A stretch of DNA of 64,000 nucleotides from positions 32,278 through 96,277 of the forward strand of contig UQYI01000007.1 of assembly GCA_900545265.1 (NCBI GenBank), in the 5' to 3' direction. Shown one piece after another: positions 1-64,000 of the stretch (within the stretch, counting starts at the first letter, position 1; the number at the start of each line of letters is the position of its first letter). This stretch comes from an uncultured Eubacteriales bacterium (GTDB taxonomy: Bacteria; Bacillota; Clostridia; Christensenellales; CAG-138). Made by a program: the position numbers and the translations under genes. The notes under the pieces are model-generated. The model did not search any database. It saw nothing but the letters and a program-made list of their open reading frames with translations, and was not told the DNA's origin.

Positions 1-1
1 G

Positions 2-1279
2 GGCATCATGCTGTATCTGAATCCTCTCATCGCCCTAGCGGTAGTGGTGCTTACACCCCTGTCCATCTTTGTGGCCCGGTTCATTACCACCCGCACCCAC
101 CGCTTCTTTAAGGAACAGTCGGTGATCCGCGGAGAACAGACGGCCCTGATCAACGAACTGATAGGGGGCCAGCGGGTAGTAAAGGCCTTTGGCCATGAAG
201 AAGAAAGCCTGACCGAATTTGACGAGATCAACGGCCGTCTGGAAAAGGCCTCCATGCAGGCTACCTTTTTTTCCAGCCTGACCAACCCCTCTACCCGCCT
301 GGTGAACAACCTGGTATACGCCGTAGTCACCCTTATCAGTGCTCTAAGCGCATTGGGCGGACATATTTCCATCGGCCAGCTGAGCATCTTTCTCAGCTAT
401 GCCAGCCAGTATGCCAAGCCGTTCAACGAGATCAGCGGCGTAGTTACGGAGCTGCAGAATGCCCTGACCTGTCTGGAGCGCATCTTCGCCCTGCTGGAGG
501 AGCCGGATCAGATACCCGAAGCAGCGGTTCCTCTTGCTCCTGAGGCCCGGGGGCAGGTGGAGCTTTCCCACATATACTTCAGCTATGTGCCGGAACGACC
601 CCTTATCGAAGACTTTTCCCTGTTTACTGCACCCGGGAAGCGCATCGCCATCGTAGGGCCTACGGGCTGCGGCAAGACCACTCTTATCAACCTGCTCATG
701 CGTTTTTATGATGTAGACAGGGGCGTCATCCGTGTGGACGGAGCGGACATCCGGCAGATGACCCGCCACGACCTGCGCAGCCGCTACGGCATGGTATTGC
801 AGGATACCTGGCTGTGTACCGGTACCGTACGGGAGAATATCGCCTACGGCCGCCCGGACGCCTCTCAGGAGGAGATCATAGCCGCCGCCAAGGCCGCCCA
901 TGCCCATGGCTTTATCCAGCGCCTTCCCCAGGGCTATGATACCCTGCTGACCGAAAACGGGGCCGGTCTTTCCGTGGGGGAGAAGCAGCTGCTGTGCATC
1001 GCACGTGCCATGGTCACCCGCCCCACCATGCTCATACTGGACGAAGCTACCAGCTCCATCGACACCCGCACGGAACTGAAGATCCAGTCTGCTTTTGCCC
1101 ATATGATGGCGGGCCGCACCAGCTTTATCGTGGCGCACCGGCTCTCCACCATTCGTGAAGCCGACCAGATCCTTGTCATGAAGGACGGAAAGATCATTGA
1201 GCAGGGAAATCACGAAAGCCTCCTGGCTCAAAACGGATTCTATGCGGCGCTGTACAACAGCCAGTTCGCCGCCAGCTGA
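2..1279 (+). CDS. ABC exporter, fused permease/ATP-binding protein (MsbA/MdlB-like), 5' end outside window
   Basis: Frame is open to the window edge. C-terminal NBD has Walker A GPTGCGKTT, signature LSVGEKQ, Walker B MLILDEATS and H-loop VAHRLST. Confidence 0.9.
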   Translation, partial: GIMLYLNPLIALAVVVLTPLSIFVARFITTRTHRFFKEQSVIRGEQTALINELIGGQRVVKAFGHEEESLTEFDEINGRLEKASMQATFFSSLTNPSTRLVNNLVYAVVTLISALSALGGHISIGQLSIFLSYASQYAKPFNEISGVVTELQNALTCLERIFALLEEPDQIPEAAVPLAPEARGQVELSHIYFSYVPERPLIEDFSLFTAPGKRIAIVGPTGCGKTTLINLLMRFYDVDRGVIRVDGADIRQMTRHDLRSRYGMVLQDTWLCTGTVRENIAYGRPDASQEEIIAAAKAAHAHGFIQRLPQGYDTLLTENGAGLSVGEKQLLCIARAMVTRPTMLILDEATSSIDTRTELKIQSAFAHMMAGRTSFIVAHRLSTIREADQILVMKDGKIIEQGNHESLLAQNGFYAALYNSQFAAS

Positions 1280-1308
1280 TCCTTTTTCTTGGTACAGGCC
1301 ATGCACAC

Positions 1309-1345
1309 CGCCCGGAAGAGCTGCCGTTCCTCCGGGCGTTTTTTT
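1309..1345 (+). terminator. Rho-independent terminator after ABC exporter
   Basis: GC hairpin CGCCCGGA...TCCGGGCG followed by T7 run. Confidence 0.7.
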
Positions 1346-1415
1346 ATGGTTTTTTCTTTCAATTTCTGCTATGCTGTATTATATTGATAGCAGTCCCTTT
1401 TTACGGAGAAAGAGC

Positions 1416-2288
1416 ATGAACAAACAAAGCATCATAAACGCAGTAAATGCCTTATTCGCAGAAAACGACAAGAATGTCATCAGCAGAGATGCTGCCATCC
1501 GCCCGGATCTGGCCGGAGTGAAATTGTTCGAACAGCCGCTGATCGGATTTGGTTCCGCCGCCGATGCGCTGTTTTCCGCATTCAAAGCCGAGGGTGTTAT
1601 TGGGCCCTGGTTCATGTCCCCGCAGGCATGGCTGCCGGACGGAAAAACCGTCATCTCCCTGTTCTTTCCCTTTACGGAGGCGGTCAAAAGCAGTAACCGG
1701 GATTCTGCAAGCGGGCCTTCCGCCTTATGGCTTCACGGCCGGATAGAAGGCCAGCAGTATATAGCGGACTTTGCTGCGGATATATCCGGATGGTTTAAGG
1801 CACACGGCGTGCAGGTGTGCGTTCCCATACTGGATCAGCGGTTCAGGCAGATCACCCCAAACAGCGGATCGGCGGAATACGGCATTGTTTCCAAAGAGAC
1901 CTTTGGAAGCAACTGGTCAGAACGGCATGCCGCCTATGTCTGCGGATTGGGAACCTTTGGCCTTTCAAAGGGGTTGATAACGGAAAAGGGGATGGCCGGA
2001 CGCTTTCTTTCCTGCATCATCAGCGAAGAGATACCGCCGGATACACGCCCGTATACGGATATATACGCCTATTGCATCCGGTGCGGTGCCTGCATAGAAC
2101 GTTGCCCGGTAAATGCTATCAGCTTTGAGCAAGGAAAGGTGCACAGTATTTGCAGCGCATGGCTGAACAAAACCGCCGCACTGTACAAGCCGCGGTATGG
2201 GTGCGGCCTCTGCCAGACCGCTGTTCCATGCGAAAGCTGCAATCCGGTTGAAAGACGCATGAAAAAGGCCGCTTCCTTCACAGAATAA
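1416..2288 (+). CDS. 4Fe-4S ferredoxin-domain protein, epoxyqueuosine-reductase/reductive-dehalogenase-like
   Basis: ATG at 1416 is preceded by GGAGAAAGAG. C-terminal CIRCGACIERCP plus a second Cys cluster CGLCQTAVPCESC. The track ORF start at 1197 overlaps the upstream gene and is rejected. Confidence 0.6.
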   Translation: MNKQSIINAVNALFAENDKNVISRDAAIRPDLAGVKLFEQPLIGFGSAADALFSAFKAEGVIGPWFMSPQAWLPDGKTVISLFFPFTEAVKSSNRDSASGPSALWLHGRIEGQQYIADFAADISGWFKAHGVQVCVPILDQRFRQITPNSGSAEYGIVSKETFGSNWSERHAAYVCGLGTFGLSKGLITEKGMAGRFLSCIISEEIPPDTRPYTDIYAYCIRCGACIERCPVNAISFEQGKVHSICSAWLNKTAALYKPRYGCGLCQTAVPCESCNPVERRMKKAASFTE

Positions 2289-2401
2289 AGGCCTTTGCAC
2301 CGTATCCCCGTCTTGCCCGGAAAACGATCGCACTCCCTGCGTTTTTCCTTGCTGTGACTGTTTTTATGGAGTAGAAAATCAAAATTTGGAGGTATGAATA
2401 C

Positions 2402-2791
2402 ATGGCAAGTGCGTATTACAAACCTTGCAAGGAATTAGACATTTGCAATGAGTTGATTGAAAAATATTGGGAATCAAAACAATATGACAAATGTTTTGAA
2501 GGACATTTGGTTTTGGCAGAGCAGGGGTATCCCCTGGCGGAATGTCAAATAGGTTATTTTTACTATGACGGACTTGGTGTAGAAAAAGACCTGAAAAAGG
2601 CATTGTATTGGACTCGCCGTGCCGCAGAGCATGGCGATAGAGATGGACAATGCAATTTGGCATGGTTTTATGAGGATGCAATCGGAGTGGAGCAAGATAT
2701 CGAGCAGGCTAAGCATTGGTATCGACTTGCGGCACTGCAAGACCATGATCTGGCAATCGAAAAGTGCAAGGAGCTGGGAGTTGCATTGTAA
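2402..2791 (+). CDS. Sel1-like (TPR-family) repeat protein
   Basis: Three Sel1-type repeats (GYFYYDGLGVEKDLKKALYWTRRAAEHGD; LAWFYEDAIGVEQDIEQAKHWYRLAA). GGAGG lies 9 nt upstream of the ATG. Lower GC than flanks. Confidence 0.8.
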   Translation: MASAYYKPCKELDICNELIEKYWESKQYDKCFEGHLVLAEQGYPLAECQIGYFYYDGLGVEKDLKKALYWTRRAAEHGDRDGQCNLAWFYEDAIGVEQDIEQAKHWYRLAALQDHDLAIEKCKELGVAL

Positions 2792-3118
2792 TTCCCCATT
2801 GCAGCATGATGGACAGTTCGCCAAATTCGTTTTTGTCGTTTCAGTTTTACGAAGCTGAGAAATCCCTTTAGGAACTTAAGGGCGCACTTCTATACTCCCT
2901 GTCGAGAGTAGTACGTCCTGCGGAGCTTCATTCTCTGTCAGCTGTCAGCAGATGAAAACTGCATGACTGAAAATGCTTCGTCATGACCTTCCGTCAAGGG
3001 AGCTACACTCCCTTGCGACGTTTGCGCGTCTATTTCTTGTGGACTTGCCGTTCGCCGCCAGCAAGTTTGAAGATGAGAAAGTTGGATAAATTTCAAATTT
3101 GTTACGGAGGAATATGCT

Positions 3119-3664
3119 GTGAAAAAGATCATATCCATAGTGCTTTTTCTTTTGCTTGCGCTGTCATTGACATGCTGCGGAAAACAAAATGAAGCGCCTG
3201 AAGATACCCAAGCACTCACTGCATCAAAATGGTTTGACTCTCTTAATGGCGATGAAATGATCTGGGACGGCGTTCGGGAGATCCAGCTGGATGAGTTTCC
3301 CGGCGTCACGTTCCGTTGGCACCCTGAAAAGCTCGAAGCTGTCACTGACAGGGAAATCATTCCTCTCTACACCGGTATGCCTATCTGGAGCGTGTATTTT
3401 TGCGACCTGAACGGCGACGGCAGGCCGGAACTTTGTTCCACAACCAGCGTTGGTTCGGGAATCGTTGACAATCGTTTTATTATTTACGATTATGCCAACA
3501 GCACAAGCTATGAGAAATCCGATCGCGGGCAATATGATTACACGCTCAATCTGCAAAACGGCAAGCTGATCGTAGAAAAGCGGGGTTATATGCAGGAGAA
3601 GCTGCTGGCTTCAGGAGAATTGGTATTTCGGGATGAATCCTATCAGATCGTTTGGGATAAATAA
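3119..3664 (+). CDS. Hypothetical lipoprotein with DxNxDG (FG-GAP/calcium-loop-like) motif
   Basis: GTG start after GGAGGA. Signal peptide with lipobox LSLTCC. Motif CDLNGDGRPEL. Confidence 0.6.
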   Translation: MKKIISIVLFLLLALSLTCCGKQNEAPEDTQALTASKWFDSLNGDEMIWDGVREIQLDEFPGVTFRWHPEKLEAVTDREIIPLYTGMPIWSVYFCDLNGDGRPELCSTTSVGSGIVDNRFIIYDYANSTSYEKSDRGQYDYTLNLQNGKLIVEKRGYMQEKLLASGELVFRDESYQIVWDK

Positions 3665-3758
3665 AAATACGGCCGGATAGCCGCAGTCCCCCTGCTTTAC
3701 CGGGGCGGAGGCTGCGGCTATGGGTATTTGCCGCCCTGCTCCCTGTGCTGCTTAAACC

Positions 3759-3789
3759 AAAAGACGCGGCTGTGAAAGCCACGTCTTTT
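3759..3789. terminator. Bidirectional terminator between convergent genes
   Basis: AAAAGACGCGGC-loop-GCCACGTCTTTT hairpin flanked by A and T runs. Confidence 0.6.
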
Positions 3790-3819
3790 ATTTGCCTGTA
3801 TGCACATCCATGTGCACTT

Positions 3820-4539
3820 TTATGCCGCCTGTTTTTTCAGGAACGGAGCTTCCAGCCGCTCTATAAGCCCACCCAACCTACATTTGTTGGCCAGGAACAG
3901 TCCCAATTCTGCAGCCAGTATCCCGGCGGGTACATCCACCAGCACATGCTGCTTCACCAGCAAGGTAGAGGCAAACACCAGCAGAGTCATCAGCGCCGTC
4001 AGCGGCAGATACCACCGGGGCACGCCCTTAAAACGCAGCGCATTGCGGAAGCACAGCCAGCTTTCCAGGCAGTGGATGGAAGGGAGCAGATTTTTTGGCG
4101 CATCGCTTTTGTAAATGCAGCGGGTAAGAAAAGCCGCAAAGGAATCCCCCTGAGGCACAGGCCGTGTCATGATTGTAGGCAGAAGAATAAAAAACAGGCA
4201 GCAGATCCCTTTGCTTATCCATTCTCCCGCCAGCCGCCGGTTCATAAAAGACCGCTCCTGACGGGCCAGCAGCATCCAGCCCATGGCCCACTGAAAGTAT
4301 GCCAACACATAAATATAGATAAATTCCTGACAAAAGGGAATGCTTTCGTCTATCGGCAGCCCCATATATACCGGTTGGATCCCCGTAGGGATGAGCTTTG
4401 GCACATAATAAGCAAGGCCGTTTACCGCCACAGTCAGCAGCACCGGCAGCACGGCATACCGGGGTACATGCTTCCACAGAAACCACAGGCAAAATCCCAG
4501 CCCGAGAACCAGCAATATCCATAAAATGATCCAGTACAT
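3820..4539 (-). CDS. PAP2-superfamily integral membrane protein
   Basis: Polytopic membrane protein. PAP2-like motifs LPSIHCLES and KQHVLVDVPAG. Confidence 0.55.
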   Translation of the reverse strand: MYWIILWILLVLGLGFCLWFLWKHVPRYAVLPVLLTVAVNGLAYYVPKLIPTGIQPVYMGLPIDESIPFCQEFIYIYVLAYFQWAMGWMLLARQERSFMNRRLAGEWISKGICCLFFILLPTIMTRPVPQGDSFAAFLTRCIYKSDAPKNLLPSIHCLESWLCFRNALRFKGVPRWYLPLTALMTLLVFASTLLVKQHVLVDVPAGILAAELGLFLANKCRLGGLIERLEAPFLKKQAA

Positions 4540-4554
4540 TGTTTTCTGCTCCGG

Positions 4555-4989
4555 TCAGCGGCCCCGGTGCTTTTCCTTTCTTTTTTGCTGCGCCATGGCA
4601 AAACGCCGGGCGGCCTCCACCTCCCGCTCTGCTTTGGTATGCGCCTTCTTTTCCTGTTTGTGCAGCTCCCGCTGGGCCTGCAAAGCCTGCTGGGCGCGGG
4701 TGCCTATCCCCGCCTGTGCCGTTTGCCGCCGGGCTTCCCGCTGCCGCCGCTTATGATTTTTCTCTCCCGCAGCAGGCTTTTCTCCCTTTATGGGTGCACT
4801 AAATAACAGTTGCCCGTATTGCTGCTGCACATATGCCAGCACCTGAGCATCCGTAGGTTCCGGGCCAAAGGTGATCTTGCACACCCGCAGCCGCCCTGCT
4901 TCCCGCTTTTCAAAGAGCCCTACATAAAAAGGCTCCTCAAAAAACACCTGTAAACTCCCGGATACCTGCTCCGGGGTCTGTGAAGCCAT
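4555..4989 (-). CDS. yjdF: YjdF / DUF2992 family protein
   Basis: By-eye similarity to B. subtilis YjdF (QVFFEEPFYVGLFE..; K/R-rich tail ending KEKHRGR). ATG at 4989 follows AAGGAGGG. Confidence 0.8.
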   Translation of the reverse strand: MASQTPEQVSGSLQVFFEEPFYVGLFEKREAGRLRVCKITFGPEPTDAQVLAYVQQQYGQLLFSAPIKGEKPAAGEKNHKRRQREARRQTAQAGIGTRAQQALQAQRELHKQEKKAHTKAEREVEAARRFAMAQQKRKEKHRGR

Positions 4990-5113
4990 ATACACTTTCC
5001 CTCCTTTTTCAAGTATGCCGCACAGGGAAGGGACAACCAAAGGAGGCAGGTTACTGACGGGGGACTCCCCCGCTCCCGGACTACCTACCGGGACGTGTTT
5101 TTATCCCTGTTGT
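4990..5113 (-). ncRNA. Structured 5' leader, candidate yjdF-motif riboswitch
   Basis: Leader has several GC helices. A CCUCCUUU tract (5039-5046) is complementary to the SD. The genomic context matches the known yjdF motif association. Confidence 0.4.
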
Positions 5114-5119
5114 ATGGCG

Positions 5120-5148
5120 AGTATAGCAGATGCAGCGATATTCTTCAA
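5120..5148 (-). promoter_or_regulatory. Sigma-A-like promoter for yjdF leader
   Basis: TTGAAG - 17 nt - TATACT on minus strand. Confidence 0.45.
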
Positions 5149-5195
5149 TTCCTGTGCCAAAAGGTTGCTGAAATCTCACAATTCCCCGGCCAAAC

Positions 5196-5229
5196 ATAAA
5201 AAGCCATGCCTGCCGAAGCAGACACGGCT
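5196..5229 (-). terminator. Terminator of darA
   Basis: Hairpin AGCCGUGUCUGC-UUCG-GCAGGCAUGGCU followed by a U-run on the minus strand. Confidence 0.65.
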
Positions 5230-5251
5230 CTGTTGCGTGCATATATGCGTT

Positions 5252-5578
5252 TTACATTTTTTCGAACTGCTCCACGTTGGAAATAAAGACCGTGGCGCCC
5301 CCAACTTCTACCTCTGCCGTATAAAAAGCGTTGTACAGGCTGTATTCGTTATAGATGGCCGCTGGTACCTTGGCCTTGCGCCGGGCACAATGCTCCCGGA
5401 TCAGCTGCACGGCATGCTCCACCTTTTCATCTTCTGTGCCCATAAGCAGGGTGATGTTGCCGGAGCGGAGAAAGCCGCCGGTAGTGGAGATCTTGGTGAA
5501 CATATAGCCTGCTTCCGTCAAAGCCCGGCACACGTCCGCTCCGTCGTCCTTATTGACGATGGCTGTGATCATTTTCAT
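5252..5578 (-). CDS. darA: PII-like cyclic-di-AMP receptor (DarA/PstA, YaaQ/DUF970 family)
   Basis: 109 aa starting MKMITAIVNKDD.., typical YaaQ length and sequence. GGAGG RBS. Confidence 0.8.
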   Translation of the reverse strand: MKMITAIVNKDDGADVCRALTEAGYMFTKISTTGGFLRSGNITLLMGTEDEKVEHAVQLIREHCARRKAKVPAAIYNEYSLYNAFYTAEVEVGGATVFISNVEQFEKM

Positions 5579-5721
5579 GGCGTACACCTCCTTTTTTGTA
5601 TAGTATATCACGTTCCTGCCAAAAGAACAACCATTTCCGCGGGAGATGCCGCCATACTTTTGCATTGCAATACGTTTCATTTTGTGATACGCTCACAGGT
5701 AAAAAGCAAGGAGGCGTTCTC

Positions 5722-6552
5722 ATGGCTCTTCCTCTGGAGCGGGAAGCTTATACAGAACCCCGCTGCCCCCTTTCCCCGCCGGCCCGGGCTGGCAGCCAGG
5801 GCCATTCCATCCCCCGGAACAGAGTATTGGAAAAACTGGATCAGTATCTGGCCCGCAGGGATTACCCGGGCGCAGAGCGACACCTTGTCTACTGGCTGGA
5901 GGAAGCCCGCCAGAACGGCGATGAAGAAGGGGCTTTTCTGGTACTCAACGAGCTTATGGGCCTCTACCGCAAGCTGAACCGAGAGGAAGAAGCCATTGCC
6001 TGTGCCCAGGAAGCGCTGGCCCTCTCTCATTCTCTGGATCTGGATAAAGGACCTTCCGGGGCTACCTGCCTGGTCAATGCAGCCACGGTACTGGAAGCTT
6101 TCGGTCGGTATGATGCGGCTCTTTCCCATTTTGAAGCCGCGCAGGAACTGTATGAGGCTCTGCTGCCGGCGAATGATCCCCGGCTGGGCGGATTATATAA
6201 CAACATGGGCCTGTGCCTGAGTGCGCTGGGCCGGTACGAAGAAGCCCTCTGTCTTTATCGCCGGGCCATGGCCATCATGGAGACTGCGCCCTATGGCCCC
6301 TGGGAACAGGCCGTCACCTGCCTGAACATGGCCAACACGCTGGAAAAGCAAAAGGGTCTGGAAGCGGGAGCGGAAGAGATCGAAGCCCTTATGGAGGAAG
6401 CCTGGACCAGACTGGACCTGCCCTCCCCCGTCCGGGACGGCTATTACGCTTTCGTGTGTGAAAAGTGTGCCCCTACCTTCTCGTACTACGGGTATTTTGC
6501 CTATACCGGGGAACTGAAAAAGCGTTCCGAGGAGCTGTATGCAGGGGCTTGA
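5722..6552 (+). CDS. Tetratricopeptide-repeat protein
   Basis: ATG after AAGGAGG. Repeated TPR-like helices (AFLVLNELMGLYRKLNREEEA, LYNNMGLCLSALGRYEEA..). Confidence 0.7.
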   Translation: MALPLEREAYTEPRCPLSPPARAGSQGHSIPRNRVLEKLDQYLARRDYPGAERHLVYWLEEARQNGDEEGAFLVLNELMGLYRKLNREEEAIACAQEALALSHSLDLDKGPSGATCLVNAATVLEAFGRYDAALSHFEAAQELYEALLPANDPRLGGLYNNMGLCLSALGRYEEALCLYRRAMAIMETAPYGPWEQAVTCLNMANTLEKQKGLEAGAEEIEALMEEAWTRLDLPSPVRDGYYAFVCEKCAPTFSYYGYFAYTGELKKRSEELYAGA

Positions 6553-7480
6553 ACTTTGCCGGGCCTATTTTGAAACCTGGGGCCGCCCCATGCTGGAAAA
6601 GGAATTTCCCGAACTGCTGCCGCTTGTGGCCGCCGGGCTTATGGGCAGCGGATCCGAGTGTTTGGGCTACGATGATGAGATCTCCCGGGATCACGATTTT
6701 GAACCCGGTTTCTGCCTGCTCCTGCCCGAAGAAGCAGCCGTAGACAGGCGAACGGCCTTTCTGCTGGAGCGGGCGTATGCAAAGCTGCCCAAAACATTCA
6801 TGGGCTTTACCCGCAGCGCGCTGTCCCCGGCAGGCGGCCCCCGTCACGGCGTATGGCGTACGGCAGAATTTTTTACAGAAAAGCTGGGCGCTCCCGATGG
6901 ATGCCTGACGCTGCAGCAGTGGCTGACCCTATCCCCGCAGACGCTTCTGGAAGCTTCCGGCGGTACAGTCTTTTATGACGGATTGGGAGAAGTCACAGCC
7001 ATCCGGCAGCGCATCTCCCGTTTTCCGGAGGCTGTCCGCAGAAAGCGCCTGGCAGGGCAGCTGCTTCTCATGCATCAGGCCGGGCCCTACAACTACCCCC
7101 GTTGCCTGGCCCGCAGGGATCCTGCGGCGGCTCAGCTGGCGCTGGGAGAATATGTCCGCCACGCTCTCAGCACTGCTTTTCTGCTGGAGAACGTATATGA
7201 GCCCTATTACAAGTGGGTCTTCCGGGGTCTGCGCGCTCTGCCGGTCATGAAGGATATGGCCCCGCTGCTGGAGTACCTGCTGACCGCAGACAATGAAGGC
7301 GACCGTCCCGAGATCAAGGCCGGGCTCATGGAAGATATAGGGGATATGTGCATTGAGAGCCTTCGGGCACAGGGGCTGAGCGCCATGGAGTGCCGGGATC
7401 TGAGCCGCCATGCCTGTTCCGTCAACGACCGTATCCGGGAGGACGAAGTGCGTCTGCTGCACATTCTCTGCACCGTGTAA
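6539..7480 (+). CDS. Nucleotidyltransferase-like / DUF4037 domain protein
   Basis: N-terminal GSGSECLGYDDEISRDHD (Pol-beta NTase-like G-S...D.D). Overlaps the TPR gene by 14 nt. Confidence 0.6.
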   Translation: MQGLELCRAYFETWGRPMLEKEFPELLPLVAAGLMGSGSECLGYDDEISRDHDFEPGFCLLLPEEAAVDRRTAFLLERAYAKLPKTFMGFTRSALSPAGGPRHGVWRTAEFFTEKLGAPDGCLTLQQWLTLSPQTLLEASGGTVFYDGLGEVTAIRQRISRFPEAVRRKRLAGQLLLMHQAGPYNYPRCLARRDPAAAQLALGEYVRHALSTAFLLENVYEPYYKWVFRGLRALPVMKDMAPLLEYLLTADNEGDRPEIKAGLMEDIGDMCIESLRAQGLSAMECRDLSRHACSVNDRIREDEVRLLHILCTV

Positions 7481-7499
7481 AACAAGGAGAACTGCCATT

Positions 7500-8189
7500 A
7501 TGATGATTCATGGGCTGCAAAAAATGACCCTGCTGGACTTTCCCGGCCGGGTGGCCTGTACGATTTTCCTGGGAGGCTGCGACTTCCGCTGCCCTTACTG
7601 CCATAATGCTGAACTGCTGGACGGCACCTGGCCCCCGGAAATGGAAGAGGAAACGCTGCTCCGCTTTCTGCAAAAGCGCCGGGGTCTGCTGGATGGCGTG
7701 GCTGTCACCGGCGGGGAACCCCTGCTGCGGGACATTGGGCCCCTGCTGGAGAAGATCAAGGCCATGGGCTTCGCCGTGAAGCTGGATACCAACGGGACCC
7801 ATCCGGATCGGCTGGCAGACCTTATCCGGCGCAGGCTGGTGGATTATGTGGCCATGGATATAAAAAACAGTCCGGAAAAGTATGCTCTGACCGTAGGCCT
7901 TTCCGCCGTGGATCTGACCCCCATAAGAAAGAGCGTCTCCCTGCTGCTGGAAGGGCAGACGGAGTATGAGTTCCGCACCACCGTCTGCGCCCAGTTGCAT
8001 AAGGATACAGACCTGCGCGCCATCGGCCAATGGATCCAGGGGGCCTCCAGATACTTTATTCAGCCCTTTGCCCCCCGGGACAGCGTCCCCTGCCAAAGCC
8101 TTACTGCGCCTGGAAAAGAGGCTCTGGAAGCCTTTGTGCGGGCAGTGGCTCCATATGTGGGGTCCGTGACCCTCCGGGGAGCCGATTAG
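7500..8189 (+). CDS. nrdG: Anaerobic ribonucleoside-triphosphate reductase activating protein (radical SAM)
   Basis: CDFRCPYCHN CxxxCxxC motif, VTGGEP. AAGGAGA RBS 9 nt upstream. Confidence 0.9.
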   Translation: MMIHGLQKMTLLDFPGRVACTIFLGGCDFRCPYCHNAELLDGTWPPEMEEETLLRFLQKRRGLLDGVAVTGGEPLLRDIGPLLEKIKAMGFAVKLDTNGTHPDRLADLIRRRLVDYVAMDIKNSPEKYALTVGLSAVDLTPIRKSVSLLLEGQTEYEFRTTVCAQLHKDTDLRAIGQWIQGASRYFIQPFAPRDSVPCQSLTAPGKEALEAFVRAVAPYVGSVTLRGAD

Positions 8190-8220
8190 GAGCGTATATT
8201 GGGTATGCAAAGCGCATAAA

Positions 8221-8267
8221 TAACTATATGTTGTGGTTTTATGAATTTCGTCCACCATATATTGACT
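8221..8267. promoter_or_regulatory. Two tandem NrdR boxes
   Basis: Cores CTATATGTTG (8224-8233) and CCATATATTG (8255-8264) match the NrdR consensus CwAtATaTwG. They are spaced 31 bp centre to centre. Confidence 0.55.
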
Positions 8268-8290
8268 TTCTCCGCATTGTATGGTATCTT
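8262..8290 (+). promoter_or_regulatory. Candidate nrdD promoter overlapping NrdR box 2
   Basis: TTGACT - 17 nt - TGgTATCTT (extended -10). Confidence 0.4.
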
Positions 8291-8363
8291 CGTACTGCTT
8301 CGATTTTGCATACGTCCGGGCCCCGGGCCCGCGATAATACCATCAAACAGCGGGGGATTTTTT

Positions 8364-10763
8364 ATGTATCGAGTCATTAAACGGGACGGTCAACTGGTAG
8401 AGTTCAACATTGCCAAGATAAGTGCTGCCATCGGCAAGGCATTTGATGCCCTGCACAAGCAGTCCCATCCCAGTGTGCTGGATCTGCTTGCTCTGCATGT
8501 AACGGCAGATTTTGAAAAGAAGATCAAAAACGACTGCATCGCCGTAGAGGATATCCAGGACAGTGTGGAAAAAGTCCTCTCCGAGTCCGGCTATGCGGAT
8601 GTGGCCAAGGCCTACATTCTCTACCGCAAACAGCGGGAAAAGATCCGCAACGTCAACTCCACTCTGCTCAACTACAAGGATCTGGTAGACAATTACCTGC
8701 AGATCAACGACTGGCGGGTAAAGGAGAATTCCACCGTCACCTATTCCGTAGGCGGGCTGATCCTCTCCAACTCCGGCGCCATCACCGCCAACTACTGGCT
8801 TTCCGAGATCTACGACAGCGAGGTGGCCGAAGCCCATCGTTCCGCCGCCATGCATCTCCATGATCTGAGCATGCTCACCGGCTATTGCGCCGGCTGGAGT
8901 CTTAAGCAGCTGATCCAGGAAGGGCTTGGGGGCATCCCCGGCAAGATCACCTCTACGCCCGCCGGGCATCTGTCTACCCTGTGCAACCAGATGGTCAATT
9001 TTCTGGGCATCATGCAGAATGAATGGGCGGGGGCTCAGGCTTTCTCCTCCTTCGATACCTATCTGGCGCCCTTTGTAAAGGTGGACGGTCTTTCCCAGAA
9101 GGAAGTCAAGCAATGCGTCCAGAGCTTCATCTTCGGGGTAAATACTCCCAGCCGCTGGGGCACGCAGGCGCCCTTCTCCAACATCACCCTGGACTGGACC
9201 GTACCCAAGGATCTGGAAAATCTGCCTGCCATCGTCGGCGGCAAGGAAATGCCCTTTACCTATGGGGACTGCAAAAAGGAAATGGACATGGTCAACAAGG
9301 CCTTCATCGACGTTATGATCGAAGGAGATGCCAACGGCCGGGGTTTCCAGTATCCCATCCCCACCTATTCCATTACCCGGGACTTTGACTGGAGCGAAAA
9401 CGAAAACAACCGGCTTCTCTTTGAGATGACCGCCAAATACGGCACGCCTTACTTCTCCAACTACATCAACTCCGACATGGAGCCCAGCGATGTACGCTCC
9501 ATGTGCTGCAGGCTCCGGCTGGATCTGCGGGAGCTGCGCAAAAAGTCCGGCGGTTTCTTCGGCTCCGGGGAAAGCACCGGTTCTATCGGCGTGGTGACCA
9601 TCAACATGCCCCGGATCGCTTATCTTTCTCAGGACGAGAAAGAATTCTATGAGCGGCTGGACAAGATGATGGACATTGCCGCCAGAAGCCTGAAGACCAA
9701 GCGCACCGTTATCACCAAGCTTCTGGATGCGGGTCTGTATCCTTACACCAAGCGATATCTGGGCACCTTCAACAACCACTTTTCCACCATTGGCCTGGTG
9801 GGTATGAACGAAGCCTGCCTCAACGCCCGGTGGATCCGGCAGGACCTGACCCATGGTCAGGCCCAGCAGTTCACCAAGGATGTGCTCAACCACATGCGGG
9901 AACGGCTCAGCGATTATCAGGAGCAGTACGGCGACCTTTACAATCTGGAGGCTACCCCCGCTGAATCCACTTCCTACCGCTTTGCCAAGCATGATAAGGA
10001 GTTGTACCCTGGCATCCTTACCGCCAACGAAAATGGCACGCCTTACTACACCAACTCCTCTCACCTGCCCGTAGGCTATACGGAGGATGTGTTCTCCGCC
10101 CTGGATATTCAGGACGATCTGCAGACTTTGTATACCTCCGGTACGGTGTTCCATGCTTTCCTGGGCGAAAAGCTCCCGGACTGGAAGGCTGCCGCCACGC
10201 TGGTGCGTAAGATCGCCGAAAATTACAAGCTGCCCTATTACACCCTTTCCCCCACCTACTCCATCTGCCAGGATCACGGGTATCTCTCCGGGGAGCATTA
10301 TTCCTGCCCCCATTGCGGCAAAAAGACCGAGGTTTACAGCCGCATCACCGGTTATTACCGGCCCGTACAGAACTGGAATGACGGCAAGGCCCAGGAGTTT
10401 AAGGACAGGAAGGTCTATGATGTGGGGCACAGCGTTCTCCGGCACAACGGCCCCATAGAGGCCCCCGCCGCTCCCGCTGTCCCGGCAAAGCCTCTGGAGG
10501 AGGTTTTGGAAGAAGAACAAGTGCCCGTCAACAGCACCGTATTTCTTTTCGTGACCCCCACCTGCCCCAACTGTAAGCTGGCCAAAGCCCTGCTGGATAA
10601 GGCCGGAGTGCAGTACGGCGTATACATTGCCGAGGAGCACCCGGAACTGGTGGAAGAGTTCGGCATTAAGCAGGCCCCTACGCTGGTCATCCGGGAAGGG
10701 GAAGAGCTGCGCAAATATAAGGGCGTTTCCTCCATCAAGGGGCACCTGATGGGTAAGGAATAA
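8364..10763 (+). CDS. nrdD: Anaerobic ribonucleoside-triphosphate reductase (class III) with C-terminal glutaredoxin/thioredoxin-like domain
   Basis: ATP-cone start MYRVIKRDG. Thiyl loop SMCCRLRLD, Zn ribbon CPHCG, glycyl-radical RITGYYRP. An Ala/Pro/Glu linker then a 76-aa CPNC redoxin fold (10533-10760). Confidence 0.95.
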   Translation: MYRVIKRDGQLVEFNIAKISAAIGKAFDALHKQSHPSVLDLLALHVTADFEKKIKNDCIAVEDIQDSVEKVLSESGYADVAKAYILYRKQREKIRNVNSTLLNYKDLVDNYLQINDWRVKENSTVTYSVGGLILSNSGAITANYWLSEIYDSEVAEAHRSAAMHLHDLSMLTGYCAGWSLKQLIQEGLGGIPGKITSTPAGHLSTLCNQMVNFLGIMQNEWAGAQAFSSFDTYLAPFVKVDGLSQKEVKQCVQSFIFGVNTPSRWGTQAPFSNITLDWTVPKDLENLPAIVGGKEMPFTYGDCKKEMDMVNKAFIDVMIEGDANGRGFQYPIPTYSITRDFDWSENENNRLLFEMTAKYGTPYFSNYINSDMEPSDVRSMCCRLRLDLRELRKKSGGFFGSGESTGSIGVVTINMPRIAYLSQDEKEFYERLDKMMDIAARSLKTKRTVITKLLDAGLYPYTKRYLGTFNNHFSTIGLVGMNEACLNARWIRQDLTHGQAQQFTKDVLNHMRERLSDYQEQYGDLYNLEATPAESTSYRFAKHDKELYPGILTANENGTPYYTNSSHLPVGYTEDVFSALDIQDDLQTLYTSGTVFHAFLGEKLPDWKAAATLVRKIAENYKLPYYTLSPTYSICQDHGYLSGEHYSCPHCGKKTEVYSRITGYYRPVQNWNDGKAQEFKDRKVYDVGHSVLRHNGPIEAPAAPAVPAKPLEEVLEEEQVPVNSTVFLFVTPTCPNCKLAKALLDKAGVQYGVYIAEEHPELVEEFGIKQAPTLVIREGEELRKYKGVSSIKGHLMGKE

Positions 10764-10778
10764 CATAAAAAAGATTGC

Positions 10779-10808
10779 AGGGGCGCTCACAGCGGCGCCC
10801 CTTTTTTC
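10779..10808 (+). terminator. Terminator after nrdD
   Basis: AGGGGCGC-loop-GCGCCCCT followed by T6. Confidence 0.8.
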
Positions 10809-10829
10809 TGGAAAATCAATACAGGAGTA

Positions 10830-11756
10830 ATGCATATGTTGGATGTGATCATCGTAGGCGGCGGTCCCGCAGGCATGACCGCTGCTCTGTACGCCCGGCG
10901 CAACGGAAAAAGCGCCCTGATCATCGAAAAGCAGGGCTTCGGCGGTCAGATCACCTATTCCCCTCAGGTAGAGAATCTGCCGGGGTTTCTTTCTCTCAGC
11001 GGCAATGAATTTGCCGACAGATTTCTGGAGCAGGTTCTGTCTCAGGGAGCCCAGGTAGAGCTGGAAACCGTTATTGCCGTGACCCCCACCGGCACAGGTT
11101 TTGCCGTAAAAACGGAAGAGGGCAGCGTTTTTGAAAGCCGGACAGTGATCCTGGCCACCGGCGTCCGCCATCGCCTTCTGGGACTTCCCGGAGAAGAAGC
11201 GCTTATCGGCAGCGGCATTTCCTTCTGCGCCGTATGCGACGGAGATTTTTATAAGGATCAGACCGTTTGTGTAGCCGGCGGCGGGAATTCCGCCCTACAG
11301 GAAGCCATTCTCCTTTCCGACAAATGCAAAAAAGTCATTCTTCTTCAGGATCTGCCGGTATTTACCGGAGAGCAGCGGCTTCAGGAGGTGCTTTTTGCCC
11401 GTAAAAATGTAGAAGCTTGCCCCAATACCCGGATTCTGAGCCTGCTGGAAGAGCAGGGAGAACTTCGCGGCCTTTCTGTGGAAAACAAGGCTACCGGAGA
11501 AACGCGCAGCATCCTATGCGACGGACTGTTTGTAGCCATAGGACTTCTGCCGCAAAACGACGTTTTTTCTTCTCTGGCGCCCCTGGATGCCAACGGCTAC
11601 TTTGACAGCAGTGAAAACTGCCTGACTCCTACTCCCGGTCTTTTTACCGCCGGAGACTGCCGGAAAAAGACGCTACGTCAGGTAACCACTGCCGCCGCAG
11701 ACGGCGCCGTGGCCGCTATGGCTGCCTGCCGGTATATAGACGGGGTACAGGCATGA
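10830..11756 (+). CDS. Thioredoxin-reductase-like flavoprotein (atypical NAD(P)H site)
   Basis: GGGPAG FAD motif, CAVCDG redox centre, second Rossmann GGGNSALQEA. The HRRxxxR motif is replaced by LQDLPVFTGE. The start could instead be the ATG at 10836. Confidence 0.85.
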   Translation: MHMLDVIIVGGGPAGMTAALYARRNGKSALIIEKQGFGGQITYSPQVENLPGFLSLSGNEFADRFLEQVLSQGAQVELETVIAVTPTGTGFAVKTEEGSVFESRTVILATGVRHRLLGLPGEEALIGSGISFCAVCDGDFYKDQTVCVAGGGNSALQEAILLSDKCKKVILLQDLPVFTGEQRLQEVLFARKNVEACPNTRILSLLEEQGELRGLSVENKATGETRSILCDGLFVAIGLLPQNDVFSSLAPLDANGYFDSSENCLTPTPGLFTAGDCRKKTLRQVTTAAADGAVAAMAACRYIDGVQA

Positions 11757-12190
11757 ACATCCCCCTTAAAAAGCTCCATCCGGAAGCTCTGATCCCCACT
11801 CGCGGCTCTGCTTCCGCCGCCGGGTACGATCTGTATGCCTGCCTGCCTCAGGGGCCCGTGACTCTGGCGCCCGGGGAAACTCTTGCCATTGGCACCGGTA
11901 TCACCTGCGCCCTGCCGGAAGGGTATTTTGCCGCCTGCTTTGCCCGCAGCGGACTGGCGCTGCGTCAGGGACTTCGCCCTGCCAACTGTGTAGGTGTGGT
12001 AGACAGTGATTACCGTGGAGAATACATCGTGGCTCTGCACAACGACAGCGGGGAACCGCGCACCGTATCTCACGGCGACCGCATCGCCCAGCTGGTATTG
12101 CTGCCCTATGTACCCATGGAATTCGTCCAGACCGATGTTCTGGACGAAACACAAAGGGGAAGCGGCGGCTTCGGCTCCACAGGCAAGTAA
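11753..12190 (+). CDS. dut: dUTP diphosphatase
   Basis: AAGYDLYA, GDRIAQLV, RGSGGFGSTG motifs. ATGA overlap with the upstream gene. Confidence 0.95.
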   Translation: MNIPLKKLHPEALIPTRGSASAAGYDLYACLPQGPVTLAPGETLAIGTGITCALPEGYFAACFARSGLALRQGLRPANCVGVVDSDYRGEYIVALHNDSGEPRTVSHGDRIAQLVLLPYVPMEFVQTDVLDETQRGSGGFGSTGK

Positions 12191-12225
12191 CTTGCCCCGC
12201 ATGCACCGTATATACGGGAGGTCAA

Positions 12226-13164
12226 ATGGGAAACACATTCTTTTTCGGTTGGGAACCGGCTCTTATGGCATGGCTTCAGGCCAATCTGGGGGTCTTTGGC
12301 GTAAAGCTGGCAGTCTTCCTTACCCTTTTCGGACAGGAGACCATTATGGTGCTGCTGCTGGGCTATTTTTACTGGTGCCGCAGCAAAGAGATCGGCATCT
12401 ATATGGGTACCAATCTTTTTGCCGTTTCCGTATGGAATCCGCTGCTGAAAAACATCTTTCTTCGCCGGCGGCCCTATTTTGACTGTCCGGAGATCACTTG
12501 CCTGAAAAAGGTCTCTGAAAATGCGGATCTATATGACATTGCCGCCCAGGGATATTCCTTTCCCAGTGGCCATTCCTCCAGTGCCGCCGCCCTGTACGGA
12601 TCCTTGGCCCGGTGGTTCAAAAAGCGCTGGCTCACCTTCTGTTGTGGGATACTTATTCTGCTGGTAGGCGTCAGCCGCTTCTGTTTGGGCGTACATTTTC
12701 CTACGGACGTGCTGGTCGGCTGGGCTTTGGGGCTTCTGGCGGTATTTCTGGTTCCCTGGCTGAAAACCGTGCTGAAAAAGAAATGGCTCTTTTATCTGGT
12801 GCTGCTGCTCACGGCTCTGCCGGGTCTGTTCTACTGCACTACCTCCGATTATTACACCAGCCTTGGCATGATGATCGGTTTTTTTGCCGGAAATCTTTTT
12901 GAAGAGCGCTTTGTCCGTTTTCAAAATACCCGTTCCATTCCCCGCTCCGTTCTGCGGATACTGGGCGGCATAGGGATATACCTGGGGCTCAACGCTCTGT
13001 TGAAGCTTCCCTTCTCCGGGGAATTTCTTTCCTCCCCTGCCTTTGCTGCACGCATGGTACGCACCGCACGATATGCCGTGATCCTGTTTGTGGATATAGG
13101 TCTGTACCCTGCGCTCTTTGCCCTGACCACCCGTATCGGATGGAAGAAGAAGCCGGTACAGTAA
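12226..13164 (+). CDS. PAP2-family phosphatase (membrane)
   Basis: KxxxxxxRRRP, PSGHSS, SRFCLGVHFPTD acid-phosphatase motifs. Multiple TM segments. Confidence 0.85.
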   Translation: MGNTFFFGWEPALMAWLQANLGVFGVKLAVFLTLFGQETIMVLLLGYFYWCRSKEIGIYMGTNLFAVSVWNPLLKNIFLRRRPYFDCPEITCLKKVSENADLYDIAAQGYSFPSGHSSSAAALYGSLARWFKKRWLTFCCGILILLVGVSRFCLGVHFPTDVLVGWALGLLAVFLVPWLKTVLKKKWLFYLVLLLTALPGLFYCTTSDYYTSLGMMIGFFAGNLFEERFVRFQNTRSIPRSVLRILGGIGIYLGLNALLKLPFSGEFLSSPAFAARMVRTARYAVILFVDIGLYPALFALTTRIGWKKKPVQ

Positions 13165-13182
13165 TAAAATGCAAAAACGCAC

Positions 13183-13221
13183 ATGGAGGCAGGCACATAT
13201 ATGCCTGCCTCCATTTTATTT
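13183..13221. terminator. Bidirectional terminator
   Basis: Perfect 13-bp hairpin ATGGAGGCAGGCA/TGCCTGCCTCCAT followed by a T-run. Confidence 0.8.
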
Positions 13222-13256
13222 TTCATTCCCTGGCAGCGATGGCCGCCACACTCTTT

Positions 13257-14675
13257 TTATCGGAAATCCACGGTGACCGTATTGATGTCCGTATCCATGG
13301 TCCAATCCGAGCGTACGCTCCATGTCAGTTTTTCCGGATAGGAAAGAGCCTTGGCCAAAGCTTCGGTATTCTTGCGCATGGGCCCCAGCAGCTTTTGCAG
13401 GGCGGCTGTCCGACCGGGTTCAAGGTCGTCTCCCACATTTTCAAACGCTTCCTGCGCCTGCAGCAGGCTGTCTTCCAAAGCGGCCTGCAAAGAACGGGTC
13501 TCTTCCGGCAAATCCGCCTGTTCTCTGGAAAATACCAGCACCTTGGCTCCGTTGCGCAGGTATTTCAGCGCCCGGAACCCCGTTTTTTTCAGCCACCGGG
13601 CATACTCATAAGAGACCCTGCTCTGAGGTTTCACCTGAAGGCCGAAAAGTGTTTCTATCAGCTCCGTCCGCCCGGATTGATCCAAAAACATAAAATTCCA
13701 GTCCGCCGCAGAACGGATCTCACCGGGCATGGTATACATGCCGATGGTCTCTGTATCCAGCCGGGCGGCAAAGTTCATGAGCGCCACCTGCTGCTGCAGG
13801 GTCAGATTGGTATATACCCCCTTCTGCAAGGTGCGCATCAGTGCCGGGATTTTGCTCAGCGTCCCTTCCTTTTTCAGCTGCTCAAACAGAGCCAGCAGCA
13901 TACGTTTGCAGCGGTTCATGCGGCCCTTGTCTCCCAATTCCCCGGTGGCATTTTTTCTGGCCCGCATATAGTCGCTGATGCCCTCGCCGTCCAGATGCTG
14001 CATACCCTTCTTATACCTGCGGCCGCTGCTGCCGGTATACTGCATATCCATATCAAAATCCACACCGCCCAGCAGATCACCGATCTGAGCCACCTGATCC
14101 ACATCAATGGCACAGTAATACTCTACCGGAATCCCTCCCAGCATCCACTCCGCCGCCTGGCAAACCTGTCGGAATCCCGCCTCGGTTTTGCCGCCGCCAT
14201 AATTGAGTATACCGTTGAGCTTGTAAAATCCGTCTACCCCTTCCATATTCACAAAAGTATCCCGAGGCAGGGAGAGCAGATCCACCTTTTTCTCCTGGAA
14301 GTTCACCGCTACCAGGATCAGCGCATCCGTATGGCAGTCTGCCGTGGGACCGTAACTTTCCAATACGCCGGCTTCTTTATCGATCCCCATAAGCAGAATG
14401 TTGACCAATGCGGGCGTTTCCTCTTCAGCAGCCCGGGCGGTCGGCGCCGGTGTGGAAGGCAAATCCGGATCCTCATCCGCCGCAGCAGACGTAGGCGTTG
14501 CTTTCCGTGCGGAAATATGAAACAGGGATTCCGGCCGGTTCAGCGTTTGATGCAGGCAGGCTCCCAGAAAAGCGCCCGCCACCAGCAATCCCGTCAGCAA
14601 GAATATCCACAGAGTCCTTTTTTCGTTTTTCTTTTTATTATCGTTTCCCTGGGAAGAGACCGGCTCCTTTTCCAT
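13257..14675 (-). CDS. LCP (LytR-CpsA-Psr) family protein with C-terminal extension
   Basis: TM anchor. ILLMGID...TDALILVAV...LLSLPRDT LCP core. AAAGGAG RBS before the ATG at 14675. Confidence 0.85.
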   Translation of the reverse strand: MEKEPVSSQGNDNKKKNEKRTLWIFLLTGLLVAGAFLGACLHQTLNRPESLFHISARKATPTSAAADEDPDLPSTPAPTARAAEEETPALVNILLMGIDKEAGVLESYGPTADCHTDALILVAVNFQEKKVDLLSLPRDTFVNMEGVDGFYKLNGILNYGGGKTEAGFRQVCQAAEWMLGGIPVEYYCAIDVDQVAQIGDLLGGVDFDMDMQYTGSSGRRYKKGMQHLDGEGISDYMRARKNATGELGDKGRMNRCKRMLLALFEQLKKEGTLSKIPALMRTLQKGVYTNLTLQQQVALMNFAARLDTETIGMYTMPGEIRSAADWNFMFLDQSGRTELIETLFGLQVKPQSRVSYEYARWLKKTGFRALKYLRNGAKVLVFSREQADLPEETRSLQAALEDSLLQAQEAFENVGDDLEPGRTAALQKLLGPMRKNTEALAKALSYPEKLTWSVRSDWTMDTDINTVTVDFR

Positions 14676-15034
14676 GGAAAATGCTCCTTTCGTTTTCGGC
14701 AGTACCGTATGGTATAGTGTGTCCCGGGTAGTCCGTTCCATACCTTACTACATTGTCCATGCAGGGTCTGCTTTTGATTTTATGGAGTATACCATATCTC
14801 TGCAAACGGATTGCAAACTTTTCTTGACCAAGGTGCAACATTTACACGGGAAAAGCAATCTCATAAAGCCATAACCGCCCTCTCCTTGCTTTTATGCTCC
14901 GTTTTATTCGCCGTTATTCATGGTCTTATCCTGGCCGTATTCCGATGGTGCCTTCAGATCTGCTGCATATTCTTTCCTGCACAAGTTTCATTTTCTCCCC
15001 CACTTCCTGTAAAAATGTTTATTTCAGCAAGAAA

Positions 15035-15056
15035 TGCAGGAGAAATTGCAGGAGAA
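15035..15056 (+). repeat. Direct repeat TGCAGGAGAA x2 (12-bp period) upstream of cluster promoter
   Basis: Exact 10-mers at 15035-15044 and 15047-15056. Confidence 0.6.
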
Positions 15057-15098
15057 GCGTTACAGAAAAAGCAATTATGAGAAAAAAGGAAAAAAAGC

Positions 15099-15127
15099 TT
15101 GCCAGCAGTCAGGCAGATGGTTAAAAT
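15099..15127 (+). promoter_or_regulatory. Candidate promoter of the 15-30 kb cluster
   Basis: TTGCCA - 17 nt - TAAAAT, about 80 nt upstream of the first gene. Confidence 0.3.
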
Positions 15128-15205
15128 GTGTATATATTCCGTGGCAGGGATATAATTTTGGCCGTACTTATCTTGTGCCAAAGCAAAAAAACAGGAGGAA
15201 TTCAC

Positions 15206-16573
15206 ATGAAAAAGACTTGGCTTGCAATGCTTCTGGTTGTTGTGATGCTCTTCTCCCTGGTTGGCTGCTCCAATGAACAGGCCGATCAGAAGAGTGAACC
15301 CACCGCTGAACCCGTTGCAGAAGTCACCGAAGCCCCCACTGAGGCTCCTACCGAAGCGCCTACCGAAGCCCCCACGCCGGAACCCGTACAGGGCGTAAAG
15401 AAAGTCACCGTTCTGAACACTCTGGTCAAGGATCTTACTCCCGCCAAGGGCGAAGAGACCCGTTTCAACGCTTTCTGGCTTCCCTCCTACAATATTGGGG
15501 AGATCGCCGAAAAGAACTTCTACTTCATGCCCGAAGCCACTGATGTGGTGGCGGTGGTAGCCTATACCGACGGTTATACCGATGACGGCACCGATACCTA
15601 TGAGACTCTGGCAGCCAAAGGTCTGAGTCTCAAGTATACCGACGCCAAGGGCAACGAATATGATGTATTCACCGGCCCCACCCAGAAAAAGGACAACATG
15701 CCCCAGTTCATGGGCTATTTCACTGTAGGCCACGTCTGCGCCCTGTTCATGCAGCCCGACGGCTGGAACGTTAAGGAGCTTTTTGATGAGATCGCCATGG
15801 CTCAGGCCGATGCTTATGACTTTATCTGTGCCGACGGCTATTCCGAGACCATCCAGGCCGCCGATCTGGAAAAGGTGAGCATCTTTGATAAGGACGGTTC
15901 CATTGACGCTACCTCCATCGCTTACCCCGACTACACGCTCCAGAACATCCGCTATATCGTACCCACCGGCCTCACCAAGGAAAGCACTCCCGGTGAGGGG
16001 ATCCAGCAGATCGTTGTCATGCCCAATGCAGAAGGCATACTGGATACCGAAGCTCCTTACACCCTGAACTTCGGCGGCACCATTTATGAAGCCTATGCCG
16101 TGACCGACGTCATGGATAAGGCCGGCATCGCCTCTGATACCTGCAAGGCCATCTCCTGGAAGGACGGCTTCGAGTATGAGTACGATATGGAAGCTTTCAA
16201 AGCCTCTTACATCTGCCTGAACAACAAGAAGGGCAACGATGCCTTTACCTGCGGTCAGAAGCAGGCCTACAACGCCCTTTGCAAGAGTGCCGGCTACTAC
16301 GTCTTTGACGCTGACGCTCTGGTATACGTACCCTCTGTGGAATCTCTCCCCGATGGTTACACCGTAGCCGACCTGTTCAAGGCCATCGGCATGCAGGAAG
16401 CCGCCTCTTACAACTTCATCTGCGCTGACGGTTACAAGGAAGAGATCTCCGCCGACGAGCTGGCCAATGTGAAGCTGTTCATCAATGCTGCCGGTGACGG
16501 TGTGGATGCTACCTCCATCGCCTATCCCGATCAGAGCCTGATGAATATCCTTACCATCGAGCCTGCCGCATAA
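15206..16573 (+). CDS. Repeat-containing lipoprotein (unknown function)
   Basis: Lipobox LVGC, (TEAP)4 linker. Two ~65-aa internal repeats (YDFICADGYSETIQAADL..DATSIAYPD / YNFICADGYKEEISADEL..DATSIAYPD). Confidence 0.7.
   Translation: MKKTWLAMLLVVVMLFSLVGCSNEQADQKSEPTAEPVAEVTEAPTEAPTEAPTEAPTPEPVQGVKKVTVLNTLVKDLTPAKGEETRFNAFWLPSYNIGEIAEKNFYFMPEATDVVAVVAYTDGYTDDGTDTYETLAAKGLSLKYTDAKGNEYDVFTGPTQKKDNMPQFMGYFTVGHVCALFMQPDGWNVKELFDEIAMAQADAYDFICADGYSETIQAADLEKVSIFDKDGSIDATSIAYPDYTLQNIRYIVPTGLTKESTPGEGIQQIVVMPNAEGILDTEAPYTLNFGGTIYEAYAVTDVMDKAGIASDTCKAISWKDGFEYEYDMEAFKASYICLNNKKGNDAFTCGQKQAYNALCKSAGYYVFDADALVYVPSVESLPDGYTVADLFKAIGMQEAASYNFICADGYKEEISADELANVKLFINAAGDGVDATSIAYPDQSLMNILTIEPAA
15326..15373 (+). 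repeat. 4 x 12-nt in-frame tandem repeat encoding (TEAP)4
   Basis: acc gaa gcc ccc-type units read directly from the sequence. Confidence 0.9.
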
Positions 16574-16590
16574 GCAGACCTATCCCATCA

Positions 16591-16620
16591 GGGGATCCTC
16601 TTGCAGCAAGAGGATCCCCT
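16591..16620 (+). terminator. Strong hairpin (weak-U terminator/attenuator) after first cluster gene
   Basis: 12-bp perfect stem GGGGATCCTCTT/AAGAGGATCCCC followed by only TTTG. Confidence 0.4.
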
Positions 16621-16801
16621 TTGCATACTCCCTTCAAAGAAGAAAAACTCCCCTGTTTTCCGCTGAATCCGGCAAGAAAAAATGAGAAAATATAGATTCC
16701 CGGAAATCGGAGGAGTATACTTGTACATAGAACAGGTTGTCCGTTTTTCAACGGACAGATTGTTGCTCATTTTATCTTATAAGGAACCGGAGGATGTCAT
16801 T

Positions 16802-18616
16802 GTGAAAAGAACGCTCTCTCTTTGTCTGGCCCTGCTGATGGCTTTGACCCTTCTGGCTGGCTGCCAGAAGCAGCAGACTGCCGAAACGCCCAAAGAACCT
16901 TCTGCCACCGAGGCTCTCACCCAGGCAACCGCCGAACCCGTCCCCACGGAAGAGCCCATTAAGGGTGCTTATGAAGGAGACGATTACGGCACCGGCGCTG
17001 TTGGTGAATTTGGCGCTACCGCCTGCGCCGACCCCATTGCCGCCCAGATCGGCGTGGACATTCTGAAAGCCGGCGGCAACGCTGTGGACGCAGCCGTAGC
17101 CATGATCTATGCCGTTGGGCTTCTGGAGCCCGCTGCCTCCGGCATCGGCGGTGCAGGCCAGATGCTTATCTACCTGAAGGAGCAGGATCGCTACCTGGTG
17201 CTGGAATACATGACGCAGGCCCCCGGCGCTGCCGTGGCCGGTGAGATCAGCACCGATACCTCCTCCAATCCCCCCTCTCCCGAATCCATCGCCATCCCCG
17301 GTGTGGTGCACGGCACCATGACCGCTTTGGAAAAGTACGGCACCATGACTCCGGCTCAGGTGCTTCAGCCGGTCATCGATCTGGCCCGCAACGGTTTCAC
17401 TCTGCCGGAGCGCTGGAACACCAATCTGGAAGGCCGCTATGCCAACCTTTCCGCTTACCCCTATACCATGGGCATCTATACCGATGACGGCTTCTTCTAC
17501 AGCCATGGCCAGACCATCTATAATAAGGACCTGGCCGACACACTGGAGCTCATCGCCAACGGCGGCAAGGAAGCTTTCTACAACAGCGACTTCACCCAGA
17601 AGATGGTGGATTATATCCAGAGCATCGGTGGTCTGCTTACCCGGGAGGACTTCGCTCAGTACGAAACCAAAGAGCGGGAAGCCATCTCCACCACCTATCG
17701 GGGCAAGAAGGTCTATACCGTAGGCGGTCCCTCCAATGGTGGCACCGCCCTGCTGGAGATGCTGAACATCATGGAGAATTTCGACATGGCCGCTCTGGGT
17801 CACGACAGTATGGAGGCCGTTAAGGTCACCGCTGACGCCTACGCCATGGCCTGCATGGACGGCGTAGCCTTCATGGCCGACCCTGACTACTATAACCTGC
17901 CTACCGAAGAAATGATCAGCAAGGAATACGCTGCAGAGCGGGCCTCCAAGATCGATCTGACCACCTATCTCAAGAACGCCAAGAAGGGCAACCTTACCGT
18001 GACCCTTTCCGAGACCGGTGAAAAGGTAGATGCCGACACTACTCCCGATCAGGGCGGCACCACCCACCTGTCCGTTATGGATTCCTATGGCAACGTAGTT
18101 TCCACCACCAACACCAACGGTATCAACTTTGGCTCCGCCGTAGCCGTCCCCGGCACGGGCTTTGTATTCAGCGCTCATCTGGGCAATCTGAACAACTCCG
18201 CTACCGCCAAGGTCAACAAGCTCATGCCTTATATCCGGGTGCGCACCACCATCTGCCCCTCCATCGTGGCCGATGAAAACGGTGTTCCCTTCATGGCCGT
18301 AGGTTCCCCCGGCAACTGGGCGCTGGTTTCCGCCGTGGCCATCACCATCTCCAACGTCATTGATTATGACATGAACGTGGCGCAGGCCATCAATGCCCCC
18401 CGTATCTACCGGGATAAGAACAGCAAGCAGCTTTCCATCGAATCCCGCTATGGGGAGGAAGTGCTCCAGAAACTCACAGACCTGGGCTTTGAGATCAGCG
18501 ATGAAGGCGAGCTGGGTGCGCACGTAGGCTGCGTAGCCGCCATTTACCATGGGGCTGACGGCAAATTCTATGCCGGCGCAGATTACCGCCGTCTCTATGG
18601 CGCTGCCGCCTATTGA
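16802..18616 (+). CDS. ggt: Gamma-glutamyltransferase family lipoprotein (GGT/CapD-like)
   Basis: GTG start 8 nt after GGAGGA. Lipobox LLAGC. Autoprocessing/nucleophile context QGGTTHLSVMD, GSPGG-type C-terminal motifs. Confidence 0.9.
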   Translation: MKRTLSLCLALLMALTLLAGCQKQQTAETPKEPSATEALTQATAEPVPTEEPIKGAYEGDDYGTGAVGEFGATACADPIAAQIGVDILKAGGNAVDAAVAMIYAVGLLEPAASGIGGAGQMLIYLKEQDRYLVLEYMTQAPGAAVAGEISTDTSSNPPSPESIAIPGVVHGTMTALEKYGTMTPAQVLQPVIDLARNGFTLPERWNTNLEGRYANLSAYPYTMGIYTDDGFFYSHGQTIYNKDLADTLELIANGGKEAFYNSDFTQKMVDYIQSIGGLLTREDFAQYETKEREAISTTYRGKKVYTVGGPSNGGTALLEMLNIMENFDMAALGHDSMEAVKVTADAYAMACMDGVAFMADPDYYNLPTEEMISKEYAAERASKIDLTTYLKNAKKGNLTVTLSETGEKVDADTTPDQGGTTHLSVMDSYGNVVSTTNTNGINFGSAVAVPGTGFVFSAHLGNLNNSATAKVNKLMPYIRVRTTICPSIVADENGVPFMAVGSPGNWALVSAVAITISNVIDYDMNVAQAINAPRIYRDKNSKQLSIESRYGEEVLQKLTDLGFEISDEGELGAHVGCVAAIYHGADGKFYAGADYRRLYGAAAY

Positions 18617-18677
18617 TCCTCATTAACAAGCTGCGGCGGCAGGAAGCCTGCTTTCTGCCGCCGGGAAGGATTTTATT

Positions 18678-19961
18678 ATGCGTGAAGAATACATTCTCGC
18701 CATCGTAATGCTGGGACTGGTGGCTCTTGTGCTGGCCTTCACCAAAAACGACCGCAAATGGTGGACGCCTGCCCTGCTTCTGGCTGCCGTAGCAGGAAGT
18801 CTGGCGGCAGGCATGGGACTCCGGTTCCGGGAGATCGTAGAAGGTTCCTTTGGTTTTCTGGATGCTCTGCTGCCGGTAGTCATGGCTGCTTTGTTTTTGC
18901 GGATGCTCAAGGATAACGGGGCATGGGGTCTGCTTTTTGATAAACTTGCAGGCCGCAGCCCTCTTGGCGCCAGCTTCGGACTGCTGTTTTATCTGGCTCT
19001 GCCCGGGATGCTCACCGGATGCGCCAGCATGGGCGTGCTTATGAGCGCCGTCCCTGTCTATGACTATCTGCAAAAGAGAAACGTCCCCAAGTCCAAAGCC
19101 GTATCCTTTATTGCCGCCGGGTCTTTTCTGGGCATGATGCTGCCGCCCAACTGCCTGCCGGCCATCATTGCGGCCAACGGCGCTGGCAGTGTGCTTCCTA
19201 CCCCCTATGTTGGCTTCTTCCTGCCTCTGCTGGTGCTGAGCGCGCCGGCCTTCCTCCTCTGCGGTCTGCTCTTTGCCGGACTGTTTAAGGACGAACCCGC
19301 CGCCGCTCCTGCCGCTGAAAAAAAGGCCTCTTTGCTGCCGCTGTTCCCGCTGGGGCTGGTGCTCCTGCTGGTGCTGATAGACGGACTTCTGGGTTCCTAT
19401 TTGTATATCGGCGGCCAGACCCTTGTCTTTCTGATCGGGTTGGTGCTGGCAGCTCTGCTCCCCGCCGTAAAGCGGAATGCCAAAGGTGTCCTTTCCAGCC
19501 TGATGCAGGGCATTACAGACTGTGCCCTGCCTGTAGCAGCGGTATTTGCCCTTGGCTCTTTTATTGAAGTCAGCTCCATGAACGGCATCCGGGGCGTTTA
19601 CAGCCTGCTGATCCTGCCCTATTCCACTACGGCGGTGATGCTGGCGCTTATGGCTCTGAGTCTGCTGGTTGGCTTCTTCTTCTCCGCTCCCCTCCCGGCT
19701 TTCTTTATTGCCTACGCCGTATTTCCCATCGGCTGGCTGGCCAACACCGTTACCGTAACGGGCTGTGCCGCCGCCATCGGGCTGGCCTGGCTCATTGCCT
19801 GTCGGGGCGGGCTGGTATCTCTGGTAAGAGATGAGCTTTCTCTTCCGGAAGTATCCTACAAAGAAACAGTCCCCGGTCTGCTTCTGGCGGGACTGCCCGT
19901 GCTGCTTATGGCAGTGCTGCTGGTAGTCTTTGGAGACAGCATGACGGGTCTTATCCTGTAA
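18678..19961 (+). CDS. DctM-like (IT superfamily) permease, copy A
   Basis: 427-aa polytopic protein. GMLTGCASMGVLMSAVP and GMMLPPNCLPAIIAANG resemble DctM hairpin motifs. Paralog of 22122-23396. Confidence 0.65.
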   Translation: MREEYILAIVMLGLVALVLAFTKNDRKWWTPALLLAAVAGSLAAGMGLRFREIVEGSFGFLDALLPVVMAALFLRMLKDNGAWGLLFDKLAGRSPLGASFGLLFYLALPGMLTGCASMGVLMSAVPVYDYLQKRNVPKSKAVSFIAAGSFLGMMLPPNCLPAIIAANGAGSVLPTPYVGFFLPLLVLSAPAFLLCGLLFAGLFKDEPAAAPAAEKKASLLPLFPLGLVLLLVLIDGLLGSYLYIGGQTLVFLIGLVLAALLPAVKRNAKGVLSSLMQGITDCALPVAAVFALGSFIEVSSMNGIRGVYSLLILPYSTTAVMLALMALSLLVGFFFSAPLPAFFIAYAVFPIGWLANTVTVTGCAAAIGLAWLIACRGGLVSLVRDELSLPEVSYKETVPGLLLAGLPVLLMAVLLVVFGDSMTGLIL

Positions 19962-19974
19962 GGAGGGCAGCCAT

Positions 19975-20121
19975 ATGATTTCTATCGTCTATTATGCCGT
20001 CATCTCGCTGCTGAGTCTGCTGCTGCTGGCTTCCATGCTGAAAAAGCGCCCCGTGTACGAGCTCATTTCTCTGGCAGTGATCCTGGTGACCTTTGCCCTG
20101 CGGGCGCTGCACATCAAGTAA
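19975..20121 (+). CDS. 48-aa two-TM mini-protein, copy A (absent from ORF track)
   Basis: AGGAGGG RBS, ATG at 19975. MISIVYYAVISLLSLLLLASMLKKRPVYELISLAVILVTFALRALHIK. Paralog at 23412-23561 in the same position. Confidence 0.6.
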   Translation: MISIVYYAVISLLSLLLLASMLKKRPVYELISLAVILVTFALRALHIK

Positions 20122-20131
20122 GGAGGCTGCC

Positions 20132-21274
20132 ATGAAGAAATACACCCATATCTGGAAAAACCTTCTGGTACTGGCGCTGGCGCTGGTCTTTGCCGTCCCG
20201 GCCTCCATAGACTTTCTGGCCATGCACAGGCAGGAAGAAGTGGTTCAGACCTCTCAGCTGACGGAAGTCAAAATGCTTTCGGAATACTGCGAAGGACTTA
20301 AAGGCTCCGACCTGGATACGGAGATCTATATGTTTGACAGCGGCGTTCCCGGCGGCACCTTTCTGGTGCTGGGGGGCACCCATCCCAACGAATCCGCCGG
20401 TATGATGTCTGCCATCGCCATGATCGAAAACATTCAGGTCACGGCAGGCAAGGTCTATATTATGCCCTGGACCAACAAGAGCGGATTTACCCACACCTCC
20501 CCTCTGGACGGGATGCTGGACAGATTCTCCATCACCTTGGCGGATGGCTCCCAGCGAACCTTCCGCGTGGGCAACCGCCTGACCAATCCCGTAGACCAGT
20601 GGCCCGACCGGAACTTTTACGAAGGCTCCTCCGGCCGTAAGTTGGTAGGTACGGAAACGGCGGAGATCCGCAACGTCAACCGTCTGTACCCCGGCAATGA
20701 AAACGGCGTTCTCACCGAACGGGTATGCGCCGGGGTCAAGAACCTTATCAACGAAGAAAACGTGAGCATCGTCATGGACATGCACGAAGGCTCCCCGGAA
20801 TTTCTGTATCTGGATACCACCATGGCCCATGAACGGGCTTTGGACGTAGCCTCCCTCATGGCCATGGACATGAGCCTGGAAGGGCTGAACATGAAGGCAG
20901 AACTTTCCGGCATGACCTCTTACGGCCTGTCCCACCGGAGTCTGGGAGACAATACCAGCGCTCTGATGACCCTCATGGAGACCTACAACCCCTCCATGGG
21001 GCCGCTTCACGGAAAGATGGATGATGACCTCATTGTCAACGGAAACGAACCCAATTATTACGAAGCGCACAAGCAGGGCTACATCTACTACAACGTGAAG
21101 GAAAACGGCATCCCTCTTATCGAACGGATCGCCCGCCACATCACCTGTATCTCCCTGCTCAAGGATGCCTATAACACCTACCATGCCGATGCGCCCATTG
21201 AATTTACCTGCATCGGCAGCTACAGCGACATGATGGATCTGGGTCTTGAAAACATTTTTAAGCCCCTTTCCTGA
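20132..21274 (+). CDS. Signal-anchored AstE/AspA-family (M14-like) zinc hydrolase, copy A
   Basis: N-terminal TM. Zn motifs GGTHPNE and DMHEGS. NVNRLYPG motif typical of succinylglutamate desuccinylase/aspartoacylase family. Confidence 0.75.
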   Translation: MKKYTHIWKNLLVLALALVFAVPASIDFLAMHRQEEVVQTSQLTEVKMLSEYCEGLKGSDLDTEIYMFDSGVPGGTFLVLGGTHPNESAGMMSAIAMIENIQVTAGKVYIMPWTNKSGFTHTSPLDGMLDRFSITLADGSQRTFRVGNRLTNPVDQWPDRNFYEGSSGRKLVGTETAEIRNVNRLYPGNENGVLTERVCAGVKNLINEENVSIVMDMHEGSPEFLYLDTTMAHERALDVASLMAMDMSLEGLNMKAELSGMTSYGLSHRSLGDNTSALMTLMETYNPSMGPLHGKMDDDLIVNGNEPNYYEAHKQGYIYYNVKENGIPLIERIARHITCISLLKDAYNTYHADAPIEFTCIGSYSDMMDLGLENIFKPLS

Positions 21275-21308
21275 TAAAACGATCAAAAACTACGGAGGAT
21301 TTTACACT

Positions 21309-22028
21309 ATGAAAAAAATGATCGCCCTTATGATGGCCCTTATGTTCGTTCTGGCACTGGCTGCCTGCTCCAACGGCACCAAGGAACCCGAAGCTGCCCC
21401 CACGGCCGCCGCAGAGAACAACTCCTCTTCCGGCTATACCTCCTCTCAGGGGACTATTGACGGCTATGACCCCAACGAAAAGTCCGATTTTGTTATGAAC
21501 ACCAGCGAAAGCACCCGCACCTTTAACATGGGCGAAGCGGATGCTTCCCAGTTCAGCACTCCCATTCTGGTGACCTCCTTCGGTCAGAGCGCCGATGCCT
21601 CCATGATGGACGCCATCATGAAGAAGGCCGGTGTTGCCGACTATACCTTCAATGCTCTGGCCACCGCTGAGGATGTGAAGAACTACAAGACCGTTATCAT
21701 CGTCTGCGGCGCCAGCTCCAAGGGTCTGGGTGCTGCCGGTATCTCTGAGAGCGACGAAACCGCCCGTGCCGAAGCCATCATGACCGCTATCGGCGAAAGC
21801 AAGCCCGCCGTGATCATGTGCCATCTGGGCGGCGCTATCCGTCGTGGTGCGTTGTCTGATAAGCTTACCGACATGGTGTTGGATGTAGCCAACTACCTGG
21901 TGGTGGTGGAAGACGCCAACTATGACTATAAGTTCTCCAAGTTTGCCGAAGAAAAGAACGTGCCCCTCACCTTCCTGTATGCCATTGCAGACGGTGTGAG
22001 CGTGTTCTCCGGCCTGTTCAGCAAATAA
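21309..22028 (+). CDS. Lipoprotein of unknown family
   Basis: GGAGGA RBS, lipobox LAAC, Ser/Thr-rich linker. I recognise no motif. Confidence 0.7.
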   Translation: MKKMIALMMALMFVLALAACSNGTKEPEAAPTAAAENNSSSGYTSSQGTIDGYDPNEKSDFVMNTSESTRTFNMGEADASQFSTPILVTSFGQSADASMMDAIMKKAGVADYTFNALATAEDVKNYKTVIIVCGASSKGLGAAGISESDETARAEAIMTAIGESKPAVIMCHLGGAIRRGALSDKLTDMVLDVANYLVVVEDANYDYKFSKFAEEKNVPLTFLYAIADGVSVFSGLFSK

Positions 22029-22047
22029 GCCTGTCCCATGACGCTCC

Positions 22048-22100
22048 GGGGCGCCGGCCGCTTTCCCCTTACAAACGGCCGGCACCCCTTTCCCTTTTTA
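22048..22100 (+). terminator. Terminator-like hairpin between cassette A and B
   Basis: 13-bp stem GGGGCGCCGGCCG/CGGCCGGCACCCC (1 mismatch) followed by TTTCCCTTTTT. Confidence 0.4.
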
Positions 22101-22121
22101 TGAAACAGTGAGGAAAAGATT

Positions 22122-23396
22122 TTGAGTACGGAATTGCTGGTCCTGCTGGTGATGCTGGGGGTGTTCCTGCTGGGGAACCTGCTGTGCAAGCTCCCGGTAA
22201 GCCTGTCTATGATCCTGGGCGCCATTGCGGGTGCTCTGGTAGCCGGGGAGGGCATCCCCGTCCGGCATCTTTTTGAGGGATGCTTTACCTATATCGACAC
22301 CATCCTGATCATTTCCACCGCCATGTTGTTCATGACGGCCATTCAGCGCTCCGGGGCTCTGGAAGCCCTTAACGCACTGATCGTAACCAAGTTTTACAAA
22401 GCCCCGGCTCTGATGCTCATCCTTCTGATGTTCATCATCATGTTTCCGGGCATGATCACCGGCTCCTCCACCGCTGCGGTGCTTTCCGCCGGTGCCATTG
22501 TGGCCCCCATCCTGCTGAAAATCGGCATTCCCAAAGAAAAAGCCGGTGCCATTCTGGCCATCGGCTCCATCATGGGTATGGCAGCCCCACCGGTCAATAT
22601 TCCTGCCATGCTCATTGCCGGCGGCGTGGACATGCCTTATATCGGCTTTGAAGGCCCTCTGTTTTTGCTGACCATCCCCTGCGCCATCTTTACGGTTCTG
22701 TTCCTTGGGCTTAAATACTGCAAGGATCTGGATATCGAGGAGCTGAAAAAAGAACTGGATATGGAGATCGGCAAGCAATACGGCTTCAAACTCTATATCC
22801 CCATTCTGCTGCTGGTGGTGCTGCTGGTCCTCACCCGGGCTTTGCCCCAGTTTATGCCCCAGTTGGGCACACCCCTTATTTTCCTGATCTGCGCCGTAGT
22901 GGCTCTGTTCACCGGTAAACGCTTCAATGCCTGGCATGCCGGCCTGGAGGCCATGGATACCACCATCCCCGTGCTGGCAAAGCTTATGGGCGTGGGGATG
23001 TTCATCCAGATCCTGACTTTGACCGGCGCCCGGGGCTACATCGTGGTCAGCTGCCTGGGTCTGGGTATTGTCCTGCTGTATGCGGCGGTGTGCATTGTCA
23101 TGCCTGCCTTCGGGGCCGTCAGCTCTTACGGGGCCGCCAGCGTCATGGGCGTACCCTTCCTGCTTGTGCTGCTGGATACCGGGGACCAGATTACCCTGGC
23201 TGCTGCCCTTTCCTTTATCTGCTGCCTGGGCGATCTCATGCCGCCTACGGCTCTGGCCGGGAACTATGCCGCTCAGATTGTTGGGCTCAAATACAAGCCC
23301 GTACTCAAGCACTGCATCATTCCTTTCCTGGTGTGCATTGCACTGGGTCTTGCCTGTCTGCTGCTGTCCGGGTATCTGGGCTTTTTGACGGCATAA
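22122..23396 (+). CDS. DctM-like (IT superfamily) permease, copy B
   Basis: TTG start after GAGGAAAAG. ITGSSTAAVLSAGAIVAPIL and GMAAPPVNIPAMLIAGG closely resemble DctM motifs. Confidence 0.65.
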   Translation: MSTELLVLLVMLGVFLLGNLLCKLPVSLSMILGAIAGALVAGEGIPVRHLFEGCFTYIDTILIISTAMLFMTAIQRSGALEALNALIVTKFYKAPALMLILLMFIIMFPGMITGSSTAAVLSAGAIVAPILLKIGIPKEKAGAILAIGSIMGMAAPPVNIPAMLIAGGVDMPYIGFEGPLFLLTIPCAIFTVLFLGLKYCKDLDIEELKKELDMEIGKQYGFKLYIPILLLVVLLVLTRALPQFMPQLGTPLIFLICAVVALFTGKRFNAWHAGLEAMDTTIPVLAKLMGVGMFIQILTLTGARGYIVVSCLGLGIVLLYAAVCIVMPAFGAVSSYGAASVMGVPFLLVLLDTGDQITLAAALSFICCLGDLMPPTALAGNYAAQIVGLKYKPVLKHCIIPFLVCIALGLACLLLSGYLGFLTA

Positions 23397-23411
23397 GCAA
23401 AGGAGGAAGTT

Positions 23412-23561
23412 ATGATTCTCAAATATATCTATCTGGCTATTATCGCCCTTTTGCTGGTGTTTATCGTAGCCAATATGTTCCGCAAGGATAAGCTTTTGTA
23501 CCAGATCGATGCCGCTTTGGTGCTCATCCCTCTGGTGCTGCGGCTGCTGCTGATCAAGTGA
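23412..23561 (+). CDS. 49-aa two-TM mini-protein, copy B (absent from ORF track)
   Basis: AGGAGGAAG RBS. MILKYIYLAIIALLLVFIVANMFRKDKLLYQIDAALVLIPLVLRLLLIK. Shares the M(L/F)(K/R)K loop and L.IK end with copy A. Confidence 0.6.
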   Translation: MILKYIYLAIIALLLVFIVANMFRKDKLLYQIDAALVLIPLVLRLLLIK

Positions 23562-23571
23562 GGTGCTCATC

Positions 23572-24711
23572 ATGAAAAAAAAGATCCCTACCCGCATCCT
23601 CACCGCCTCCCTTCTGTGCCTGCTGGCCGTAGGCGCCATTGTGTACCTGGCTTTGCTGTTCACCTCCATGTGGCAGGACGAGCCCATTTACCCCGGCCCC
23701 GGCGTAACGGAAAAGCAGATGCTTTCCGACTACAATCCGGAGCTTAAGGGCACCAATGGCGACACGGAGATCTATGTGCTGGATTCCGGCGTTCCCGGCG
23801 CCTCCATTCTGGTGCTGGGAGGCACCCATCCAAACGAACCTTCCGGCGTGGTGGCAGCCGTTGCCCTCATTGAAACCTGCACCCCAAAAACCGGCGTCAT
23901 GTATGTCATCCCCCGGGCCAACCACAGTGCTTTTACCTGCACGGATCCCCAGGAAGCGGCTCCCATGTTTTATACCGTTCAGACCGCCGGCGGGGAGCGG
24001 ACCTTCCGCTTTGGCTCCCGGGCTACCAATCCCATCGACCAGTGGCCGGATTCTGATGTATATGTGCACCGCACCAGCGGTCAGACCCTTTCCGGCAGTG
24101 AGACCCGCAATCTGAACCGGGCTTATCCCGGCAGCAACAGCGGCACCTTCACTGAGCGGGTGACCTATGGTATTACGGAGTTCATCAAGCAGAACAACGT
24201 ATCCATCACCGTGGATCTCCACGAAGCTTCCCCGGAATATCCTACCATCAATGCCATCGTAGCCCATCAGGACGCCATTGAGCTGGCCAGCTGGGCCTCC
24301 ATGGATATGCAGATGGAAGGCATGACCATCAGCATCGAAGCCTCTCCCACCAACCTTCACGGTCTTTCCCACCGGGAACTGGGGGATTACACCGATACGC
24401 TGGCCGTGCTTATGGAAACGGCCAATGCCTCTCAGGGGCGCCTTCGGGGCCGCACCGATGCGGATCTGGTGGTCACCGGGCAGGATCACTACTACTATCT
24501 GGCCGGTAAATACGGCGCTCTGTATGTGGATTTCCCGGAAACCGGCATTCCCCTGGATGTGCGGGTCGCCCGTCATATCTGCGGTGTGGAACAGCTGTGC
24601 AACGCCTATAACGAACTGAGCGGCACGGATACCCTGGATCTGGGAGATCTTCCCTCCTATTCCGAGATCATTGCCAATGGTGTAGGCGCTTATCTGAACT
24701 CTGGAAACTAA
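23572..24711 (+). CDS. Signal-anchored AstE/AspA-family (M14-like) zinc hydrolase, copy B
   Basis: N-terminal TM, GGTHPNE, NLNRAYPG, DLHEAS. By eye it aligns along its full length with copy A. Confidence 0.75.
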   Translation: MKKKIPTRILTASLLCLLAVGAIVYLALLFTSMWQDEPIYPGPGVTEKQMLSDYNPELKGTNGDTEIYVLDSGVPGASILVLGGTHPNEPSGVVAAVALIETCTPKTGVMYVIPRANHSAFTCTDPQEAAPMFYTVQTAGGERTFRFGSRATNPIDQWPDSDVYVHRTSGQTLSGSETRNLNRAYPGSNSGTFTERVTYGITEFIKQNNVSITVDLHEASPEYPTINAIVAHQDAIELASWASMDMQMEGMTISIEASPTNLHGLSHRELGDYTDTLAVLMETANASQGRLRGRTDADLVVTGQDHYYYLAGKYGALYVDFPETGIPLDVRVARHICGVEQLCNAYNELSGTDTLDLGDLPSYSEIIANGVGAYLNSGN

Positions 24712-24731
24712 AGCCAGGCAAGGTGCTCTGC

Positions 24732-25676
24732 GTGAAAAGACTGTGTGTACTGACTCTGGGGCTGCTGGTGCTTCTATGCGCCTGTACCCCCGGAACATCC
24801 GAAAAGAAAGCGGAAGCCGCCCCCACGGCGGCTCCGCTGCAAACCCTTTCTCCCGATTCCGACGGTTCCCCGGAAGAATCTGCGCCTGCAACGGTGACCA
24901 TCAACGGCGAGACCTTTGCCTATGACGGCTTCCGGGTGCTGGAGCCGGAATGTGATCTGGATATCTACTCCATGGAGCCGAAGGACTTTACAGACGATTT
25001 TAACACCGTGTATGAGTGCCAGCGGGAAAGCTATCAGCTGACACCCGAAACGGAAACGGAAACCACCGTAGTCAGGATCACCGGGCAGGAACCGGGCCCA
25101 ACGGTCTACATTGCCGCCGGTATCCACGGGGATGAACGGGCTGCCTGGTTTGCCGGGCTCATGCTGCAAAAGATCACCATCCGGGCCGGCACGCTGTATG
25201 TCCTTTCTCCCGCAAATGCCAAGGGCGCAAAGGTCGTCAGCCGCATGGTAGGGGAAGAAGATCCCAACCGCTGCTTTCCCGGTCAGGAAGACGGCACCGA
25301 GGCCCAGCGCCTGTGCTATGCCATTTTCCATGACATTGAAGAAAAGGCTCCCGAGCAGCTGTTGGATCTGCACGAAGCCATCGTCTATAAAGAGGGCAGG
25401 GATTTTCTTGGCAGCACGTTGATCTATTCCTCACTGGATGGTATGCAGGATATGTTTTTTGACCTGCTCTTTGCCACTCAGGCAGGAGAAGTAACCTCCA
25501 CTTCCTTCGGCTATAACGGCCCTGGCCCTGCCGGAAGTATGAACCGCACCGTTACCGACCAGCTGCACATTCCTTCCATCACCGTGGAGACCTTCCGGGG
25601 CTTCCCCATAGAGCGGCGGGTGAAGGATCAGCTGAAAGTGGCCGCCTATGTGCTGCGGTATAAAGGGATGCTATGA
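24732..25676 (+). CDS. AstE/AspA- or MpaA-like M14 zinc hydrolase lipoprotein
   Basis: GTG start (24732 or 24723). Signal MKRLCVLTLGLLVLLCAC. AAGIHGDE, DPNRCFPG, LDLHEA motifs. Confidence 0.7.
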   Translation: MKRLCVLTLGLLVLLCACTPGTSEKKAEAAPTAAPLQTLSPDSDGSPEESAPATVTINGETFAYDGFRVLEPECDLDIYSMEPKDFTDDFNTVYECQRESYQLTPETETETTVVRITGQEPGPTVYIAAGIHGDERAAWFAGLMLQKITIRAGTLYVLSPANAKGAKVVSRMVGEEDPNRCFPGQEDGTEAQRLCYAIFHDIEEKAPEQLLDLHEAIVYKEGRDFLGSTLIYSSLDGMQDMFFDLLFATQAGEVTSTSFGYNGPGPAGSMNRTVTDQLHIPSITVETFRGFPIERRVKDQLKVAAYVLRYKGML

Positions 25677-26791
25677 CCATTGCCGGCCTGTTCATCTGCA
25701 TATTATGCCTGTTGTATCTCCTGTATCTGGGGGCAGAAAAGCTTCTTGCCCGCAGGTATAGGAGATCTTTGCTTCATGTGATCCAGGTAAACGGCATCCG
25801 GGGCAAATCCTCCACCGTCCGACTTGTTGATGCGGGCCTTCGTGCAGGAGGCTTTCGGGTGGTCAGCAAATCTACCGGCACTTTGCCCATGATACTGCAT
25901 ACCGACGGCCGGGAGGAGGAGATCCGCCGCCGGGCCCCGGCCAATATCCGGGAACAGCTCTCCCTGCTGGCTGCAGCGCATCGTGAGGGGGCTCAGATAG
26001 CCGTATGCGAATGCATGGCCATTTCTCCCGAGCTGCAGCGGGCCTCCCAGCAGATGCTTCAGGCGGATATCGCCCTGATCACCAACGTGCGGCTGGATCA
26101 TACGGATGTCATGGGCGCTACCCGAGAGGAAATTTGCGCTTCTCTGCTGCATATGGCCCCGGAAAAAGGACTGCTGATTACCGGAGAAGAGGATATGCTT
26201 CCCTTCATGCAGGCCGTCATGAAAAAAAGACAGGGCTGTGCAAAGCTGGCACTGCCCGATGCTGCCGGATACCCAGGTATTCCTGATTTTCCGGAAAATA
26301 TTGCACTGGCGCTGGCTGCCTGTGAAGCCGCTGGTGTTTCCCGGGCTGCCGCCCTGAAAGGGATGGAAAGTGTGCGCCGGGATCCCTATGCTTTTGAACG
26401 GCTGCAATGGGGGCATACGGTCTTTCTCAACGCCTTTTCTGCCAATGATGTGCAATCCACCCGAACGCTGTATGAAAAGAGCGGAGAAAAAGCCCCCCTT
26501 ATCCTGATCTTGAACAACCGCAAAGACCGTCCTGCCCGCGCACTGGAAATGAGTCGTCTGGCCCGGCTGCTGCCCGTCCGTGAAATATGGATTCTGGGAG
26601 AGCAGAAGGGCCTGATGCAGCGGCTGCTTCGGCGGCAAAATCCCTCCGTTCCTCTGCGCCGCTTTGACCGGGCAGAGGATATCCCTCTGGATTTTACGGA
26701 ACCCCGGGTGCTGCTGGGAGCCGGAAATATCAAAGGGCAGGGAGAAGCCCTGACTCTGCGCATACGCCGCCGGGCAAAGGAGGTAGAATGA
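25673..26791 (+). CDS. pgsB: Poly-gamma-glutamate synthase PgsB/CapB (Mur-ligase-type amide ligase)
   Basis: N-terminal TM, VNGIRGKSSTVRL P-loop, ECMAISPE, ITNVRLDHTDVMG. Collinear with Bacillus CapB from memory. ATGA overlap with the upstream gene. Confidence 0.9.
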   Translation: MTIAGLFICILCLLYLLYLGAEKLLARRYRRSLLHVIQVNGIRGKSSTVRLVDAGLRAGGFRVVSKSTGTLPMILHTDGREEEIRRRAPANIREQLSLLAAAHREGAQIAVCECMAISPELQRASQQMLQADIALITNVRLDHTDVMGATREEICASLLHMAPEKGLLITGEEDMLPFMQAVMKKRQGCAKLALPDAAGYPGIPDFPENIALALAACEAAGVSRAAALKGMESVRRDPYAFERLQWGHTVFLNAFSANDVQSTRTLYEKSGEKAPLILILNNRKDRPARALEMSRLARLLPVREIWILGEQKGLMQRLLRRQNPSVPLRRFDRAEDIPLDFTEPRVLLGAGNIKGQGEALTLRIRRRAKEVE

Positions 26792-27210
26792 GAGAAGAAA
26801 TCCTGGTGCTGGGGATACTTTGCAGCATCCTGTTTTATGAATGTACCCGTCTTTCCCCCGGAGGGCTGATCGTACCGGGGTATTTTGCCCTTTGCCTGCA
26901 ATCTCCCCTGCGCATTGGGTATACGCTTGGACTGGCTCTGCTCACATGGGGGGTCATGGCTCTGTTGTCTCAGGTGCTGATCCTGTATGGAAAGCGCCGG
27001 TTTGCTCTGTCTATCGTACTTTCCTATCTTTTGAACATGGCAGTTGTTGCCCTGGGCATACTGCCCTTTGAAATCAGCGTTATCGGGCTTATCATTCCCG
27101 GAATACTGGTGCGGGATATGGAAAAGCAGGGACCTGTTAAAACCATTTTGTCTCTTGGAATAGTCACCGGAGTATTGGGGCTTGTCATGCTCCTTATGGG
27201 GGCGCTGTGA
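26788..27210 (+). CDS. pgsC: Poly-gamma-glutamate synthase membrane subunit PgsC/CapC
   Basis: 140-aa, 4-TM. GGLIVPGYFAL, LYGKRRFA, IIPGILV match CapC hallmarks. ATGA overlap. Confidence 0.9.
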   Translation: MREEILVLGILCSILFYECTRLSPGGLIVPGYFALCLQSPLRIGYTLGLALLTWGVMALLSQVLILYGKRRFALSIVLSYLLNMAVVALGILPFEISVIGLIIPGILVRDMEKQGPVKTILSLGIVTGVLGLVMLLMGAL

Positions 27211-28298
27211 AGCGGCGGGAACTGGGCAAGGCCCTGTGTCTGCTGCTTACGATGCTGCTTCTTTTGGCAGGCGGGTTGATCAGCTACGAAAATGCTTTCA
27301 TGGAAAAACGGCCCGAGTATGACCGGATGTGTGATGCCGCCCGGCGCATGGAAGCCTGTATGGCCGAAATCAAAGCAGAAAGACTCCGCCGCGGCCTGCC
27401 GGTAGACGAAACGGAAGACATCTTTTCCACAGGCCTGCTGGGCACCGGGCATACAGCCATCACCACCACATTGGGAAATCTGGAGGCCAAGCGGACCTCC
27501 TGCCAGCGGGACATGGGCGCTCTGGTGCTGCGGCTGCTGCTGGAAGCCGGGGTCAAGGCCGGGGATCGGGTAGGCATATGCGCTTCCGGTTCCTTCCCCG
27601 CCCTGAACATTGCCCTTTTTTGCGCACTGGATGCGCTGGAGGCACAGCCGGCAGCCATTATATCTATCGGCGCCTCCACGTATGGGGCCAACCTGCCGGA
27701 ATTTACTGCCCCGGAGATGCTGTATCATCTGTATGAAAAAGGGCTTGTTTCCACCGCACCCCTGTATGCCACTCTGGGGGGAGACGGAGATATGGGGCAG
27801 AATATGGGGGCCGCTTTCTTTGAAGAAGAACAGGCAGTGCTGGAGCAGACTCTGACCCGGCTGGAAACAGCAGGCATTCCTCTGGTTTGTATACCCGACC
27901 GGCAGGAAAATCTTGTCTGGCGGGAGCAGGTATACGGCGATATCGACTGCTTTGTCAGCATAGGGGGGCAATCCATGGCCATGGGGGCTTATGAAGAAGG
28001 CTATGCCCTTGGGCAGGGAGTCCTGCGCCGGCAGCGGGTCAAAAACGGTGAAAGCTTCCTCCTTGGTCACTATCTGAATCTGGATATTCCTGTCACAGTG
28101 CTGCTGAACGTCCGCACTCTGTGTGCGGAATACGGCCTGCCCTTTGATCCGATTGCTCTTGCGCCCATCGGGGAAAATGCTTTATACTATAAAAAAACCT
28201 GTCCTAAGGTTCCGGTGCTGCTGGCACTGGGCCTTGGAGCAGGTATGCTGCTGCTGTACAGGAGATGGTTCGTATGGAAGGGCAGAAACCAAGAATAA
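27207..28298 (+). CDS. Bitopic protein in the PgsA position (likely 'poly-gamma-glutamate system protein' family)
   Basis: GTGA overlap with pgsC. N- and C-terminal TM. TTTLGNLEAKRTS segment recalls the PgsBC-associated family. Needs an HMM check. Confidence 0.55.
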   Translation: MKRRELGKALCLLLTMLLLLAGGLISYENAFMEKRPEYDRMCDAARRMEACMAEIKAERLRRGLPVDETEDIFSTGLLGTGHTAITTTLGNLEAKRTSCQRDMGALVLRLLLEAGVKAGDRVGICASGSFPALNIALFCALDALEAQPAAIISIGASTYGANLPEFTAPEMLYHLYEKGLVSTAPLYATLGGDGDMGQNMGAAFFEEEQAVLEQTLTRLETAGIPLVCIPDRQENLVWREQVYGDIDCFVSIGGQSMAMGAYEEGYALGQGVLRRQRVKNGESFLLGHYLNLDIPVTVLLNVRTLCAEYGLPFDPIALAPIGENALYYKKTCPKVPVLLALGLGAGMLLLYRRWFVWKGRNQE

Positions 28299-29701
28299 GA
28301 TACTCTTCCCTGCTTTTGGGCTGTGCGCTGCTGATACTGGGGCTGTTGATGCCCCTGCTGCTGAACGTAGGCAACATGGAAGTGTATACCTCCATGTACA
28401 AGGCATTCTCCCGGGATGAAAAAATATATGTGCTGGCAGCGGCTTTTCAGCTGCTGCTGCTGAACATTCTCCGAGGATACCCCAATTACCTGGGCGCTTT
28501 CTTTATTGCAGACAGTTTTTCCACCCTGACCCCCCGGCGCTACAAGAAGATCCTGCTGGGCTGCATGGTCTTTCCGCTGGTACTGCTGGAATACCGGCTG
28601 ATCCACCTGCTGTATGGCATAAACTATGCTTTTGGCGTACCTGCACTGCTGACCATTGCCATGATGCTGGTGCTGGCCATGGTGGATCTGACTCTTGTCT
28701 CCAATATAAAAAAGTGCTTTACGGTGTTCTTCTTTCATGGAGCCATCCAATGCCTGGATGTAATGCCCTCCCTCAGCGGCAGCTTCTTTGGTCAGGGAGA
28801 GACCACCCGTGAGATCCGTGCTGCCAGCGCCTTTTTGCAGGCGGATACCTTTTTGAATCTGTCTCTTCTATGCGTTTTCATTCTTCTGGCCCTGAGCGCC
28901 TGCCTGTATACGGTGCTGGTGGCGGATGAGAACCACATCCGTCTGGTAAGCCGCCAGAAGGAACAGCGGGAGCATGAGCTTATGATCGCCCGCATGAGCG
29001 AGGTGGAAAACCGCACCTACCGGGAGGTCTATCATGTAGCCCACGACCTGAAGACCCCCCTCACCTCCATCCAGACCATTATCGGCATCCTGGCGCTGGA
29101 AGAAAAGGAACCCCGGCGGCTCCAGCTGCTGCACGGGGTGGAAACCTCTGTAGAGCACATGAGCCGAATGATCACCGAGCTTCTGGATGAAACCCACGTC
29201 AGCCTGACCACCGCCGGAGATATCCTGCGGGAGGTCATGGCACAGGTATCCATTGCTCCCTATGTGCACTGCATTGAGCTTAAACAGCCTGCGGAAGATC
29301 TGTATGTCAATGCCAATCGCATCCGTTTTGACCGGATGCTCATCAATCTGCTGGAAAATGCCTATTATGCCCTGACCGATCATAAAAAAGGCGTCATTCG
29401 GCTGGAAGCGGATCGGGTATACCTGCAGGGAAACGGGAAAATACTTTCCCCGTCGGAGGTCAAAAACGCCGGAACGCCCTATGTACGCTTTCTGGTCAGC
29501 GACAATGGCCGGGGCATGGACGAAAAGACTGTGGCTTCCATCTTCCAGCGGGGCTTTTCCACCCGAGGCTCCAGCGGCCTGGGGCTGGTCTTTGTAAAAG
29601 AAGTTGTAGAGACCCACGGGGGGCTTGTACAGGTGGACAGCCACCCGCAAACCGGCACCACCTTTACCATTCTGATACCGGAGGAAGAAAGCGATGAGTG
29701 A
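28274..29701 (+). CDS. Multi-TM sensor histidine kinase
   Basis: About 6 TM N-terminal region. H-box VAHDLKTPLTSIQ, N-box LLENAYYAL, DNGRGMD, GSSGLGL. Confidence 0.85.
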   Translation: MEGQKPRIRYSSLLLGCALLILGLLMPLLLNVGNMEVYTSMYKAFSRDEKIYVLAAAFQLLLLNILRGYPNYLGAFFIADSFSTLTPRRYKKILLGCMVFPLVLLEYRLIHLLYGINYAFGVPALLTIAMMLVLAMVDLTLVSNIKKCFTVFFFHGAIQCLDVMPSLSGSFFGQGETTREIRAASAFLQADTFLNLSLLCVFILLALSACLYTVLVADENHIRLVSRQKEQREHELMIARMSEVENRTYREVYHVAHDLKTPLTSIQTIIGILALEEKEPRRLQLLHGVETSVEHMSRMITELLDETHVSLTTAGDILREVMAQVSIAPYVHCIELKQPAEDLYVNANRIRFDRMLINLLENAYYALTDHKKGVIRLEADRVYLQGNGKILSPSEVKNAGTPYVRFLVSDNGRGMDEKTVASIFQRGFSTRGSSGLGLVFVKEVVETHGGLVQVDSHPQTGTTFTILIPEEESDE

Positions 29702-30329
29702 GCCCACCAGGATTTTATGCATAGATGACGATGAACAGATCCGCTTTGCCCTTGGCGCTCTGTGCGAATCTCAGGGATGGCGGCCCTTGACCGCAGGAGA
29801 TGTACAGGAGGGCCTTTCCCTGTTCTTTCGCGAAAAGCCCGACATGGTGCTTATCGACTATCATATGCCCAGGATCAATGGAGTGGAAGGCGTCAAAATG
29901 CTTCGCCAGCTTTCGCAAACCGTTCCCATACTGGTATTCACCATCGATGACGATCAGGCCATAGCCGACGAGTTTCTCCGGGCCGGCGCCAACGATTTTG
30001 CCCTTAAACCCATCAAGGCCCCTGATCTCATCTCCCGGATAAAGCTCCATATTCGCCTTATGCAGGCACAGCGGGATCCCCACGGAAGCGCTTCCTGGAC
30101 AAAGGGCATCAGCCGGGTGACCATGGAGCTTATTATAGACGCCCTGAAAAAAGAAACGGAGCCCCGCACCGTCCAATGGATCGCCGAAAAAACGGGGCTG
30201 GCCACCCAAACCACATACCGGTATCTTCAATATATGGTATCCGAGCAGACGGTGGAAGCCCTGAATGTATACGGCAAAGTGGGTCGTCCCAAACAGAAAT
30301 TTATCCTCACCCTCAAAGGAGAAAAATAA
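29694..30329 (+). CDS. Response regulator, CitB/DcuR-like (REC + wHTH)
   Basis: ILCIDDDE, VLIDYHMP, ALKPIK REC residues. C-terminal KGISRVTMELI...GRPKQKF resembles the DcuR/CitT output domain. Confidence 0.85.
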   Translation: MSEPTRILCIDDDEQIRFALGALCESQGWRPLTAGDVQEGLSLFFREKPDMVLIDYHMPRINGVEGVKMLRQLSQTVPILVFTIDDDQAIADEFLRAGANDFALKPIKAPDLISRIKLHIRLMQAQRDPHGSASWTKGISRVTMELIIDALKKETEPRTVQWIAEKTGLATQTTYRYLQYMVSEQTVEALNVYGKVGRPKQKFILTLKGEK

Positions 30330-30601
30330 TGCCTGCTTCTTTGCTTTCCCAGTTCCTTCTTCGTTATGAACAGGCCGATACCCTCCCCGAAAAGGCCCTG
30401 GCTTTGTATAACGGCGGTTTCTGTGTTCTGGGTCGGGAAGGTCTTTCCCGGCTGTTGGGAGAGAATGCGGCCCCTTTTTTAGCCTATATACAGGCACTGC
30501 AGCAGGAGGATGCTGACGGCGGCCATGCGTTGGCCCACCTCCAGGATGCCCCTTCTTCCGCCCTGTTGGGATCGCTGTACGAAAAGCTCCGCACGCTTTG
30601 A
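30329..30601 (+). CDS. Hypothetical 90-aa protein, translationally coupled to regulator
   Basis: TAATG overlap, AAGGAG RBS. I recognise no motif. Confidence 0.45.
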   Translation: MPASLLSQFLLRYEQADTLPEKALALYNGGFCVLGREGLSRLLGENAAPFLAYIQALQQEDADGGHALAHLQDAPSSALLGSLYEKLRTL

Positions 30602-30683
30602 CCTCACGCCAAAATTGCCTGGAGCCCCATTCTCGGGGTTGCTTTTGCTTCTTTTCCAGCGTCTCCGAATATAATGTCCATGC

Positions 30684-30720
30684 AAAAAAGCCGGGATATC
30701 GCTTCCCGGCTTCCTGTTTG
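30684..30720. terminator. Bidirectional terminator (cluster end / DUF1015)
   Basis: AAGCCGGGA-loop-TCCCGGCTT flanked by A6 and a T-rich tract. Confidence 0.65.
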
Positions 30721-30728
30721 TGTCTGTT

Positions 30729-32039
30729 TTACTTTTCCAGAAGTCTTGCTTCCATATAGTAACGCTTTTCCGCCGCTTCCCCCATGGAGAAAGTCTTGCG
30801 GGGCAGTGCGCCATCATACACTACGGTGGGGAACAGCTCGCTCTTTTCCATATCCGGCAGGAGGAATCCTGTGGTATCGGGCTTCTGGGCCAGTTCCTTG
30901 ACCACATCAATACCGTGGATATAATCCACCTCGCCTCCCAGTTCCTTCAGCACGGCGTCAATGGCATTCTGCAGCGTGCCTACAGCCAGCTGCACGGCGG
31001 GTTCGGTTACGATAAAAGCACCGCTCTTATCCCCATAATAGAAGGGGATGACATGCTTTTCGCCTCCGGCAGGCGCCTGTTCAGGGCCGATCTCTGCGCC
31101 GCCGTTCTGCTCCCGCAGTTTTTGAAGCAGAGCTTCCACCAGCTTTTCCCCGGGAATACCAAACACGTTCCTGTGAATAGCCTCAAACACAATGCCTTTA
31201 TCGTGGACGTTGTTCAGCTCGATAAGCGCATACCGGGCAGGATGATCCTCCCTCTGTTCCTCGGGCAGCGTGGCCTTGATCTTCTCCCAGTTCGCCTTGG
31301 CCGTGGCCAAAGAATGGTTCCCATCGCCCATGGCAAAAAGAAGTACGGGCTTGCTGCCGTATTTCTTTTCAAAGGCAGCTTTGTCGCTGAGTGCGGTAAG
31401 AGCTTCCAGCACTCCCATGATCTCCTTTTCCCCGCTGACCAGACGGCCGGAGATATGTCCGCCGCCCAGCATCAGATCCGTATCATACAGCAAAGGAAGC
31501 TTTTCGGCCTGCGCCGTCAAAGGCTCGATAACCGTCTCTTCAGGATCGTCAATGAGCACCAGAATATGCGGCAGCTCCACCGCTGCTCCCTCCCGGATGC
31601 GCAGCCGGGGCGGAATACGCTCTACAATAGTGCCTTCCGTAGCCCGGATAAGTGTACCGGAGCCCTTGCTGTAATCATATTTCTCCAGATCCAGTGCCAT
31701 AACCAGCCCATGCCGGGTGTTTCCTGCAGCGGTGCGCTCCACCAGCACAAATCCCTGAGGCTGTTTGACCAGCGTGCCGTTGTGCAGATATTCCTGCATC
31801 TTCTCTTTAATGCGTGCAATGCGCTCCTGCTCATCCTGAGCGCCCAGCCAGGCTTCCGGCAGGATCAGATCCAGCGTGGAAGGGGCATCGCCGATGATCC
31901 GGCGGGCTTCCTCCCAGTATTCCTTCTGAGAGGTGAATTGATCGCAGGCCACCACGGCCCACTTGTACGTATCTGTCCCCTGAGGGGGCAGCAGGATCTC
32001 CGGCACCAGAACGCCGACACTGTTTTCGTATACTTTCAT
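30729..32039 (-). CDS. DUF1015 domain protein
   Basis: N-terminus ...ILLPPQGTDTYKWAVVACDQFTSQKEYW is typical of DUF1015. Confidence 0.8.
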   Translation of the reverse strand: MKVYENSVGVLVPEILLPPQGTDTYKWAVVACDQFTSQKEYWEEARRIIGDAPSTLDLILPEAWLGAQDEQERIARIKEKMQEYLHNGTLVKQPQGFVLVERTAAGNTRHGLVMALDLEKYDYSKGSGTLIRATEGTIVERIPPRLRIREGAAVELPHILVLIDDPEETVIEPLTAQAEKLPLLYDTDLMLGGGHISGRLVSGEKEIMGVLEALTALSDKAAFEKKYGSKPVLLFAMGDGNHSLATAKANWEKIKATLPEEQREDHPARYALIELNNVHDKGIVFEAIHRNVFGIPGEKLVEALLQKLREQNGGAEIGPEQAPAGGEKHVIPFYYGDKSGAFIVTEPAVQLAVGTLQNAIDAVLKELGGEVDYIHGIDVVKELAQKPDTTGFLLPDMEKSELFPTVVYDGALPRKTFSMGEAAEKRYYMEARLLEK

Positions 32040-32229
32040 TGCTTCCTCTTCCTTTGCAGAATGGTATTTTTATTGTATCGTTTTCAGTGTCTTTTTGCAA
32101 TGCATTTTCTGAGTGAAAGAATATATATTTATACCCCCTCCCCCTATTTGAGCCAGGCGTGCATTCGGCATGATCACCAAGTAAAAAAAGAGGCCAAGAG
32201 CCTTTATCGCTTCTTGCGCCCCTCAGTTT

Positions 32230-33021
32230 TTATTCTTTTGCCTCCTGTATACCGGAACCGTTCAGCGCCTCCCATATCTTCTTAAAGCAGGGCTGGAATG
32301 CCGGCTCTTCCCTTCGGCGCAAAGGCGTCATCTCCGGTGGGAATGGCAGGAGCACCTCTTTCTTCAGCATGGCAGGCCGTCCCGAAAGCACCAGCACCCG
32401 GTCTGCCATGGATACGGCTTCCCCAATATCATGGGTCACCAGCACGGCGGTTTTGCTCTGCTCCTTGATAATAGCACGCATCTCGTCCCCCAGGTTCAGC
32501 CGGGTTTGATAGTCCAGGGCAGAAAAAGGTTCATCCAGCAGGAGCAATTCCGGTTCCAGCGCCAGTGTGCGGATCAACGCCACCTTTTGCCGCATACCCC
32601 CGGAAAGCTGGTTTGGTTTAAAAGAAACAAATTCTCCCAGTCCATAGGTATCCAGCAGCGTCAAAGCCTTTTCCCGGCTTTCCTCGTTCAGAGTATGACG
32701 CACTTCCAGTCCCAGCAGTACGTTCTTCTCCACCGTCCGCCACTCCAGCAAATGATCCCGCTGAAGCATATACCCCATTGGACATTTCCCTGCGGGATAC
32801 AGCACTTTCCCTCTGGTAGGCGCCATAAGTCCCATGATCATGCTGAGCATGGTGGTTTTTCCGCAGCCGGATGGCCCGACAATAGCCACAAACTCCCCTT
32901 CCTGAATGGAAAGGGAAACATCCTTCAGGGCCTGCGTTTCCCCCTGCGGGGCCTGATAGCACAGGCTTACGTTCTCAAAGGCGACCAGCACCCGCCCCAT
33001 GTTGCTTTTTCTCTTTTCCAT
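32230..33021 (-). CDS. ABC transporter ATP-binding protein, NitT/TauT (SsuB-like) type, orphan
   Basis: GPSGCGKTT, LSGGMRQKV, LLLLDEPFSALD. No adjacent permease or binding protein. Confidence 0.85.
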   Translation of the reverse strand: MEKRKSNMGRVLVAFENVSLCYQAPQGETQALKDVSLSIQEGEFVAIVGPSGCGKTTMLSMIMGLMAPTRGKVLYPAGKCPMGYMLQRDHLLEWRTVEKNVLLGLEVRHTLNEESREKALTLLDTYGLGEFVSFKPNQLSGGMRQKVALIRTLALEPELLLLDEPFSALDYQTRLNLGDEMRAIIKEQSKTAVLVTHDIGEAVSMADRVLVLSGRPAMLKKEVLLPFPPEMTPLRRREEPAFQPCFKKIWEALNGSGIQEAKE

Positions 33022-33104
33022 ACCCTATCCTATGCAGGGCCTGCGTTTCCCGTCACCCTCTGCGCCGGGTCTGCGTACTATGGAAACATAAGGGAGGTGT
33101 GTTC

Positions 33105-33260
33105 ATGAGGAAAAGACGTTTTCGCTGCCGGCCCAGGTGCCTGCTGTGGCTGCTTGCATTTCCGGCCGCGGTATGCCTGCTGTATCTGCTGCCTCATTGG
33201 CTGCTCTGCATTTTGATCATGGCCATGCTTCTCTTTTACCTCTGCTGCCGCGGCAGCTGA
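33105..33260 (+). CDS. Speculative 51-aa Arg/Cys-rich membrane peptide
   Basis: GGGAGG RBS 6 nt upstream. MRKRRFRCRPRC + hydrophobic helix + CCRGS. Followed by a terminator. Confidence 0.25.
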   Translation: MRKRRFRCRPRCLLWLLAFPAAVCLLYLLPHWLLCILIMAMLLFYLCCRGS

Positions 33261-33266
33261 GCATAG

Positions 33267-33315
33267 AAAAAGGGCGGAGCGCCGAAACAACGGCCGCTTC
33301 GCCCTCTTTTGTTTT
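33267..33315. terminator. Bidirectional terminator
   Basis: AGGGCGGAGCGCCG / CGGCCGCTTCGCCCT imperfect hairpin followed by CTTTTGTTTT. Confidence 0.6.
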
Positions 33316-33319
33316 GCAC

Positions 33320-34363
33320 TTATTCCTTGGAATACAGGAGCTGATTCAGCAGAATCTTGTTCTTTTCCACCTCCGGGATCACGGCAAAAGCCCCATCCTG
33401 GCTGGTTTCGGTATAGCTGTCGTCAAAAGGCACCCTGGCTCCCTGGAATCCCAGCTCGTCCGTACGGATGGCTTCATTTGCAATGCCTTCCAATATCTCG
33501 CCATCCAGATTCGTGCGCACCCTGGTAATGATTTTCAAAAACAGGTCTGTCATCTGATCCACATCCTGATTCAGCCGCAGATATGTCAGTGCGTCTTCGA
33601 CCATTTTCAGCTGCCTTTGGGTCCGGCCAAAGTCTCCGGTGCCGCCGCTGGTACGATCCAGCAGATAGGTCACCGCCTCTTTGCCGTTGAGCTGCTGCTG
33701 TCCTGCCGTCAAGCTGCCGCCGCATTTCCCGTTGATATATGCAGCTTCCTCTTCCGTCAGTGTGGCCGGAATACCGCCGATAATATCCGCCAGCTGTGCC
33801 AGATCCTCGGTACCCGTATACACATAGTTCTGCAGATCCAGATCAAACACGCTGTTCAGCGTATTCATCAGCAACCCCATGCCGCCCAGAGAATAGGCCG
33901 CATTCAGCCGCTTCCATCCGTAGCCTTCAATGGGCACCAGCATATCCCGCATAAGAGAAACAACGGTAAACTGCTGCTTCAGGGCATTAAAGGAAGCAAT
34001 AAACATCATATCCGTCTGAGGTGCTTCCTCTTCAACGCTTCCGTTTTGTATTACAATAAGAAAGCTGTACAGAAAACGGTCTCTTTGTTTCTGGGAGTAT
34101 ATGGGCACCTTTTTGATCTCGCCGGTCTCGTAATAATCCACATCCGTGGAAAGAGCGGCAGCAAAAGGATCCGGCGTAGGGGAAGGCGCAGGGGTAGCGG
34201 TAGCATCCGGCTGTTCCACCGTCTCCACCAGATCTTTATGCAGGCGGTTGAGCTTTTTAAGGCCGATCACACCGCCCATGCATAGCAGCACCAAAGCGAT
34301 AGCCAGACTCAGAGCCGTGATCCTGAGCCGTTTGAGAATGCGGGCATCGTTGTGGTTTTCCAT
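33320..34363 (-). CDS. LCP (LytR-CpsA-Psr) family protein
   Basis: TM anchor. QTDMMFIASFN..VVSLMRDMLVPIEG..LNAAY LCP core. GGGAGG RBS. Confidence 0.8.
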   Translation of the reverse strand: MENHNDARILKRLRITALSLAIALVLLCMGGVIGLKKLNRLHKDLVETVEQPDATATPAPSPTPDPFAAALSTDVDYYETGEIKKVPIYSQKQRDRFLYSFLIVIQNGSVEEEAPQTDMMFIASFNALKQQFTVVSLMRDMLVPIEGYGWKRLNAAYSLGGMGLLMNTLNSVFDLDLQNYVYTGTEDLAQLADIIGGIPATLTEEEAAYINGKCGGSLTAGQQQLNGKEAVTYLLDRTSGGTGDFGRTQRQLKMVEDALTYLRLNQDVDQMTDLFLKIITRVRTNLDGEILEGIANEAIRTDELGFQGARVPFDDSYTETSQDGAFAVIPEVEKNKILLNQLLYSKE

Positions 34364-34376
34364 AAGCCCTCCCGTC

Positions 34377-34493
34377 TCAGGCTCCCAGGGCCATGCGCAG
34401 CAGGATAATATCCACAGCCAATGCCCCCAGTACCAGCAGCCCCAGCACAACTATCAGGGCTATGTACAGTCCCTTTTTAATCTTTACGCTCAT
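34377..34493 (-). CDS. 38-aa single-TM mini-protein (absent from ORF track)
   Basis: MSVKIKKGLYIALIVVLGLLVLGALAVDIILLRMALGA. The ATG lies 3 nt after the upstream stop, and its own stop lies 13 nt before the LCP start. Confidence 0.45.
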   Translation of the reverse strand: MSVKIKKGLYIALIVVLGLLVLGALAVDIILLRMALGA

Positions 34494-34496
34494 AGT

Positions 34497-35618
34497 TTAT
34501 TCCACAGTCGTTCTGATGGTCACCTTGTCTGCCACTTCTTCATAGGAAGGGGCATTGCCCTCCAGATCATATTCGGCAAAAACCAGCATATCCAGCAAAT
34601 TCCGGTCTGCTACACCGTCTCCGTCCCTGTCTCCGCTGGGATGGTTGATGATCTCACCCATAAATACCATGCGTACACTTTCGCCGCCATCCAGATTATA
34701 GGCTTCCACACACCCCAGGCTCTTCATGAGCTCCACCTGTTCATAATAGTTCATGCCGATGGAATACCCTTCTTTTCCCTGCCGTCCATCCACCAGTACC
34801 AGTACATAATGGCCGGGTTCATAGTATCCCAGCATGCAGCGTGGATGCCGGGTGGCATTTTCTTTATATCCATCTTTTGCCACGCCATCGCTGATAAAGA
34901 TCGGGCCAAACTGCCACGCCTGCCATGCGCCGTTTTCCACAGCCTTTTTGTCATTGAATTTGGCCGCAGAATAGTCCATGGTCTTCATTTTTCCGTCTCT
35001 GTAAATTACGCAGATTTCCCTTGTCAGTTCCCGGCTGATACCCTTATACCTAACTCCGTTATGCAACGTCAATCCGTTATTATAAGAACCGGTAATTCCC
35101 AAAACAGCCCTTTCTCTTTGGCACATGCTGTCTGCCGACTCGGTTCCAGAGTTAAAATCCCCGTTTCCAAAGGCCGTGCGGAAGCTCCGGTAATTGCGCA
35201 GCCAAATATCCGCTACAAAATAGGTCAATACGTTCTCTTCATCCACCACTTTTTTGATGGCGATCCGCAGTTCATCGCTCTGATAGCTGTAGTCTGCATC
35301 CACACCCGTATCATAATCCGGGAAATTGGCGCACACGTCTCCCTCCTCCGGTTCCCGGGTAGGAGCAGGGGTGGGCGTATCCGTGGGGGCGGGGGTATCC
35401 GTCGGTACGGGAGTAGGTTCTTCCGTAGGTTCGGGCGTGGGGGCCTGGGTAGGTGCCTCGGTCGTAACGGGTTCTACCTGATCGTCTACCGTTTGAGGCG
35501 CCTGGGTATCCTGAACCGCTGCCTGCGGTTCACTCTGCTGCCCGGCACAGCCGGTAAGAACCAGCACTCCTGCCAGCAATGTGCAAAATATCTTTATAAG
35601 AAAACCGTGTTTCATCAT
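34497..35618 (-). CDS. Phosphodiester glycosidase (NAGPA/DUF2233) family lipoprotein
   Basis: Lipobox LTGC, Pro/Thr linker, YNLDGGES motif, C-terminal DRDGDGVAD. Confidence 0.75.
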   Translation of the reverse strand: MMKHGFLIKIFCTLLAGVLVLTGCAGQQSEPQAAVQDTQAPQTVDDQVEPVTTEAPTQAPTPEPTEEPTPVPTDTPAPTDTPTPAPTREPEEGDVCANFPDYDTGVDADYSYQSDELRIAIKKVVDEENVLTYFVADIWLRNYRSFRTAFGNGDFNSGTESADSMCQRERAVLGITGSYNNGLTLHNGVRYKGISRELTREICVIYRDGKMKTMDYSAAKFNDKKAVENGAWQAWQFGPIFISDGVAKDGYKENATRHPRCMLGYYEPGHYVLVLVDGRQGKEGYSIGMNYYEQVELMKSLGCVEAYNLDGGESVRMVFMGEIINHPSGDRDGDGVADRNLLDMLVFAEYDLEGNAPSYEEVADKVTIRTTVE

Positions 35619-35736
35619 TCCTCCTGTATGTTGCTGAGAAAATACGCTGATATTCATCTTATCACGGAACATTCTACCACACAAGGCGAAAAATGTACTT
35701 TTTACACTTTTATGACATTCCGCAAAGCATCTTTTC

Positions 35737-36837
35737 TTATTCCAGAAAATCCTTCAGCCGCTTGGAGCGGGAGGGATGCCGGAGTTTGCGCAGAGCCTTG
35801 GCTTCGATCTGCCGGATCCGTTCTCTGGTCACGTTGAACTCCTTCCCCACTTCCTCCAGCGTCCGGGCCTTGCCATCGTCCAGACCGTAACGCAGGCGCA
35901 GCACCTTGGCCTCCCGGGGCGTCAGGCTGTTCAAAACATCCATCAGCTGCTCCTTGAGCAGGGTGGAAGCCACGGCTTCGGCAGGAGCGGGCGCATCGTC
36001 ATCCGGAATGAAGTCTCCCAAATGGGAATCGTCCTCTTCGCCGATAGGGGTTTCCAGAGATACCGGCTCCTGAGCAATCTTGATGATTTCCCGCACCTTC
36101 TCTTCAGAAATGCCCATTTCCTTGGCGATCTCATCGGGGCGGGGCTCCCTGCCGTACTCCTGTACCAGCTGCCGATTTACCCGGATAAGCTTGTTGATGG
36201 TTTCTACCATATGCACAGGGATCCGAATGGTCCTTGCCTGATCGGCAATGGCTCTGGTAATAGCCTGACGGATCCACCAGGTCGCATAAGTGGAGAACTT
36301 ATAGCCTTTACGGTAGTCAAATTTTTCCACCGCCTTGATAAGCCCCAGGTTGCCCTCCTGGATCAGATCCAGAAACAGCATCCCGCGACCCACATACCGC
36401 TTGGCAATGGATACCACCAGCCTGAGGTTGGCCTCGGCCAGCTGGTGCTTGGCCTCCTCGTCTCCCTCAGCCATACGCTGGGCGATCTCTACCTCTTCCT
36501 GGGCGGTGAGCAGAGGTACCTTGCCGATCTCCTTGAGATACATACGCACGGGGTCGTCGATATTGATGCCTTCTGTGGCAGACAGCACCGCTTCCACCTC
36601 GGCGATCTCCTCGTTAATATCCTCGGGGACCTCTACATCCTCCACCACGTCGATGTTCATCTCTTCCAGAGCTTCGTAGACTTTCTCTATCTGCTCCTGA
36701 TCCAGATCCTCTTCCTGAAGGGTCTCCATGATGGTCTTGTAGCTGAGAACGCCCTTTTGCTTGCCGGTTTCCAGCAGTTCCTGGATCTTGCTCTTCTGGG
36801 CTTCCTTGGTCTGGGTCTTTGCTTTGTTTTCGCTCAT
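35737..36837 (-). CDS. rpoD: RNA polymerase primary sigma factor
   Basis: [27 protein letters not shown] (region 2) and [30 protein letters not shown] (region 4.2). Confidence 0.95.
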
Positions 36838-36847
36838 ATGCCTCTCC

Positions 36848-38596
36848 TTATTTGTTTGCGCGTATCAATGCGGTTATCTGTTTGAGCAGTTCTTTTTTTT
36901 CTTCCGGGGAAAGGGTCTCTTCCTTGAGCCGCTCCTGAAGAGAGCTGAGCTCCTCCCCGCTGTTCTTTTTTTCCAGCCGGCGTATGCACTCCCTGGCCGT
37001 CTGCACCGGGTCTTCCCAGGCGTTTTCCCCCTTCAGCAGAGCAGAAAGCTTTTCCGCCTCCTGCTTCTCTCGCCCGGCAATATAGGCGGCTAAAGAAAAC
37101 TCCTTCTCCCCCATGCCTTGCAGCAATGTGCGGTACGCTTCCGTTTCCAGCAGTTCTTCCGCCGGCTCTCCTGCAAGAAGCGCATATACCTCCCGGCTCT
37201 GCAGGGCGCATTGGAGCAGCGTCCGTTCCAGCGCTTCCCGAGCGGTTTCTTCCTCCCGGGAGCGGCGGCGTCCCCCGATGGAGGGCAGCGGCTTTCCTGC
37301 CGCCAGCGGCAGGTGTTCACCCTGCATCCCCTGTGCCTTTAAAGCGGATAGCGGATAGCCTGTTTTTTCGGCAACGTATCGATAATACCGCTCCTGCTCC
37401 AAGGGCTGCAGCGAAGCAACATAAGCGCAGGCTTCCTTTGCGTATTGCTCCCGCTGGTCCTCGTTGCCCATATCCCGGCCCCCGGCCATGGAATCCAGTT
37501 TAAAGGCGCTGAGCGTCAATGCCGAGCTTTTCAATCGCTCAAAGCCTTCCCGGCCATATCTGCCTGCAAATTCATCCGGATCCAGGTCATCCGGAAACAC
37601 AATGACCTTCACCGACAGCCCCTCTCCTGAAAGAATATCCAGCCCCCGGATGGTGGCATGCTGCCCGGCCGAATCCCCGTCATAGGCAATATACACCTGC
37701 TGAACGTATCGCTTCAGCAGCCGGGCCTGCTGGACGGTAAGCGCCGTTCCCAAACTGGCCACGGCATTGCGTACTCCTGCCTTATACAGGCCGATAACGT
37801 CCATATACCCTTCTACCATGACGATATCGCTGAGCTTTTCTCCCTTCAGCAGATGCAGGCCATACAGGTTGTTGCGCTTGTTATACAGGAGCGTATCCCC
37901 GGTGTTCAGATACTTGGGCTTGGAATCATCCAGCACCCGGCCCCCGAATCCCAGCACCTGACCGTCTATGCCCTGAATGGGGAAGATCAGCCGGTTTCGA
38001 TATACATCGTAGGAGCGGCCTTTTTCCCGGTTCAGCACCAGCAGCCCTGCGTCTTCCAGTTCTTTCTGGCTGTAGCCCGCCTGCATAAGATGGTTCTTCA
38101 GCAGATCCCAGCTCTCCGGTGCATATCCTATGCCAAAGCGCAACAGGATCTCTTTATTCATCCCCCGCTTCTGCGCATACAGCCTTCCCGGCTGCCCCAG
38201 GGGGCCCAGCAGCTGCTGGCAGAAAAACCGTGCGGCCAAACGGTTGGCCTCCTGCAAGCGGCGCCGGTATGCCCGCTTCCTTTGCAGTTCGGCATCATTC
38301 TGTTCTTCCGGAAGCTCCATATGCGCCCGTTCCGCCAGAAAACGCACGGCTTCTCCGTAAGTAAGCTTCTCCATATCCATAATGAACTGGATCACCGTGC
38401 CCCCGGCGTGGCAGCCAAAGCAGTAAAACAGCTGCTTGTCCGGCGAAACGGAAAAAGAGGGCGTTTTCTCTCCGTGCAGGGGACATAGGCCCCAGAGCTT
38501 GCGGCCCTTGGGCTTGAGCTCCACATAGGAAGAGATCACGTCCGCTATATCATTTTTAGACAGCAGCTCATCCAGCCACTGGGTAGGAAATGCCAA
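36848..38596 (-). CDS. dnaG: DNA primase
   Basis: Zn finger [33 protein letters not shown] / YDGDSAG. Likely TTG start at 38596 (GAAAGG RBS), since the only upstream ATG at 38737 overlaps the preceding gene. Confidence 0.9.
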
Positions 38597-38693
38597 TGAG
38601 TATCGCCTTTCTTTATAAATTCTTCCGGCTTTATGTTTATACGACAAAAAGGGATTTATTCCTTTATTTTTTGTCGAAATCCAGTATATGTCT

Positions 38694-39701
38694 TTAGTTC
38701 CAGGCTTTAGGCACGAACAGCCGCTGATAATCGGCAATAGCGTAAGTATCGGTCATACAGGCGATGAAGTCTGCGGCAATGCGCTCTTCCCCGTCTTCCT
38801 CCCTGTACAGAAGAAATTCCTCCGGCAGTTCTTCCACATGGTGCAGATAATGGCGGTACAGCTGCTCCACCACATATTTGGCCTTATCCTCCTCCCCTTT
38901 GGCCACGGGGTTGAAGTATACGGCACTGAACATGAAGGAACGGAGCTCCTCAAACCGTTCCCGGGCCTGCGGGGTAAAATCCACCCGGTCGGAATTGGCG
39001 CAATGGCTGACAATATCCGAGATCATGCTGTTGATGCGCTTGGAATGAGTCTCCCCAAAGAATTTCCGGCAGGAAAGAGGGATCTCCTCCGCCTTCAGCA
39101 CCCCGGCCCGGATAGCATCGTCAATATCGTGATTCACATAGGCGATCTGGTCAGACAGGCAGAGCACCTGTCCCTCCACGGTGCCGGGATGCCCGCGTCT
39201 GGAATGGTTCACAATACCGTCCCGTACCTCCCAGGTAAGGTTCAGTCCCCGACCGTCCTTTTCCAGCTTATCCACCACCCGCAGGCTCTGGCTGCTGTGC
39301 ACAAATCCCCCGGGCACCAGCTGGTTGAGCACCGCCTCCCCTGCATGGCCAAAGGGTGTATGCCCCAAATCGTGCCCCAAAGCCATGGCCTCCGTCAGAT
39401 CTTCGTTGAGTCGCAGTGCCCGGGCAATGGTCCGGGCGATCTGCGAAACCTCCAGAGTATGCGTCAACCGGGTACGGTAATGATCTCCCCGGGGCGCCAG
39501 AAAGACCTGGGTTTTATGCTTCAGCCGCCGAAAGGATTTGCAGTGAATGATCCTGTCCCTGTCCCGGACAAAACAGGTGCGCAAAGGACATTCCTCTACA
39601 GGTCTTTCCCTTCCCCGGCTGTTTACGGCCAAAACGGCATGGGGCGAGAGGGTCTGTTTTTCCAGTTCCTCCCAGTGCTTGCGGATCTCGCCGTTTTCCA
39701 T
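38694..39701 (-). CDS. dGTP triphosphohydrolase-like HD-domain protein
   Basis: TRLTHTLEVSQIAR, GHDLGHTPFGHAGE. AAAGGAG RBS before the ATG at 39701. Confidence 0.9.
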   Translation of the reverse strand: MENGEIRKHWEELEKQTLSPHAVLAVNSRGRERPVEECPLRTCFVRDRDRIIHCKSFRRLKHKTQVFLAPRGDHYRTRLTHTLEVSQIARTIARALRLNEDLTEAMALGHDLGHTPFGHAGEAVLNQLVPGGFVHSSQSLRVVDKLEKDGRGLNLTWEVRDGIVNHSRRGHPGTVEGQVLCLSDQIAYVNHDIDDAIRAGVLKAEEIPLSCRKFFGETHSKRINSMISDIVSHCANSDRVDFTPQARERFEELRSFMFSAVYFNPVAKGEEDKAKYVVEQLYRHYLHHVEELPEEFLLYREEDGEERIAADFIACMTDTYAIADYQRLFVPKAWN

Positions 39702-40030
39702 GGCTGCGCTCCTTTCGCCCATCAGGCAAATTTTTCTTAATATAAAATACGACGCCGAAATCATCTTTCCCTTTATTTTCCCGGATTCTCTATAAAAAAC
39801 GGGTCTCATAGGGTCTATTTTCTGCAAACGCTCTCTTCCTGTAAAATATCGGTCAAGAATCCTTACATCTCTATAGAATGTGCAGGGCAGATGACATGAT
39901 ATGTTGATCCGCAAGATGTAGATATTTGCGTGATTTGCCTGCATCAAAAATTCGGGACGTCTATAAAAGCGCTTTCAGTTTATCAGAAAATATATTAAAT
40001 GATTCATCAAAGAGACTGTCGGAAAACCCG

Positions 40031-40100
40031 GTTGCCTTTTATGATATTTCAAAAGGCAAACAGCAACAAACGTCCGGAAAGAAACCCTTTCCGGACGTTT
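40031..40100 (-). terminator. Tandem hairpins terminating the feo operon
   Basis: 13-bp perfect stem AAACGTCCGGAAAG/CTTTCCGGACGTTT plus TTGCCTTTT/AAAAGGCAA. U-rich on the minus strand. Confidence 0.65.
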
Positions 40101-40120
40101 GGAGTATCTGTTCACCGAAT

Positions 40121-40288
40121 TCACTTTTTACTGCCGCCGCAGTGCGTTTTCTGCTTTTTCTCACAGCCCGGGCAGCCGCCCCGGCATTCCCGGCAGGAGC
40201 CGCATTTTCCGTCTTTATGATACGCCCGCAGCGCCAGAAATGCCAGCAGTACCAACACTCCCAGCAATATCCAGGAAACCAGGTTCAT
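40121..40288 (-). CDS. FeoB-associated Cys-rich membrane protein
   Basis: 55 aa. One TM then CGSCRECRGGCPGC. Starts 1 nt after the feoB stop. Confidence 0.7.
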   Translation of the reverse strand: MNLVSWILLGVLVLLAFLALRAYHKDGKCGSCRECRGGCPGCEKKQKTHCGGSKK

Positions 40289-40289
40289 C

Positions 40290-42641
40290 CTATACCCCCA
40301 GGAGCAGCAGCAGTGTCCGGCACAGAAAAGCAAAGATCCAGGCCAGTGCGCACTGGAAAAGAACTGTTAACGCAGCCCAACGTGGACCCAGTTCCCGGCG
40401 AATAGAGGCGATTGCCGCCACACAGGGGGTATACAGCAGACAGAACACCAGCAGCGCCCCGGCTCCAGCCGGTGCAATGACCTGCGTCAACGCCGTACCT
40501 GAAGCAAAAAGCACGTTTAGAGTGGAAACCACGCTTTCTTTTGCCATAAATCCGGCTATAAGCGCCGTGCAGATACGCCAGTCGCCAAAGCCCAAAGGCC
40601 GGAATACAGGGGCCAGAAATCCCGCCAGCCCCGCCAGAATGCTGTTGCGGGAATCCGTTACCCGATCCAGCCTGAGGCTGAAGGTCTGCAAAAACCATAT
40701 GACCATCGAAGCCAGAAAAATCACCGTAAACGCCCGGTGCAGAAAATCTTTTGCCTTATCCCACAGCAGCAGCGCTACGTTTTTTATACCGGGCAGACGG
40801 TAGTTGGGCAGTTCCATCACGAAGGGCACCGCATTGCCTTTGAAAAGCGTATTTTTGGATATATAGGCCGCCAGTATACCGATCAGTATGCCCAGCAGAT
40901 ACAATCCCACCATGATCAGACCGGAATATTTTGGGAAAAACAGATGGGTAAAAAAACCGTAAATTGGCAGCTTGGCCGTGCAGCTCATAAAGGGAGTCAG
41001 CAGGATCGTCATTTTTCTGTCCCGTGCACTGGGCAGCGTACGGCTGGCCATAACCCCCGGCACCGTGCAGCCAAAGCCAATAAGCATTGGTACAATGCTC
41101 CTGCCGGAGAGCCCCAGCTTTCTTAGCGGCTTATCCATAACGAAGGCGATCCGGGCCATGTACCCCGTATCCTCCAGCAGGGAAAGAAAGAAGAAAAGCA
41201 CCACGATAATGGGCAGAAAACTCAGTACACTGCCCACCCCAGTGAAAACCCCGTCTATCAGCAGGGAATGTAATGTGGGATTGACCTGCCAGGCGGTAAG
41301 CACTCCATCGGCCCAAAGGGTAAAGGCCTGAATCCCCTGTTCCAGCAGTCCCTGCAAAAAGGCGCCGATCACATTAAAAGTCAGGTAGAATACCAGCCCC
41401 ATAATGGCAATAAAAGCCGGAACGGCCGTATACCGCCCCGTCAACACCCGATCTATGCGCTGGCTGCGGCTATGCTCCTTGCTTTCGTGGGGCTGAATAA
41501 CAGTTTTGTCTACCAAACTGCCGATAAAGGCAAAACGCATGTCCGCAACGGCTGCCTTCCTGTCCATCCCCCGTTCCTGTTCCATTTGGGTGATGATATG
41601 TTCCAGCATCTCCCGCTCGTTTTCTGTGAGTTTTAGGGCATTTTCTACCAGTTCATCCCCTTCGATGAGTTTTCCGGCCGCAAAACGAAGGGGAATCCCC
41701 GCCTCTTTGGCATGATCTTCCACCAGGTGCATGATGCCGTGCAGCGCCCTGTGTACGGCTCCGCTGTGATCCTGTGCGCTGCAATAATCCTGCGGCACGG
41801 GTTTCTCCTGATAATAGGCAATATGCAAAGCATGACGAACAAGTTCTTCAATGCCTTCGTTTTTGGCGGCGGAAATAGGCACCACCGGGATGCCCAGCAG
41901 CGCCTCCATGGCGTTAATATTTACGGAGCCCCCGTTTCCCCGAAGCTCGTCCATCATATTCAGGGCCAGCACCATGGGCACATTCAGCTCCAGCAGCTGC
42001 ATGGTCAGGTACAGATTCCGTTCCAGATTGGTGGCATCGGCAATGTTTATGATGCAGCAGGGCTTTTCCTGCAAAATGAACTCCCGGGTGACGATCTCTT
42101 CTGCGGAATAAGGAGAAAGCGAGTAGATCCCCGGCAGATCCGTGACCTCCGTATCCGGATGGCCTTTGATCGCACCGCTTTTTCTGTCTACGGTGACGCC
42201 GGGAAAGTTCCCCACATGCTGGTTGGAGCCTGTAAGCTGATTAAACAGGGTAGTCTTGCCGCAGTTCTGATTTCCTGCCAAAGCGAAGGTCAGCCTGGTC
42301 CCTCTGGGCAGGGGCGAAGCCTGGGCCTTATCGTGAAAGCGGCCTTCCTCCCCTAATCCGGGATGCTCCAAAGACAGCAGCGTGACCTTTTCCTCCTCCC
42401 GTTCCGGAACCTCTCCCTCCAAGGGTTCTATTTCTATTTTCTCTGCATCCGCCAGGCGAAGCGTCAGTTCATAACTGTGGATCCGCAGCTCCATGGGATC
42501 TCCCATGGGTGCCAGCTTGATCAGTGTAACTCTGGCACCTGGAAGCACCCCCATATCCAGAAAATGCTGCCGCAGAGAGCCTTCGCCCCCTACAGACAGG
42601 ATGCGCGCCGACTGCCCTGGTGCCAGATCCTTTAATGTCAT
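40290..42641 (-). CDS. feoB: Ferrous iron transporter, FeoA-FeoB fusion
   Basis: N-terminal FeoA SH3-like domain (ARILSVGG..GVLPGARVTL). G-domain GNQNCGKTTLFN, DLPGIYS. Polytopic C-terminus. Confidence 0.95.
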   Translation of the reverse strand: MTLKDLAPGQSARILSVGGEGSLRQHFLDMGVLPGARVTLIKLAPMGDPMELRIHSYELTLRLADAEKIEIEPLEGEVPEREEEKVTLLSLEHPGLGEEGRFHDKAQASPLPRGTRLTFALAGNQNCGKTTLFNQLTGSNQHVGNFPGVTVDRKSGAIKGHPDTEVTDLPGIYSLSPYSAEEIVTREFILQEKPCCIINIADATNLERNLYLTMQLLELNVPMVLALNMMDELRGNGGSVNINAMEALLGIPVVPISAAKNEGIEELVRHALHIAYYQEKPVPQDYCSAQDHSGAVHRALHGIMHLVEDHAKEAGIPLRFAAGKLIEGDELVENALKLTENEREMLEHIITQMEQERGMDRKAAVADMRFAFIGSLVDKTVIQPHESKEHSRSQRIDRVLTGRYTAVPAFIAIMGLVFYLTFNVIGAFLQGLLEQGIQAFTLWADGVLTAWQVNPTLHSLLIDGVFTGVGSVLSFLPIIVVLFFFLSLLEDTGYMARIAFVMDKPLRKLGLSGRSIVPMLIGFGCTVPGVMASRTLPSARDRKMTILLTPFMSCTAKLPIYGFFTHLFFPKYSGLIMVGLYLLGILIGILAAYISKNTLFKGNAVPFVMELPNYRLPGIKNVALLLWDKAKDFLHRAFTVIFLASMVIWFLQTFSLRLDRVTDSRNSILAGLAGFLAPVFRPLGFGDWRICTALIAGFMAKESVVSTLNVLFASGTALTQVIAPAGAGALLVFCLLYTPCVAAIASIRRELGPRWAALTVLFQCALAWIFAFLCRTLLLLLGV

Positions 42642-42667
42642 ATTTCCGCCCCTTTGCTCCTCTTTTT

Positions 42668-42683
42668 GTTAGGTTTGCCTAAC
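42668..42683. promoter_or_regulatory. Perfect 6-4-6 palindrome GTTAGGTTTGCCTAAC upstream of feoAB
   Basis: Lies 27-42 nt upstream of the feoA start and overlaps the cas5 stop codon. Confidence 0.25.
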
Positions 42684-43323
42684 TATGTATATAGTATACA
42701 CTCTCCGAGGACCTTGTCAATGGGCAGCGACCCGCCTTACCATATCCCTGCTGAAATACACCCCGCAGCATAGACGGAATGTGAATGTCCGGAAGATCTG
42801 TACATACCTGTGTCGTACCCCGAAACGGCCCGAAATAGGACGGTGTGAACTCGCTCCATCCCAAAGACAACGTTGCATAGGATTGGCCGCGCTTTAGGCG
42901 GCGGCAGAACATTTCCTGATATGCGTGACCCGGCGCGGTTGTTTTGCGGTCCCATTGCTGTGCCTTTTGGGGAAATTTTGCTTTATCCGGATTAAGAATT
43001 ACATCGGCATAGAGCCGATAGCATACATCTGTCAGCACCGTTGCGTAAAGCTGATAGTTATTGCCCTTTTTGATGGAATCACTCTTGCGCAGGGGTCCAC
43101 CATAGTTGGTAACATAGGAATGGTATTGTGGGACAGAGCAAAGCTCCACCTTCCGGGGAATAATCAGAACCGCAGGTCCCCAGAGAATGCTCTCAAAAAG
43201 GCCACGAACCGAGGAATAGGTCGGAGCCGGATAGCTACAAGGCGAGTCGCCGCAGTCCGGTCTGGTCCACATCGCTGTGTTCCCGGCAATCTCCATTTCA
43301 ACGGGGTATGTTTTATACACCAT
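42679..43323 (-). CDS. cas5: Cas5 family protein, subtype I-C (Cas5c/Cas5d)-like, solo
   Basis: AMWTRP, SYPAPTYSSVRGLFESILWGP, LTDVCYRLYADV, RRLKRGQSYATLSLGWSEFTPSYF blocks match the Cas5c pattern. Confidence 0.7.
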   Translation of the reverse strand: MVYKTYPVEMEIAGNTAMWTRPDCGDSPCSYPAPTYSSVRGLFESILWGPAVLIIPRKVELCSVPQYHSYVTNYGGPLRKSDSIKKGNNYQLYATVLTDVCYRLYADVILNPDKAKFPQKAQQWDRKTTAPGHAYQEMFCRRLKRGQSYATLSLGWSEFTPSYFGPFRGTTQVCTDLPDIHIPSMLRGVFQQGYGKAGRCPLTRSSESVYYIHS

Positions 43324-43579
43324 TGCACCATGCTCCTTTGCTGCGTATTTTGTATTTTGATCTGTGATTTAATTACATCATAGTAATATTTTCAGATAAT
43401 GTCAATTTGTTGTATGCCAGGCATATGATATTGGTGATGTCATCATGAAAGTTTGTCGACAATTATTCTCTTACTTGTAATTGCGTTTTCTCAGAATAAT
43501 CTTGTTTCTTTCCTTGGCGCCTTTTCAAATAGATTCCGATCCGTTATAATATATTTATTAACGCAATGATGCAATTTGC

Positions 43580-44665
43580 GGAGGGGGGTACGGCTACACT
43601 ACGAAGCGCGGCAAGCAGTTCACGCGCTTTGCCATCCGGGGCATTCTCACAAACCCGGTCTACATGATTGCCGACGACACAGCGTATCAGTATCTGAAAG
43701 AGAACAATGTGGATTTGTTTGCCGAGCGTTCGGAATTCGACGGCGAGCACGGTATCATGGCATATAACCGCACGCTCCAGCGCCCCGGCAAGGCAAACCA
43801 GATCCGTCCCATGGAGGAATGGATCGTGGCGGTGGGTAAGCATCCGGGCATCATCGTGGGCAGCGACTGGGTGCGGGTGCAGGCCATGCTGGATGTCAAC
43901 AAATCCAAGAGCTACCGCAGGCCCCGCAGCAACGTGGCGCTGCTGTCCGGGCTGCTGCGGTGCGGCGAATGCGGCGACTATATGCGCCCGAAGCTGACCA
44001 ACCGCCGCACGGCGGACGGCGAGCTGATCTACACCTACATGTGCTCCACCAAGGAGCGCAGCCACGGCACGGTCTGCTCTATGAAAAACTGCAACGGCAA
44101 CACGCTGGACGCCAAGATCATCGAGGAGATCCGTAAGCTGTCCGCCGATAAAGAAACTCTTGCCAAGCTGCTGGCGCAGACCAAGAAGGTCATCAGCGGC
44201 AGCAAGGAGGGCTACGACGCAGAGCTGGCGCTGCTCCGGGAGAAACACGCCGAGACGGAAGACCGCATCAAACGGCTGGTGGAATCCCTGTCCGTTGCCA
44301 GCGACACCTCCGCGAAGTACGTCATGGAGCAGATCGACGCGCTCCATCATGAGAGCGAGACGCAGCAGCTGCGCCTTGCCGAGCTGGAAGCCCTCACTGA
44401 ACAGAGCCGAATGCTGCATGAGGAGTTTGCCTTCCATCAGGAAATGATCGAGTCCTTTGCCAGCGCGGTGGATTCTGCCACGCTGGAGGAAAAACGCCGC
44501 CTACTGCGCACCATCGTCAAAAAGGTGGTCTGGGACGGCAAAAATGCCTATGTGTACCTGTTTGCGGAGGATGGAGAGGCGGATTTACCCCCTGTTGAGC
44601 AACCTATGTATCCGTTGGAAGAGGATAGCGAATACTCTATGGCGGTATCGCAATCCTCGTTATAG
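43580..44665 (+). pseudogene. Large serine recombinase, 5'-truncated (catalytic resolvase domain missing)
   Basis: Recombinase-domain tail (GILTNPVYMIADD). Zn ribbon CGECGDYM..CSTKERSHGTVCSMKNC. Coiled-coil C-terminus. Homology starts abruptly near 43580 after AT-rich DNA. Confidence 0.8.
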
Positions 44666-44746
44666 GGGGCATCTGCCTTATTATTTCGCAGAAAAAGAGC
44701 CAGGACGTTGAAACGGAATAAAAGTCTGGCATGGTACATGGAACCG

Positions 44747-44791
44747 AAAACAGTACGCTTTCCGATTCCGAATGGAAAGCGTACTGTTTTT
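44747..44791. terminator. Bidirectional terminator
   Basis: 17-bp perfect stem AAAACAGTACGCTTTCC/GGAAAGCGTACTGTTTT. Confidence 0.85.
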
Positions 44792-44846
44792 ATCTCTATA
44801 AAAATGCGTTGCGCTACCGCCTCCACGGGCGACACTGTACGCTGCT

Positions 44847-46238
44847 TTACTTATGCATGCCTTCCGGCTGCCTGCACAGCCGCCGGATATAGGGCACCAC
44901 CAACAGAGCGGATACAAGCAGTGCGATGCCCTCTGCCCCGGGGGTAGCCCAGGCGATCCCCTGCACGCCCCAGCGTTGGTTCAGCAGATACATCAGCAGT
45001 ACATCCACGGTGCCTTTGCGCATCAATGACAATAAAATGGGAGGAAGCTTCTGCCCGGTAGCCTGAAAAAGGGTAATGGCATAGAAATTCAGCGTTGTGG
45101 CCATACAGGCAAGGCTCAAAATGCGCAAAAACAGCCATCCGTAGGCCACCGTCTCCTGATTTTGAATAAAACAGCCGGTAATGGACTCCGCCCCAAAGAA
45201 CAGCAGCAGGGTCTCCCCAAAAGAAATGCTCACACAAAACAGCAACTGGGTTTTCATTGCCGCCAGCATCCGCTGCCGTCTACCGGAAGTATAGGTATAG
45301 CCGATCAAAGGCAGCGTGCCCTGATTCAGGCCCTGCGCCAATGCAAAGGCCAGCATCCCCATCTTCTTGGCAATGCCCATGCCTGCCATGGCTTCGTTGG
45401 AATAAGCGGATACATACCGGTTCAGGCAGGTGTTGGAAACCGTAGCCATCAGCGAAATCAAAAAACTGGGCAGACCCACCGACAGCACTTCTCCGGGGAT
45501 GCGAGCCCCCAGTGTAAAGTATCCCGGCGAAAGGGTCAGTACGCTGCGTCCGCGGATCTTATACAGCAGGCGCAGAAAGTAGCCCAACGCTGCCACGTTG
45601 GAAAGAAATGTGGCTATGGCCGCCCCGGTGATCTCCATCCTGAACACAAACAGGAGCAGCGGATCCAGTGCCATATTCAAAATGCCTCCCAAAGCTACCC
45701 CCAGACTGGCCTGCCGGGCATATCCTTCCGCCCGAACCAGGTGCGCCAGCACGCCGCTGAGTATGGTAGGCAAAGCCCCCAGCCCTACTGTCCAGAACAG
45801 ATAGTTGGAAACATGGTGCCACGTATCTTCGTTTGCCCCAAGCACCGGCAGCAGCCAGGGCCGCAGACACAGGACGGCCGCCCCATACACCAATGCCGCT
45901 CCTGCAGCCGACCACACACAGAAGGCGGAGCACCGGGCGGCTCGCTCCGGTTCCTTCGCTCCCAGGCTCCGGGAGATCAAGCTGGCTCCGCCGATGCCAA
46001 ACAGATTGGTCAAAGCTGTCATGAGCATAAACAGCGGCATGGAAACGGTAGCCGCCGCCACCTGCGCCGGATCGTTGAGCTGACCCACAAAAAATGTATC
46101 CGCCATGTTATAAACTACGGTGATCAGCTGACTAATGACCGTAGGCACCGCCAGAGAAAGTACTGCTTTGCCTACCGGCATTTGGGTAAACAGCGCCTCT
46201 TTATCCTCTGTCTGTTTCGCCTTATGCATATCGCTCAT
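44847..46238 (-). CDS. MATE family efflux transporter
   Basis: 463 aa, 12 TM. N-terminus ...LAVPTVISQLITVVYNMADTFFVGQL is typical of MATE. Confidence 0.9.
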   Translation of the reverse strand: MSDMHKAKQTEDKEALFTQMPVGKAVLSLAVPTVISQLITVVYNMADTFFVGQLNDPAQVAAATVSMPLFMLMTALTNLFGIGGASLISRSLGAKEPERAARCSAFCVWSAAGAALVYGAAVLCLRPWLLPVLGANEDTWHHVSNYLFWTVGLGALPTILSGVLAHLVRAEGYARQASLGVALGGILNMALDPLLLFVFRMEITGAAIATFLSNVAALGYFLRLLYKIRGRSVLTLSPGYFTLGARIPGEVLSVGLPSFLISLMATVSNTCLNRYVSAYSNEAMAGMGIAKKMGMLAFALAQGLNQGTLPLIGYTYTSGRRQRMLAAMKTQLLFCVSISFGETLLLFFGAESITGCFIQNQETVAYGWLFLRILSLACMATTLNFYAITLFQATGQKLPPILLSLMRKGTVDVLLMYLLNQRWGVQGIAWATPGAEGIALLVSALLVVPYIRRLCRQPEGMHK

Positions 46239-46470
46239 ACGATCTGTCCTTTTCCCTTACTCTTTCTGTCAGTATATATCTATGCCTCTACAGAAGCAAT
46301 GCGGCTTCCGTTTTATGTGCTGTACAAATATGTCAATTACTCTTGTTTGTCAAAAATTTGTATGAAGGGAAAGAATTCTCCAAGAACCTGTGGATCGGGA
46401 CGCTGGATTTCTTCTGTGCATACAGGTATAATAGAAGCAAATCTGATTGAAGAGATAAAGGAGCAAACCT

Positions 46471-48303
46471 GTGAAAGAGGTAAAAAGCCCCAGAAAACCG
46501 CTGATCTATTACTACGGCATCGTGCTGCTGGTAGTGATCCTGTTTAACGTATTTATTTCCCCCCTGCTGTCCAAAAACGTAGTGGAGGAAGTGGACTACG
46601 GCACTTTCATGCGCATGACCGAAGAAAAGAAGATCGGCCGGGTGGAAGTGGAGGATTCCCAGATCCTTTTTACGGAAAAGGATAATGAAAAAACCATTTA
46701 CAAAACCAGTGTCATGGAGGATCCAGGCCTTACAGAGCGGCTGTATGCATCCGGTGCAAAATTCTCCAAAGATATTGACACCAAGGTTTCTCCCCTGCTG
46801 AGTATTCTGTTCACTGGGCTGCTGCCCCTGCTGCTGCTTTTCCTCTTAGGGCAGTATATGGCCAGAAAGCTGGAGCAGCAGATGGGCGGTAAAAACGCTA
46901 TGACCTTCGGCCTGGGAAAGAGCAATGCCCGGGTCTATGTGCAGTCTACCAAAGGCATTCGCTTTGAAGATGTAGCCGGGGAGGACGAAGCCAAAGAAAA
47001 CCTGCAGGAGATCGTCAACTATCTGCACGATCCTAAAAAATATGAAGACGCCGGTGCCTCCATGCCCAAGGGCATCCTGTTGGTGGGCCCTCCGGGCACG
47101 GGCAAGACCATGTTGGCCAAGGCCGTAGCCGGAGAAGCGGGCGTTCCCTTCTTTTCCATGAGCGGTTCCGAATTTGTGGAGATGTTCGTGGGCATGGGCG
47201 CCAGCAAGGTGCGGGATCTGTTCAGTCAGGCTAAAGAGAAGGCACCCTGCATCGTGTTTATCGATGAGATCGACGCTATCGGCAAGAAGCGGGACGGTCA
47301 GTTCGGCGGCAATGATGAGCGGGAACAGACTCTGAACCAGCTGCTTACGGAAATGGACGGTTTTGAAGGAAACACCGGCGTTATCATTCTGGCCGCCACC
47401 AACCGGCCGGAATCTCTGGATCCTGCGCTGACCCGCCCGGGCCGTTTCGACCGCCGGGTGCCGGTGGAACTTCCTGACCTTGCCGGCCGGGAAGCCATCC
47501 TGAAAGTACATGCCAAAAAGATCAAAACCGATGCGGATGTAGATTTTCATACCATTGCCCGGATGGCGGCCGGTGCTTCCGGCGCTGAACTGGCCAATAT
47601 CATCAACGAAGCCGCTCTGCGGGCTGTGCGCAGCGGCCGGATCGTGGTCAACGAAAGCGATCTGGAAGAAAGTGTGGAGGTAGTCATCGCCGGCTATCAG
47701 AAAAAGAATGCTGTCCTCTCCGATCAGGAGAAAAAAGTAGTGGCCTATCATGAGATCGGGCACGCGCTGGTAGCGGCGCTGCAAAGTCACTCCGCCCCCG
47801 TGCAGAAGATCACCATCATTCCCCGAACCAGCGGCGCTCTGGGCTACACCATGCAGGTGGAGCAGGGAGATAAATACCTGATGACCAAGGCGGAAATGGA
47901 AAACAAGATCTGCACCCTTACCGGCGGACGGGCTGCGGAAGAAGAGATCTTCCACGAGATCACCACCGGTGCTTCCAACGATATAGAACAGGCCACCCGA
48001 TTGGCCCGGGCCATGATCACCCGCTATGGCATGAGCGATGATTTTGATATGGTCGCCCTGGAAACGGTGAACAACCAGTACCTGGGAGGCGATTCCTCCC
48101 TGTGCTGCTCCCCGGATATGCAGAAGGAGATCGACCGCATGGTCATCGCACTGGTAAAGAGCCAGCACGAAAGAGCCAGGCAGCTGCTGCGTGAAAACCG
48201 AAGCAAGCTGGATCAGCTGGCTTCCTTCCTATATGAAAAGGAAACCATCACCGGAGAAGAATTTATGAACATGCTCGACAAGAACACACAGGAGGCAAAA
48301 TGA
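46471..48303 (+). CDS. ftsH: ATP-dependent zinc metalloprotease FtsH
   Basis: GTG start after [25 protein letters not shown] region, HEIGHAL zinc motif. Confidence 0.95.
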
Positions 48304-48842
48304 AGAATCGTTCTGTATTCGGATGGCTGGAACTGGCCATCGGCATCCTTTTGATCGGCCTGGGAATTTACAGTTTCTTTGAGCCAATGGATATCCTTAT
48401 GGGCCTTGTATTTCTGTATGGTCTGGCTGCTCTGGCCACGGGCATTGGAGACATTGTGTTCTACTGCCGTATGGACCGGCATCTGGGCATTGGCCCCACA
48501 CTTTCTCTGGTATCGGGCATTCTCAGCGTTATGGCAGGTTTTGTGCTTGCCATTCATCCCAGCGCGGGGAGCTGGGCCGTGGTATTGTTGTTCCCCCTGT
48601 GGTTCATTGCCCACTGCATCTCCCGTTTGGCCCGGCTGCCTTTGGCCCGCTTTATTGCAGGACGCGGGTACTATGTTTTTTCTTTGATCGTCAACATTCT
48701 GGGGCTGCTGCTGGGGTTTGCCATGCTGTTTTCTCCGCAGCTTTCCATGACCTCGTTAAACATTATCATGGCCGTATATCTGCTTCTGCTGGGTATTGAC
48801 TGCCTGACCGAAGCGTTCACCAACATCGGCGCACAACGGTAA
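48300..48842 (+). CDS. HdeD/DUF308 family membrane protein
   Basis: Repeated DUF308-type TM pairs (GILLIGLGIYSFF..). ATGA overlap with ftsH. Confidence 0.75.
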   Translation: MKNRSVFGWLELAIGILLIGLGIYSFFEPMDILMGLVFLYGLAALATGIGDIVFYCRMDRHLGIGPTLSLVSGILSVMAGFVLAIHPSAGSWAVVLLFPLWFIAHCISRLARLPLARFIAGRGYYVFSLIVNILGLLLGFAMLFSPQLSMTSLNIIMAVYLLLLGIDCLTEAFTNIGAQR

Positions 48843-48862
48843 GCTTTTTCTCTGTCCTAATG

Positions 48863-48889
48863 GCTCCTTCCCCCGGAAGGAGCTTTTTT
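48863..48889 (+). terminator. Terminator after hdeD-like gene
   Basis: GCTCCTTC-CCCCG-GAAGGAGC followed by T6. Confidence 0.8.
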
Positions 48890-48926
48890 GCTCGTCCCCA
48901 AAGATGGTCCCGCTGCTTCGAGGGCC

Positions 48927-49012
48927 GTGGGATGCACGCAAGGCGGCTTCAGCCGCCTTGCTCTGCGGGGCTACGCCCCGCAGGTGCGGAAACCGCACCG
49001 TGCATCCCCCAC
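48927..49012. other. 86-nt GC-rich nested palindrome (four-way junction fold)
   Basis: Outer stem GTGGGATGCACG/CGTGCATCCC(CC)AC encloses three abutting hairpins (CAAGGCGGC/GCCGCCTTG; CTGCGGGGC/GCCCCGCAG; GTGCGG/CCGCAC). Confidence 0.7.
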
Positions 49013-49026
49013 CTTCGAACTGCCGC

Positions 49027-49072
49027 AAAAAACATAAAGCCGGGCTTCGGAAAAGGCGCTCCGGAACCCGGC
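49027..49072 (-). terminator. Terminator of SDR/uxuA operon
   Basis: GCCGGGTTCCGG...CCGAAGCCCGGC hairpin followed by U-rich sequence on the minus strand. Confidence 0.6.
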
Positions 49073-49132
49073 CAATGGCACGAACAAAAGCATACATGCT
49101 CTGTCCGAATGCAGCTTTTCAGATAAGGATCA

Positions 49133-49903
49133 TTAAAACCCGATAGAGCAGCCTCCGTCCACGGTCAGCACCGTGCCGGTAACGAACTTGGAAGCCGGTG
49201 CGCACAGATACACCGCCGCCCAGCCTATATCCTCCGGCGTTCCATAGGCATACATGGGTGTGTGTCCCAGAATCTTCTGCTGCCGGGGCAGATCCTTATC
49301 CACTACCTGATGGAACATGGGCGTATCTATGAACCCCGGTACAATGGCATTGACCCGGATCCCCTCCCGGGAAAGATCCCCAGCCAGACAGCGGGTGATC
49401 CCCAGCAGCGCCGATTTGGTCGCTCCATATACGCTGACCTTGGTCAGCCCCAGCAGTGCCGATTCCGAAGAGATAAACACTACGCTGCCATGTCCTCTTG
49501 CCTTCATATAAGGATAGGCTGCCTGAGTCAGGGCAAAGGCGCCGTACAGATGCACATCCATCAGGTTTCTGAAATCCTGGATCTCTATGTCCTCTATCTC
49601 TTTCTTGCAGTGCCGCCCGGCATTATGGATCAGGATATCCACGGAGCCAAAGCTTTCTTCCAACTCCTGTATAAAAGGTTTCGCCTGCTCCGTTCGGGTA
49701 ATGTCATGCACCCGGTAATAGGCGCCGTTCCCCAATTCCCGGCAGGCCTGCGCCAATACTTCCTCCCGGCGCCCGGCAAGCACCACATTGGCCCCAGCGC
49801 TGTGAAGACATTTTGCAATAGCCAGCCCTATGCCGCTGCCGCCCCCGGTGATAAGGGCCGTTTGTCCTGAAAGATCAAATGCTTTGCGGAAAAAATCGTT
49901 CAT
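49133..49903 (-). CDS. SDR-family oxidoreductase (KduD/gluconate-5-dehydrogenase-like)
   Basis: TGGGSGIG, NAG, YGATKSAL (YxxxK). Confidence 0.9.
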   Translation of the reverse strand: MNDFFRKAFDLSGQTALITGGGSGIGLAIAKCLHSAGANVVLAGRREEVLAQACRELGNGAYYRVHDITRTEQAKPFIQELEESFGSVDILIHNAGRHCKKEIEDIEIQDFRNLMDVHLYGAFALTQAAYPYMKARGHGSVVFISSESALLGLTKVSVYGATKSALLGITRCLAGDLSREGIRVNAIVPGFIDTPMFHQVVDKDLPRQQKILGHTPMYAYGTPEDIGWAAVYLCAPASKFVTGTVLTVDGGCSIGF

Positions 49904-49924
49904 ATTCTTCTGCCTTTCTCTGCT

Positions 49925-50911
49925 TTACAGCAGTCCCCGTTCCATCGCCTGCATCAACGCCCGCATATACCCAAGGGCATACGCCATTCCTCCGTGCCAG
50001 GGAGCAGCGCAATTTACCAAAGGCGTATGGTCCGGAATCAACACTCCCTCAAACTCGTTATCCCGAAGGATCTGCAATACCCGGAGCATATCTATATCTC
50101 CCTCATCCACAAAAACCTCATCGTAGCAGGGTACTTTTCCTTTGACGTTTCGGAAGTGGATATAGCTTATCTCCCCTGCCCGGGCATATTTGTCCAGATA
50201 GTCATAGATGGGCCGATCCGACTGCATTTCCTGCAAGCTCCCCAAACAAAGCTCCATCTTGTTGGCAGGGCTCTTTACCAGCTCCATGACTTGCTGATAG
50301 ATCTCCGGCCGGTACACCAGGCGTGCCGTTTGTCTGAGCTCCGGCATGGGCGGGTCGTCCGGATGGAGTGCCATATCTACGCCAGCCTCCTCTGCCACGG
50401 GGAGGATCTCCCGAAGGAAATACTCCAGCCGCTGCCACAATTCTTTCTGGGAAACCGGAGGCATATATCCTCCGTCCCCGGGGCCGTAAGTCATGTTCCA
50501 AACCTGTCCGTTGGGGATAGGCGCCTGTATATCCAGCAAAGAAGCATCAAAACAGGTGCTCTCAGCTCCGCCCCGGGCCGCATGTTTCTTCTGATGGCCC
50601 CAAACCCCTGCCAGGCTGAAATTATATCCAAAAGCTCGTATGCCTGCCTGCCCGGTTGCCCGAATGATGGCCTTGAGCCGCTTCATCTGCTTTTCCTTTT
50701 TCGGGCCGTCCAGCAGCACATCATACCAGTCTGCCGGGCTGAAATTCTCTATACCGTAAATACGGAGCCCGTATTCCCCCGCCTCTTTCTGCAGAGCCAG
50801 CAAGTTTTCCGGCTCCCAGATGGGATCCTGAGAAAGTGCGGTCCCGTAGTTGCTTGTTTCATTGGTAGCCGTAACAATATGCATTCTAGCCGTACTGGTC
50901 AGTCTGTTCAT
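49925..50911 (-). CDS. uxuA: Mannonate dehydratase-like protein, apparently missing ~25 N-terminal residues
   Basis: PVAEEAGVDMALHPDDPP, YIHFRNVKG, IPDHTP. No SD before either candidate ATG. The first TIM-barrel strand (MxFRWYG) is absent. Confidence 0.75.
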   Translation of the reverse strand: MNRLTSTARMHIVTATNETSNYGTALSQDPIWEPENLLALQKEAGEYGLRIYGIENFSPADWYDVLLDGPKKEKQMKRLKAIIRATGQAGIRAFGYNFSLAGVWGHQKKHAARGGAESTCFDASLLDIQAPIPNGQVWNMTYGPGDGGYMPPVSQKELWQRLEYFLREILPVAEEAGVDMALHPDDPPMPELRQTARLVYRPEIYQQVMELVKSPANKMELCLGSLQEMQSDRPIYDYLDKYARAGEISYIHFRNVKGKVPCYDEVFVDEGDIDMLRVLQILRDNEFEGVLIPDHTPLVNCAAPWHGGMAYALGYMRALMQAMERGLL

Positions 50912-51794
50912 TTATAAAAGCGTTTCGGAGATACTGCGACCGGTATACACCATGATCGATGTTTCCAACCAGCTTACCGCCGGGCACTTTGATATTCCGG
51001 ATATAGACTATCCGCTTTCCAACGAAATGGGCCGTCTGGTGGAATCCTTCAACCAGATGAAAAACGCTACCGGCCGCCTTATGACCGCCATGGAGGAAAA
51101 GCGCCATGCAGAAACCCTTCTTGCTGAAGCGCGTGCCCGAAAGGCAGAGCAGGAGCAGCAGCTTCAGGAAGCGGTCGTGCTGCAATTGCGCAGCCAGATC
51201 ATGCCTCATTTTCTGTTTAATACTCTGAATATCATCAGCCGCACCGCCCGGGTAGAGGGCGCACCCAAAACAGAAGAGCTGCTGTATGCCCTGGCGCATC
51301 TTTTCAGGGCAAGTCTGCAATCCACCGTGGCCGGACAGGTGACCCTTGCGGAAGAAATAAATATGGCCCGGAACTATTTTATCCTGCAGCAGGCCCGTTT
51401 CGGCAGCAGAGTAGGGCTTACTTTCCGCGTGGCAAAAGATGTGTATCCCGAGGAGCTGCAGGTCCCCAGCTTCTTTTTGCAGCCCCTGGTAGAAAATTCC
51501 ATTCTCCACGGCCTTGAGAACCGGGTAGACGGCGGCCGGGTGCGGGTGCGGATCCAGCGGGACGAAACGCACCTGTATATCAGCATCTGCGACAACGGCT
51601 CCGGCATGAGCCGGGAGCGGCTTGCGGAGGTCATCCGGGAGGATACCGTCCGGGAACGCCGGGTCACCGGCATCGGCGTAAGAAACGTGCGGGCCAGGAT
51701 CCTTATGGCCCACCCGGGCAATGCCTTTACCATCTATTCCAAAGAAAATCTGGGCACCATCGTGCGCATCACCCTGTATCTGGAGGAGGAGTGA
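50850..51794 (+). CDS. YesM/LytS-type histidine kinase lacking the N-terminal sensor region
   Basis: Frame opens right after a TAG (TTG first codon). One TM, HAMP, His_kinase block QIMPHFLFNTLN, HATPase (DNGSGM, GIGVRNV). Confidence 0.7.
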   Translation: MLVSLVAVTICILAVLVSLFIYKSVSEILRPVYTMIDVSNQLTAGHFDIPDIDYPLSNEMGRLVESFNQMKNATGRLMTAMEEKRHAETLLAEARARKAEQEQQLQEAVVLQLRSQIMPHFLFNTLNIISRTARVEGAPKTEELLYALAHLFRASLQSTVAGQVTLAEEINMARNYFILQQARFGSRVGLTFRVAKDVYPEELQVPSFFLQPLVENSILHGLENRVDGGRVRVRIQRDETHLYISICDNGSGMSRERLAEVIREDTVRERRVTGIGVRNVRARILMAHPGNAFTIYSKENLGTIVRITLYLEEE

Positions 51795-51798
51795 ATCC

Positions 51799-52569
51799 AT
51801 GATCAAGATCCTTATTGCAGAAGACGAGGCACTGGAACGCAAGTTCCTGCTGAAGATCCTGGCCGATGCCTTGGGCTCAGCGGCAGAGCTGCGGGATGTG
51901 GAAAACGGCCTCCAGGCGGTGGAGCTGGCCCGTTTATGGCGGCCGGATCTGCTGCTGCTGGATATCCGTATGCCCGGCATGACCGGCCTGGAAGCCGCCG
52001 AGGAAATACGCACCTTCCTGCCCTATGTGCGGATCGCCCTAATCACCGCTTACGGGGAGTTTTCCTATGCGCAGCAGGCCATCCGCCTGCATGTGAGCGA
52101 TTATATTCTCAAGCCCGTGGAGGATGCCATGCTGATCAGCACCGTAAGGCGGCTCATGGAGCCCATCCGCCAGGAACAGAAGCTGGCCGATTACTTTACC
52201 GTGCCGCCCCTTTCTGCCAAAGCCCCCCAGGGAAGCGAAAGCCAGCAGACAGTCATGGAACGGGTAGACAGCTATCTACGGCATAACTATGCTCTGGATA
52301 TCTCTCTGGAGCGGGTAGCGGATATCATCGGTGCCAGCCCGGGATACTTCTCCAAGCTGTTTAAGCAGCATTTTGGGCAGACCTTTCTGGAGCGCCTGAC
52401 CCAGATACGCATCCAGCAGGCAAAAAAGCTTTTGCGCACCACAGACAAGAGCACCCGTGAAATCGGTGAAGCCGTCGGGTATCCTTCCATCACCTATTTC
52501 AACGCCAAATTCAAGAAGGAAACGGGGCTGCCTCCGGCCGAATACCGCCGGAATCCCCCGGAAGAATAA
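51799..52569 (+). CDS. YesN-like response regulator (REC + AraC HTH)
   Basis: ILIAEDE, LLLLDIRMPGMTG. C-terminal AraC-type HTH (..TREIGEAVGYPSITYFNAKFKKETG..). Confidence 0.9.
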   Translation: MIKILIAEDEALERKFLLKILADALGSAAELRDVENGLQAVELARLWRPDLLLLDIRMPGMTGLEAAEEIRTFLPYVRIALITAYGEFSYAQQAIRLHVSDYILKPVEDAMLISTVRRLMEPIRQEQKLADYFTVPPLSAKAPQGSESQQTVMERVDSYLRHNYALDISLERVADIIGASPGYFSKLFKQHFGQTFLERLTQIRIQQAKKLLRTTDKSTREIGEAVGYPSITYFNAKFKKETGLPPAEYRRNPPEE

Positions 52570-52592
52570 GCCTTCTTTCCATATAAAACTTC

Positions 52593-52620
52593 AGGGGCTG
52601 CAAATACAGCCCCTTTTTTA
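52593..52620 (+). terminator. Terminator after response regulator
   Basis: AGGGGCTG-loop-CAGCCCCT followed by T6. Confidence 0.8.
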
Positions 52621-52773
52621 ATGCGGCTTTCCAGAGAATTTCTACCGCCCCGTTTTCCGGCAGCTTCCGTTCCAGACACATGCTCCCGCTCCTTTTCAGG
52701 CCCGCTTATTTACGCAAAGATCCTCCGCAAGCCGGCAGCCTGCGGAGGAGCCTGTTTCAAGATATTCTACGTC

Positions 52774-53535
52774 TCAATGACCGTAATGCTGCAAAAAGCG
52801 GCGGGTGCGCTCCTTTTGCGGGTGTGTAAAAAGCTGTTCCGGCTTCCCCTCTTCCACGATGACCCCTTCATCCAGAAAGAGTACCCGGTGGCTCACCGCC
52901 CGGGCAAAAGCCATCTCGTGCGTAACGATGACCATGGTCATGGTGCTTTGAGCCAGCTGCCGAATGACCTTAAGCACCTCGCCTGTCAGTTCCGGATCCA
53001 ATGCAGAGGTCGGCTCATCAAAAAACAGTATCTCCGGCTCCATAGCCAAAGCCCGCGCAATGGCCGCCCGCTGTTGCTGCCCTCCGGAAAGTTGGCAGGG
53101 ATAGGCTTCCGCCTTATCCTCCAGCCCCATGCGCTCCAGCAGGATCCTTGCCTTCTGTTCCGCCTGTGTCTTGCCCATCTTCCCTGCGCACACCGGCGGA
53201 TCGGCTACATTTTTTAAAAGCGTAAAGTGCGGAAAAAGATTGTATTGCTGGAAAACCAGTCCAAAGGTTCCCTGCAGCTGCCGCAGGGTCTTTTTATCCG
53301 CATAAACACTGGGGCCATCTCCCCGGTTTTGGGCTGCCGTCCTGCCGCCGTAATACAGAGACCCGCTGTCCATCCGTTCCAGAAGGGTGGCGCACCGCAG
53401 CAGAGTGCTCTTTCCGCCGCCGCTGGGACCGATGATGGAAACTACTTCTCCCTTTTCCACCCGGAGAGAAGGACCCTTGAGCACCTGCCTGCCTGCAAAA
53501 GCCTTGCAGGCATTTTGTATTTCAAATACAGCCAT
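52774..53535 (-). CDS. Amino-acid ABC transporter ATP-binding protein (GlnQ-like)
   Basis: [34 protein letters not shown]. Confidence 0.9.
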
Positions 53536-53545
53536 GGCAGTCTCC

Positions 53546-54202
53546 TCAGTTATAATAGGTAAAAGCCTTTTCACATTTTTCCATGGCAAAGGCTACCCCG
53601 TAGTTGAACACATAGTAAAACACCCCTGCCGCCGCTAGAGCCAGCATCCCCGGGGTTTGAGGAGAGGCCACGATCTGCTTGGCCCGGGTAAACATCTCCA
53701 CCGTGCCTATGACCGAAGCCAAGGACGTGTCCTTCACCAAAGTAATGACCTCGTTGGTCACGAAAGGCAGTACACGCTTTATCATCTGCGGCAGCAAAAT
53801 GCGAAAGAAAGTCTGTCCCCGGCTGTAGCAAAGCACCTGCGCCGCCTCCCGCTACCCCTGAGGGATGGATTCCAGACCACCCCGGTAAATCTCTCCAAAG
53901 TAAGCGGCATAGTTGATCACAAAAGCCAGTATCACTGCCGTAAACCGCCAGTTCCCCGGCACGGTGATCCCCAGCAGAAGCTTTGGGCCATAAAAAACCA
54001 CCATCAGCTGGAGCATCAGAGGCGTTCCCCTCATGATGGAGATATATGCCTTTACGACGCCCCGCAGCAGCATGTTCCGGCTCCGCCGCCCGGCCATGAC
54101 CAGCAGACCCAAAGGCAGCGAGCCCAACAGGGTCAGCAGAAAAATAGCCAGTGTGGTAAGAAATCCCTGCCCCAGCAGGGAAAACATGGTGGAAACGTTC
54201 AT
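53546..54202 (-). pseudogene. Amino-acid ABC transporter permease interrupted by in-frame TAG
   Basis: Two abutting same-frame ORFs. ..GGLESIPQG-TAG-REAAQVL.. places the stop where the conserved EAA-loop Gln (CAG) is expected. Confidence 0.8.
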
Positions 54203-54203
54203 C

Positions 54204-55007
54204 TTATTTGCCGAGCATGCACAGGCTGTCCAGTACCAGCCCCTTATCCTCGTACTTTTGCGCTATCTCCAGCATGGTGCCGTCCTTAGCCATGTTCCAC
54301 AGCTGTTCGTTCACCGCATCCCGCAGCTCCGTGTTGCCCTTGAAAAAGCCGACGGCATATTGTTCCTGGGAAATGGCCTCCTCCAGCATTACATAGCCCT
54401 CTCCGTTGACGGACAGCTGATACGCCGCCACGCCCTTATCCACGGCCACGGCATCTACTGTACCCTGAGACAGATCCAGAAAGCCCGTGTTATAATCTCC
54501 CAATTCTACCACTTCCTTCAAGCTTGCCTTAAAGGCTTCGTTGGCGTTCACCGCATCGGAAGCGGAAGAGGCCGCCTGCACCATCAGCCGCTTGCCGGCC
54601 AGATCCGTCAGCGTTTGTATGCCGGAATCCGCCTTTACTACCACTACAATGGAATTGTCCACATAGGGATCGGACCAGGTGTATTCGTCTTCCCGTCCGG
54701 TAACGGTAAACCCGTTCCAAATGCAGTTGATGCTCCCCGCAGCCAGCTCTGCATCCTTACTGTTCCAGTCAATGGCCACGGCTTCAAAGTCCCAGCCCAG
54801 CCGGCTGCAGGCTTCCTTTGCCAGTGCCAGATCAAACCCGTCATAGCTTCCGTCTGCCGCTATAAACCCGAAAGGCGGGAACTCTGCGTCAAACCCAACG
54901 ATCAGTTTGCCGGAGGATTGCCCGGCCTGCTTTTCGTTATTCTTGGCACAGGCGGCTAAAGACACCGCCAGCACCAGCGCCAACATTACGGAAAACCATT
55001 TTTTCAT
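54204..55007 (-). CDS. Amino-acid ABC transporter substrate-binding lipoprotein (family 3)
   Basis: Lipobox LAAC. LIVGFDAEFPPFGF, DLALAKE.., typical polar amino-acid SBP. Confidence 0.9.
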   Translation of the reverse strand: MKKWFSVMLALVLAVSLAACAKNNEKQAGQSSGKLIVGFDAEFPPFGFIAADGSYDGFDLALAKEACSRLGWDFEAVAIDWNSKDAELAAGSINCIWNGFTVTGREDEYTWSDPYVDNSIVVVVKADSGIQTLTDLAGKRLMVQAASSASDAVNANEAFKASLKEVVELGDYNTGFLDLSQGTVDAVAVDKGVAAYQLSVNGEGYVMLEEAISQEQYAVGFFKGNTELRDAVNEQLWNMAKDGTMLEIAQKYEDKGLVLDSLCMLGK

Positions 55008-55141
55008 TGCTTCATTTCCTCGCTTTTGTATTTATACTCTGTAAATTTGAATTTTAATACAATTCCACACCGGACCTGGATTGTAACGAGCAAAACGGTG
55101 CTTTCCGTAAAAAATATATTTTTCTGTCATCCTGCAAAAGT

Positions 55142-56173
55142 ATGAGCCCTTGCGGCAGACTTCTCCTTTGCTGTATACTGAATGCTATAAAAGAAGTATA
55201 TCTTGTGACCGGTGCAGGCGGCTACCTGGGGCGAGCGGCAGTGGAAGCGCTTTTGCACCGGGGCTGCCGGGTGAGGGCTCTGGTACACAGCCCTCAGGGC
55301 GCCGCCAACCTTCCTGCCGGAGCCGAGGCCGTACCGGGCAGTGTTCTGGAGCCCGCTTCCTTGCAGGCCCTTTTCTCCGTTCCCGGAGAACCGCCCCTAT
55401 GCTGCATCCATGCTGCCGGGTTGATCTCTGTAAACCGCAGAGATCCTCAGGTGCGCCTTGTCAATGTGGAGGGCACAAAAAACATTCTGGAGCTGTGCCA
55501 GGCCCGAATGGCCAGGCTTGTATATGTATCCAGTGTAGATGCCCTGTGCCTGCCGGAAAGAAATGAGCCCGTTCGGGAACCGCAGCGCTTCTTCCCGGAA
55601 AAGCTGTCTACGGAGTACGGCCGTTCCAAGGCGGAAAGCGCCAACATGGTTCTGGAAGCCGCCAAAGGGGGGCTCTCCGCTTCCGTTGTGCTGCCCAGCT
55701 GCATACTGGGCCCCGGAGATGCCCGCAGAGGCTTTACCAGCATAATGCTGCAAGCCTATCTGCGGGGTATCCCGCCTGTAAGCATTACCGGCGGATATGA
55801 TTTTGTGGATGTGCGGGATGTAGCCCAGGGGATCCTTGCCGCCTGCCTGACCCCCGGTGGGAGCGTTTATCTGCTTACCGGCCGTTACGGCTCTGTAAAA
55901 GAGGTGTTTGATTGTCTGGCGGATTATACCGGGCGCCCCCGCACCCGCCTGACCCTGCCTTTAGAGCTTCTGTATCCGGCGCTGCCCTTTGTATCCCTCT
56001 ATGGTGCAGTGACCCGCCGCCGAATGCCCCTTTCCAGCAGTGCTTTAAAGCTACTGGCAGCCCATCCGCTATATGACCATAGCCGCGCCACCCGTGAATT
56101 GGGCTTTATGCCCCGCCCTCTGGAGGAAACCGTCCGGGACACGGCCGCGTTTTTGCTGGGCCGAAGCGTTTGA
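55142..56173 (+). CDS. NAD-dependent epimerase/dehydratase (extended SDR)
   Basis: VTGAGGYLG Rossmann motif, YGRSK catalytic motif. Start uncertain (no clear SD). Confidence 0.8.
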   Translation: MSPCGRLLLCCILNAIKEVYLVTGAGGYLGRAAVEALLHRGCRVRALVHSPQGAANLPAGAEAVPGSVLEPASLQALFSVPGEPPLCCIHAAGLISVNRRDPQVRLVNVEGTKNILELCQARMARLVYVSSVDALCLPERNEPVREPQRFFPEKLSTEYGRSKAESANMVLEAAKGGLSASVVLPSCILGPGDARRGFTSIMLQAYLRGIPPVSITGGYDFVDVRDVAQGILAACLTPGGSVYLLTGRYGSVKEVFDCLADYTGRPRTRLTLPLELLYPALPFVSLYGAVTRRRMPLSSSALKLLAAHPLYDHSRATRELGFMPRPLEETVRDTAAFLLGRSV

Positions 56174-56452
56174 AGCTGAATCAGTCTCTTATGCTGTATT
56201 GTCCATGCCGATGTCTGTGTGTTATACTTGCCCGGTAAATGCAACAGCATCTATGCATTCCGGCATGATATACTGAAGACCTGTTTTTTACTTTGCAACA
56301 GAACAGCTTTCTTTTTTCTTTCGTCTGACAAAGGATATTGGCTGAGGGAAAATAACCGATGGCGACAAAATAAATTACATTATCTGTTTTTAAAGGCAGA
56401 ATTCCAATTTTCCGGACTGCAAAGATGCAATAACAGGGGACACTGGAAGCTA

Positions 56453-57154
56453 TTGAAAACGTTCTTTACATACGGAGAAACCGAGCTTGCCTATTTGCGG
56501 CATAAGGATAAACGGTTATGCGCCGTTATCGACCGCATCGGTCATATAGACAGAACGGTAGATGCAGATCTGTTCTCTTCGGTGGTACACCACATCATCG
56601 GCCAACAGATTTCTACCAAAGCACAAGCCACTGTCTGGCAGCGGATGCAGGATGTACTTGGTAAAGTGAACGCCGAAACGATCCTTGCGGCAGGCGTTCC
56701 AAAGCTGCAATCCATGGGAATGACCTTCCGCAAAGCAGAGTACATCACCGACTTTTCTGAAAAAGTTCATGCAGGCGCATTTGATCCCAGTGCAGTCGTG
56801 CATATGTCCGATGAAGAGGCGATTCGGGAATTAAGTGGGCTGAAAGGCATCGGTATCTGGACGGCGAAGATGATTTTGCTCTTTTGTTTGCAGCGGCCCA
56901 ATATTTTCAGCTATGACGACCTGGCTATCCGGCGCGGCCTGCGAATGGTATATCACCACCGCAGCCTAGATCGCCAACGCTTTGAAAGATACCGGCGGCG
57001 GTTCAGCCCATATTGCAGTGTAGCCAGTCTATACCTGTGGGCAGTGGCAGGCGGCGCTATCCCGGGGATGCATGACTATAAACCGAAGGCATTAACCGAA
57101 AAAAATCCCGGCTCTTCAATAAAAAAAGAGCCTTCCATACTCCCTGATCCATAA
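56453..57154 (+). CDS. alkA: DNA-3-methyladenine glycosylase II (HhH-GPD, AlkA-like)
   Basis: HhH LKGIGIWTAKMILLF plus catalytic D in YDDLAIRRG. Probable TTG start at 56453 (there is no in-frame ATG nearby). Confidence 0.75.
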   Translation: MKTFFTYGETELAYLRHKDKRLCAVIDRIGHIDRTVDADLFSSVVHHIIGQQISTKAQATVWQRMQDVLGKVNAETILAAGVPKLQSMGMTFRKAEYITDFSEKVHAGAFDPSAVVHMSDEEAIRELSGLKGIGIWTAKMILLFCLQRPNIFSYDDLAIRRGLRMVYHHRSLDRQRFERYRRRFSPYCSVASLYLWAVAGGAIPGMHDYKPKALTEKNPGSSIKKEPSILPDP

Positions 57155-57175
57155 ACTTTTTTTGAGGTGTAAGCC

Positions 57176-57709
57176 ATGATTTTCATTCAGCATTATGATT
57201 CGCCAATGGGCGGAATTCTGTTGGCGGCAGACGAAGTCGGACTGACCGGGTTGTGGTTTGATGGGCAAAAGTACTTTGCCCGCGATCTGCCTGCTGAGCG
57301 CATTGAGCGGAACACACCCGCACTTTCGCAAACCGGTCGCTGGCTGGATATCTATTTTACCGGTAAGGAACCGGATTTTATGCCGCCTCTGCACCCCATT
57401 GGCTCCGCGTTCCGGCAGTCTGTGTGGAAGATTCTTTTGCAGATTCCCTATGGGCAAACCACCACCTACGGTGAGATCGCACGGCAGCTTGCAAAAAAGC
57501 CGGGGCGTTCAAAGATGTCTGCCCAGGCGGTGGGGGGCGCTGTGGGGCACAACGAAATTTCCATCCTCATACCCTGCCACCGGGTGGTGGGCACCAGCGG
57601 CAGTCTTACCGGGTATGCCGGGGGCATAAATAAAAAGATCCGTCTGCTGGAACTGGAGCATGCGGATATGCACCGCTTTTTTATCCCTCGAAAAGGCACC
57701 GCGCTCTGA
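57176..57709 (+). CDS. ogt: Methylated-DNA-protein-cysteine methyltransferase
   Basis: Active site IPCHRVVG, TYGEIA motif. Confidence 0.9.
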   Translation: MIFIQHYDSPMGGILLAADEVGLTGLWFDGQKYFARDLPAERIERNTPALSQTGRWLDIYFTGKEPDFMPPLHPIGSAFRQSVWKILLQIPYGQTTTYGEIARQLAKKPGRSKMSAQAVGGAVGHNEISILIPCHRVVGTSGSLTGYAGGINKKIRLLELEHADMHRFFIPRKGTAL

Positions 57710-57739
57710 AACTCTTTCGACATCCACCGCAAAAAGGTG

Positions 57740-57775
57740 CAGCCGTTTCCGCCCCCTGAAAGTGGCTGTTTTTTA
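57740..57775 (+). terminator. Probable terminator after ogt
   Basis: Bulged stem CAGCCGTTT/AAAGTGGCTG followed by T7. Confidence 0.4.
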
Positions 57776-58726
57776 CGGGCAGTTTTTCTTAAACACCAAA
57801 ACAGGTGCGGTAATATCTATAAGAACGGCAAATTCATCTTCCGGCAATTCCTTCCGGCTGTTGAAAATTTCCGATGTATACACCGTTTTCAGCTGATAAT
57901 TCTCCATCCACTCCTGTGTGCAGTAATAGACGCTCTCATCATTGGGCAGTCCGCAAACCGCAATACGGCCCGAAAGTGCTTCATCGGTATAGATTTGTAA
58001 AATAATATTGGAGGGCAGTGGCTGGGAAACAATGACTGCGTTGCGCAGCCGGTATTTCAGCCACTCTATGGGCAGCAGCTGCTTTCCGCACTTGTCTGCG
58101 GCGTAAAAAAGGCCTGCGCATATGGCCGCTTCCAACACGCCCATCACTGAAAACAGAACCCAATCCGTTTGGCTGAACGCATCCAGATCCCTGCCACCCG
58201 TCAGCCATACTGTGATAAAAATACCGGCAAACATCAGACCCGCGCGGCCTATCACCCACCATATGGCCCGTTTGTGTTCTGCCTGCAGGCGGTTCAGCTT
58301 TTCCTGCAGTATACCGGGCGCTTCTCTTTCCGGAGCAAAGGTTTGTCGACGGATCGCCGCGCACAGCGGCCATGCGTTTTCAACAGCTGATATACTGCAC
58401 CGTTTTCCGTTTTTCAGCAGAAAAAGCAAGGTGTATTCCTGTGCCATCACAAAATCCACCTCGTCTACGCTGCAATCCAGTTTGCCGAACCAGTTATATC
58501 TGGCTTTTATCCTTCCCTCTTCTACATGCAGATAGGCACCGTGATTATGCAGCAGAGAAGGAACAGCCAGCAAGCTGAAGGCAATCCCCATGATTAAGAG
58601 CACAGGAAAACCGGCAGGCACCTGTGGATCGACAACAGACAGGAAAATGTAAAGGGCTGTAAGAACCAGTCCATCCAGGAATAAAATCCAAGAGGTGATT
58701 TTTCTATGGATAAACACACCTGTCAT
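57773..58726 (-). CDS. Hypothetical membrane protein
   Basis: 317-aa ORF with about 4 TM and coding-like composition. I recognise no motif. Confidence 0.5.
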   Translation of the reverse strand: MTGVFIHRKITSWILFLDGLVLTALYIFLSVVDPQVPAGFPVLLIMGIAFSLLAVPSLLHNHGAYLHVEEGRIKARYNWFGKLDCSVDEVDFVMAQEYTLLFLLKNGKRCSISAVENAWPLCAAIRRQTFAPEREAPGILQEKLNRLQAEHKRAIWWVIGRAGLMFAGIFITVWLTGGRDLDAFSQTDWVLFSVMGVLEAAICAGLFYAADKCGKQLLPIEWLKYRLRNAVIVSQPLPSNIILQIYTDEALSGRIAVCGLPNDESVYYCTQEWMENYQLKTVYTSEIFNSRKELPEDEFAVLIDITAPVLVFKKNCP

Positions 58727-59001
58727 ACCATTTCCTCCCGCAGTTCTGATCCGTTTGCCAAAAGTATACTTGCCCGTTCGGCGCTAATCAAGAGGTTTTA
58801 TGCAAAGTAAGTGTTTTCTCCCTTTATGAAAGAGCTTTGCTGTGACACGCCGTTCATCAGGTATCAATTAACAGCATTCTTCCCCCGGTGTCTGCTCTGC
58901 ACAGATGCCGGAAGAATTTTTTGTAAAAAACCGCACGAATCTTGGCTCTACAATCGTTATAGAGTTTACAATGTTGGCATCGCGAAAAAGGAACAAACGC
59001 A

Positions 59002-59478
59002 ATGGAAAAGAACCTAACCACCGGCAGTGTATTCAAAAATATCATTCTGTTCTCGCTGCCGTATTTACTCTCATATTTTTTGCAGACACTCTACGGCATG
59101 GCTGACCTTTTTATTATCGGTCAGTTTGAAGGTGTTGCCAGCACGACTGCTGTTTCCATCGGCTCACAGGTCATGCACATGCTCACGGTGATGATCGTCG
59201 GGCTTGCGATGGGAACGACCGTCAGCATCGGGCAAGCCATCGGTGCGTGTGACCGCAACCAGGCTGCAAAGGATGTGGGCAATACTGTGACACTCTTTAT
59301 GGCGGTATCCATCACGCTGATGGCAGTCTTGCTTGTGCTGGTTCGCCCTATCGTTTCGGCAATGTCCACTCCGACAGAAGCCATAGGTAGCACGGCGGCG
59401 TACCTGACCATCTGTTTTATCGGCATCCCCTTTATCACAGCGTATAACATTATCAGTTCTATTTTCCGTGTCTTTTGA
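59002..59478 (+). pseudogene. MATE efflux transporter, 3'-truncated (first ~155 of ~450 aa)
   Basis: MATE N-terminus LPYLLSYFLQTLYGMADLFIIGQ... Homology stops at ..NIISSIFR, where GC content drops. Confidence 0.75.
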
Positions 59479-59571
59479 CGTCACCTATGATACATCAAAT
59501 AGCGCCCGTCATGGCTTTTTGAACTTTCATTTTGCCGTGCGGCGCGCCATTTATGCACCAGTTTTCCTTTT

Positions 59572-59868
59572 GTGCTCGGCTGTAATTTTCTTTTGCACCA
59601 GTTTCCAAATATGCAACTTACCATGAAAAACTTAATATCTTGTGCTTACAATATGGACAACTGCTGCGTAGAATTGAAATTCACCGATGGCAGCATGATT
59701 GCGATTGACACTAACGCAGTGGAGAACGAGGTTGCCGACGATATGTACCAGCGGTCAGAGTTGGGCTATCTAATCTACAATGCACCGTTGGAATATGCAA
59801 ATCTCATTTTGAACGGCGATCCCGAAACCTATCTAAAGACGGTTACAGAATACAAGTGTCTTGATTAA
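59572..59868 (+). CDS. Hypothetical small protein (start uncertain: 59611 or 59623 possible)
   Basis: ORF is followed by a strong terminator. No clear SD. Confidence 0.35.
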   Translation: MLGCNFLLHQFPNMQLTMKNLISCAYNMDNCCVELKFTDGSMIAIDTNAVENEVADDMYQRSELGYLIYNAPLEYANLILNGDPETYLKTVTEYKCLD

Positions 59869-59874
59869 ACGATT

Positions 59875-59927
59875 TAAGCCCTGCTGTTGGTCGATTAAGT
59901 GACTGACAGCAGGGCTTATTTTATTTT
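59875..59927 (+). terminator. Rho-independent terminator
   Basis: 13-bp stem TAAGCCCTGCTGT/ACAGCAGGGCTTA followed by TTTTATTTT. Confidence 0.8.
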
Positions 59928-60004
59928 GCATAGGTTATTTTAATTTGCAGTTTGTCGCTGTTGTAGATTGCTTCAATATTCCCACCCTGTAAATGGTAAG
60001 ATAA

Positions 60005-60094
60005 AGTATACCAATTTCGGCCAAGAGAAGTATACCACCCTTCGCCACGGAAACTGGGCCACTTTCGCCACAAAAGGGGCCACCTGCGCCACAA
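60005..60094 (+). repeat. Subterminal direct repeats AGTATACCA(C) x3 plus TCGCCAC / GCGCCAC motifs
   Basis: Copies at 60005, 60029 and 60085. This is typical of the multiple IstA-binding repeats at IS21 ends. Confidence 0.6.
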
Positions 60095-60163
60095 AGTATA
60101 CCACTTAAATTCAGGTCATTTTTCTGGTACAATGGCTGTATTCCAGAGAAAGACCGTGACGAA

Positions 60164-61131
60164 ATGAAGGGGTATCAAGTGTACAGCAAGGTTCATCAAA
60201 TGCGGGAGGCTGGCTTTTCCCAGCGCGCCGCAGCAAAAGCTTTGGGTATCAACCGCAAGACCGTGAAACGATATTGGGATATGGATGTGGACGAGTATGA
60301 GCATAACGCCCGGAAGATCGTTCGCATCCGCAATCTGGATTCCCGCCGGGATAGATCGTTACCTGGCTCCGGGAGTATCCTTCTTTGACAGCAGCCCAGG
60401 TCTGTGACTGGCTGAAAGAGCATTACGAAGAAGCTCACGCTGAGAGAACGGTGTCCCGGTATGTGAAAGAACTCCGGGAGGAATACCGCCTTCCCCGGCA
60501 TCCGAATCCACGAAGCTATGAGACCGTGGCGGAGCTTCCCATGGGGCAGCAGATGCAGGTAGACTTCGGTCAGACCACGCTCAAGAATGTGGAAGGAGGC
60601 TGGACGACGGTGCATGTAGCCGCCTTCCTGCTTTCCCATTCCAGATACAAATACGCTCAGTGCCAGAGCAGGCCCTTTACGGCGGCAGATTTGGTGGCTG
60701 CCTGCCATAACTGTTTCCGTTACTGGGGCGGGATGCCCCGGGAGATGGTATTTGACCAGGACAGCATCGTCTGTGTCAGCGAGAACAGCGGCGATATCGT
60801 CTACACCTACGAATTTGAGAAGTTCCGCCAGAACTGCAAGGTGGAGATCTACCTCTGCCGGGGAGCAGACCCCGAAAGCAAGGGTAAGATTGAAAATACC
60901 GTCAAATTCATAAAAGGCAATTTCCTCAATAACCGTCTTTATGTGGACGATGAGATTCTGAATCGAAGCTGTGTGGAGTGGCTGGAACGGACGGGCAACG
61001 CCAAAATCCACGGAACCACCAGGAAGATCCCGGCGGAAGTATTTCAGGAAGAACGGGAGCAGCTTCGTCCTCTCTTTGCGTTGATATTGGCAGTCCGTCA
61101 TATCCATAGATGGTTCGGCGGAAACAGGTAG
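60164..61131 (+). pseudogene. istA: IS21 transposase IstA, frameshifted (~60350) and C-terminally truncated
   Basis: HTH AGFSQRAAAKALGINRKTVKRY. A +1 shift is needed to read ..IVTWLREYPSLTAAQVCDWLKEHY. DDE core ..VDFG.., ..FDQDS.., ADPESKGKIEN. Homology ends near LRPL. Confidence 0.8.
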
Positions 61132-61289
61132 AAAAAGCCCCACGGGAGTGATTTCCCGTGGGGATTGCAGTTCTATTCTGTTTTACTGCTCCCACTCGGC
61201 TTTGTGGGCTTCCCACCATGCGGGGAAGTTGGGGTCTTTCTTTAGCTGGCCTAACAAGTAGGAAATATTACGGCTATTATCTATGATGT

Positions 61290-61440
61290 GCTGGTCATCA
61301 AAGACAATTATCTCATTGAGAAGGAAAATGTCACCCATTTTATTTCCGGCATGGCAATCGGCATTGATATGTATGCCGCAGAAATCGTTCTTGACTTGAA
61401 AAAAAGTTATCCTGGCATTACACTGGAACTCAGCTATGAA
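61290..61440 (+). pseudogene. Fragment of a SLOG (YpsA/DUF1273-like) gene
   Basis: THFISGMAIGIDMYAAEIVLDLKKSYPGITLE matches the central SLOG motif. The flanks do not continue the homology. Confidence 0.45.
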
Positions 61441-61682
61441 CAACTAAATACCCCTTTTGCTTTATCTTCTTTGGTGTTAAATGTTGAGATTTCCTGCAAT
61501 CGTTTTCACGACTTCATAATGTCTTTGCATTTTTTATAGCCTTGGGAATAGGTTACATCCAAACCAAGCTTAACGAATTCATCATACGCATTATCAAGCT
61601 TGGTTGGATTAACAACGAATGTACCGGCACCTTGGAAGCGAGGGGCTTTTGCCTTTCCCTTCATTTTACTGCCCTGTACCAC

Positions 61683-62804
61683 TCATTTTAACGGCGTCGT
61701 CACCTTGGTTTCCAGCTCGCAATGTGTTACATCACTCCAATGGCGGCGGATGGCAATATCAGCAGAAAGGTCAGTATTGTTATAGGAAATAGACCATTGT
61801 GTGTTGCTTGTGATGTTATCGGGGTTTGGGTCTTGTGCCGCCGCTTTCATTGCGTTCCACACGGTATCGTCGGTGTAATTGCCTTTTTCCGTTTCCAGCA
61901 CCTCCAGCACAGCGTCATAGCGTTCCCTGCCGTGACCGTAGATACCGTTTTTCTGATTTGGAAGCACCTCATCCTTATGACGAATAAAGAAATTAGTAAC
62001 CGCCTCTGATGGAGTATCTATCAGCTCTCTTAGTTCGCCGTTAATGTCATACTCTATTACTCTGCCATCGCCTGATGCATCGGTTATGTAGAAATGATAA
62101 TCTCTACCGGATGATGCGAACATATCATAGCTGCGCAAAAGCTCCACTGCTTCCTCTGTGGTCGCTGCCCTGTCAAGAACAAGTCGTATCGCAAGAGTAG
62201 TTGAAATGACAGGCTTGCCTGTGCTTTGACGTACAGGCTCACTATCAAGTGTCAACACAGCGATAGACACGCCCTTCTCATTCATACCATCAAGGCAGAT
62301 AAATGGAGCTGTTAGACTTGCTAGCTCTTTTTTGATATTCTCATCAGGCACATTTGCTGAAACATTGTCAAGAGCGGCAAAGGCAATAGACTTATATCCG
62401 TCCTTTGGAGCACAGTAAACCAACATAGCAGATGTATCTTTACTAAAATCGTAATTACGTCCCATATGAACGTCGCCGTCCGTATCGGTCAGACAAAACA
62501 CCGTACAGCCGAAATTGGGCGCTTTGATCTTCACAGGCAGCAGCGGAAGAGCCTCTTTCAGAATCGCGTCGATCATCGTCTGATCGTCCTGAATGCCGTA
62601 ATCGATCATATCGTCAAGATTGTAATCGTATTTGACATCCATGCGATAGAGATTGTATCCATCCGCGTAATCCGTAAGCCGCTCAATGCTGCCGATGGTC
62701 TGGATCCTGGTGAAATACAGTCCTAAAAACGCAAGCAAGGCGAATACAACGACCGCCAGAATCGCCAACGAAACGATCAAACTACGCTTCTTTACTTTAT
62801 TCAT
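61683..62804 (-). CDS. Membrane-anchored Ntn hydrolase (peptidase C45 / choloylglycine-hydrolase-like)
   Basis: N-terminal TM and a ~70-aa pro-region. Gly99-Cys100 (NFGCTVF) followed by GRNYD resembles autoproteolytic Ntn enzymes. Low GC. Confidence 0.7.
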   Translation of the reverse strand: MNKVKKRSLIVSLAILAVVVFALLAFLGLYFTRIQTIGSIERLTDYADGYNLYRMDVKYDYNLDDMIDYGIQDDQTMIDAILKEALPLLPVKIKAPNFGCTVFCLTDTDGDVHMGRNYDFSKDTSAMLVYCAPKDGYKSIAFAALDNVSANVPDENIKKELASLTAPFICLDGMNEKGVSIAVLTLDSEPVRQSTGKPVISTTLAIRLVLDRAATTEEAVELLRSYDMFASSGRDYHFYITDASGDGRVIEYDINGELRELIDTPSEAVTNFFIRHKDEVLPNQKNGIYGHGRERYDAVLEVLETEKGNYTDDTVWNAMKAAAQDPNPDNITSNTQWSISYNNTDLSADIAIRRHWSDVTHCELETKVTTPLK

Positions 62805-62830
62805 GTCTTATTCTCCTTTTTGGTTCGGTA

Positions 62831-62880
62831 TTATTCTGTAATAGAACCCGACCTTGCTTTCGGGTTGTATTACAGAATAA
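62831..62880. repeat. 20-bp inverted repeat between the two hydrolase genes
   Basis: TTATTCTGTAATAGAACCCGA / TCGGGTTGTATTACAGAATAA with 1 mismatch. Confidence 0.7.
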
Positions 62881-62931
62881 AGAGTTCAAGGGTTTCTTTG
62901 AGCGTTTTTATTTGTGCTATCCTTTTATTCG

Positions 62932-63771
62932 TTAATCTATATGATATGCAATATTAATGGGTACTTCCTGTTTTGAATTTAAATACGAAACCTTAATTCC
63001 AATACGTTTTGATTCTCCCTCTAAATTATCGTGCCAACGCAAGATAAATTCTTCTTCTGTAAGATATGTGTAACTGCCGGAAGTCGATGGATCCATAAAA
63101 TAATAGATATATGTATCTTTTTGCGCATCCTTCTTATATCCGATTAACACAACATAATGACCATCGTCTTCTGTTTCAGTCTTATAATCACCGTCATCTT
63201 TCCATGCCTGAATCGCACAAATAACAGGAGAATCATCATCAAGAGCTGTCCTTAATTGTATTAGCGAGCTATCCGTATGATCCGAATCGTATTCATTTGA
63301 AGCATAATCTACACACACAACCTCTGTTGCAATCACCGGTGTATTCGGAAAACCTTCTGTACGAACGGATTCTAAATATTCTGCTATATTCATATAGTTA
63401 GTCCCATTTTCCGGAGTTGCTTCAAGCTCCAAAAGTAATCGATCTTCTCTGGTGTCAAAATCGTATCCCGCATAGCGTAAAACAGATGCAACGCAAGCCA
63501 CTCCACAGGTAAAATTATGACTTTGTCTATATAACGGTAATTTTATAAGTTTACATATTCCTTTTTCATCCGTTTCAGGCAACGACGTTGATGAAACATT
63601 ATAATCATAAAATGTATTTCCTTCCGGTTCAGTATCGTTCAAGTAATACTCCTTCATCTGATTGGCAATACCTTCAGATTTCGGTTCTTTGTTTGCTGTA
63701 ATTATCATAAACAAAGACACAACAAATAAAAGAATTAAAAGCACAGGGATAATCTTCTTGATTGCTTTCAT
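62932..63771 (-). CDS. Membrane-anchored papain-like cysteine peptidase (C39-like)
   Basis: N-terminal TM. QSHNFTCGVACVASVL (Q..C catalytic context) and a downstream GHYVVLIGY His motif. GGAGG RBS. Low GC. Confidence 0.65.
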   Translation of the reverse strand: MKAIKKIIPVLLILLFVVSLFMIITANKEPKSEGIANQMKEYYLNDTEPEGNTFYDYNVSSTSLPETDEKGICKLIKLPLYRQSHNFTCGVACVASVLRYAGYDFDTREDRLLLELEATPENGTNYMNIAEYLESVRTEGFPNTPVIATEVVCVDYASNEYDSDHTDSSLIQLRTALDDDSPVICAIQAWKDDGDYKTETEDDGHYVVLIGYKKDAQKDTYIYYFMDPSTSGSYTYLTEEEFILRWHDNLEGESKRIGIKVSYLNSKQEVPINIAYHID

Positions 63772-64000
63772 TTTGAAATTCCTCCGATTACAAAGCAAAC
63801 ACTTATTTATATTATCCTGCTTTTGCTTTGCTGTGTCAAGTGGTACAGAAAAATCATAGGTCTTTTCTCTTCATATTTACCACAATTGCGGTGAAATATG
63901 ACTGCAATCGCATAGCAAGTACATTCTGTAATTGCTGTAAATTCATTTGATGTGTTTTACGCTCCAATCAATTCCATTTCCCCAATGAAACAAGGGGCAT

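Follow-up and report, generated by a model that had tools for sequence, protein, structure and literature searches.

A putative turnover and uptake module accompanies the anaerobe-type poly-gamma-glutamate synthase genes of an uncultured Eubacteriales bacterium

The biology of poly-gamma-glutamate (PGA) is known almost entirely from Bacillus. To our knowledge, the anaerobe-type PGA system has been described only as three genes with an undefined role for the third protein, and the published description of the Fusobacterium nucleatum PGA cluster, as reviews present it, is likewise not known to go beyond three genes or to include the module that lies upstream of them. F. nucleatum, the only carrier of this locus type for which the polymer has been demonstrated by experiment, makes PGA according to a study cited in PMC3815933 (Candela 2009). 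Among the enzymes acting on the polymer, the gamma-glutamyltransferase (GGT) of Bacillus is an exo-hydrolase that takes residues off the PGA N-terminus, PghP is a CPA-like zinc enzyme that cleaves PGA, and CapD, a member of the GGT family, is encoded in the B. anthracis operon (PMC4497714). The locus examined here combines the synthase trio, which is already known, with a widely conserved, probable turnover and uptake module, which is previously undescribed; our literature search found no paper describing this composition or module, in agreement with an initial annotation of the locus, which was not aware of a described system of this make-up.

The window, a stretch of 64,000 nt, carries sixteen co-directional genes between positions 15206 and 30601, all on the + strand. 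All sixteen ORFs exist at the coordinates of the initial annotation. Public gene calls for identical contigs agree on these genes and include none on the minus strand, and the long antisense ORFs of the window are regarded as mechanical only. Stop and start codons overlap as ATGA at 25673 and 26788, as GTGA at 27207, as ATGAGTGA at 29694 and as TAATG at 30329, with a further overlap of 25 nt at 28274/28298, and the intergenic gaps inside each triad of permease, mini-protein and hydrolase measure 10-15 nt. The first gene is preceded by a promoter-like site on the + strand, TTGCCA-17-TAAAAT (15099..15127), identified by consensus match only, near which the direct repeat TGCAGGAGAA occurs twice (about 15036-15057). 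A 14-bp hairpin on the + strand after gene 1 (16590..16620; -27.1 kcal/mol, z -4.4) is a possible terminator or attenuator, as is, within the cluster, the + strand hairpin with a U-rich tail that follows the DUF6305 gene (22048..22088; -29.6 kcal/mol). Another hairpin lies 3' of the GGT gene (-26 kcal/mol), and a terminator-like hairpin on the + strand (30688..30712), on which the next gene converges, closes the cluster. Transcription may be split by the internal hairpins, and if the three strong ones do end transcripts, the sixteen genes could be chance neighbours, belonging to a number of unrelated operons that merely point the same way. Against this, over 100 loci of distant phyla show this gene set again, with some of its genes fused, which makes a chance arrangement extremely improbable.

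The synthase genes pass curated NCBI thresholds throughout. PgsB, the PGA synthase ligase subunit (25673..26791), scores 269.5 against a cut-off of 222.7 for the equivalog TIGR04012 and contains the Mur_ligase_M Pfam domain; PgsC, the membrane subunit (26788..27210), scores 102.1 against 96.45 for the equivalog TIGR04011 and contains the CapC domain, so that both initial assignments stand. The bitopic protein that had been noticed in the PgsA position (27207..28298) is the TIGR04332 poly-gamma-glutamate system protein (290.7 bits, cut-off 100); it has an N-terminal and a C-terminal transmembrane (TM) segment, and its gene follows pgsB-pgsC directly, overlapping the pgsC stop codon. PGA_cap, the family of PgsA and CapA, matches none of the 16 cluster proteins. 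Judged by these profile matches, the cluster is rather probably a PGA locus of the anaerobe type, with the TIGR04332 protein in place of PgsA.

Upstream of the trio lie two cassettes of permease, mini-protein and hydrolase. Cassette A comprises permA (18678..19961; about 12 TM), miniA (19975..20121; 48 aa, 2 TM, ending in ...ALRALHIK) and hydA (20132..21274); cassette B, the core copy and the ancestral one, comprises permB (22122..23396; about 13 TM), miniB (23412..23561; 49 aa, 2 TM, with the conserved C-terminal motif AALVxIPLxLRLLLIK) and hydB (23572..24711). Two DctM-like permeases had been proposed, and the family assignment is secure for permB, which matches DctM over its full length at 49.9 bits, whereas permA, at 18.1 bits, stays below the cut-off of 23.8 and is only distantly DctM-like. 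The description of these permeases as lacking a substrate-binding protein applies to the known binding-protein families, in that profile searches gave no DctQ, DctP or TAXI match in any cluster protein, but it cannot be extended to the lipoproteins of undefined function that the cluster also encodes. The two mini-proteins are homologous to each other, and a mini-protein is kept in at least 86 of 98 permease-hydrolase pairs. HydA and hydB encode signal-anchored zinc hydrolases of the AstE/AspA (M14) type, and hydC (24732..25676), whose stop codon overlaps the pgsB start, encodes a lipoprotein of the same type; as had been suspected, all three exceed the AstE_AspA_cat cut-off of 25 bits (26.2, 32.5 and 49.0 bits for hydA, hydB and hydC). 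The active-site residues H86, E89, R150, R183, H217 and E282 (hydB numbering), which include the catalytic Glu and the zinc ligands of the HxxE...H pattern, do not vary across 24 hydrolase sequences, and N182 hardly does. Membership of these hydrolases in the PghP family was ruled out, as PF05908 did not match hydC or any of 24 members of the hydrolase family at E<=1.

The lipoprotein encoded between the cassettes (21309..22028), initially taken for an orphan, belongs to DUF6305 (150 bits) and forms part of the module's conserved core. It has a flavodoxin-like alpha/beta fold with an invariant pocket of polar residues and an Arg-Arg pair, and its structural neighbours are generic only. The first gene of the cluster (15206..16573) encodes another lipoprotein, with the lipobox LVGC and a TEAP linker, in which an internal repeat some 150 aa long occurs twice (38% identity, E 1e-23); it matches no known family in profile searches and is seen only in two-cassette loci. 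At the distal end, the histidine kinase (28274..29701) combines HisKA and HATPase domains with a multi-TM N-terminal sensor region that profile searches assign to no known family. The multi-TM kinase of the initial annotation is thereby upheld; the response regulator (29694..30329), read as a CitB/DcuR-type protein, has a receiver domain and a DpiA/CitB-like helix-turn-helix that is a weak match (HTH_64 at 22.1 bits where the cut-off is 27; NCBIfam DpiA at 44 bits against 264, over the C-terminal part only). The last gene encodes a soluble protein of 90 aa, orf90 (30329..30601), which profile searches place in no family; in relatives, orf90 lies directly 3' of the TIGR04332 gene or is fused to the C-terminus of its product.

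In other genomes, GGT and DUF6305 accompany the unit that the permease, the 48-aa mini-protein and the membrane-anchored AstE/AspA hydrolase form. At least 576 hydrolase matches were found in species-representative genomes, and among the 34 species loci with at least 6 kb of flank on both sides, the permease is present in 34, GGT in 33, DUF6305 in 32, pgsB in 22 and the kinase/regulator pair in 19. Seeding with TIGR04332 gives a corresponding picture, with DUF6305 in 32/35 loci, the permease in 31/35, hydB in 28/35 and GGT in 27/35, while gene order is shuffled and the module lies upstream of, divergent from or downstream of the synthase. The initial annotation had named, among the findings that would refute it, triads never linked to pgsBC in other genomes; on the contrary, linkage of the triad, GGT and DUF6305 to pgsB-pgsC-TIGR04332 was found in Bacillota, Fusobacteriota, Spirochaetota, Actinomycetota and other phyla. 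Gene fusions, each represented by one metagenomic contig, join TIGR04332 to the hydrolase directly 3' of pgsB-pgsC (P0167, L171), the hydrolase to DUF6305 inside a triad (P0146, L172), hydB to hydC, PgsC to TIGR04332, and TIGR04332 to orf90. The sixteen-gene cluster is nonetheless a composite of three evolutionary modules and not one indivisible unit. Gene linkage supports the make, trim and re-import reading first proposed; the window carries an expanded variant, with a second cassette, the repeat lipoprotein and a divergent GGT.

The same observations bear on an alternative in which the accessory proteins belong to the synthesis and export machine. Here the membrane-anchored hydrolases and GGT would act on the growing chain where it leaves TIGR04332, releasing, sizing or anchoring it in the manner of CapD and PgdS in Bacillus, and the permease would provide the synthase with glutamate or exchange ions for it. 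The TIGR04332::hydrolase fusion directly after pgsB-pgsC could equally place the hydrolase in the synthesis and release machinery as in salvage; hydC overlaps the start of pgsB, the module is found in nearly every TIGR04332 locus, and in Bacillus the genes for CapD and PgdS lie within the operons or next to them (PMC4497714). However, modules of five and of ten genes occur in many genomes with unrelated flanks and with no pgsBC within 10 kb, a criterion that refers to the neighbourhood and not to the whole genome. A pure maturation device is disfavoured because it would be useless in such loci. The ten-gene front block, found by itself in Sphaerochaetaceae and Lachnospiraceae, suggests instead a unit that can work alone as a scavenger. 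The chemistry of AstE/AspA enzymes, which frees an amino acid, also fits exo-trimming better than sizing, and we consider the synthesis and export reading possible but unlikely.

The GGT lipoprotein (16802..18616) scores 407.5 bits against a TIGR00066 cut-off of 357.85 and matches PF01019 at 1e-125, and it conserves GGTTH with the Thr nucleophile of autoprocessing, as had been noted from the sequence. Its start is most likely at 16802, as in the initial annotation, and not at the gene caller's 631-aa start, because the signal peptide and the ribosome-binding site sit there. The donor pocket of the window-type GGT is divergent, with H and N at the positions of E. coli Q430 and D433; it reads FSAHLGNL against LNNQMDDF and does not keep the canonical donor residues that bind the alpha-amino group. 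One-cassette loci retain the canonical pocket (NNEMDDF), and GGT is classically a glutathione hydrolase, which could mean that GGT, DUF6305 and the triad scavenge small molecules with gamma-glutamyl groups (glutathione, gamma-glutamyl peptides or the gamma-D-Glu-mDAP stems of peptidoglycan, for example) and adjoin pgsBC without sharing its substrate. M14/M99 enzymes cut gamma-D-Glu-mDAP, and three members of the hydrolase family show weak Peptidase_M99 matches; the module also occurs without pgsBC nearby, and F. nucleatum uses glutathione, going by the reference list of PMC12940168. Yet the linkage to pgsB-pgsC-TIGR04332 holds in at least five phyla although gene order is shuffled, and the hydrolase is fused to TIGR04332. 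The lid loop, which restricts E. coli GGT to small substrates, is moreover absent from every cluster GGT, the lid region in the window having the same length as in the lid-less GGT of B. licheniformis. We consider this small-compound reading improbable.

We favour the reading in which the module probably trims PGA and takes glutamate back up. Following the Bacillus model, PgsB would form amide bonds as an ATP-dependent ligase on the cytoplasmic side of the membrane, and PgsB, PgsC and the bitopic TIGR04332 protein would jointly polymerise glutamate and extrude the chain. The lid-less lipoprotein GGT might attack gamma-glutamyl bonds in the way that Bacillus GGT works from the N-terminus, and the anchored hydrolases would release glutamate or short gamma-glutamyl peptides beside the membrane; the natural substrates of AstE/AspA enzymes, such as N-succinyl-glutamate, mimic the C-terminal end of PGA. 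The DctM-like secondary permease and its dedicated 2-TM mini-subunit would import the product, DUF6305 may assist the hydrolase as a partner in binding or catalysis, and the two-component system would control the locus, with an extracellular glutamate reserve or capsule turnover as the possible physiological role. Such a cycle of making, trimming and re-importing PGA appears reasonably likely, its substrate, transport direction and role being drawn from family chemistry and gene linkage. More speculatively, and with the odds against it, the permease, mini-protein and hydrolase might represent a tripartite transporter of a new, enzyme-coupled class, in which the membrane-anchored M14-type hydrolase, helped by DUF6305, replaces the TRAP binding protein, cleaves a non-transportable polymer and passes the freed glutamate directly to a DctM-like elevator permease, with a 2-TM "mini-Q" to stabilise the permease; PGA would then be a shared extracellular glutamate store of gut and oral anaerobes, usable by module carriers that have no synthase.

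The anaerobe-type PGA synthase is nearly always accompanied by the same five to seven extra genes, some of them fused to a synthase component. This provides a concrete list of parts, open to testing, with which anaerobes of the gut, rumen and mouth, including the cancer-associated F. nucleatum and Treponema vincentii, make, remodel and possibly re-use PGA. It also places DUF6305, an exported branch of AstE/AspA enzymes and a conserved 48-aa membrane protein in a biological context. If the transporter proposal is true, it adds a possible architecture with an enzyme in place of the binding protein.

The three-gene PGA cluster of F. nucleatum (pgsB, pgsC and a third gene that corresponds to TIGR04332) has the same trio as the window, in the same order and with overlapping genes, and in F. 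nucleatum SB042 (L061) GGT, DUF6305, permease and hydrolase lie directly upstream of the trio, as they do here; the window adds a second cassette, the repeat lipoprotein, hydC, the kinase/regulator pair and orf90. B. subtilis pgsBCAE with pgdS and ggt, and B. anthracis capBCADE, follow the same logic of a PgsB/PgsC synthase with secreted PGA-cleaving enzymes. The window cluster differs from them in having neither PgsA/CapA nor PgsE, in its depolymerase candidates, which are AstE/AspA-type zinc enzymes and not NlpC/P60 (PgdS), and in its dedicated permease, mini-protein and DUF6305, which the Bacillus loci do not have. The triad resembles TRAP transporters (DctP-DctQ-DctM) in comprising three genes, one for a large DctM-family permease, one for a small partner in the membrane and one for a component outside the cytoplasm, and the permease weakly matches a solved DctMQ structure; the small partner, however, has 2 TM and not 4, and the extracytoplasmic component is a zinc hydrolase anchored in the membrane. 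The closest solved relatives of the hydrolases are AstE/AspA-family proteins and DoeB, and the window enzymes share with AstE/AspA the zinc site HxxE...H, the clamp of Asn and Arg for the carboxylate and the catalytic Glu. The known AstE, AspA and DoeB enzymes are cytoplasmic, whereas the window hydrolases are exported or membrane-anchored and are further set apart by an insertion of about 50 aa carrying the motif GSRxTNPxDQWPD.

The sixteen genes at 15206-30601 all lie on the forward strand. Gene callers return the same sixteen in identical public contigs and leave the opposite strand without calls, and the overlapping stop and start codons reported in the initial annotation are all found in the sequence. 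The protein families proposed there were every one borne out by HMM annotation. The GGT scores 407 bits against TIGR00066 (cut-off 358), PgsB 269.5 bits (222.7), PgsC 102.1 bits (96.45), and the protein in the PgsA position 290.7 bits against TIGR04332, "poly-gamma-glutamate system protein" (100). The three zinc hydrolases (hydA, hydB and hydC) are of the AstE/AspA type, and the permeases are DctM-like, permB scoring above the cut-off of 23.8 bits (49.9) and permA below it (18.1). The two-component pair comprises a histidine kinase together with a response regulator whose DpiA-like HTH is a weak match. The supposed orphan lipoprotein is indeed a lipoprotein but no orphan, as it matches DUF6305 at 150 bits.

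Two triads of permease, mini-protein and membrane-anchored hydrolase (cassettes A and B) have intergenic gaps of 10-15 nt and a ribosome-binding site ahead of each. Their hydrolases share 43% and their permeases 31% identity, and profile comparison relates the two mini-proteins as well (hhalign probability 97.7%); judged by sequence comparison, the cassettes are true paralogues. HydC is homologous to the triad hydrolases (hhalign 99.8%). By simple hydropathy and lipobox inspection, the parts predicted to lie outside the membrane are the first lipoprotein, GGT, DUF6305, hydC and, in hydA and hydB, the catalytic domains. The first lipoprotein has 455 aa with two internal repeats; its single-sequence AlphaFold model is uninformative (pLDDT 35), and a PDB sequence search gave no match.

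The accessory genes keep company with the synthase far beyond the window. A hydrolase-led scan of one genome per species, with a 10-sequence alignment as query (a 24-sequence alignment being too diverse), returned no fewer than 576 relatives of the triad hydrolases. When all sixteen proteins of the window were mapped onto the 80 best of these loci, the core gene order proved to be GGT, DUF6305, permease, mini-protein, hydrolase, (hydC), pgsB, pgsC, TIGR04332 and (kinase, regulator). Its carriers include Fusobacterium nucleatum, F. gastrosuis, Treponema vincentii, Clostridium tetanomorphum, Varibaculum timonense, Paratissierella segnis, Anaerotruncus sp. G3 and Tepidanaerobacter, as well as Negativicutes, Halanaerobiales, deltaproteobacterial and Mesoterricola MAGs. 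Of the 34 hydrolase loci flanked by 6 kb or more on either side, the permease is present in all 34, GGT in 33, DUF6305 in 32, pgsB in 22 and the kinase-regulator pair in 19. The reverse scan of metagenomes from TIGR04332 yielded 35 loci with 9 kb or more of upstream sequence, containing DUF6305 (32/35), the permease (31/35), the hydrolase (28/35) and GGT (27/35), with the module upstream of the synthase, divergent from it or downstream. The triads are thus linked to pgsBC in other genomes, and since this linkage outlasts rearrangement across phyla, a shared function of module and synthase is strongly indicated. The mini-protein is evidently a real gene: permease and hydrolase are separated by a constant gap of ~170 nt, which in at least 86 of the 98 pairs is filled by an ORF of 47-50 aa with two helices and a conserved C-terminal motif, AALVxIPLxLRLLLIK.

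The pgsB-pgsC-TIGR04332 trio is the known three-gene poly-gamma-glutamate (PGA) cluster of bacteria that lack PgsA. Candela and colleagues reportedly described the F. nucleatum PGA cluster as three genes. PDB sequence searches gave no match beyond FolC for PgsB and none for TIGR04332, and ten TIGR04332 proteins, scanned permissively against Pfam, showed no consistent family. An apparent truncation of pgsB in a strain contig (L170) was rejected as a scaffold N-gap artefact. In relatives, orf90 (90 aa) either comes immediately after TIGR04332 or is joined by fusion to the C-terminal end of that protein (L094 9635-11389; L096 1414-3162); at 28274-30601 of the window, the kinase-regulator pair stands between the two, as if inserted. 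F. nucleatum is the reference organism with demonstrated PGA production (Candela et al. 2009, cited in PMC3815933 and PMC4928254).

Taken together, the cluster probably serves to make, trim and re-import PGA. In the triad hydrolases H86, E89, R150, R183, H217 and E282 are invariant and N182 nearly so; these residues constitute the M14/AstE-AspA zinc site, carboxylate clamp and catalytic Glu. Among solved structures, the nearest relatives are proteins of the AstE/AspA family and the deacetylase DoeB, and the hydrolases have no match to the PghP family. AstE hydrolyses N-succinyl-glutamate, which closely resembles the gamma-glutamyl-glutamate at the C-terminal end of PGA, and for this reason we infer that the hydrolases are exo-acting gamma-glutamyl carboxypeptidases. 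Glutamate or short gamma-glutamyl peptides would then be imported by the DctM-like permease with its mini-subunit; HMM searches found no DctP or DctQ family members among the cluster proteins. PGA is known to be trimmed from the N-terminus by Bacillus GGT, cut internally by PgdS and degraded by PghP, a CPA-like zinc enzyme (PMC4497714). The predicted model of DUF6305 is confident (pLDDT 84) and flavodoxin-like, with invariant loops TSxGQSxD, GASxKGxGAAG and HxGGxxRRG. As its Foldseek neighbours are only generic (flavodoxin-like, SGNH-like and dehydroquinase, TM <=0.5), no function is readable from the structure. A PDB sequence search gave no match, and homology between DUF6305 and TIGR04332 was unsupported (hhalign probability 27%).

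Several gene fusions tie the parts of the module together. In protein P0167, encoded directly after pgsB-pgsC (locus L171, 8001-10211), a TIGR04332 domain is fused to a triad-type hydrolase; in P0146, whose gene follows those of a DctM permease and a 54-aa mini-protein (L172, 3241-5367), a triad hydrolase is fused to DUF6305. Fusions of hydB with hydC and of PgsC with TIGR04332 (among L029 9920-11887, L035 3883-5919, L116 6419-8386 and L059 5489-6964), and of TIGR04332 with orf90, occur at other loci. With one metagenomic contig per fusion, they are support rather than proof. L171 also encodes two dipeptidases of the Peptidase_C69 family; the stretch of it that was covered yielded no GGT call. 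The main rival explanation, which we consider clearly less likely, is that the module belongs to polymer release or sizing at the synthase; the P0167 fusion counts in its favour, and the loci that carry the module with no pgsBC inside 10 kb count against it.

The window carries an expanded variant. Relative to the core type, it has an extra cassette A between GGT and DUF6305, the 455-aa repeat lipoprotein and a GGT with an altered donor pocket. The ten-gene front block, from lipoprotein to hydC, retains orthology A-to-A and B-to-B in three arrangements: with pgsBC downstream, as in the nearest relatives of the window (L010, L068); with pgsCB divergent and upstream, in Oscillospiraceae; and, in Sphaerochaetaceae and Lachnospiraceae, lacking pgsBC within 10 kb. 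Across phyla the block is 61-77% identical to the window, and the flanking genes annotated at two Sphaerochaetaceae loci (L023, L031) are unrelated to each other. From this identity, the block looks to have moved horizontally between phyla as a unit, and its arrangements suggest that it is able to work without an adjacent synthase. The other alternative, that the module salvages small gamma-glutamyl compounds with no connection to PGA, is unlikely; synthesis, trimming and re-import of PGA remains the preferred reading. In Sphaerochaetaceae/Spirochaetales MAGs (L014, L021, L023-L028, L030, L031, L033), hydB and permB are 61-77% identical to the Clostridia version; there the block has unrelated flanks that lack pgsBC. 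In Lachnospiraceae it is followed by a conserved gene pair (L004 12367-13553; L007 12200-13386), encoding a 127-aa protein without family and a 268-aa hexapeptide-repeat protein resembling serine acetyltransferase. The closest species representative is 'uncultured Clostridiales RUG472' (80% identity for hydB). Proteins identical to those of 15206-16573 and 25673-26791 are found in 999 and 605 blocks, respectively, of the public assembly index, most of them from ENA metagenome assemblies, so the window species is very common in (gut) metagenomes.

Ahead of gene 1 lies a promoter-like site, and orf90 is followed by a terminator-like hairpin. Transcription may be divided or attenuated by the strong hairpins that stand behind gene 1, GGT and DUF6305. 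A motif search found no convincing operator motifs common to the intergenic regions. The direct repeat TGCAGGAGAA is present in two copies, 12 nt apart, at 15036-15057; it ends up ~45 nt ahead of the -35 in the promoter-like site and could be a regulator binding site. Genes of the LytR-CpsA-Psr family, whose enzymes ligate polymers to the cell wall, stand on both sides of the cluster (13257-14741 and 33320-34363, both on the reverse strand), and a NAGPA-domain gene lies downstream. Elsewhere in the window, an azaaromatic (yjdF) riboswitch aptamer is found at 5013-5114 on the reverse strand (86.5 bits, gathering score 45), and 62001-64000, with a G+C of 0.40 against ~0.55 across the rest, may be foreign or AT-rich DNA.

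The GGT of the window (16802-18616) keeps the Thr nucleophile and has FSAHLGNL in the donor pocket instead of the canonical LNNEMDDF. The cluster GGTs form two classes (loci L010-L037 and L039-L089): those of one-cassette loci retain LNNEMDDF...PLSSMSPT, whereas FxF[SNT]AHL[GS]NL...RVRSTxCP is found in those of two-cassette loci, among them the window, which alters residues binding the free alpha-amino group of the donor. The two-cassette GGTs may therefore differ in donor specificity. In the lid-loop region the cluster GGTs all share the shortness of the lid-less Bacillus licheniformis enzyme; lid-less Bacillus GGT accepts polymeric PGA. The initial annotation knew of no described system of this composition, and full-text literature searches likewise returned nothing on DUF6305, TIGR04332, pgsB and pgsC with DctM, or succinylglutamate desuccinylase with PGA. 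The passages on F. nucleatum in two reviews mention the synthase genes alone (PMC3815933, PMC4928254). The synthase is already known; the conserved accessory module, and the expanded form it takes in the window, appear to be undescribed.

Follow-up and report, generated by a model that had tools for sequence, protein, structure and literature searches.

The window analysed here, a stretch of 64,000 nucleotides from an uncultured Eubacteriales bacterium, contains two cassettes with the same gene order, permease, mini-protein and hydrolase (cassette A, 18678-21274; cassette B, 22122-24711), which raises the question of what an apparently partnerless permease encoded next to an anchored hydrolase, twice in one locus, might do. 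The open reading frames have the coordinates and order given in an earlier note made from this DNA. That note called the cassettes tandem, which they are not directly, as a conserved DUF6305 lipoprotein gene (21309-22028) separates A from B, and it overlooked the operon around them. Both cassettes belong to a run of 15 plus-strand genes (all features below are on this strand), encoding, in order, a lipoprotein, a gamma-glutamyltransferase (GGT), cassette A, the DUF6305 lipoprotein, cassette B, a third AstE/AspA-family hydrolase, PgsB, PgsC, a TIGR04332 protein, a histidine kinase and a response regulator. We regard this run as a single operon because its genes overlap or are 11-109 nt apart and no convincing terminator was found within it. 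A promoter-like site lies at 15099-15127, upstream of the first lipoprotein gene, and a terminator-like hairpin at 30688-30712, after the response regulator gene. LCP-family transferase genes are present on both flanks.

The permease of cassette B, permB (22122-23396), matches the DctM profile with 49.9 bits (gathering threshold 23.8), in an alignment that spans profile positions 4-408 of 413 and includes the hairpin motifs. Its best solved relative is an isethionate TRAP DctMQ, to which the hairpin motifs align, and its relatives carry the NCBI name 'TRAP transporter large permease subunit'. The permease of cassette A, permA (18678-19961), is a divergent DctM-type protein that scores 18.1 bits, below the threshold. 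The two share 31% identity over 288 aa (E 3e-24), which is far beyond chance, and their family profiles align over their entire length (hhalign probability 100%, E 5e-57), so the DctM assignment made in the earlier note holds for both. PermA retains the first-repeat motifs GMLTG and LPPNCLPA and lacks the second GDLMPPTALAG motif of permB, its second repeat being remodelled; the motifs of its own family are under strong conservation.

Between permease and hydrolase, each cassette encodes a small protein with two hydrophobic segments: miniA (19975-20121, 48 aa), with GGAGG 7 nt upstream of its ATG, and miniB (23412-23561, 49 aa), with AGGAGG upstream of its ATG. The segments of miniA are parted by KKRP. 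The family consensus of miniB, which miniB matches with an E value of 2e-25, is mltyiYlaIvalvlvlivvnlfrkkklffQidAAlVlvpLlLRlLlIk, and an LRxLxIK motif at the C-terminus is common to A-type and B-type minis. The earlier note had described all three components as recognisably paralogous by eye, which is fair for the permeases and hydrolases and too strong for the minis, because miniA and miniB give no BLASTP match to each other. Their kinship appears at profile level: a profile built from the B-type minis of other genomes matches miniA over its full length (E 6e-9), and the two families align with an hhalign probability of 97.9% (E 5e-13). Every two-cassette locus has an orthologous ORF of miniA, and the small protein in both copies is thus real and conserved.

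Compared with TRAP transporters (DctPQM/SiaPQM, TC 2.A.56), the locus has a full-length DctM-family permease, permB, and a gene for a small membrane protein adjoining that of the large permease. In contrast, the Pfam families of DctQ and DctP are not recorded for any gene within ~10 kb, nor is there a TAXI binding protein in that range, and the permeases lack their usual partners, as had been proposed. DctQ has four helices with an N-in/C-in topology, whereas the small partner here (48 aa in cassette A) has two predicted helices joined by a positively charged loop and belongs to no Pfam family, and its gene follows that of the permease instead of preceding it. In TRAP transporters, DctQ extends the DctM scaffold (PMC9971032). 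An anchored enzyme and the DUF6305 lipoprotein stand in the positions expected of a binding protein, and permA further departs from the TRAP pattern in its sub-threshold score and missing second PP motif.

The hydrolases hydA (20132-21274) and hydB (23572-24711) pass the 25-bit threshold of AstE_AspA_cat (PF24827) with 26.2 and 32.5 bits, respectively, and share 43% identity over 375 aa (E 2e-105), which is far beyond chance. The most likely start of hydA is the ATG at 20132, after GGAGG, rather than the TTG at 20093; that of hydB is the ATG at 23572, after the Shine-Dalgarno-like GAGGTG. All of the motifs that had been quoted for these proteins are present. The zinc ligands (H-x-x-E...H), the NxNR motif and the MET-E glutamate are conserved in hydA, and across 124 homologues from both clades, conservation is 97% or more at residues H86, E89, H217, E218, E282, R179, N180, R183, H267 and R268. 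Clade-specific substitutions adjoin these active-site motifs (E269 in B versus S270 in A; R290 in B versus P291 in A). A single hydrophobic segment lies at the N-terminus of each hydrolase (residues 4-32 in hydA, 5-35 in hydB), with KK or KKK before it, and the AlphaFold2 model of hydB (pLDDT 85.6, pTM 0.88) has an N-terminal helix at residues 7-32. Hydropathy and charge distribution are consistent with an anchor and with predicted extracytoplasmic hydrolase domains, in agreement with the outward orientation suggested previously.

The top Foldseek matches of the hydB model are 3na6, 2qj8 and DoeB (6twm), with M14 carboxypeptidases, Csd4 and MpaA next, a fold that supports the AstE/AspA placement. 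With AstE, AspA and DoeB (PF24827, M14-like zinc hydrolases), hydA and hydB share the fold, the zinc ligands, the carboxylate-binding NxNR motif and the catalytic Glu, and their substrate could plausibly be of the N-acyl-glutamate type. They differ in having only 15-19% identity to solved members, an insertion of ~55 residues that separates the first zinc motif from the NR motif, and an additional helical region at the C-terminus; moreover, the known enzymes are cytoplasmic, whereas hydA and hydB are membrane-anchored and predicted to be extracytoplasmic. The third AstE/AspA-family hydrolase (24723-25676; PF24827, 49 bits) is a lipoprotein that has only the NR..PG...DLHE segment in common with hydB.

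The remaining operon genes give the cassettes a poly-gamma-glutamate (PGA) setting. PgsB, the ligase subunit of the PGA synthase (25673-26791; TIGR04012, 269.5 bits, cut-off 222.7), PgsC (26788-27210; TIGR04011, 102.1 bits, cut-off 96.45, with a PF14102 match) and the TIGR04332 'poly-gamma-glutamate system protein' (27207-28298; 290.7 bits, cut-off 100) all score above their cut-offs; the last occupies the operon slot held by PgsA in Bacillus, and no gene of the locus has a recorded PgsA/CapA Pfam family. The GGT (16682-18616; PF01019, 420 bits) is a lipoprotein with the lipobox LLAGC. The DUF6305 protein (PF19823, 149.8 bits) has the lipobox LAAC, and its AlphaFold2 model (pLDDT 85) consists of a flavodoxin-like alpha/beta domain on a ~45-residue disordered tether; it has no sequence match in the PDB and only weak fold matches. 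Each soluble component of the module has a lipobox or an N-terminal anchor. The histidine kinase (28265-29701; HisKA and HATPase_c) has a membrane-embedded N-terminal domain of four hydrophobic segments, with no extracytoplasmic sensor domain recognised by domain search, and the response regulator (29694-30329; Response_reg) has a DpiA/CitB-like helix-turn-helix with a weak HTH_64 match.

Linkage was surveyed in 80 related genome loci. The permease gene lies directly upstream of the hydrolase gene in 111/111 pairs, with a mini-ORF between them in at least 107, and this strict linkage extends across phyla. The triad proposed in the earlier note is therefore widely conserved, but too narrow. GGT is present in 48/49 loci with enough upstream sequence and DUF6305 in 73/74, so that the larger unit comprises GGT, DUF6305, permease, mini and hydrolase, usually with the third AstE/AspA lipoprotein (54/69), and the DUF6305 lipoprotein is a core member. 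We found no paper on this module or its subfamilies. The single-cassette form, found in Clostridium tetanomorphum, Tissierellia and the Treponema/Rectinema lineages, is the more widespread of the two. At least 40 species-level genomes have two cassettes, so the duplication is old and retained, as had been supposed; in these genomes, both copies have intact catalytic residues and clade-specific substitutions.

From these data, we infer what the module acts on, in which direction it transports and any complex that its parts may form. To the reading that it degrades a gamma-glutamyl polymer extracellularly and takes up the product through a TRAP-like permease lacking P and Q subunits, helped by the mini-protein, we give about an even chance. 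The C-terminal residue of PGA is chemically an N-acyl-glutamate, the AstE/AspA/DoeB type of substrate, and the outward-facing hydrolases may take glutamate or short gamma-Glu units off this end, while GGT would attack from the amino end, as in Bacillus subtilis. The adjacent elevator-type permease would import the released carboxylate, with the two-helix mini-protein as its putative dedicated subunit, either a scaffold extension replacing DctQ or a tether between the membrane anchor of the hydrolase and the permease. Glu, gamma-Glu-Glu and N-acyl-Glu, suggested earlier as candidate substrates, would fit the PGA operon context well, and the two cassettes may have diverged in substrate, for example, D- versus L-glutamate or monomer versus dipeptide. 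Given the probable co-transcription of the module with PgsB, PgsC, TIGR04332 and the two-component system, we propose that the cell might make, trim and recycle its own polymer. Like the PGA depolymerases (GGT/CapD, PgdS and phage PghP), hydA and hydB would act extracellularly and are linked genetically to a PGA synthase. PghP, too, is a zinc enzyme, akin to carboxypeptidase A and with the fold of that enzyme (PMC4497714), and the hydB model has a weak fold match to a phage PGA hydrolase (E 8.6e-4). Two of its stronger fold matches, Csd4 and MpaA, cut gamma-D-Glu bonds. By sequence, hydA and hydB are homologous to neither PghP nor PgdS and, unlike any known PGA depolymerase, are coupled one-to-one to a permease.

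Several observations count against recycling of PGA. Canonical TRAP permeases take substrate only from the P subunit and require Q (PMC9971032), and both are absent here. The mini-protein has a topology unlike that of DctQ. The proposed mechanism gives the DUF6305 lipoprotein no role, and its fold differs from that of binding proteins. The resemblance of hydB to PghP goes no further than the superfold. The GGT is of the ordinary rather than the CapD-like type.

This last point suits an alternative that we consider possible, although unlikely: that an ecto-hydrolase and permease salvage small gamma-glutamyl compounds rather than PGA, such as glutathione, gamma-glutamyl peptides, folyl-polyglutamates or peptidoglycan stem peptides with gamma-D-Glu-mDAP, the link to pgsBC being secondary. 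The GGT is canonical (TIGR00066, 407 bits, cut-off 357.85), and its closest solved structures are the E. coli and Bacillus GGTs, with CapD weaker. Csd4/Pgp1 (M99) and MpaA (M14), gamma-D-glutamyl-mDAP carboxypeptidases or amidases that act on peptidoglycan peptides, share the M14-like fold and cut gamma-glutamyl linkages, and both match the hydB fold with probability 1.0; they differ in having no permease or mini partner and very low sequence similarity to the hydrolase (E 0.45). The C. tetanomorphum orthologue of the third hydrolase matches Peptidase_M99 (Csd4 family). Moreover, although pgsB or pgsBC is linked in 19/36 loci with enough flank, the module stands without pgsBC within 10 kb in the other 17, including those of Lachnospiraceae, Sphaerochaeta and the Treponema/Rectinema lineages, so a linked synthase is not required and another gamma-glutamyl substrate is possible. 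On the other hand, pgsB-pgsC-TIGR04332 adjoins the module in roughly half of the loci. These belong to several phyla and show two arrangements, with the synthase genes either downstream in the same orientation or upstream and divergent, a pattern that would be difficult to account for if there were no functional tie.

That tie could also be read as service in PGA biosynthesis, export or anchoring rather than catabolism, with the permease and a CapE/PgsE-like mini moving or priming the polymer and the hydrolases and GGT sizing and attaching it in systems without PgsA. In Bacillus, PGA systems have a peptide of ~47-55 aa (CapE/PgsE) as well as CapD, an anchoring enzyme of the GGT family, and hydrophobic proteins of ~30-55 aa encoded beside a membrane machine, as the minis are, are also known from AcrZ-AcrB and KdpF-KdpABC, in which the small protein binds a transporter. 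Co-transcription with PgsB, PgsC and TIGR04332, the missing PgsA and the flanking LCP-family genes agree with such a role. We nevertheless judge it improbable. The minis have no Pfam or NCBIfam match and no detected sequence relationship to AcrZ, KdpF or CapE/PgsE; they differ in their two hydrophobic segments and C-terminal LRxLxIK, and they track the permease-hydrolase pair, their gene always lying between the two and never adjoining pgsBC. The permease-mini-hydrolase unit occurs in many loci with no pgsBC nearby, and DctM-type elevator carriers transport small solutes, not polymers. Finally, PgsBC makes PGA without PgsA and is sufficient alone in B. subtilis (PMC6029982).

That the permeases are mainly co-sensors for the adjacent histidine kinase, like DctA/DcuB for DcuS, reporting extracellular glutamate or PGA status with no bulk flux, is very improbable: the purely membrane-embedded N-terminal domain of the kinase, the DpiA/CitB-type regulator and the company of this pair in many loci would suit it, but many other loci have the module without a two-component system, transporter-type motifs are strongly conserved in both permease families, and the strict coupling to hydrolases suggests a substrate-product relationship.

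The first gene of the operon encodes a 456-aa lipoprotein (15203-16573; lipobox LVGC) with no Pfam family. It contains an internal tandem duplication, the halves being 38% identical over 152 aa, and is kept upstream of GGT in most two-cassette loci.

The two cassettes lie within a run of 15 closely spaced plus-strand genes covering about 15.2–30.3 kb of the window, with gaps of 11–109 nt and several overlaps. No convincing terminator was found between a promoter-like site at 15099–15127 and a terminator-like hairpin at 30688–30712. The run opens with the genes for a 456-aa lipoprotein of no known family (15203–16573) and a gamma-glutamyltransferase (GGT) lipoprotein (16682–18616), followed by cassette A, which comprises a DctM-type permease (permA, 18678–19961), a small membrane protein (miniA, 19975–20121) and an AstE/AspA-type hydrolase (hydA, 20132–21274). 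A DUF6305 lipoprotein gene (21309–22028) comes next, then cassette B (permB, 22122–23396; miniB, 23412–23561; hydB, 23572–24711), a third AstE/AspA-family lipoprotein (24723–25676), PgsB (25673–26791), PgsC (26788–27210), the TIGR04332 'poly-gamma-glutamate system protein' (27207–28298), a histidine kinase (28265–29701) and a response regulator (29694–30329). This gene content places both cassettes inside a poly-gamma-glutamate (PGA) operon, a context absent from the earlier note, in which a tandem paralogous permease/mini-protein/hydrolase cassette had been described as present twice. The coordinates and three-gene order given there for both copies were correct, but 'tandem' is not strictly true, because the DUF6305 gene stands between them. 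GGAGG-type ribosome-binding sites lie a few bases 5' of the ATG of miniA, hydA and miniB, and a GAGGTG site precedes hydB; their positions point to 20132 and 23572 as the likely starts of hydA and hydB.

PgsB and PgsC score above the cut-offs of their families (TIGR04012, 269.5 against 222.7; TIGR04011, 102.1 against 96.45), and these two components are shared with the PGA synthase systems PgsBCA(E)/CapBCA(E). PgsA/CapA is missing, no family of this type being recorded at the locus, and the TIGR04332 protein comes after PgsC instead. PGA synthesis by PgsBC is possible without PgsA (PMC6029982). Both ends of the TIGR04332 protein, N-terminal and C-terminal, carry hydrophobic segments. Genes for LCP-family (LytR-CpsA-Psr) glycopolymer transferases occur on both sides of the operon, at 13257–14741 of the window (minus strand) and, on the downstream side, at 19749–20792 (minus strand) of locus L004, which suggests a wider cell-envelope polymer region.

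All three components of the cassettes are paralogous, at different depths. The hydrolases HydA and HydB share 43% identity over 375 aa (E 2e-105), and every motif previously quoted for them was found. PermA and PermB share 31% identity over 288 aa (E 3e-24), and their family profiles align over 402 columns (hhalign probability 100%, E 5e-57). Both mini-proteins carry a pair of hydrophobic segments joined by a basic loop, and neither matches a known family. Their claimed paralogy stands at the profile level and fails pairwise: BLASTP gives no alignment between MiniA and MiniB, and the relationship emerged only when 110 orthologues had been combined into family profiles. A B-type profile drawn from other genomes aligns with MiniA over its whole length (E 6e-9), and the A and B families align with an hhalign probability of 97.9% (E 5e-13), a result open to the composition bias of membrane helices, against which stand the end-to-end alignment and the common terminal LRxLxIK; the mini-proteins also share an architecture of identical length.

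The permeases were compared with TRAP transporters (TC 2.A.56), in which transport is Na+-coupled and strictly dependent on a binding protein. Relatives carry the NCBI name 'TRAP transporter large permease subunit', and the sole solved relative found by sequence is an isethionate TRAP DctMQ. PermB matches DctM (PF06808) over its full length with 49.9 bits, and thus has the large 12-helix subunit common to both systems; PermA, at 18.1 bits, falls under the gathering threshold of 23.8, yet is homologous to the PermB family, so that the assignment of the permeases to this family is borne out. The two motifs that the earlier note had assigned to both permeases align with the conserved segments ISGS and IPPSN of this isethionate TRAP DctMQ. 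PermA keeps the first-repeat motifs and lacks the second motif of PermB, GDLMPPTALAG; its own motifs are strongly conserved, which indicates a constrained yet remodelled paralogue. Between the window and L001, a 68%-identical relative, PermB is 76% identical and PermA only 47%, with the hydrolases at 68% and 66%, and PermA therefore evolves faster.

The reported lack of DctQ and DctP partners was confirmed: none of the genes within about 10 kb in L001 and L004 is recorded as a four-helix DctQ (PF04290), adjacent or fused, or as a DctP- or TAXI-type binding protein, and the length of PermA and PermB (424–427 aa) leaves no room for a fused Q domain. The small protein beside each permease has two hydrophobic segments and no Pfam match, and whereas TRAP has a two-lobed binding protein, the DUF6305 model is a single flavodoxin-like domain. 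The system thus lacks two of the three structural features of TRAP membership, Q and P. TRAP transporters use the Q subunit to extend the M-subunit scaffold and receive substrate only from the P subunit (PMC9971032). Natural fusions of permease with mini-protein or hydrolase were sought as a sign of a physical complex; the sole over-long permease (P0343, 517 aa) was rejected, its extension being a low-complexity, frameshifted-looking tail and not a mini domain.

Both hydrolases exceed the threshold of the AstE/AspA profile PF24827 (25 bits), HydA with 26.2 and HydB with 32.5, although marginally and over the central segment only, and a PDB profile search returned 2qj8, 3cdx, 6twm and 3na6, structures of the AstE/AspA family and DoeB. 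Among 124 homologues, H86, E89, H217, E218, E282, R179, N180, R183, H267 and R268 are conserved at 97% or more in both clades; these include the predicted H-x-x-E...H zinc ligands, the putative catalytic Glu and a presumptive Asn-Arg carboxylate clamp (H86, E89, H217, E282, N180 and R183), all of which are present, with roles given by analogy. Other positions in the same alignment are fixed differently in the B and A clades (for example, E269 vs S270, R290 vs P291 and Q171 vs R169, respectively). The AlphaFold2 model of HydB (pLDDT 85.6, pTM 0.88) shows residues 7–32 as an N-terminal helix, and its best Foldseek matches are 3na6, 2qj8 and 6twm (probability 1.0, TM-scores 0.36–0.50), followed by M14 carboxypeptidases, Csd4 and MpaA. 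The zinc-ligand pattern is therefore common to HydA, HydB and the AstE/AspA family, as is the M14-like alpha/beta fold to the HydB model and that family, but location and insertions differ. AstE/AspA enzymes are cytoplasmic and soluble and act on small N-acyl amino acids, whereas HydA and HydB, as had been noticed, bear a predicted N-terminal anchor, a single hydrophobic stretch preceded by KK or KKK, and have lipoproteins as neighbours. A PghP-type identity was discarded, the phage poly-gamma-glutamate hydrolase being a distant superfold match (viral library, rank 9, E 8.6e-4); PghP itself is a carboxypeptidase A-related zinc enzyme (PMC4497714).

Lipoboxes were found in the GGT, the DUF6305 protein, the 456-aa protein and the third hydrolase. 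The GGT is closer to ordinary GGTs, and a CapD-type identity was rejected. The third hydrolase, right after cassette B, has a C. tetanomorphum orthologue that weakly matches Peptidase_M99 (Csd4 family) and, with the other enzymes, brings the surface hydrolases of the operon to four, all of which could act on gamma-glutamyl bonds. The DUF6305 protein is modelled (pLDDT 85) as a flavodoxin-like three-layer alpha/beta domain on a disordered tether of about 45 residues. Its fold matches are weak (type II dehydroquinase, SGNH acylhydrolases and flavodoxin, TM-score < 0.5), its sequence has no match in PDB, and no paper on it was found in the literature searched. The invariant motifs TSxGQSxD, GxSxKGxGAAG and HxGGxxRRG could form a Ser/His-type or anion-binding site. 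As a stand-in binding protein it was set aside, since the model shows no recognisable binding-protein fold. The 456-aa lipoprotein has no Pfam family and no sequence match in PDB, and contains an internal tandem duplication (38% identity over 152 aa) with a proline/threonine/glutamate-rich linker of repeated TEAP units; most two-cassette loci keep it upstream of GGT.

The database contains over 4000 relatives of HydB. A one-genome-per-species scan gave 561 confirmed loci, of which the best 80 were examined by mapping the window proteins onto them, and the triad recurs there. Within these best 80 of 561, a permease lies directly upstream of the hydrolase gene in 111 of 111 pairs, with an ATG-started ORF of 44–52 aa between them in 107; at least two of the remaining four have a tblastn mini-protein match. 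In the same 80 loci, GGT is present in 48 of the 49 with enough upstream sequence, DUF6305 in 73 of 74, almost inseparable from the permease–mini-protein–hydrolase unit, the third hydrolase in 54 of 69, and linked pgsB-pgsC-TIGR04332 genes in 19 of the 36 with enough flank, placed downstream in the same orientation or upstream in divergent orientation. Carriers include gut and rumen Clostridia, Tissierellia, Spirochaetota and other groups. The best 80 of 561 comprise 40 two-cassette loci (Clostridiales, Oscillospiraceae, Lachnospiraceae, Sphaerochaetaceae and some Tissierellia), 22 one-cassette loci (including Clostridium tetanomorphum DSM 4474, C. lundense DSM 17049, Paratissierella segnis BX21 and Treponema/Rectinema MAGs) and 18 truncated ones.

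In a neighbour-joining tree (midpoint-rooted, no outgroup), all the upstream-cassette hydrolases form one clade and the downstream and single-cassette hydrolases the other, a topology that fits a single old duplication. A Halanaerobiales MAG (L076, 8434–16032) carries a unit, GGT, DUF6305, a second unit, the third hydrolase and pgsBC, with both units of B type, which suggests an independent duplication. In six loci from Tissierella, Christensenellales and Lawsonibacter (L041, L043, L048, L052, L056 and L057), the upstream cassette is much more divergent, being 42–48% (hydrolase) and 30–36% (permease) identical to cassette A of the window; these cassettes form a separate sub-clade and have longer mini-proteins (50–51 aa).

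In B. subtilis, PGA is degraded extracellularly by PgdS (endo) and by GGT, from the N-terminal side (PMC4497714). For the module described here, we see an even chance that the anchored hydrolases free glutamate or short gamma-Glu units from PGA at the cell surface and that the permease imports the product. Chemically, the C-terminal unit of gamma-PGA is an N-acyl-glutamate, the type of compound on which AstE, AspA and DoeB act, which would make the anchored hydrolases well suited to such a release. For the permease, an invariable partner, the simplest role would be import of the hydrolase product, and for the mini-protein, never parted from the pair, that of a permease subunit or of a link tethering the permease to the anchor of the hydrolase. 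Substitutions that separate the clades close to the active site, together with the remodelling of the second repeat in PermA, fit two specificities; D vs L, or monomer vs dipeptide, are guesses.

Tentatively, and as a rather less probable proposal, the triad may represent a new TRAP-derived type of uptake, in which the 48-aa two-helix mini-protein replaces DctQ as the scaffold extension and the anchored ecto-enzyme, possibly with the tethered DUF6305 protein, replaces the binding protein, the substrate being made at the mouth of the elevator and handed over directly; the two cassettes would then be stereo- or length-specific channels for the breakdown of gamma-glutamyl polymer. General gamma-glutamyl salvage, the same mechanism applied to other gamma-glutamyl compounds, is rather improbable as an explanation, although half of the well-flanked loci among the best 80 of 561 have no pgsBC beside them and the GGT is of the canonical type. 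We regard a role in PGA synthesis, export or anchoring as improbable. The mini-proteins, possible counterparts of CapE/PgsE, the small peptide of PGA synthases, lie between permease and hydrolase and are also found at loci lacking pgsBC. That the permeases serve as co-sensors for the neighbouring kinase seems very improbable. The kinase has a wholly membrane-embedded N-terminal domain with four hydrophobic segments and no recognised sensor domain, and its partner at the operon end (28265–30329) is a DpiA/CitB-like response regulator, so that sensing with the help of a transporter is conceivable.

The components come from superfamilies already known (DctM, AstE/AspA/M14-like, GGT and PgsBC), and no description of the architecture, in which a DctM-type permease, a conserved two-helix microprotein and an ecto-hydrolase with an anchor occur together with GGT, DUF6305 and often pgsBC-TIGR04332, was found in the literature searched. 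The module, whose function we infer, is widespread, coherent, uncharacterised and tractable, and holds two components without a described function, DUF6305 and the mini-protein. To our knowledge, understanding of PGA comes almost wholly from Bacillus. If the proposed functions are correct, the module would provide a new class of PGA-degrading enzyme, relevant to capsule removal and industrial PGA processing, a likely route of glutamate uptake in glutamate-fermenting anaerobes, and a natural DctM-type elevator transporter working without P and Q, which bears on why TRAP needs both. The cultured carriers C. tetanomorphum DSM 4474, C. lundense DSM 17049 and P. segnis BX21 make these hypotheses experimentally accessible.

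Long minus-strand ORFs over the cassettes (for example, 22098–23687, 529 aa, and 20114–21286) were treated as by-products of a G+C content of 55–57%, since homologues, ribosome-binding sites and conserved synteny all support the plus-strand genes. A strongly negative AT skew (-0.19) coincides exactly with the two permease genes (18000–20000 and 22000–24000 of the window), as expected from the T-rich codons of hydrophobic residues.
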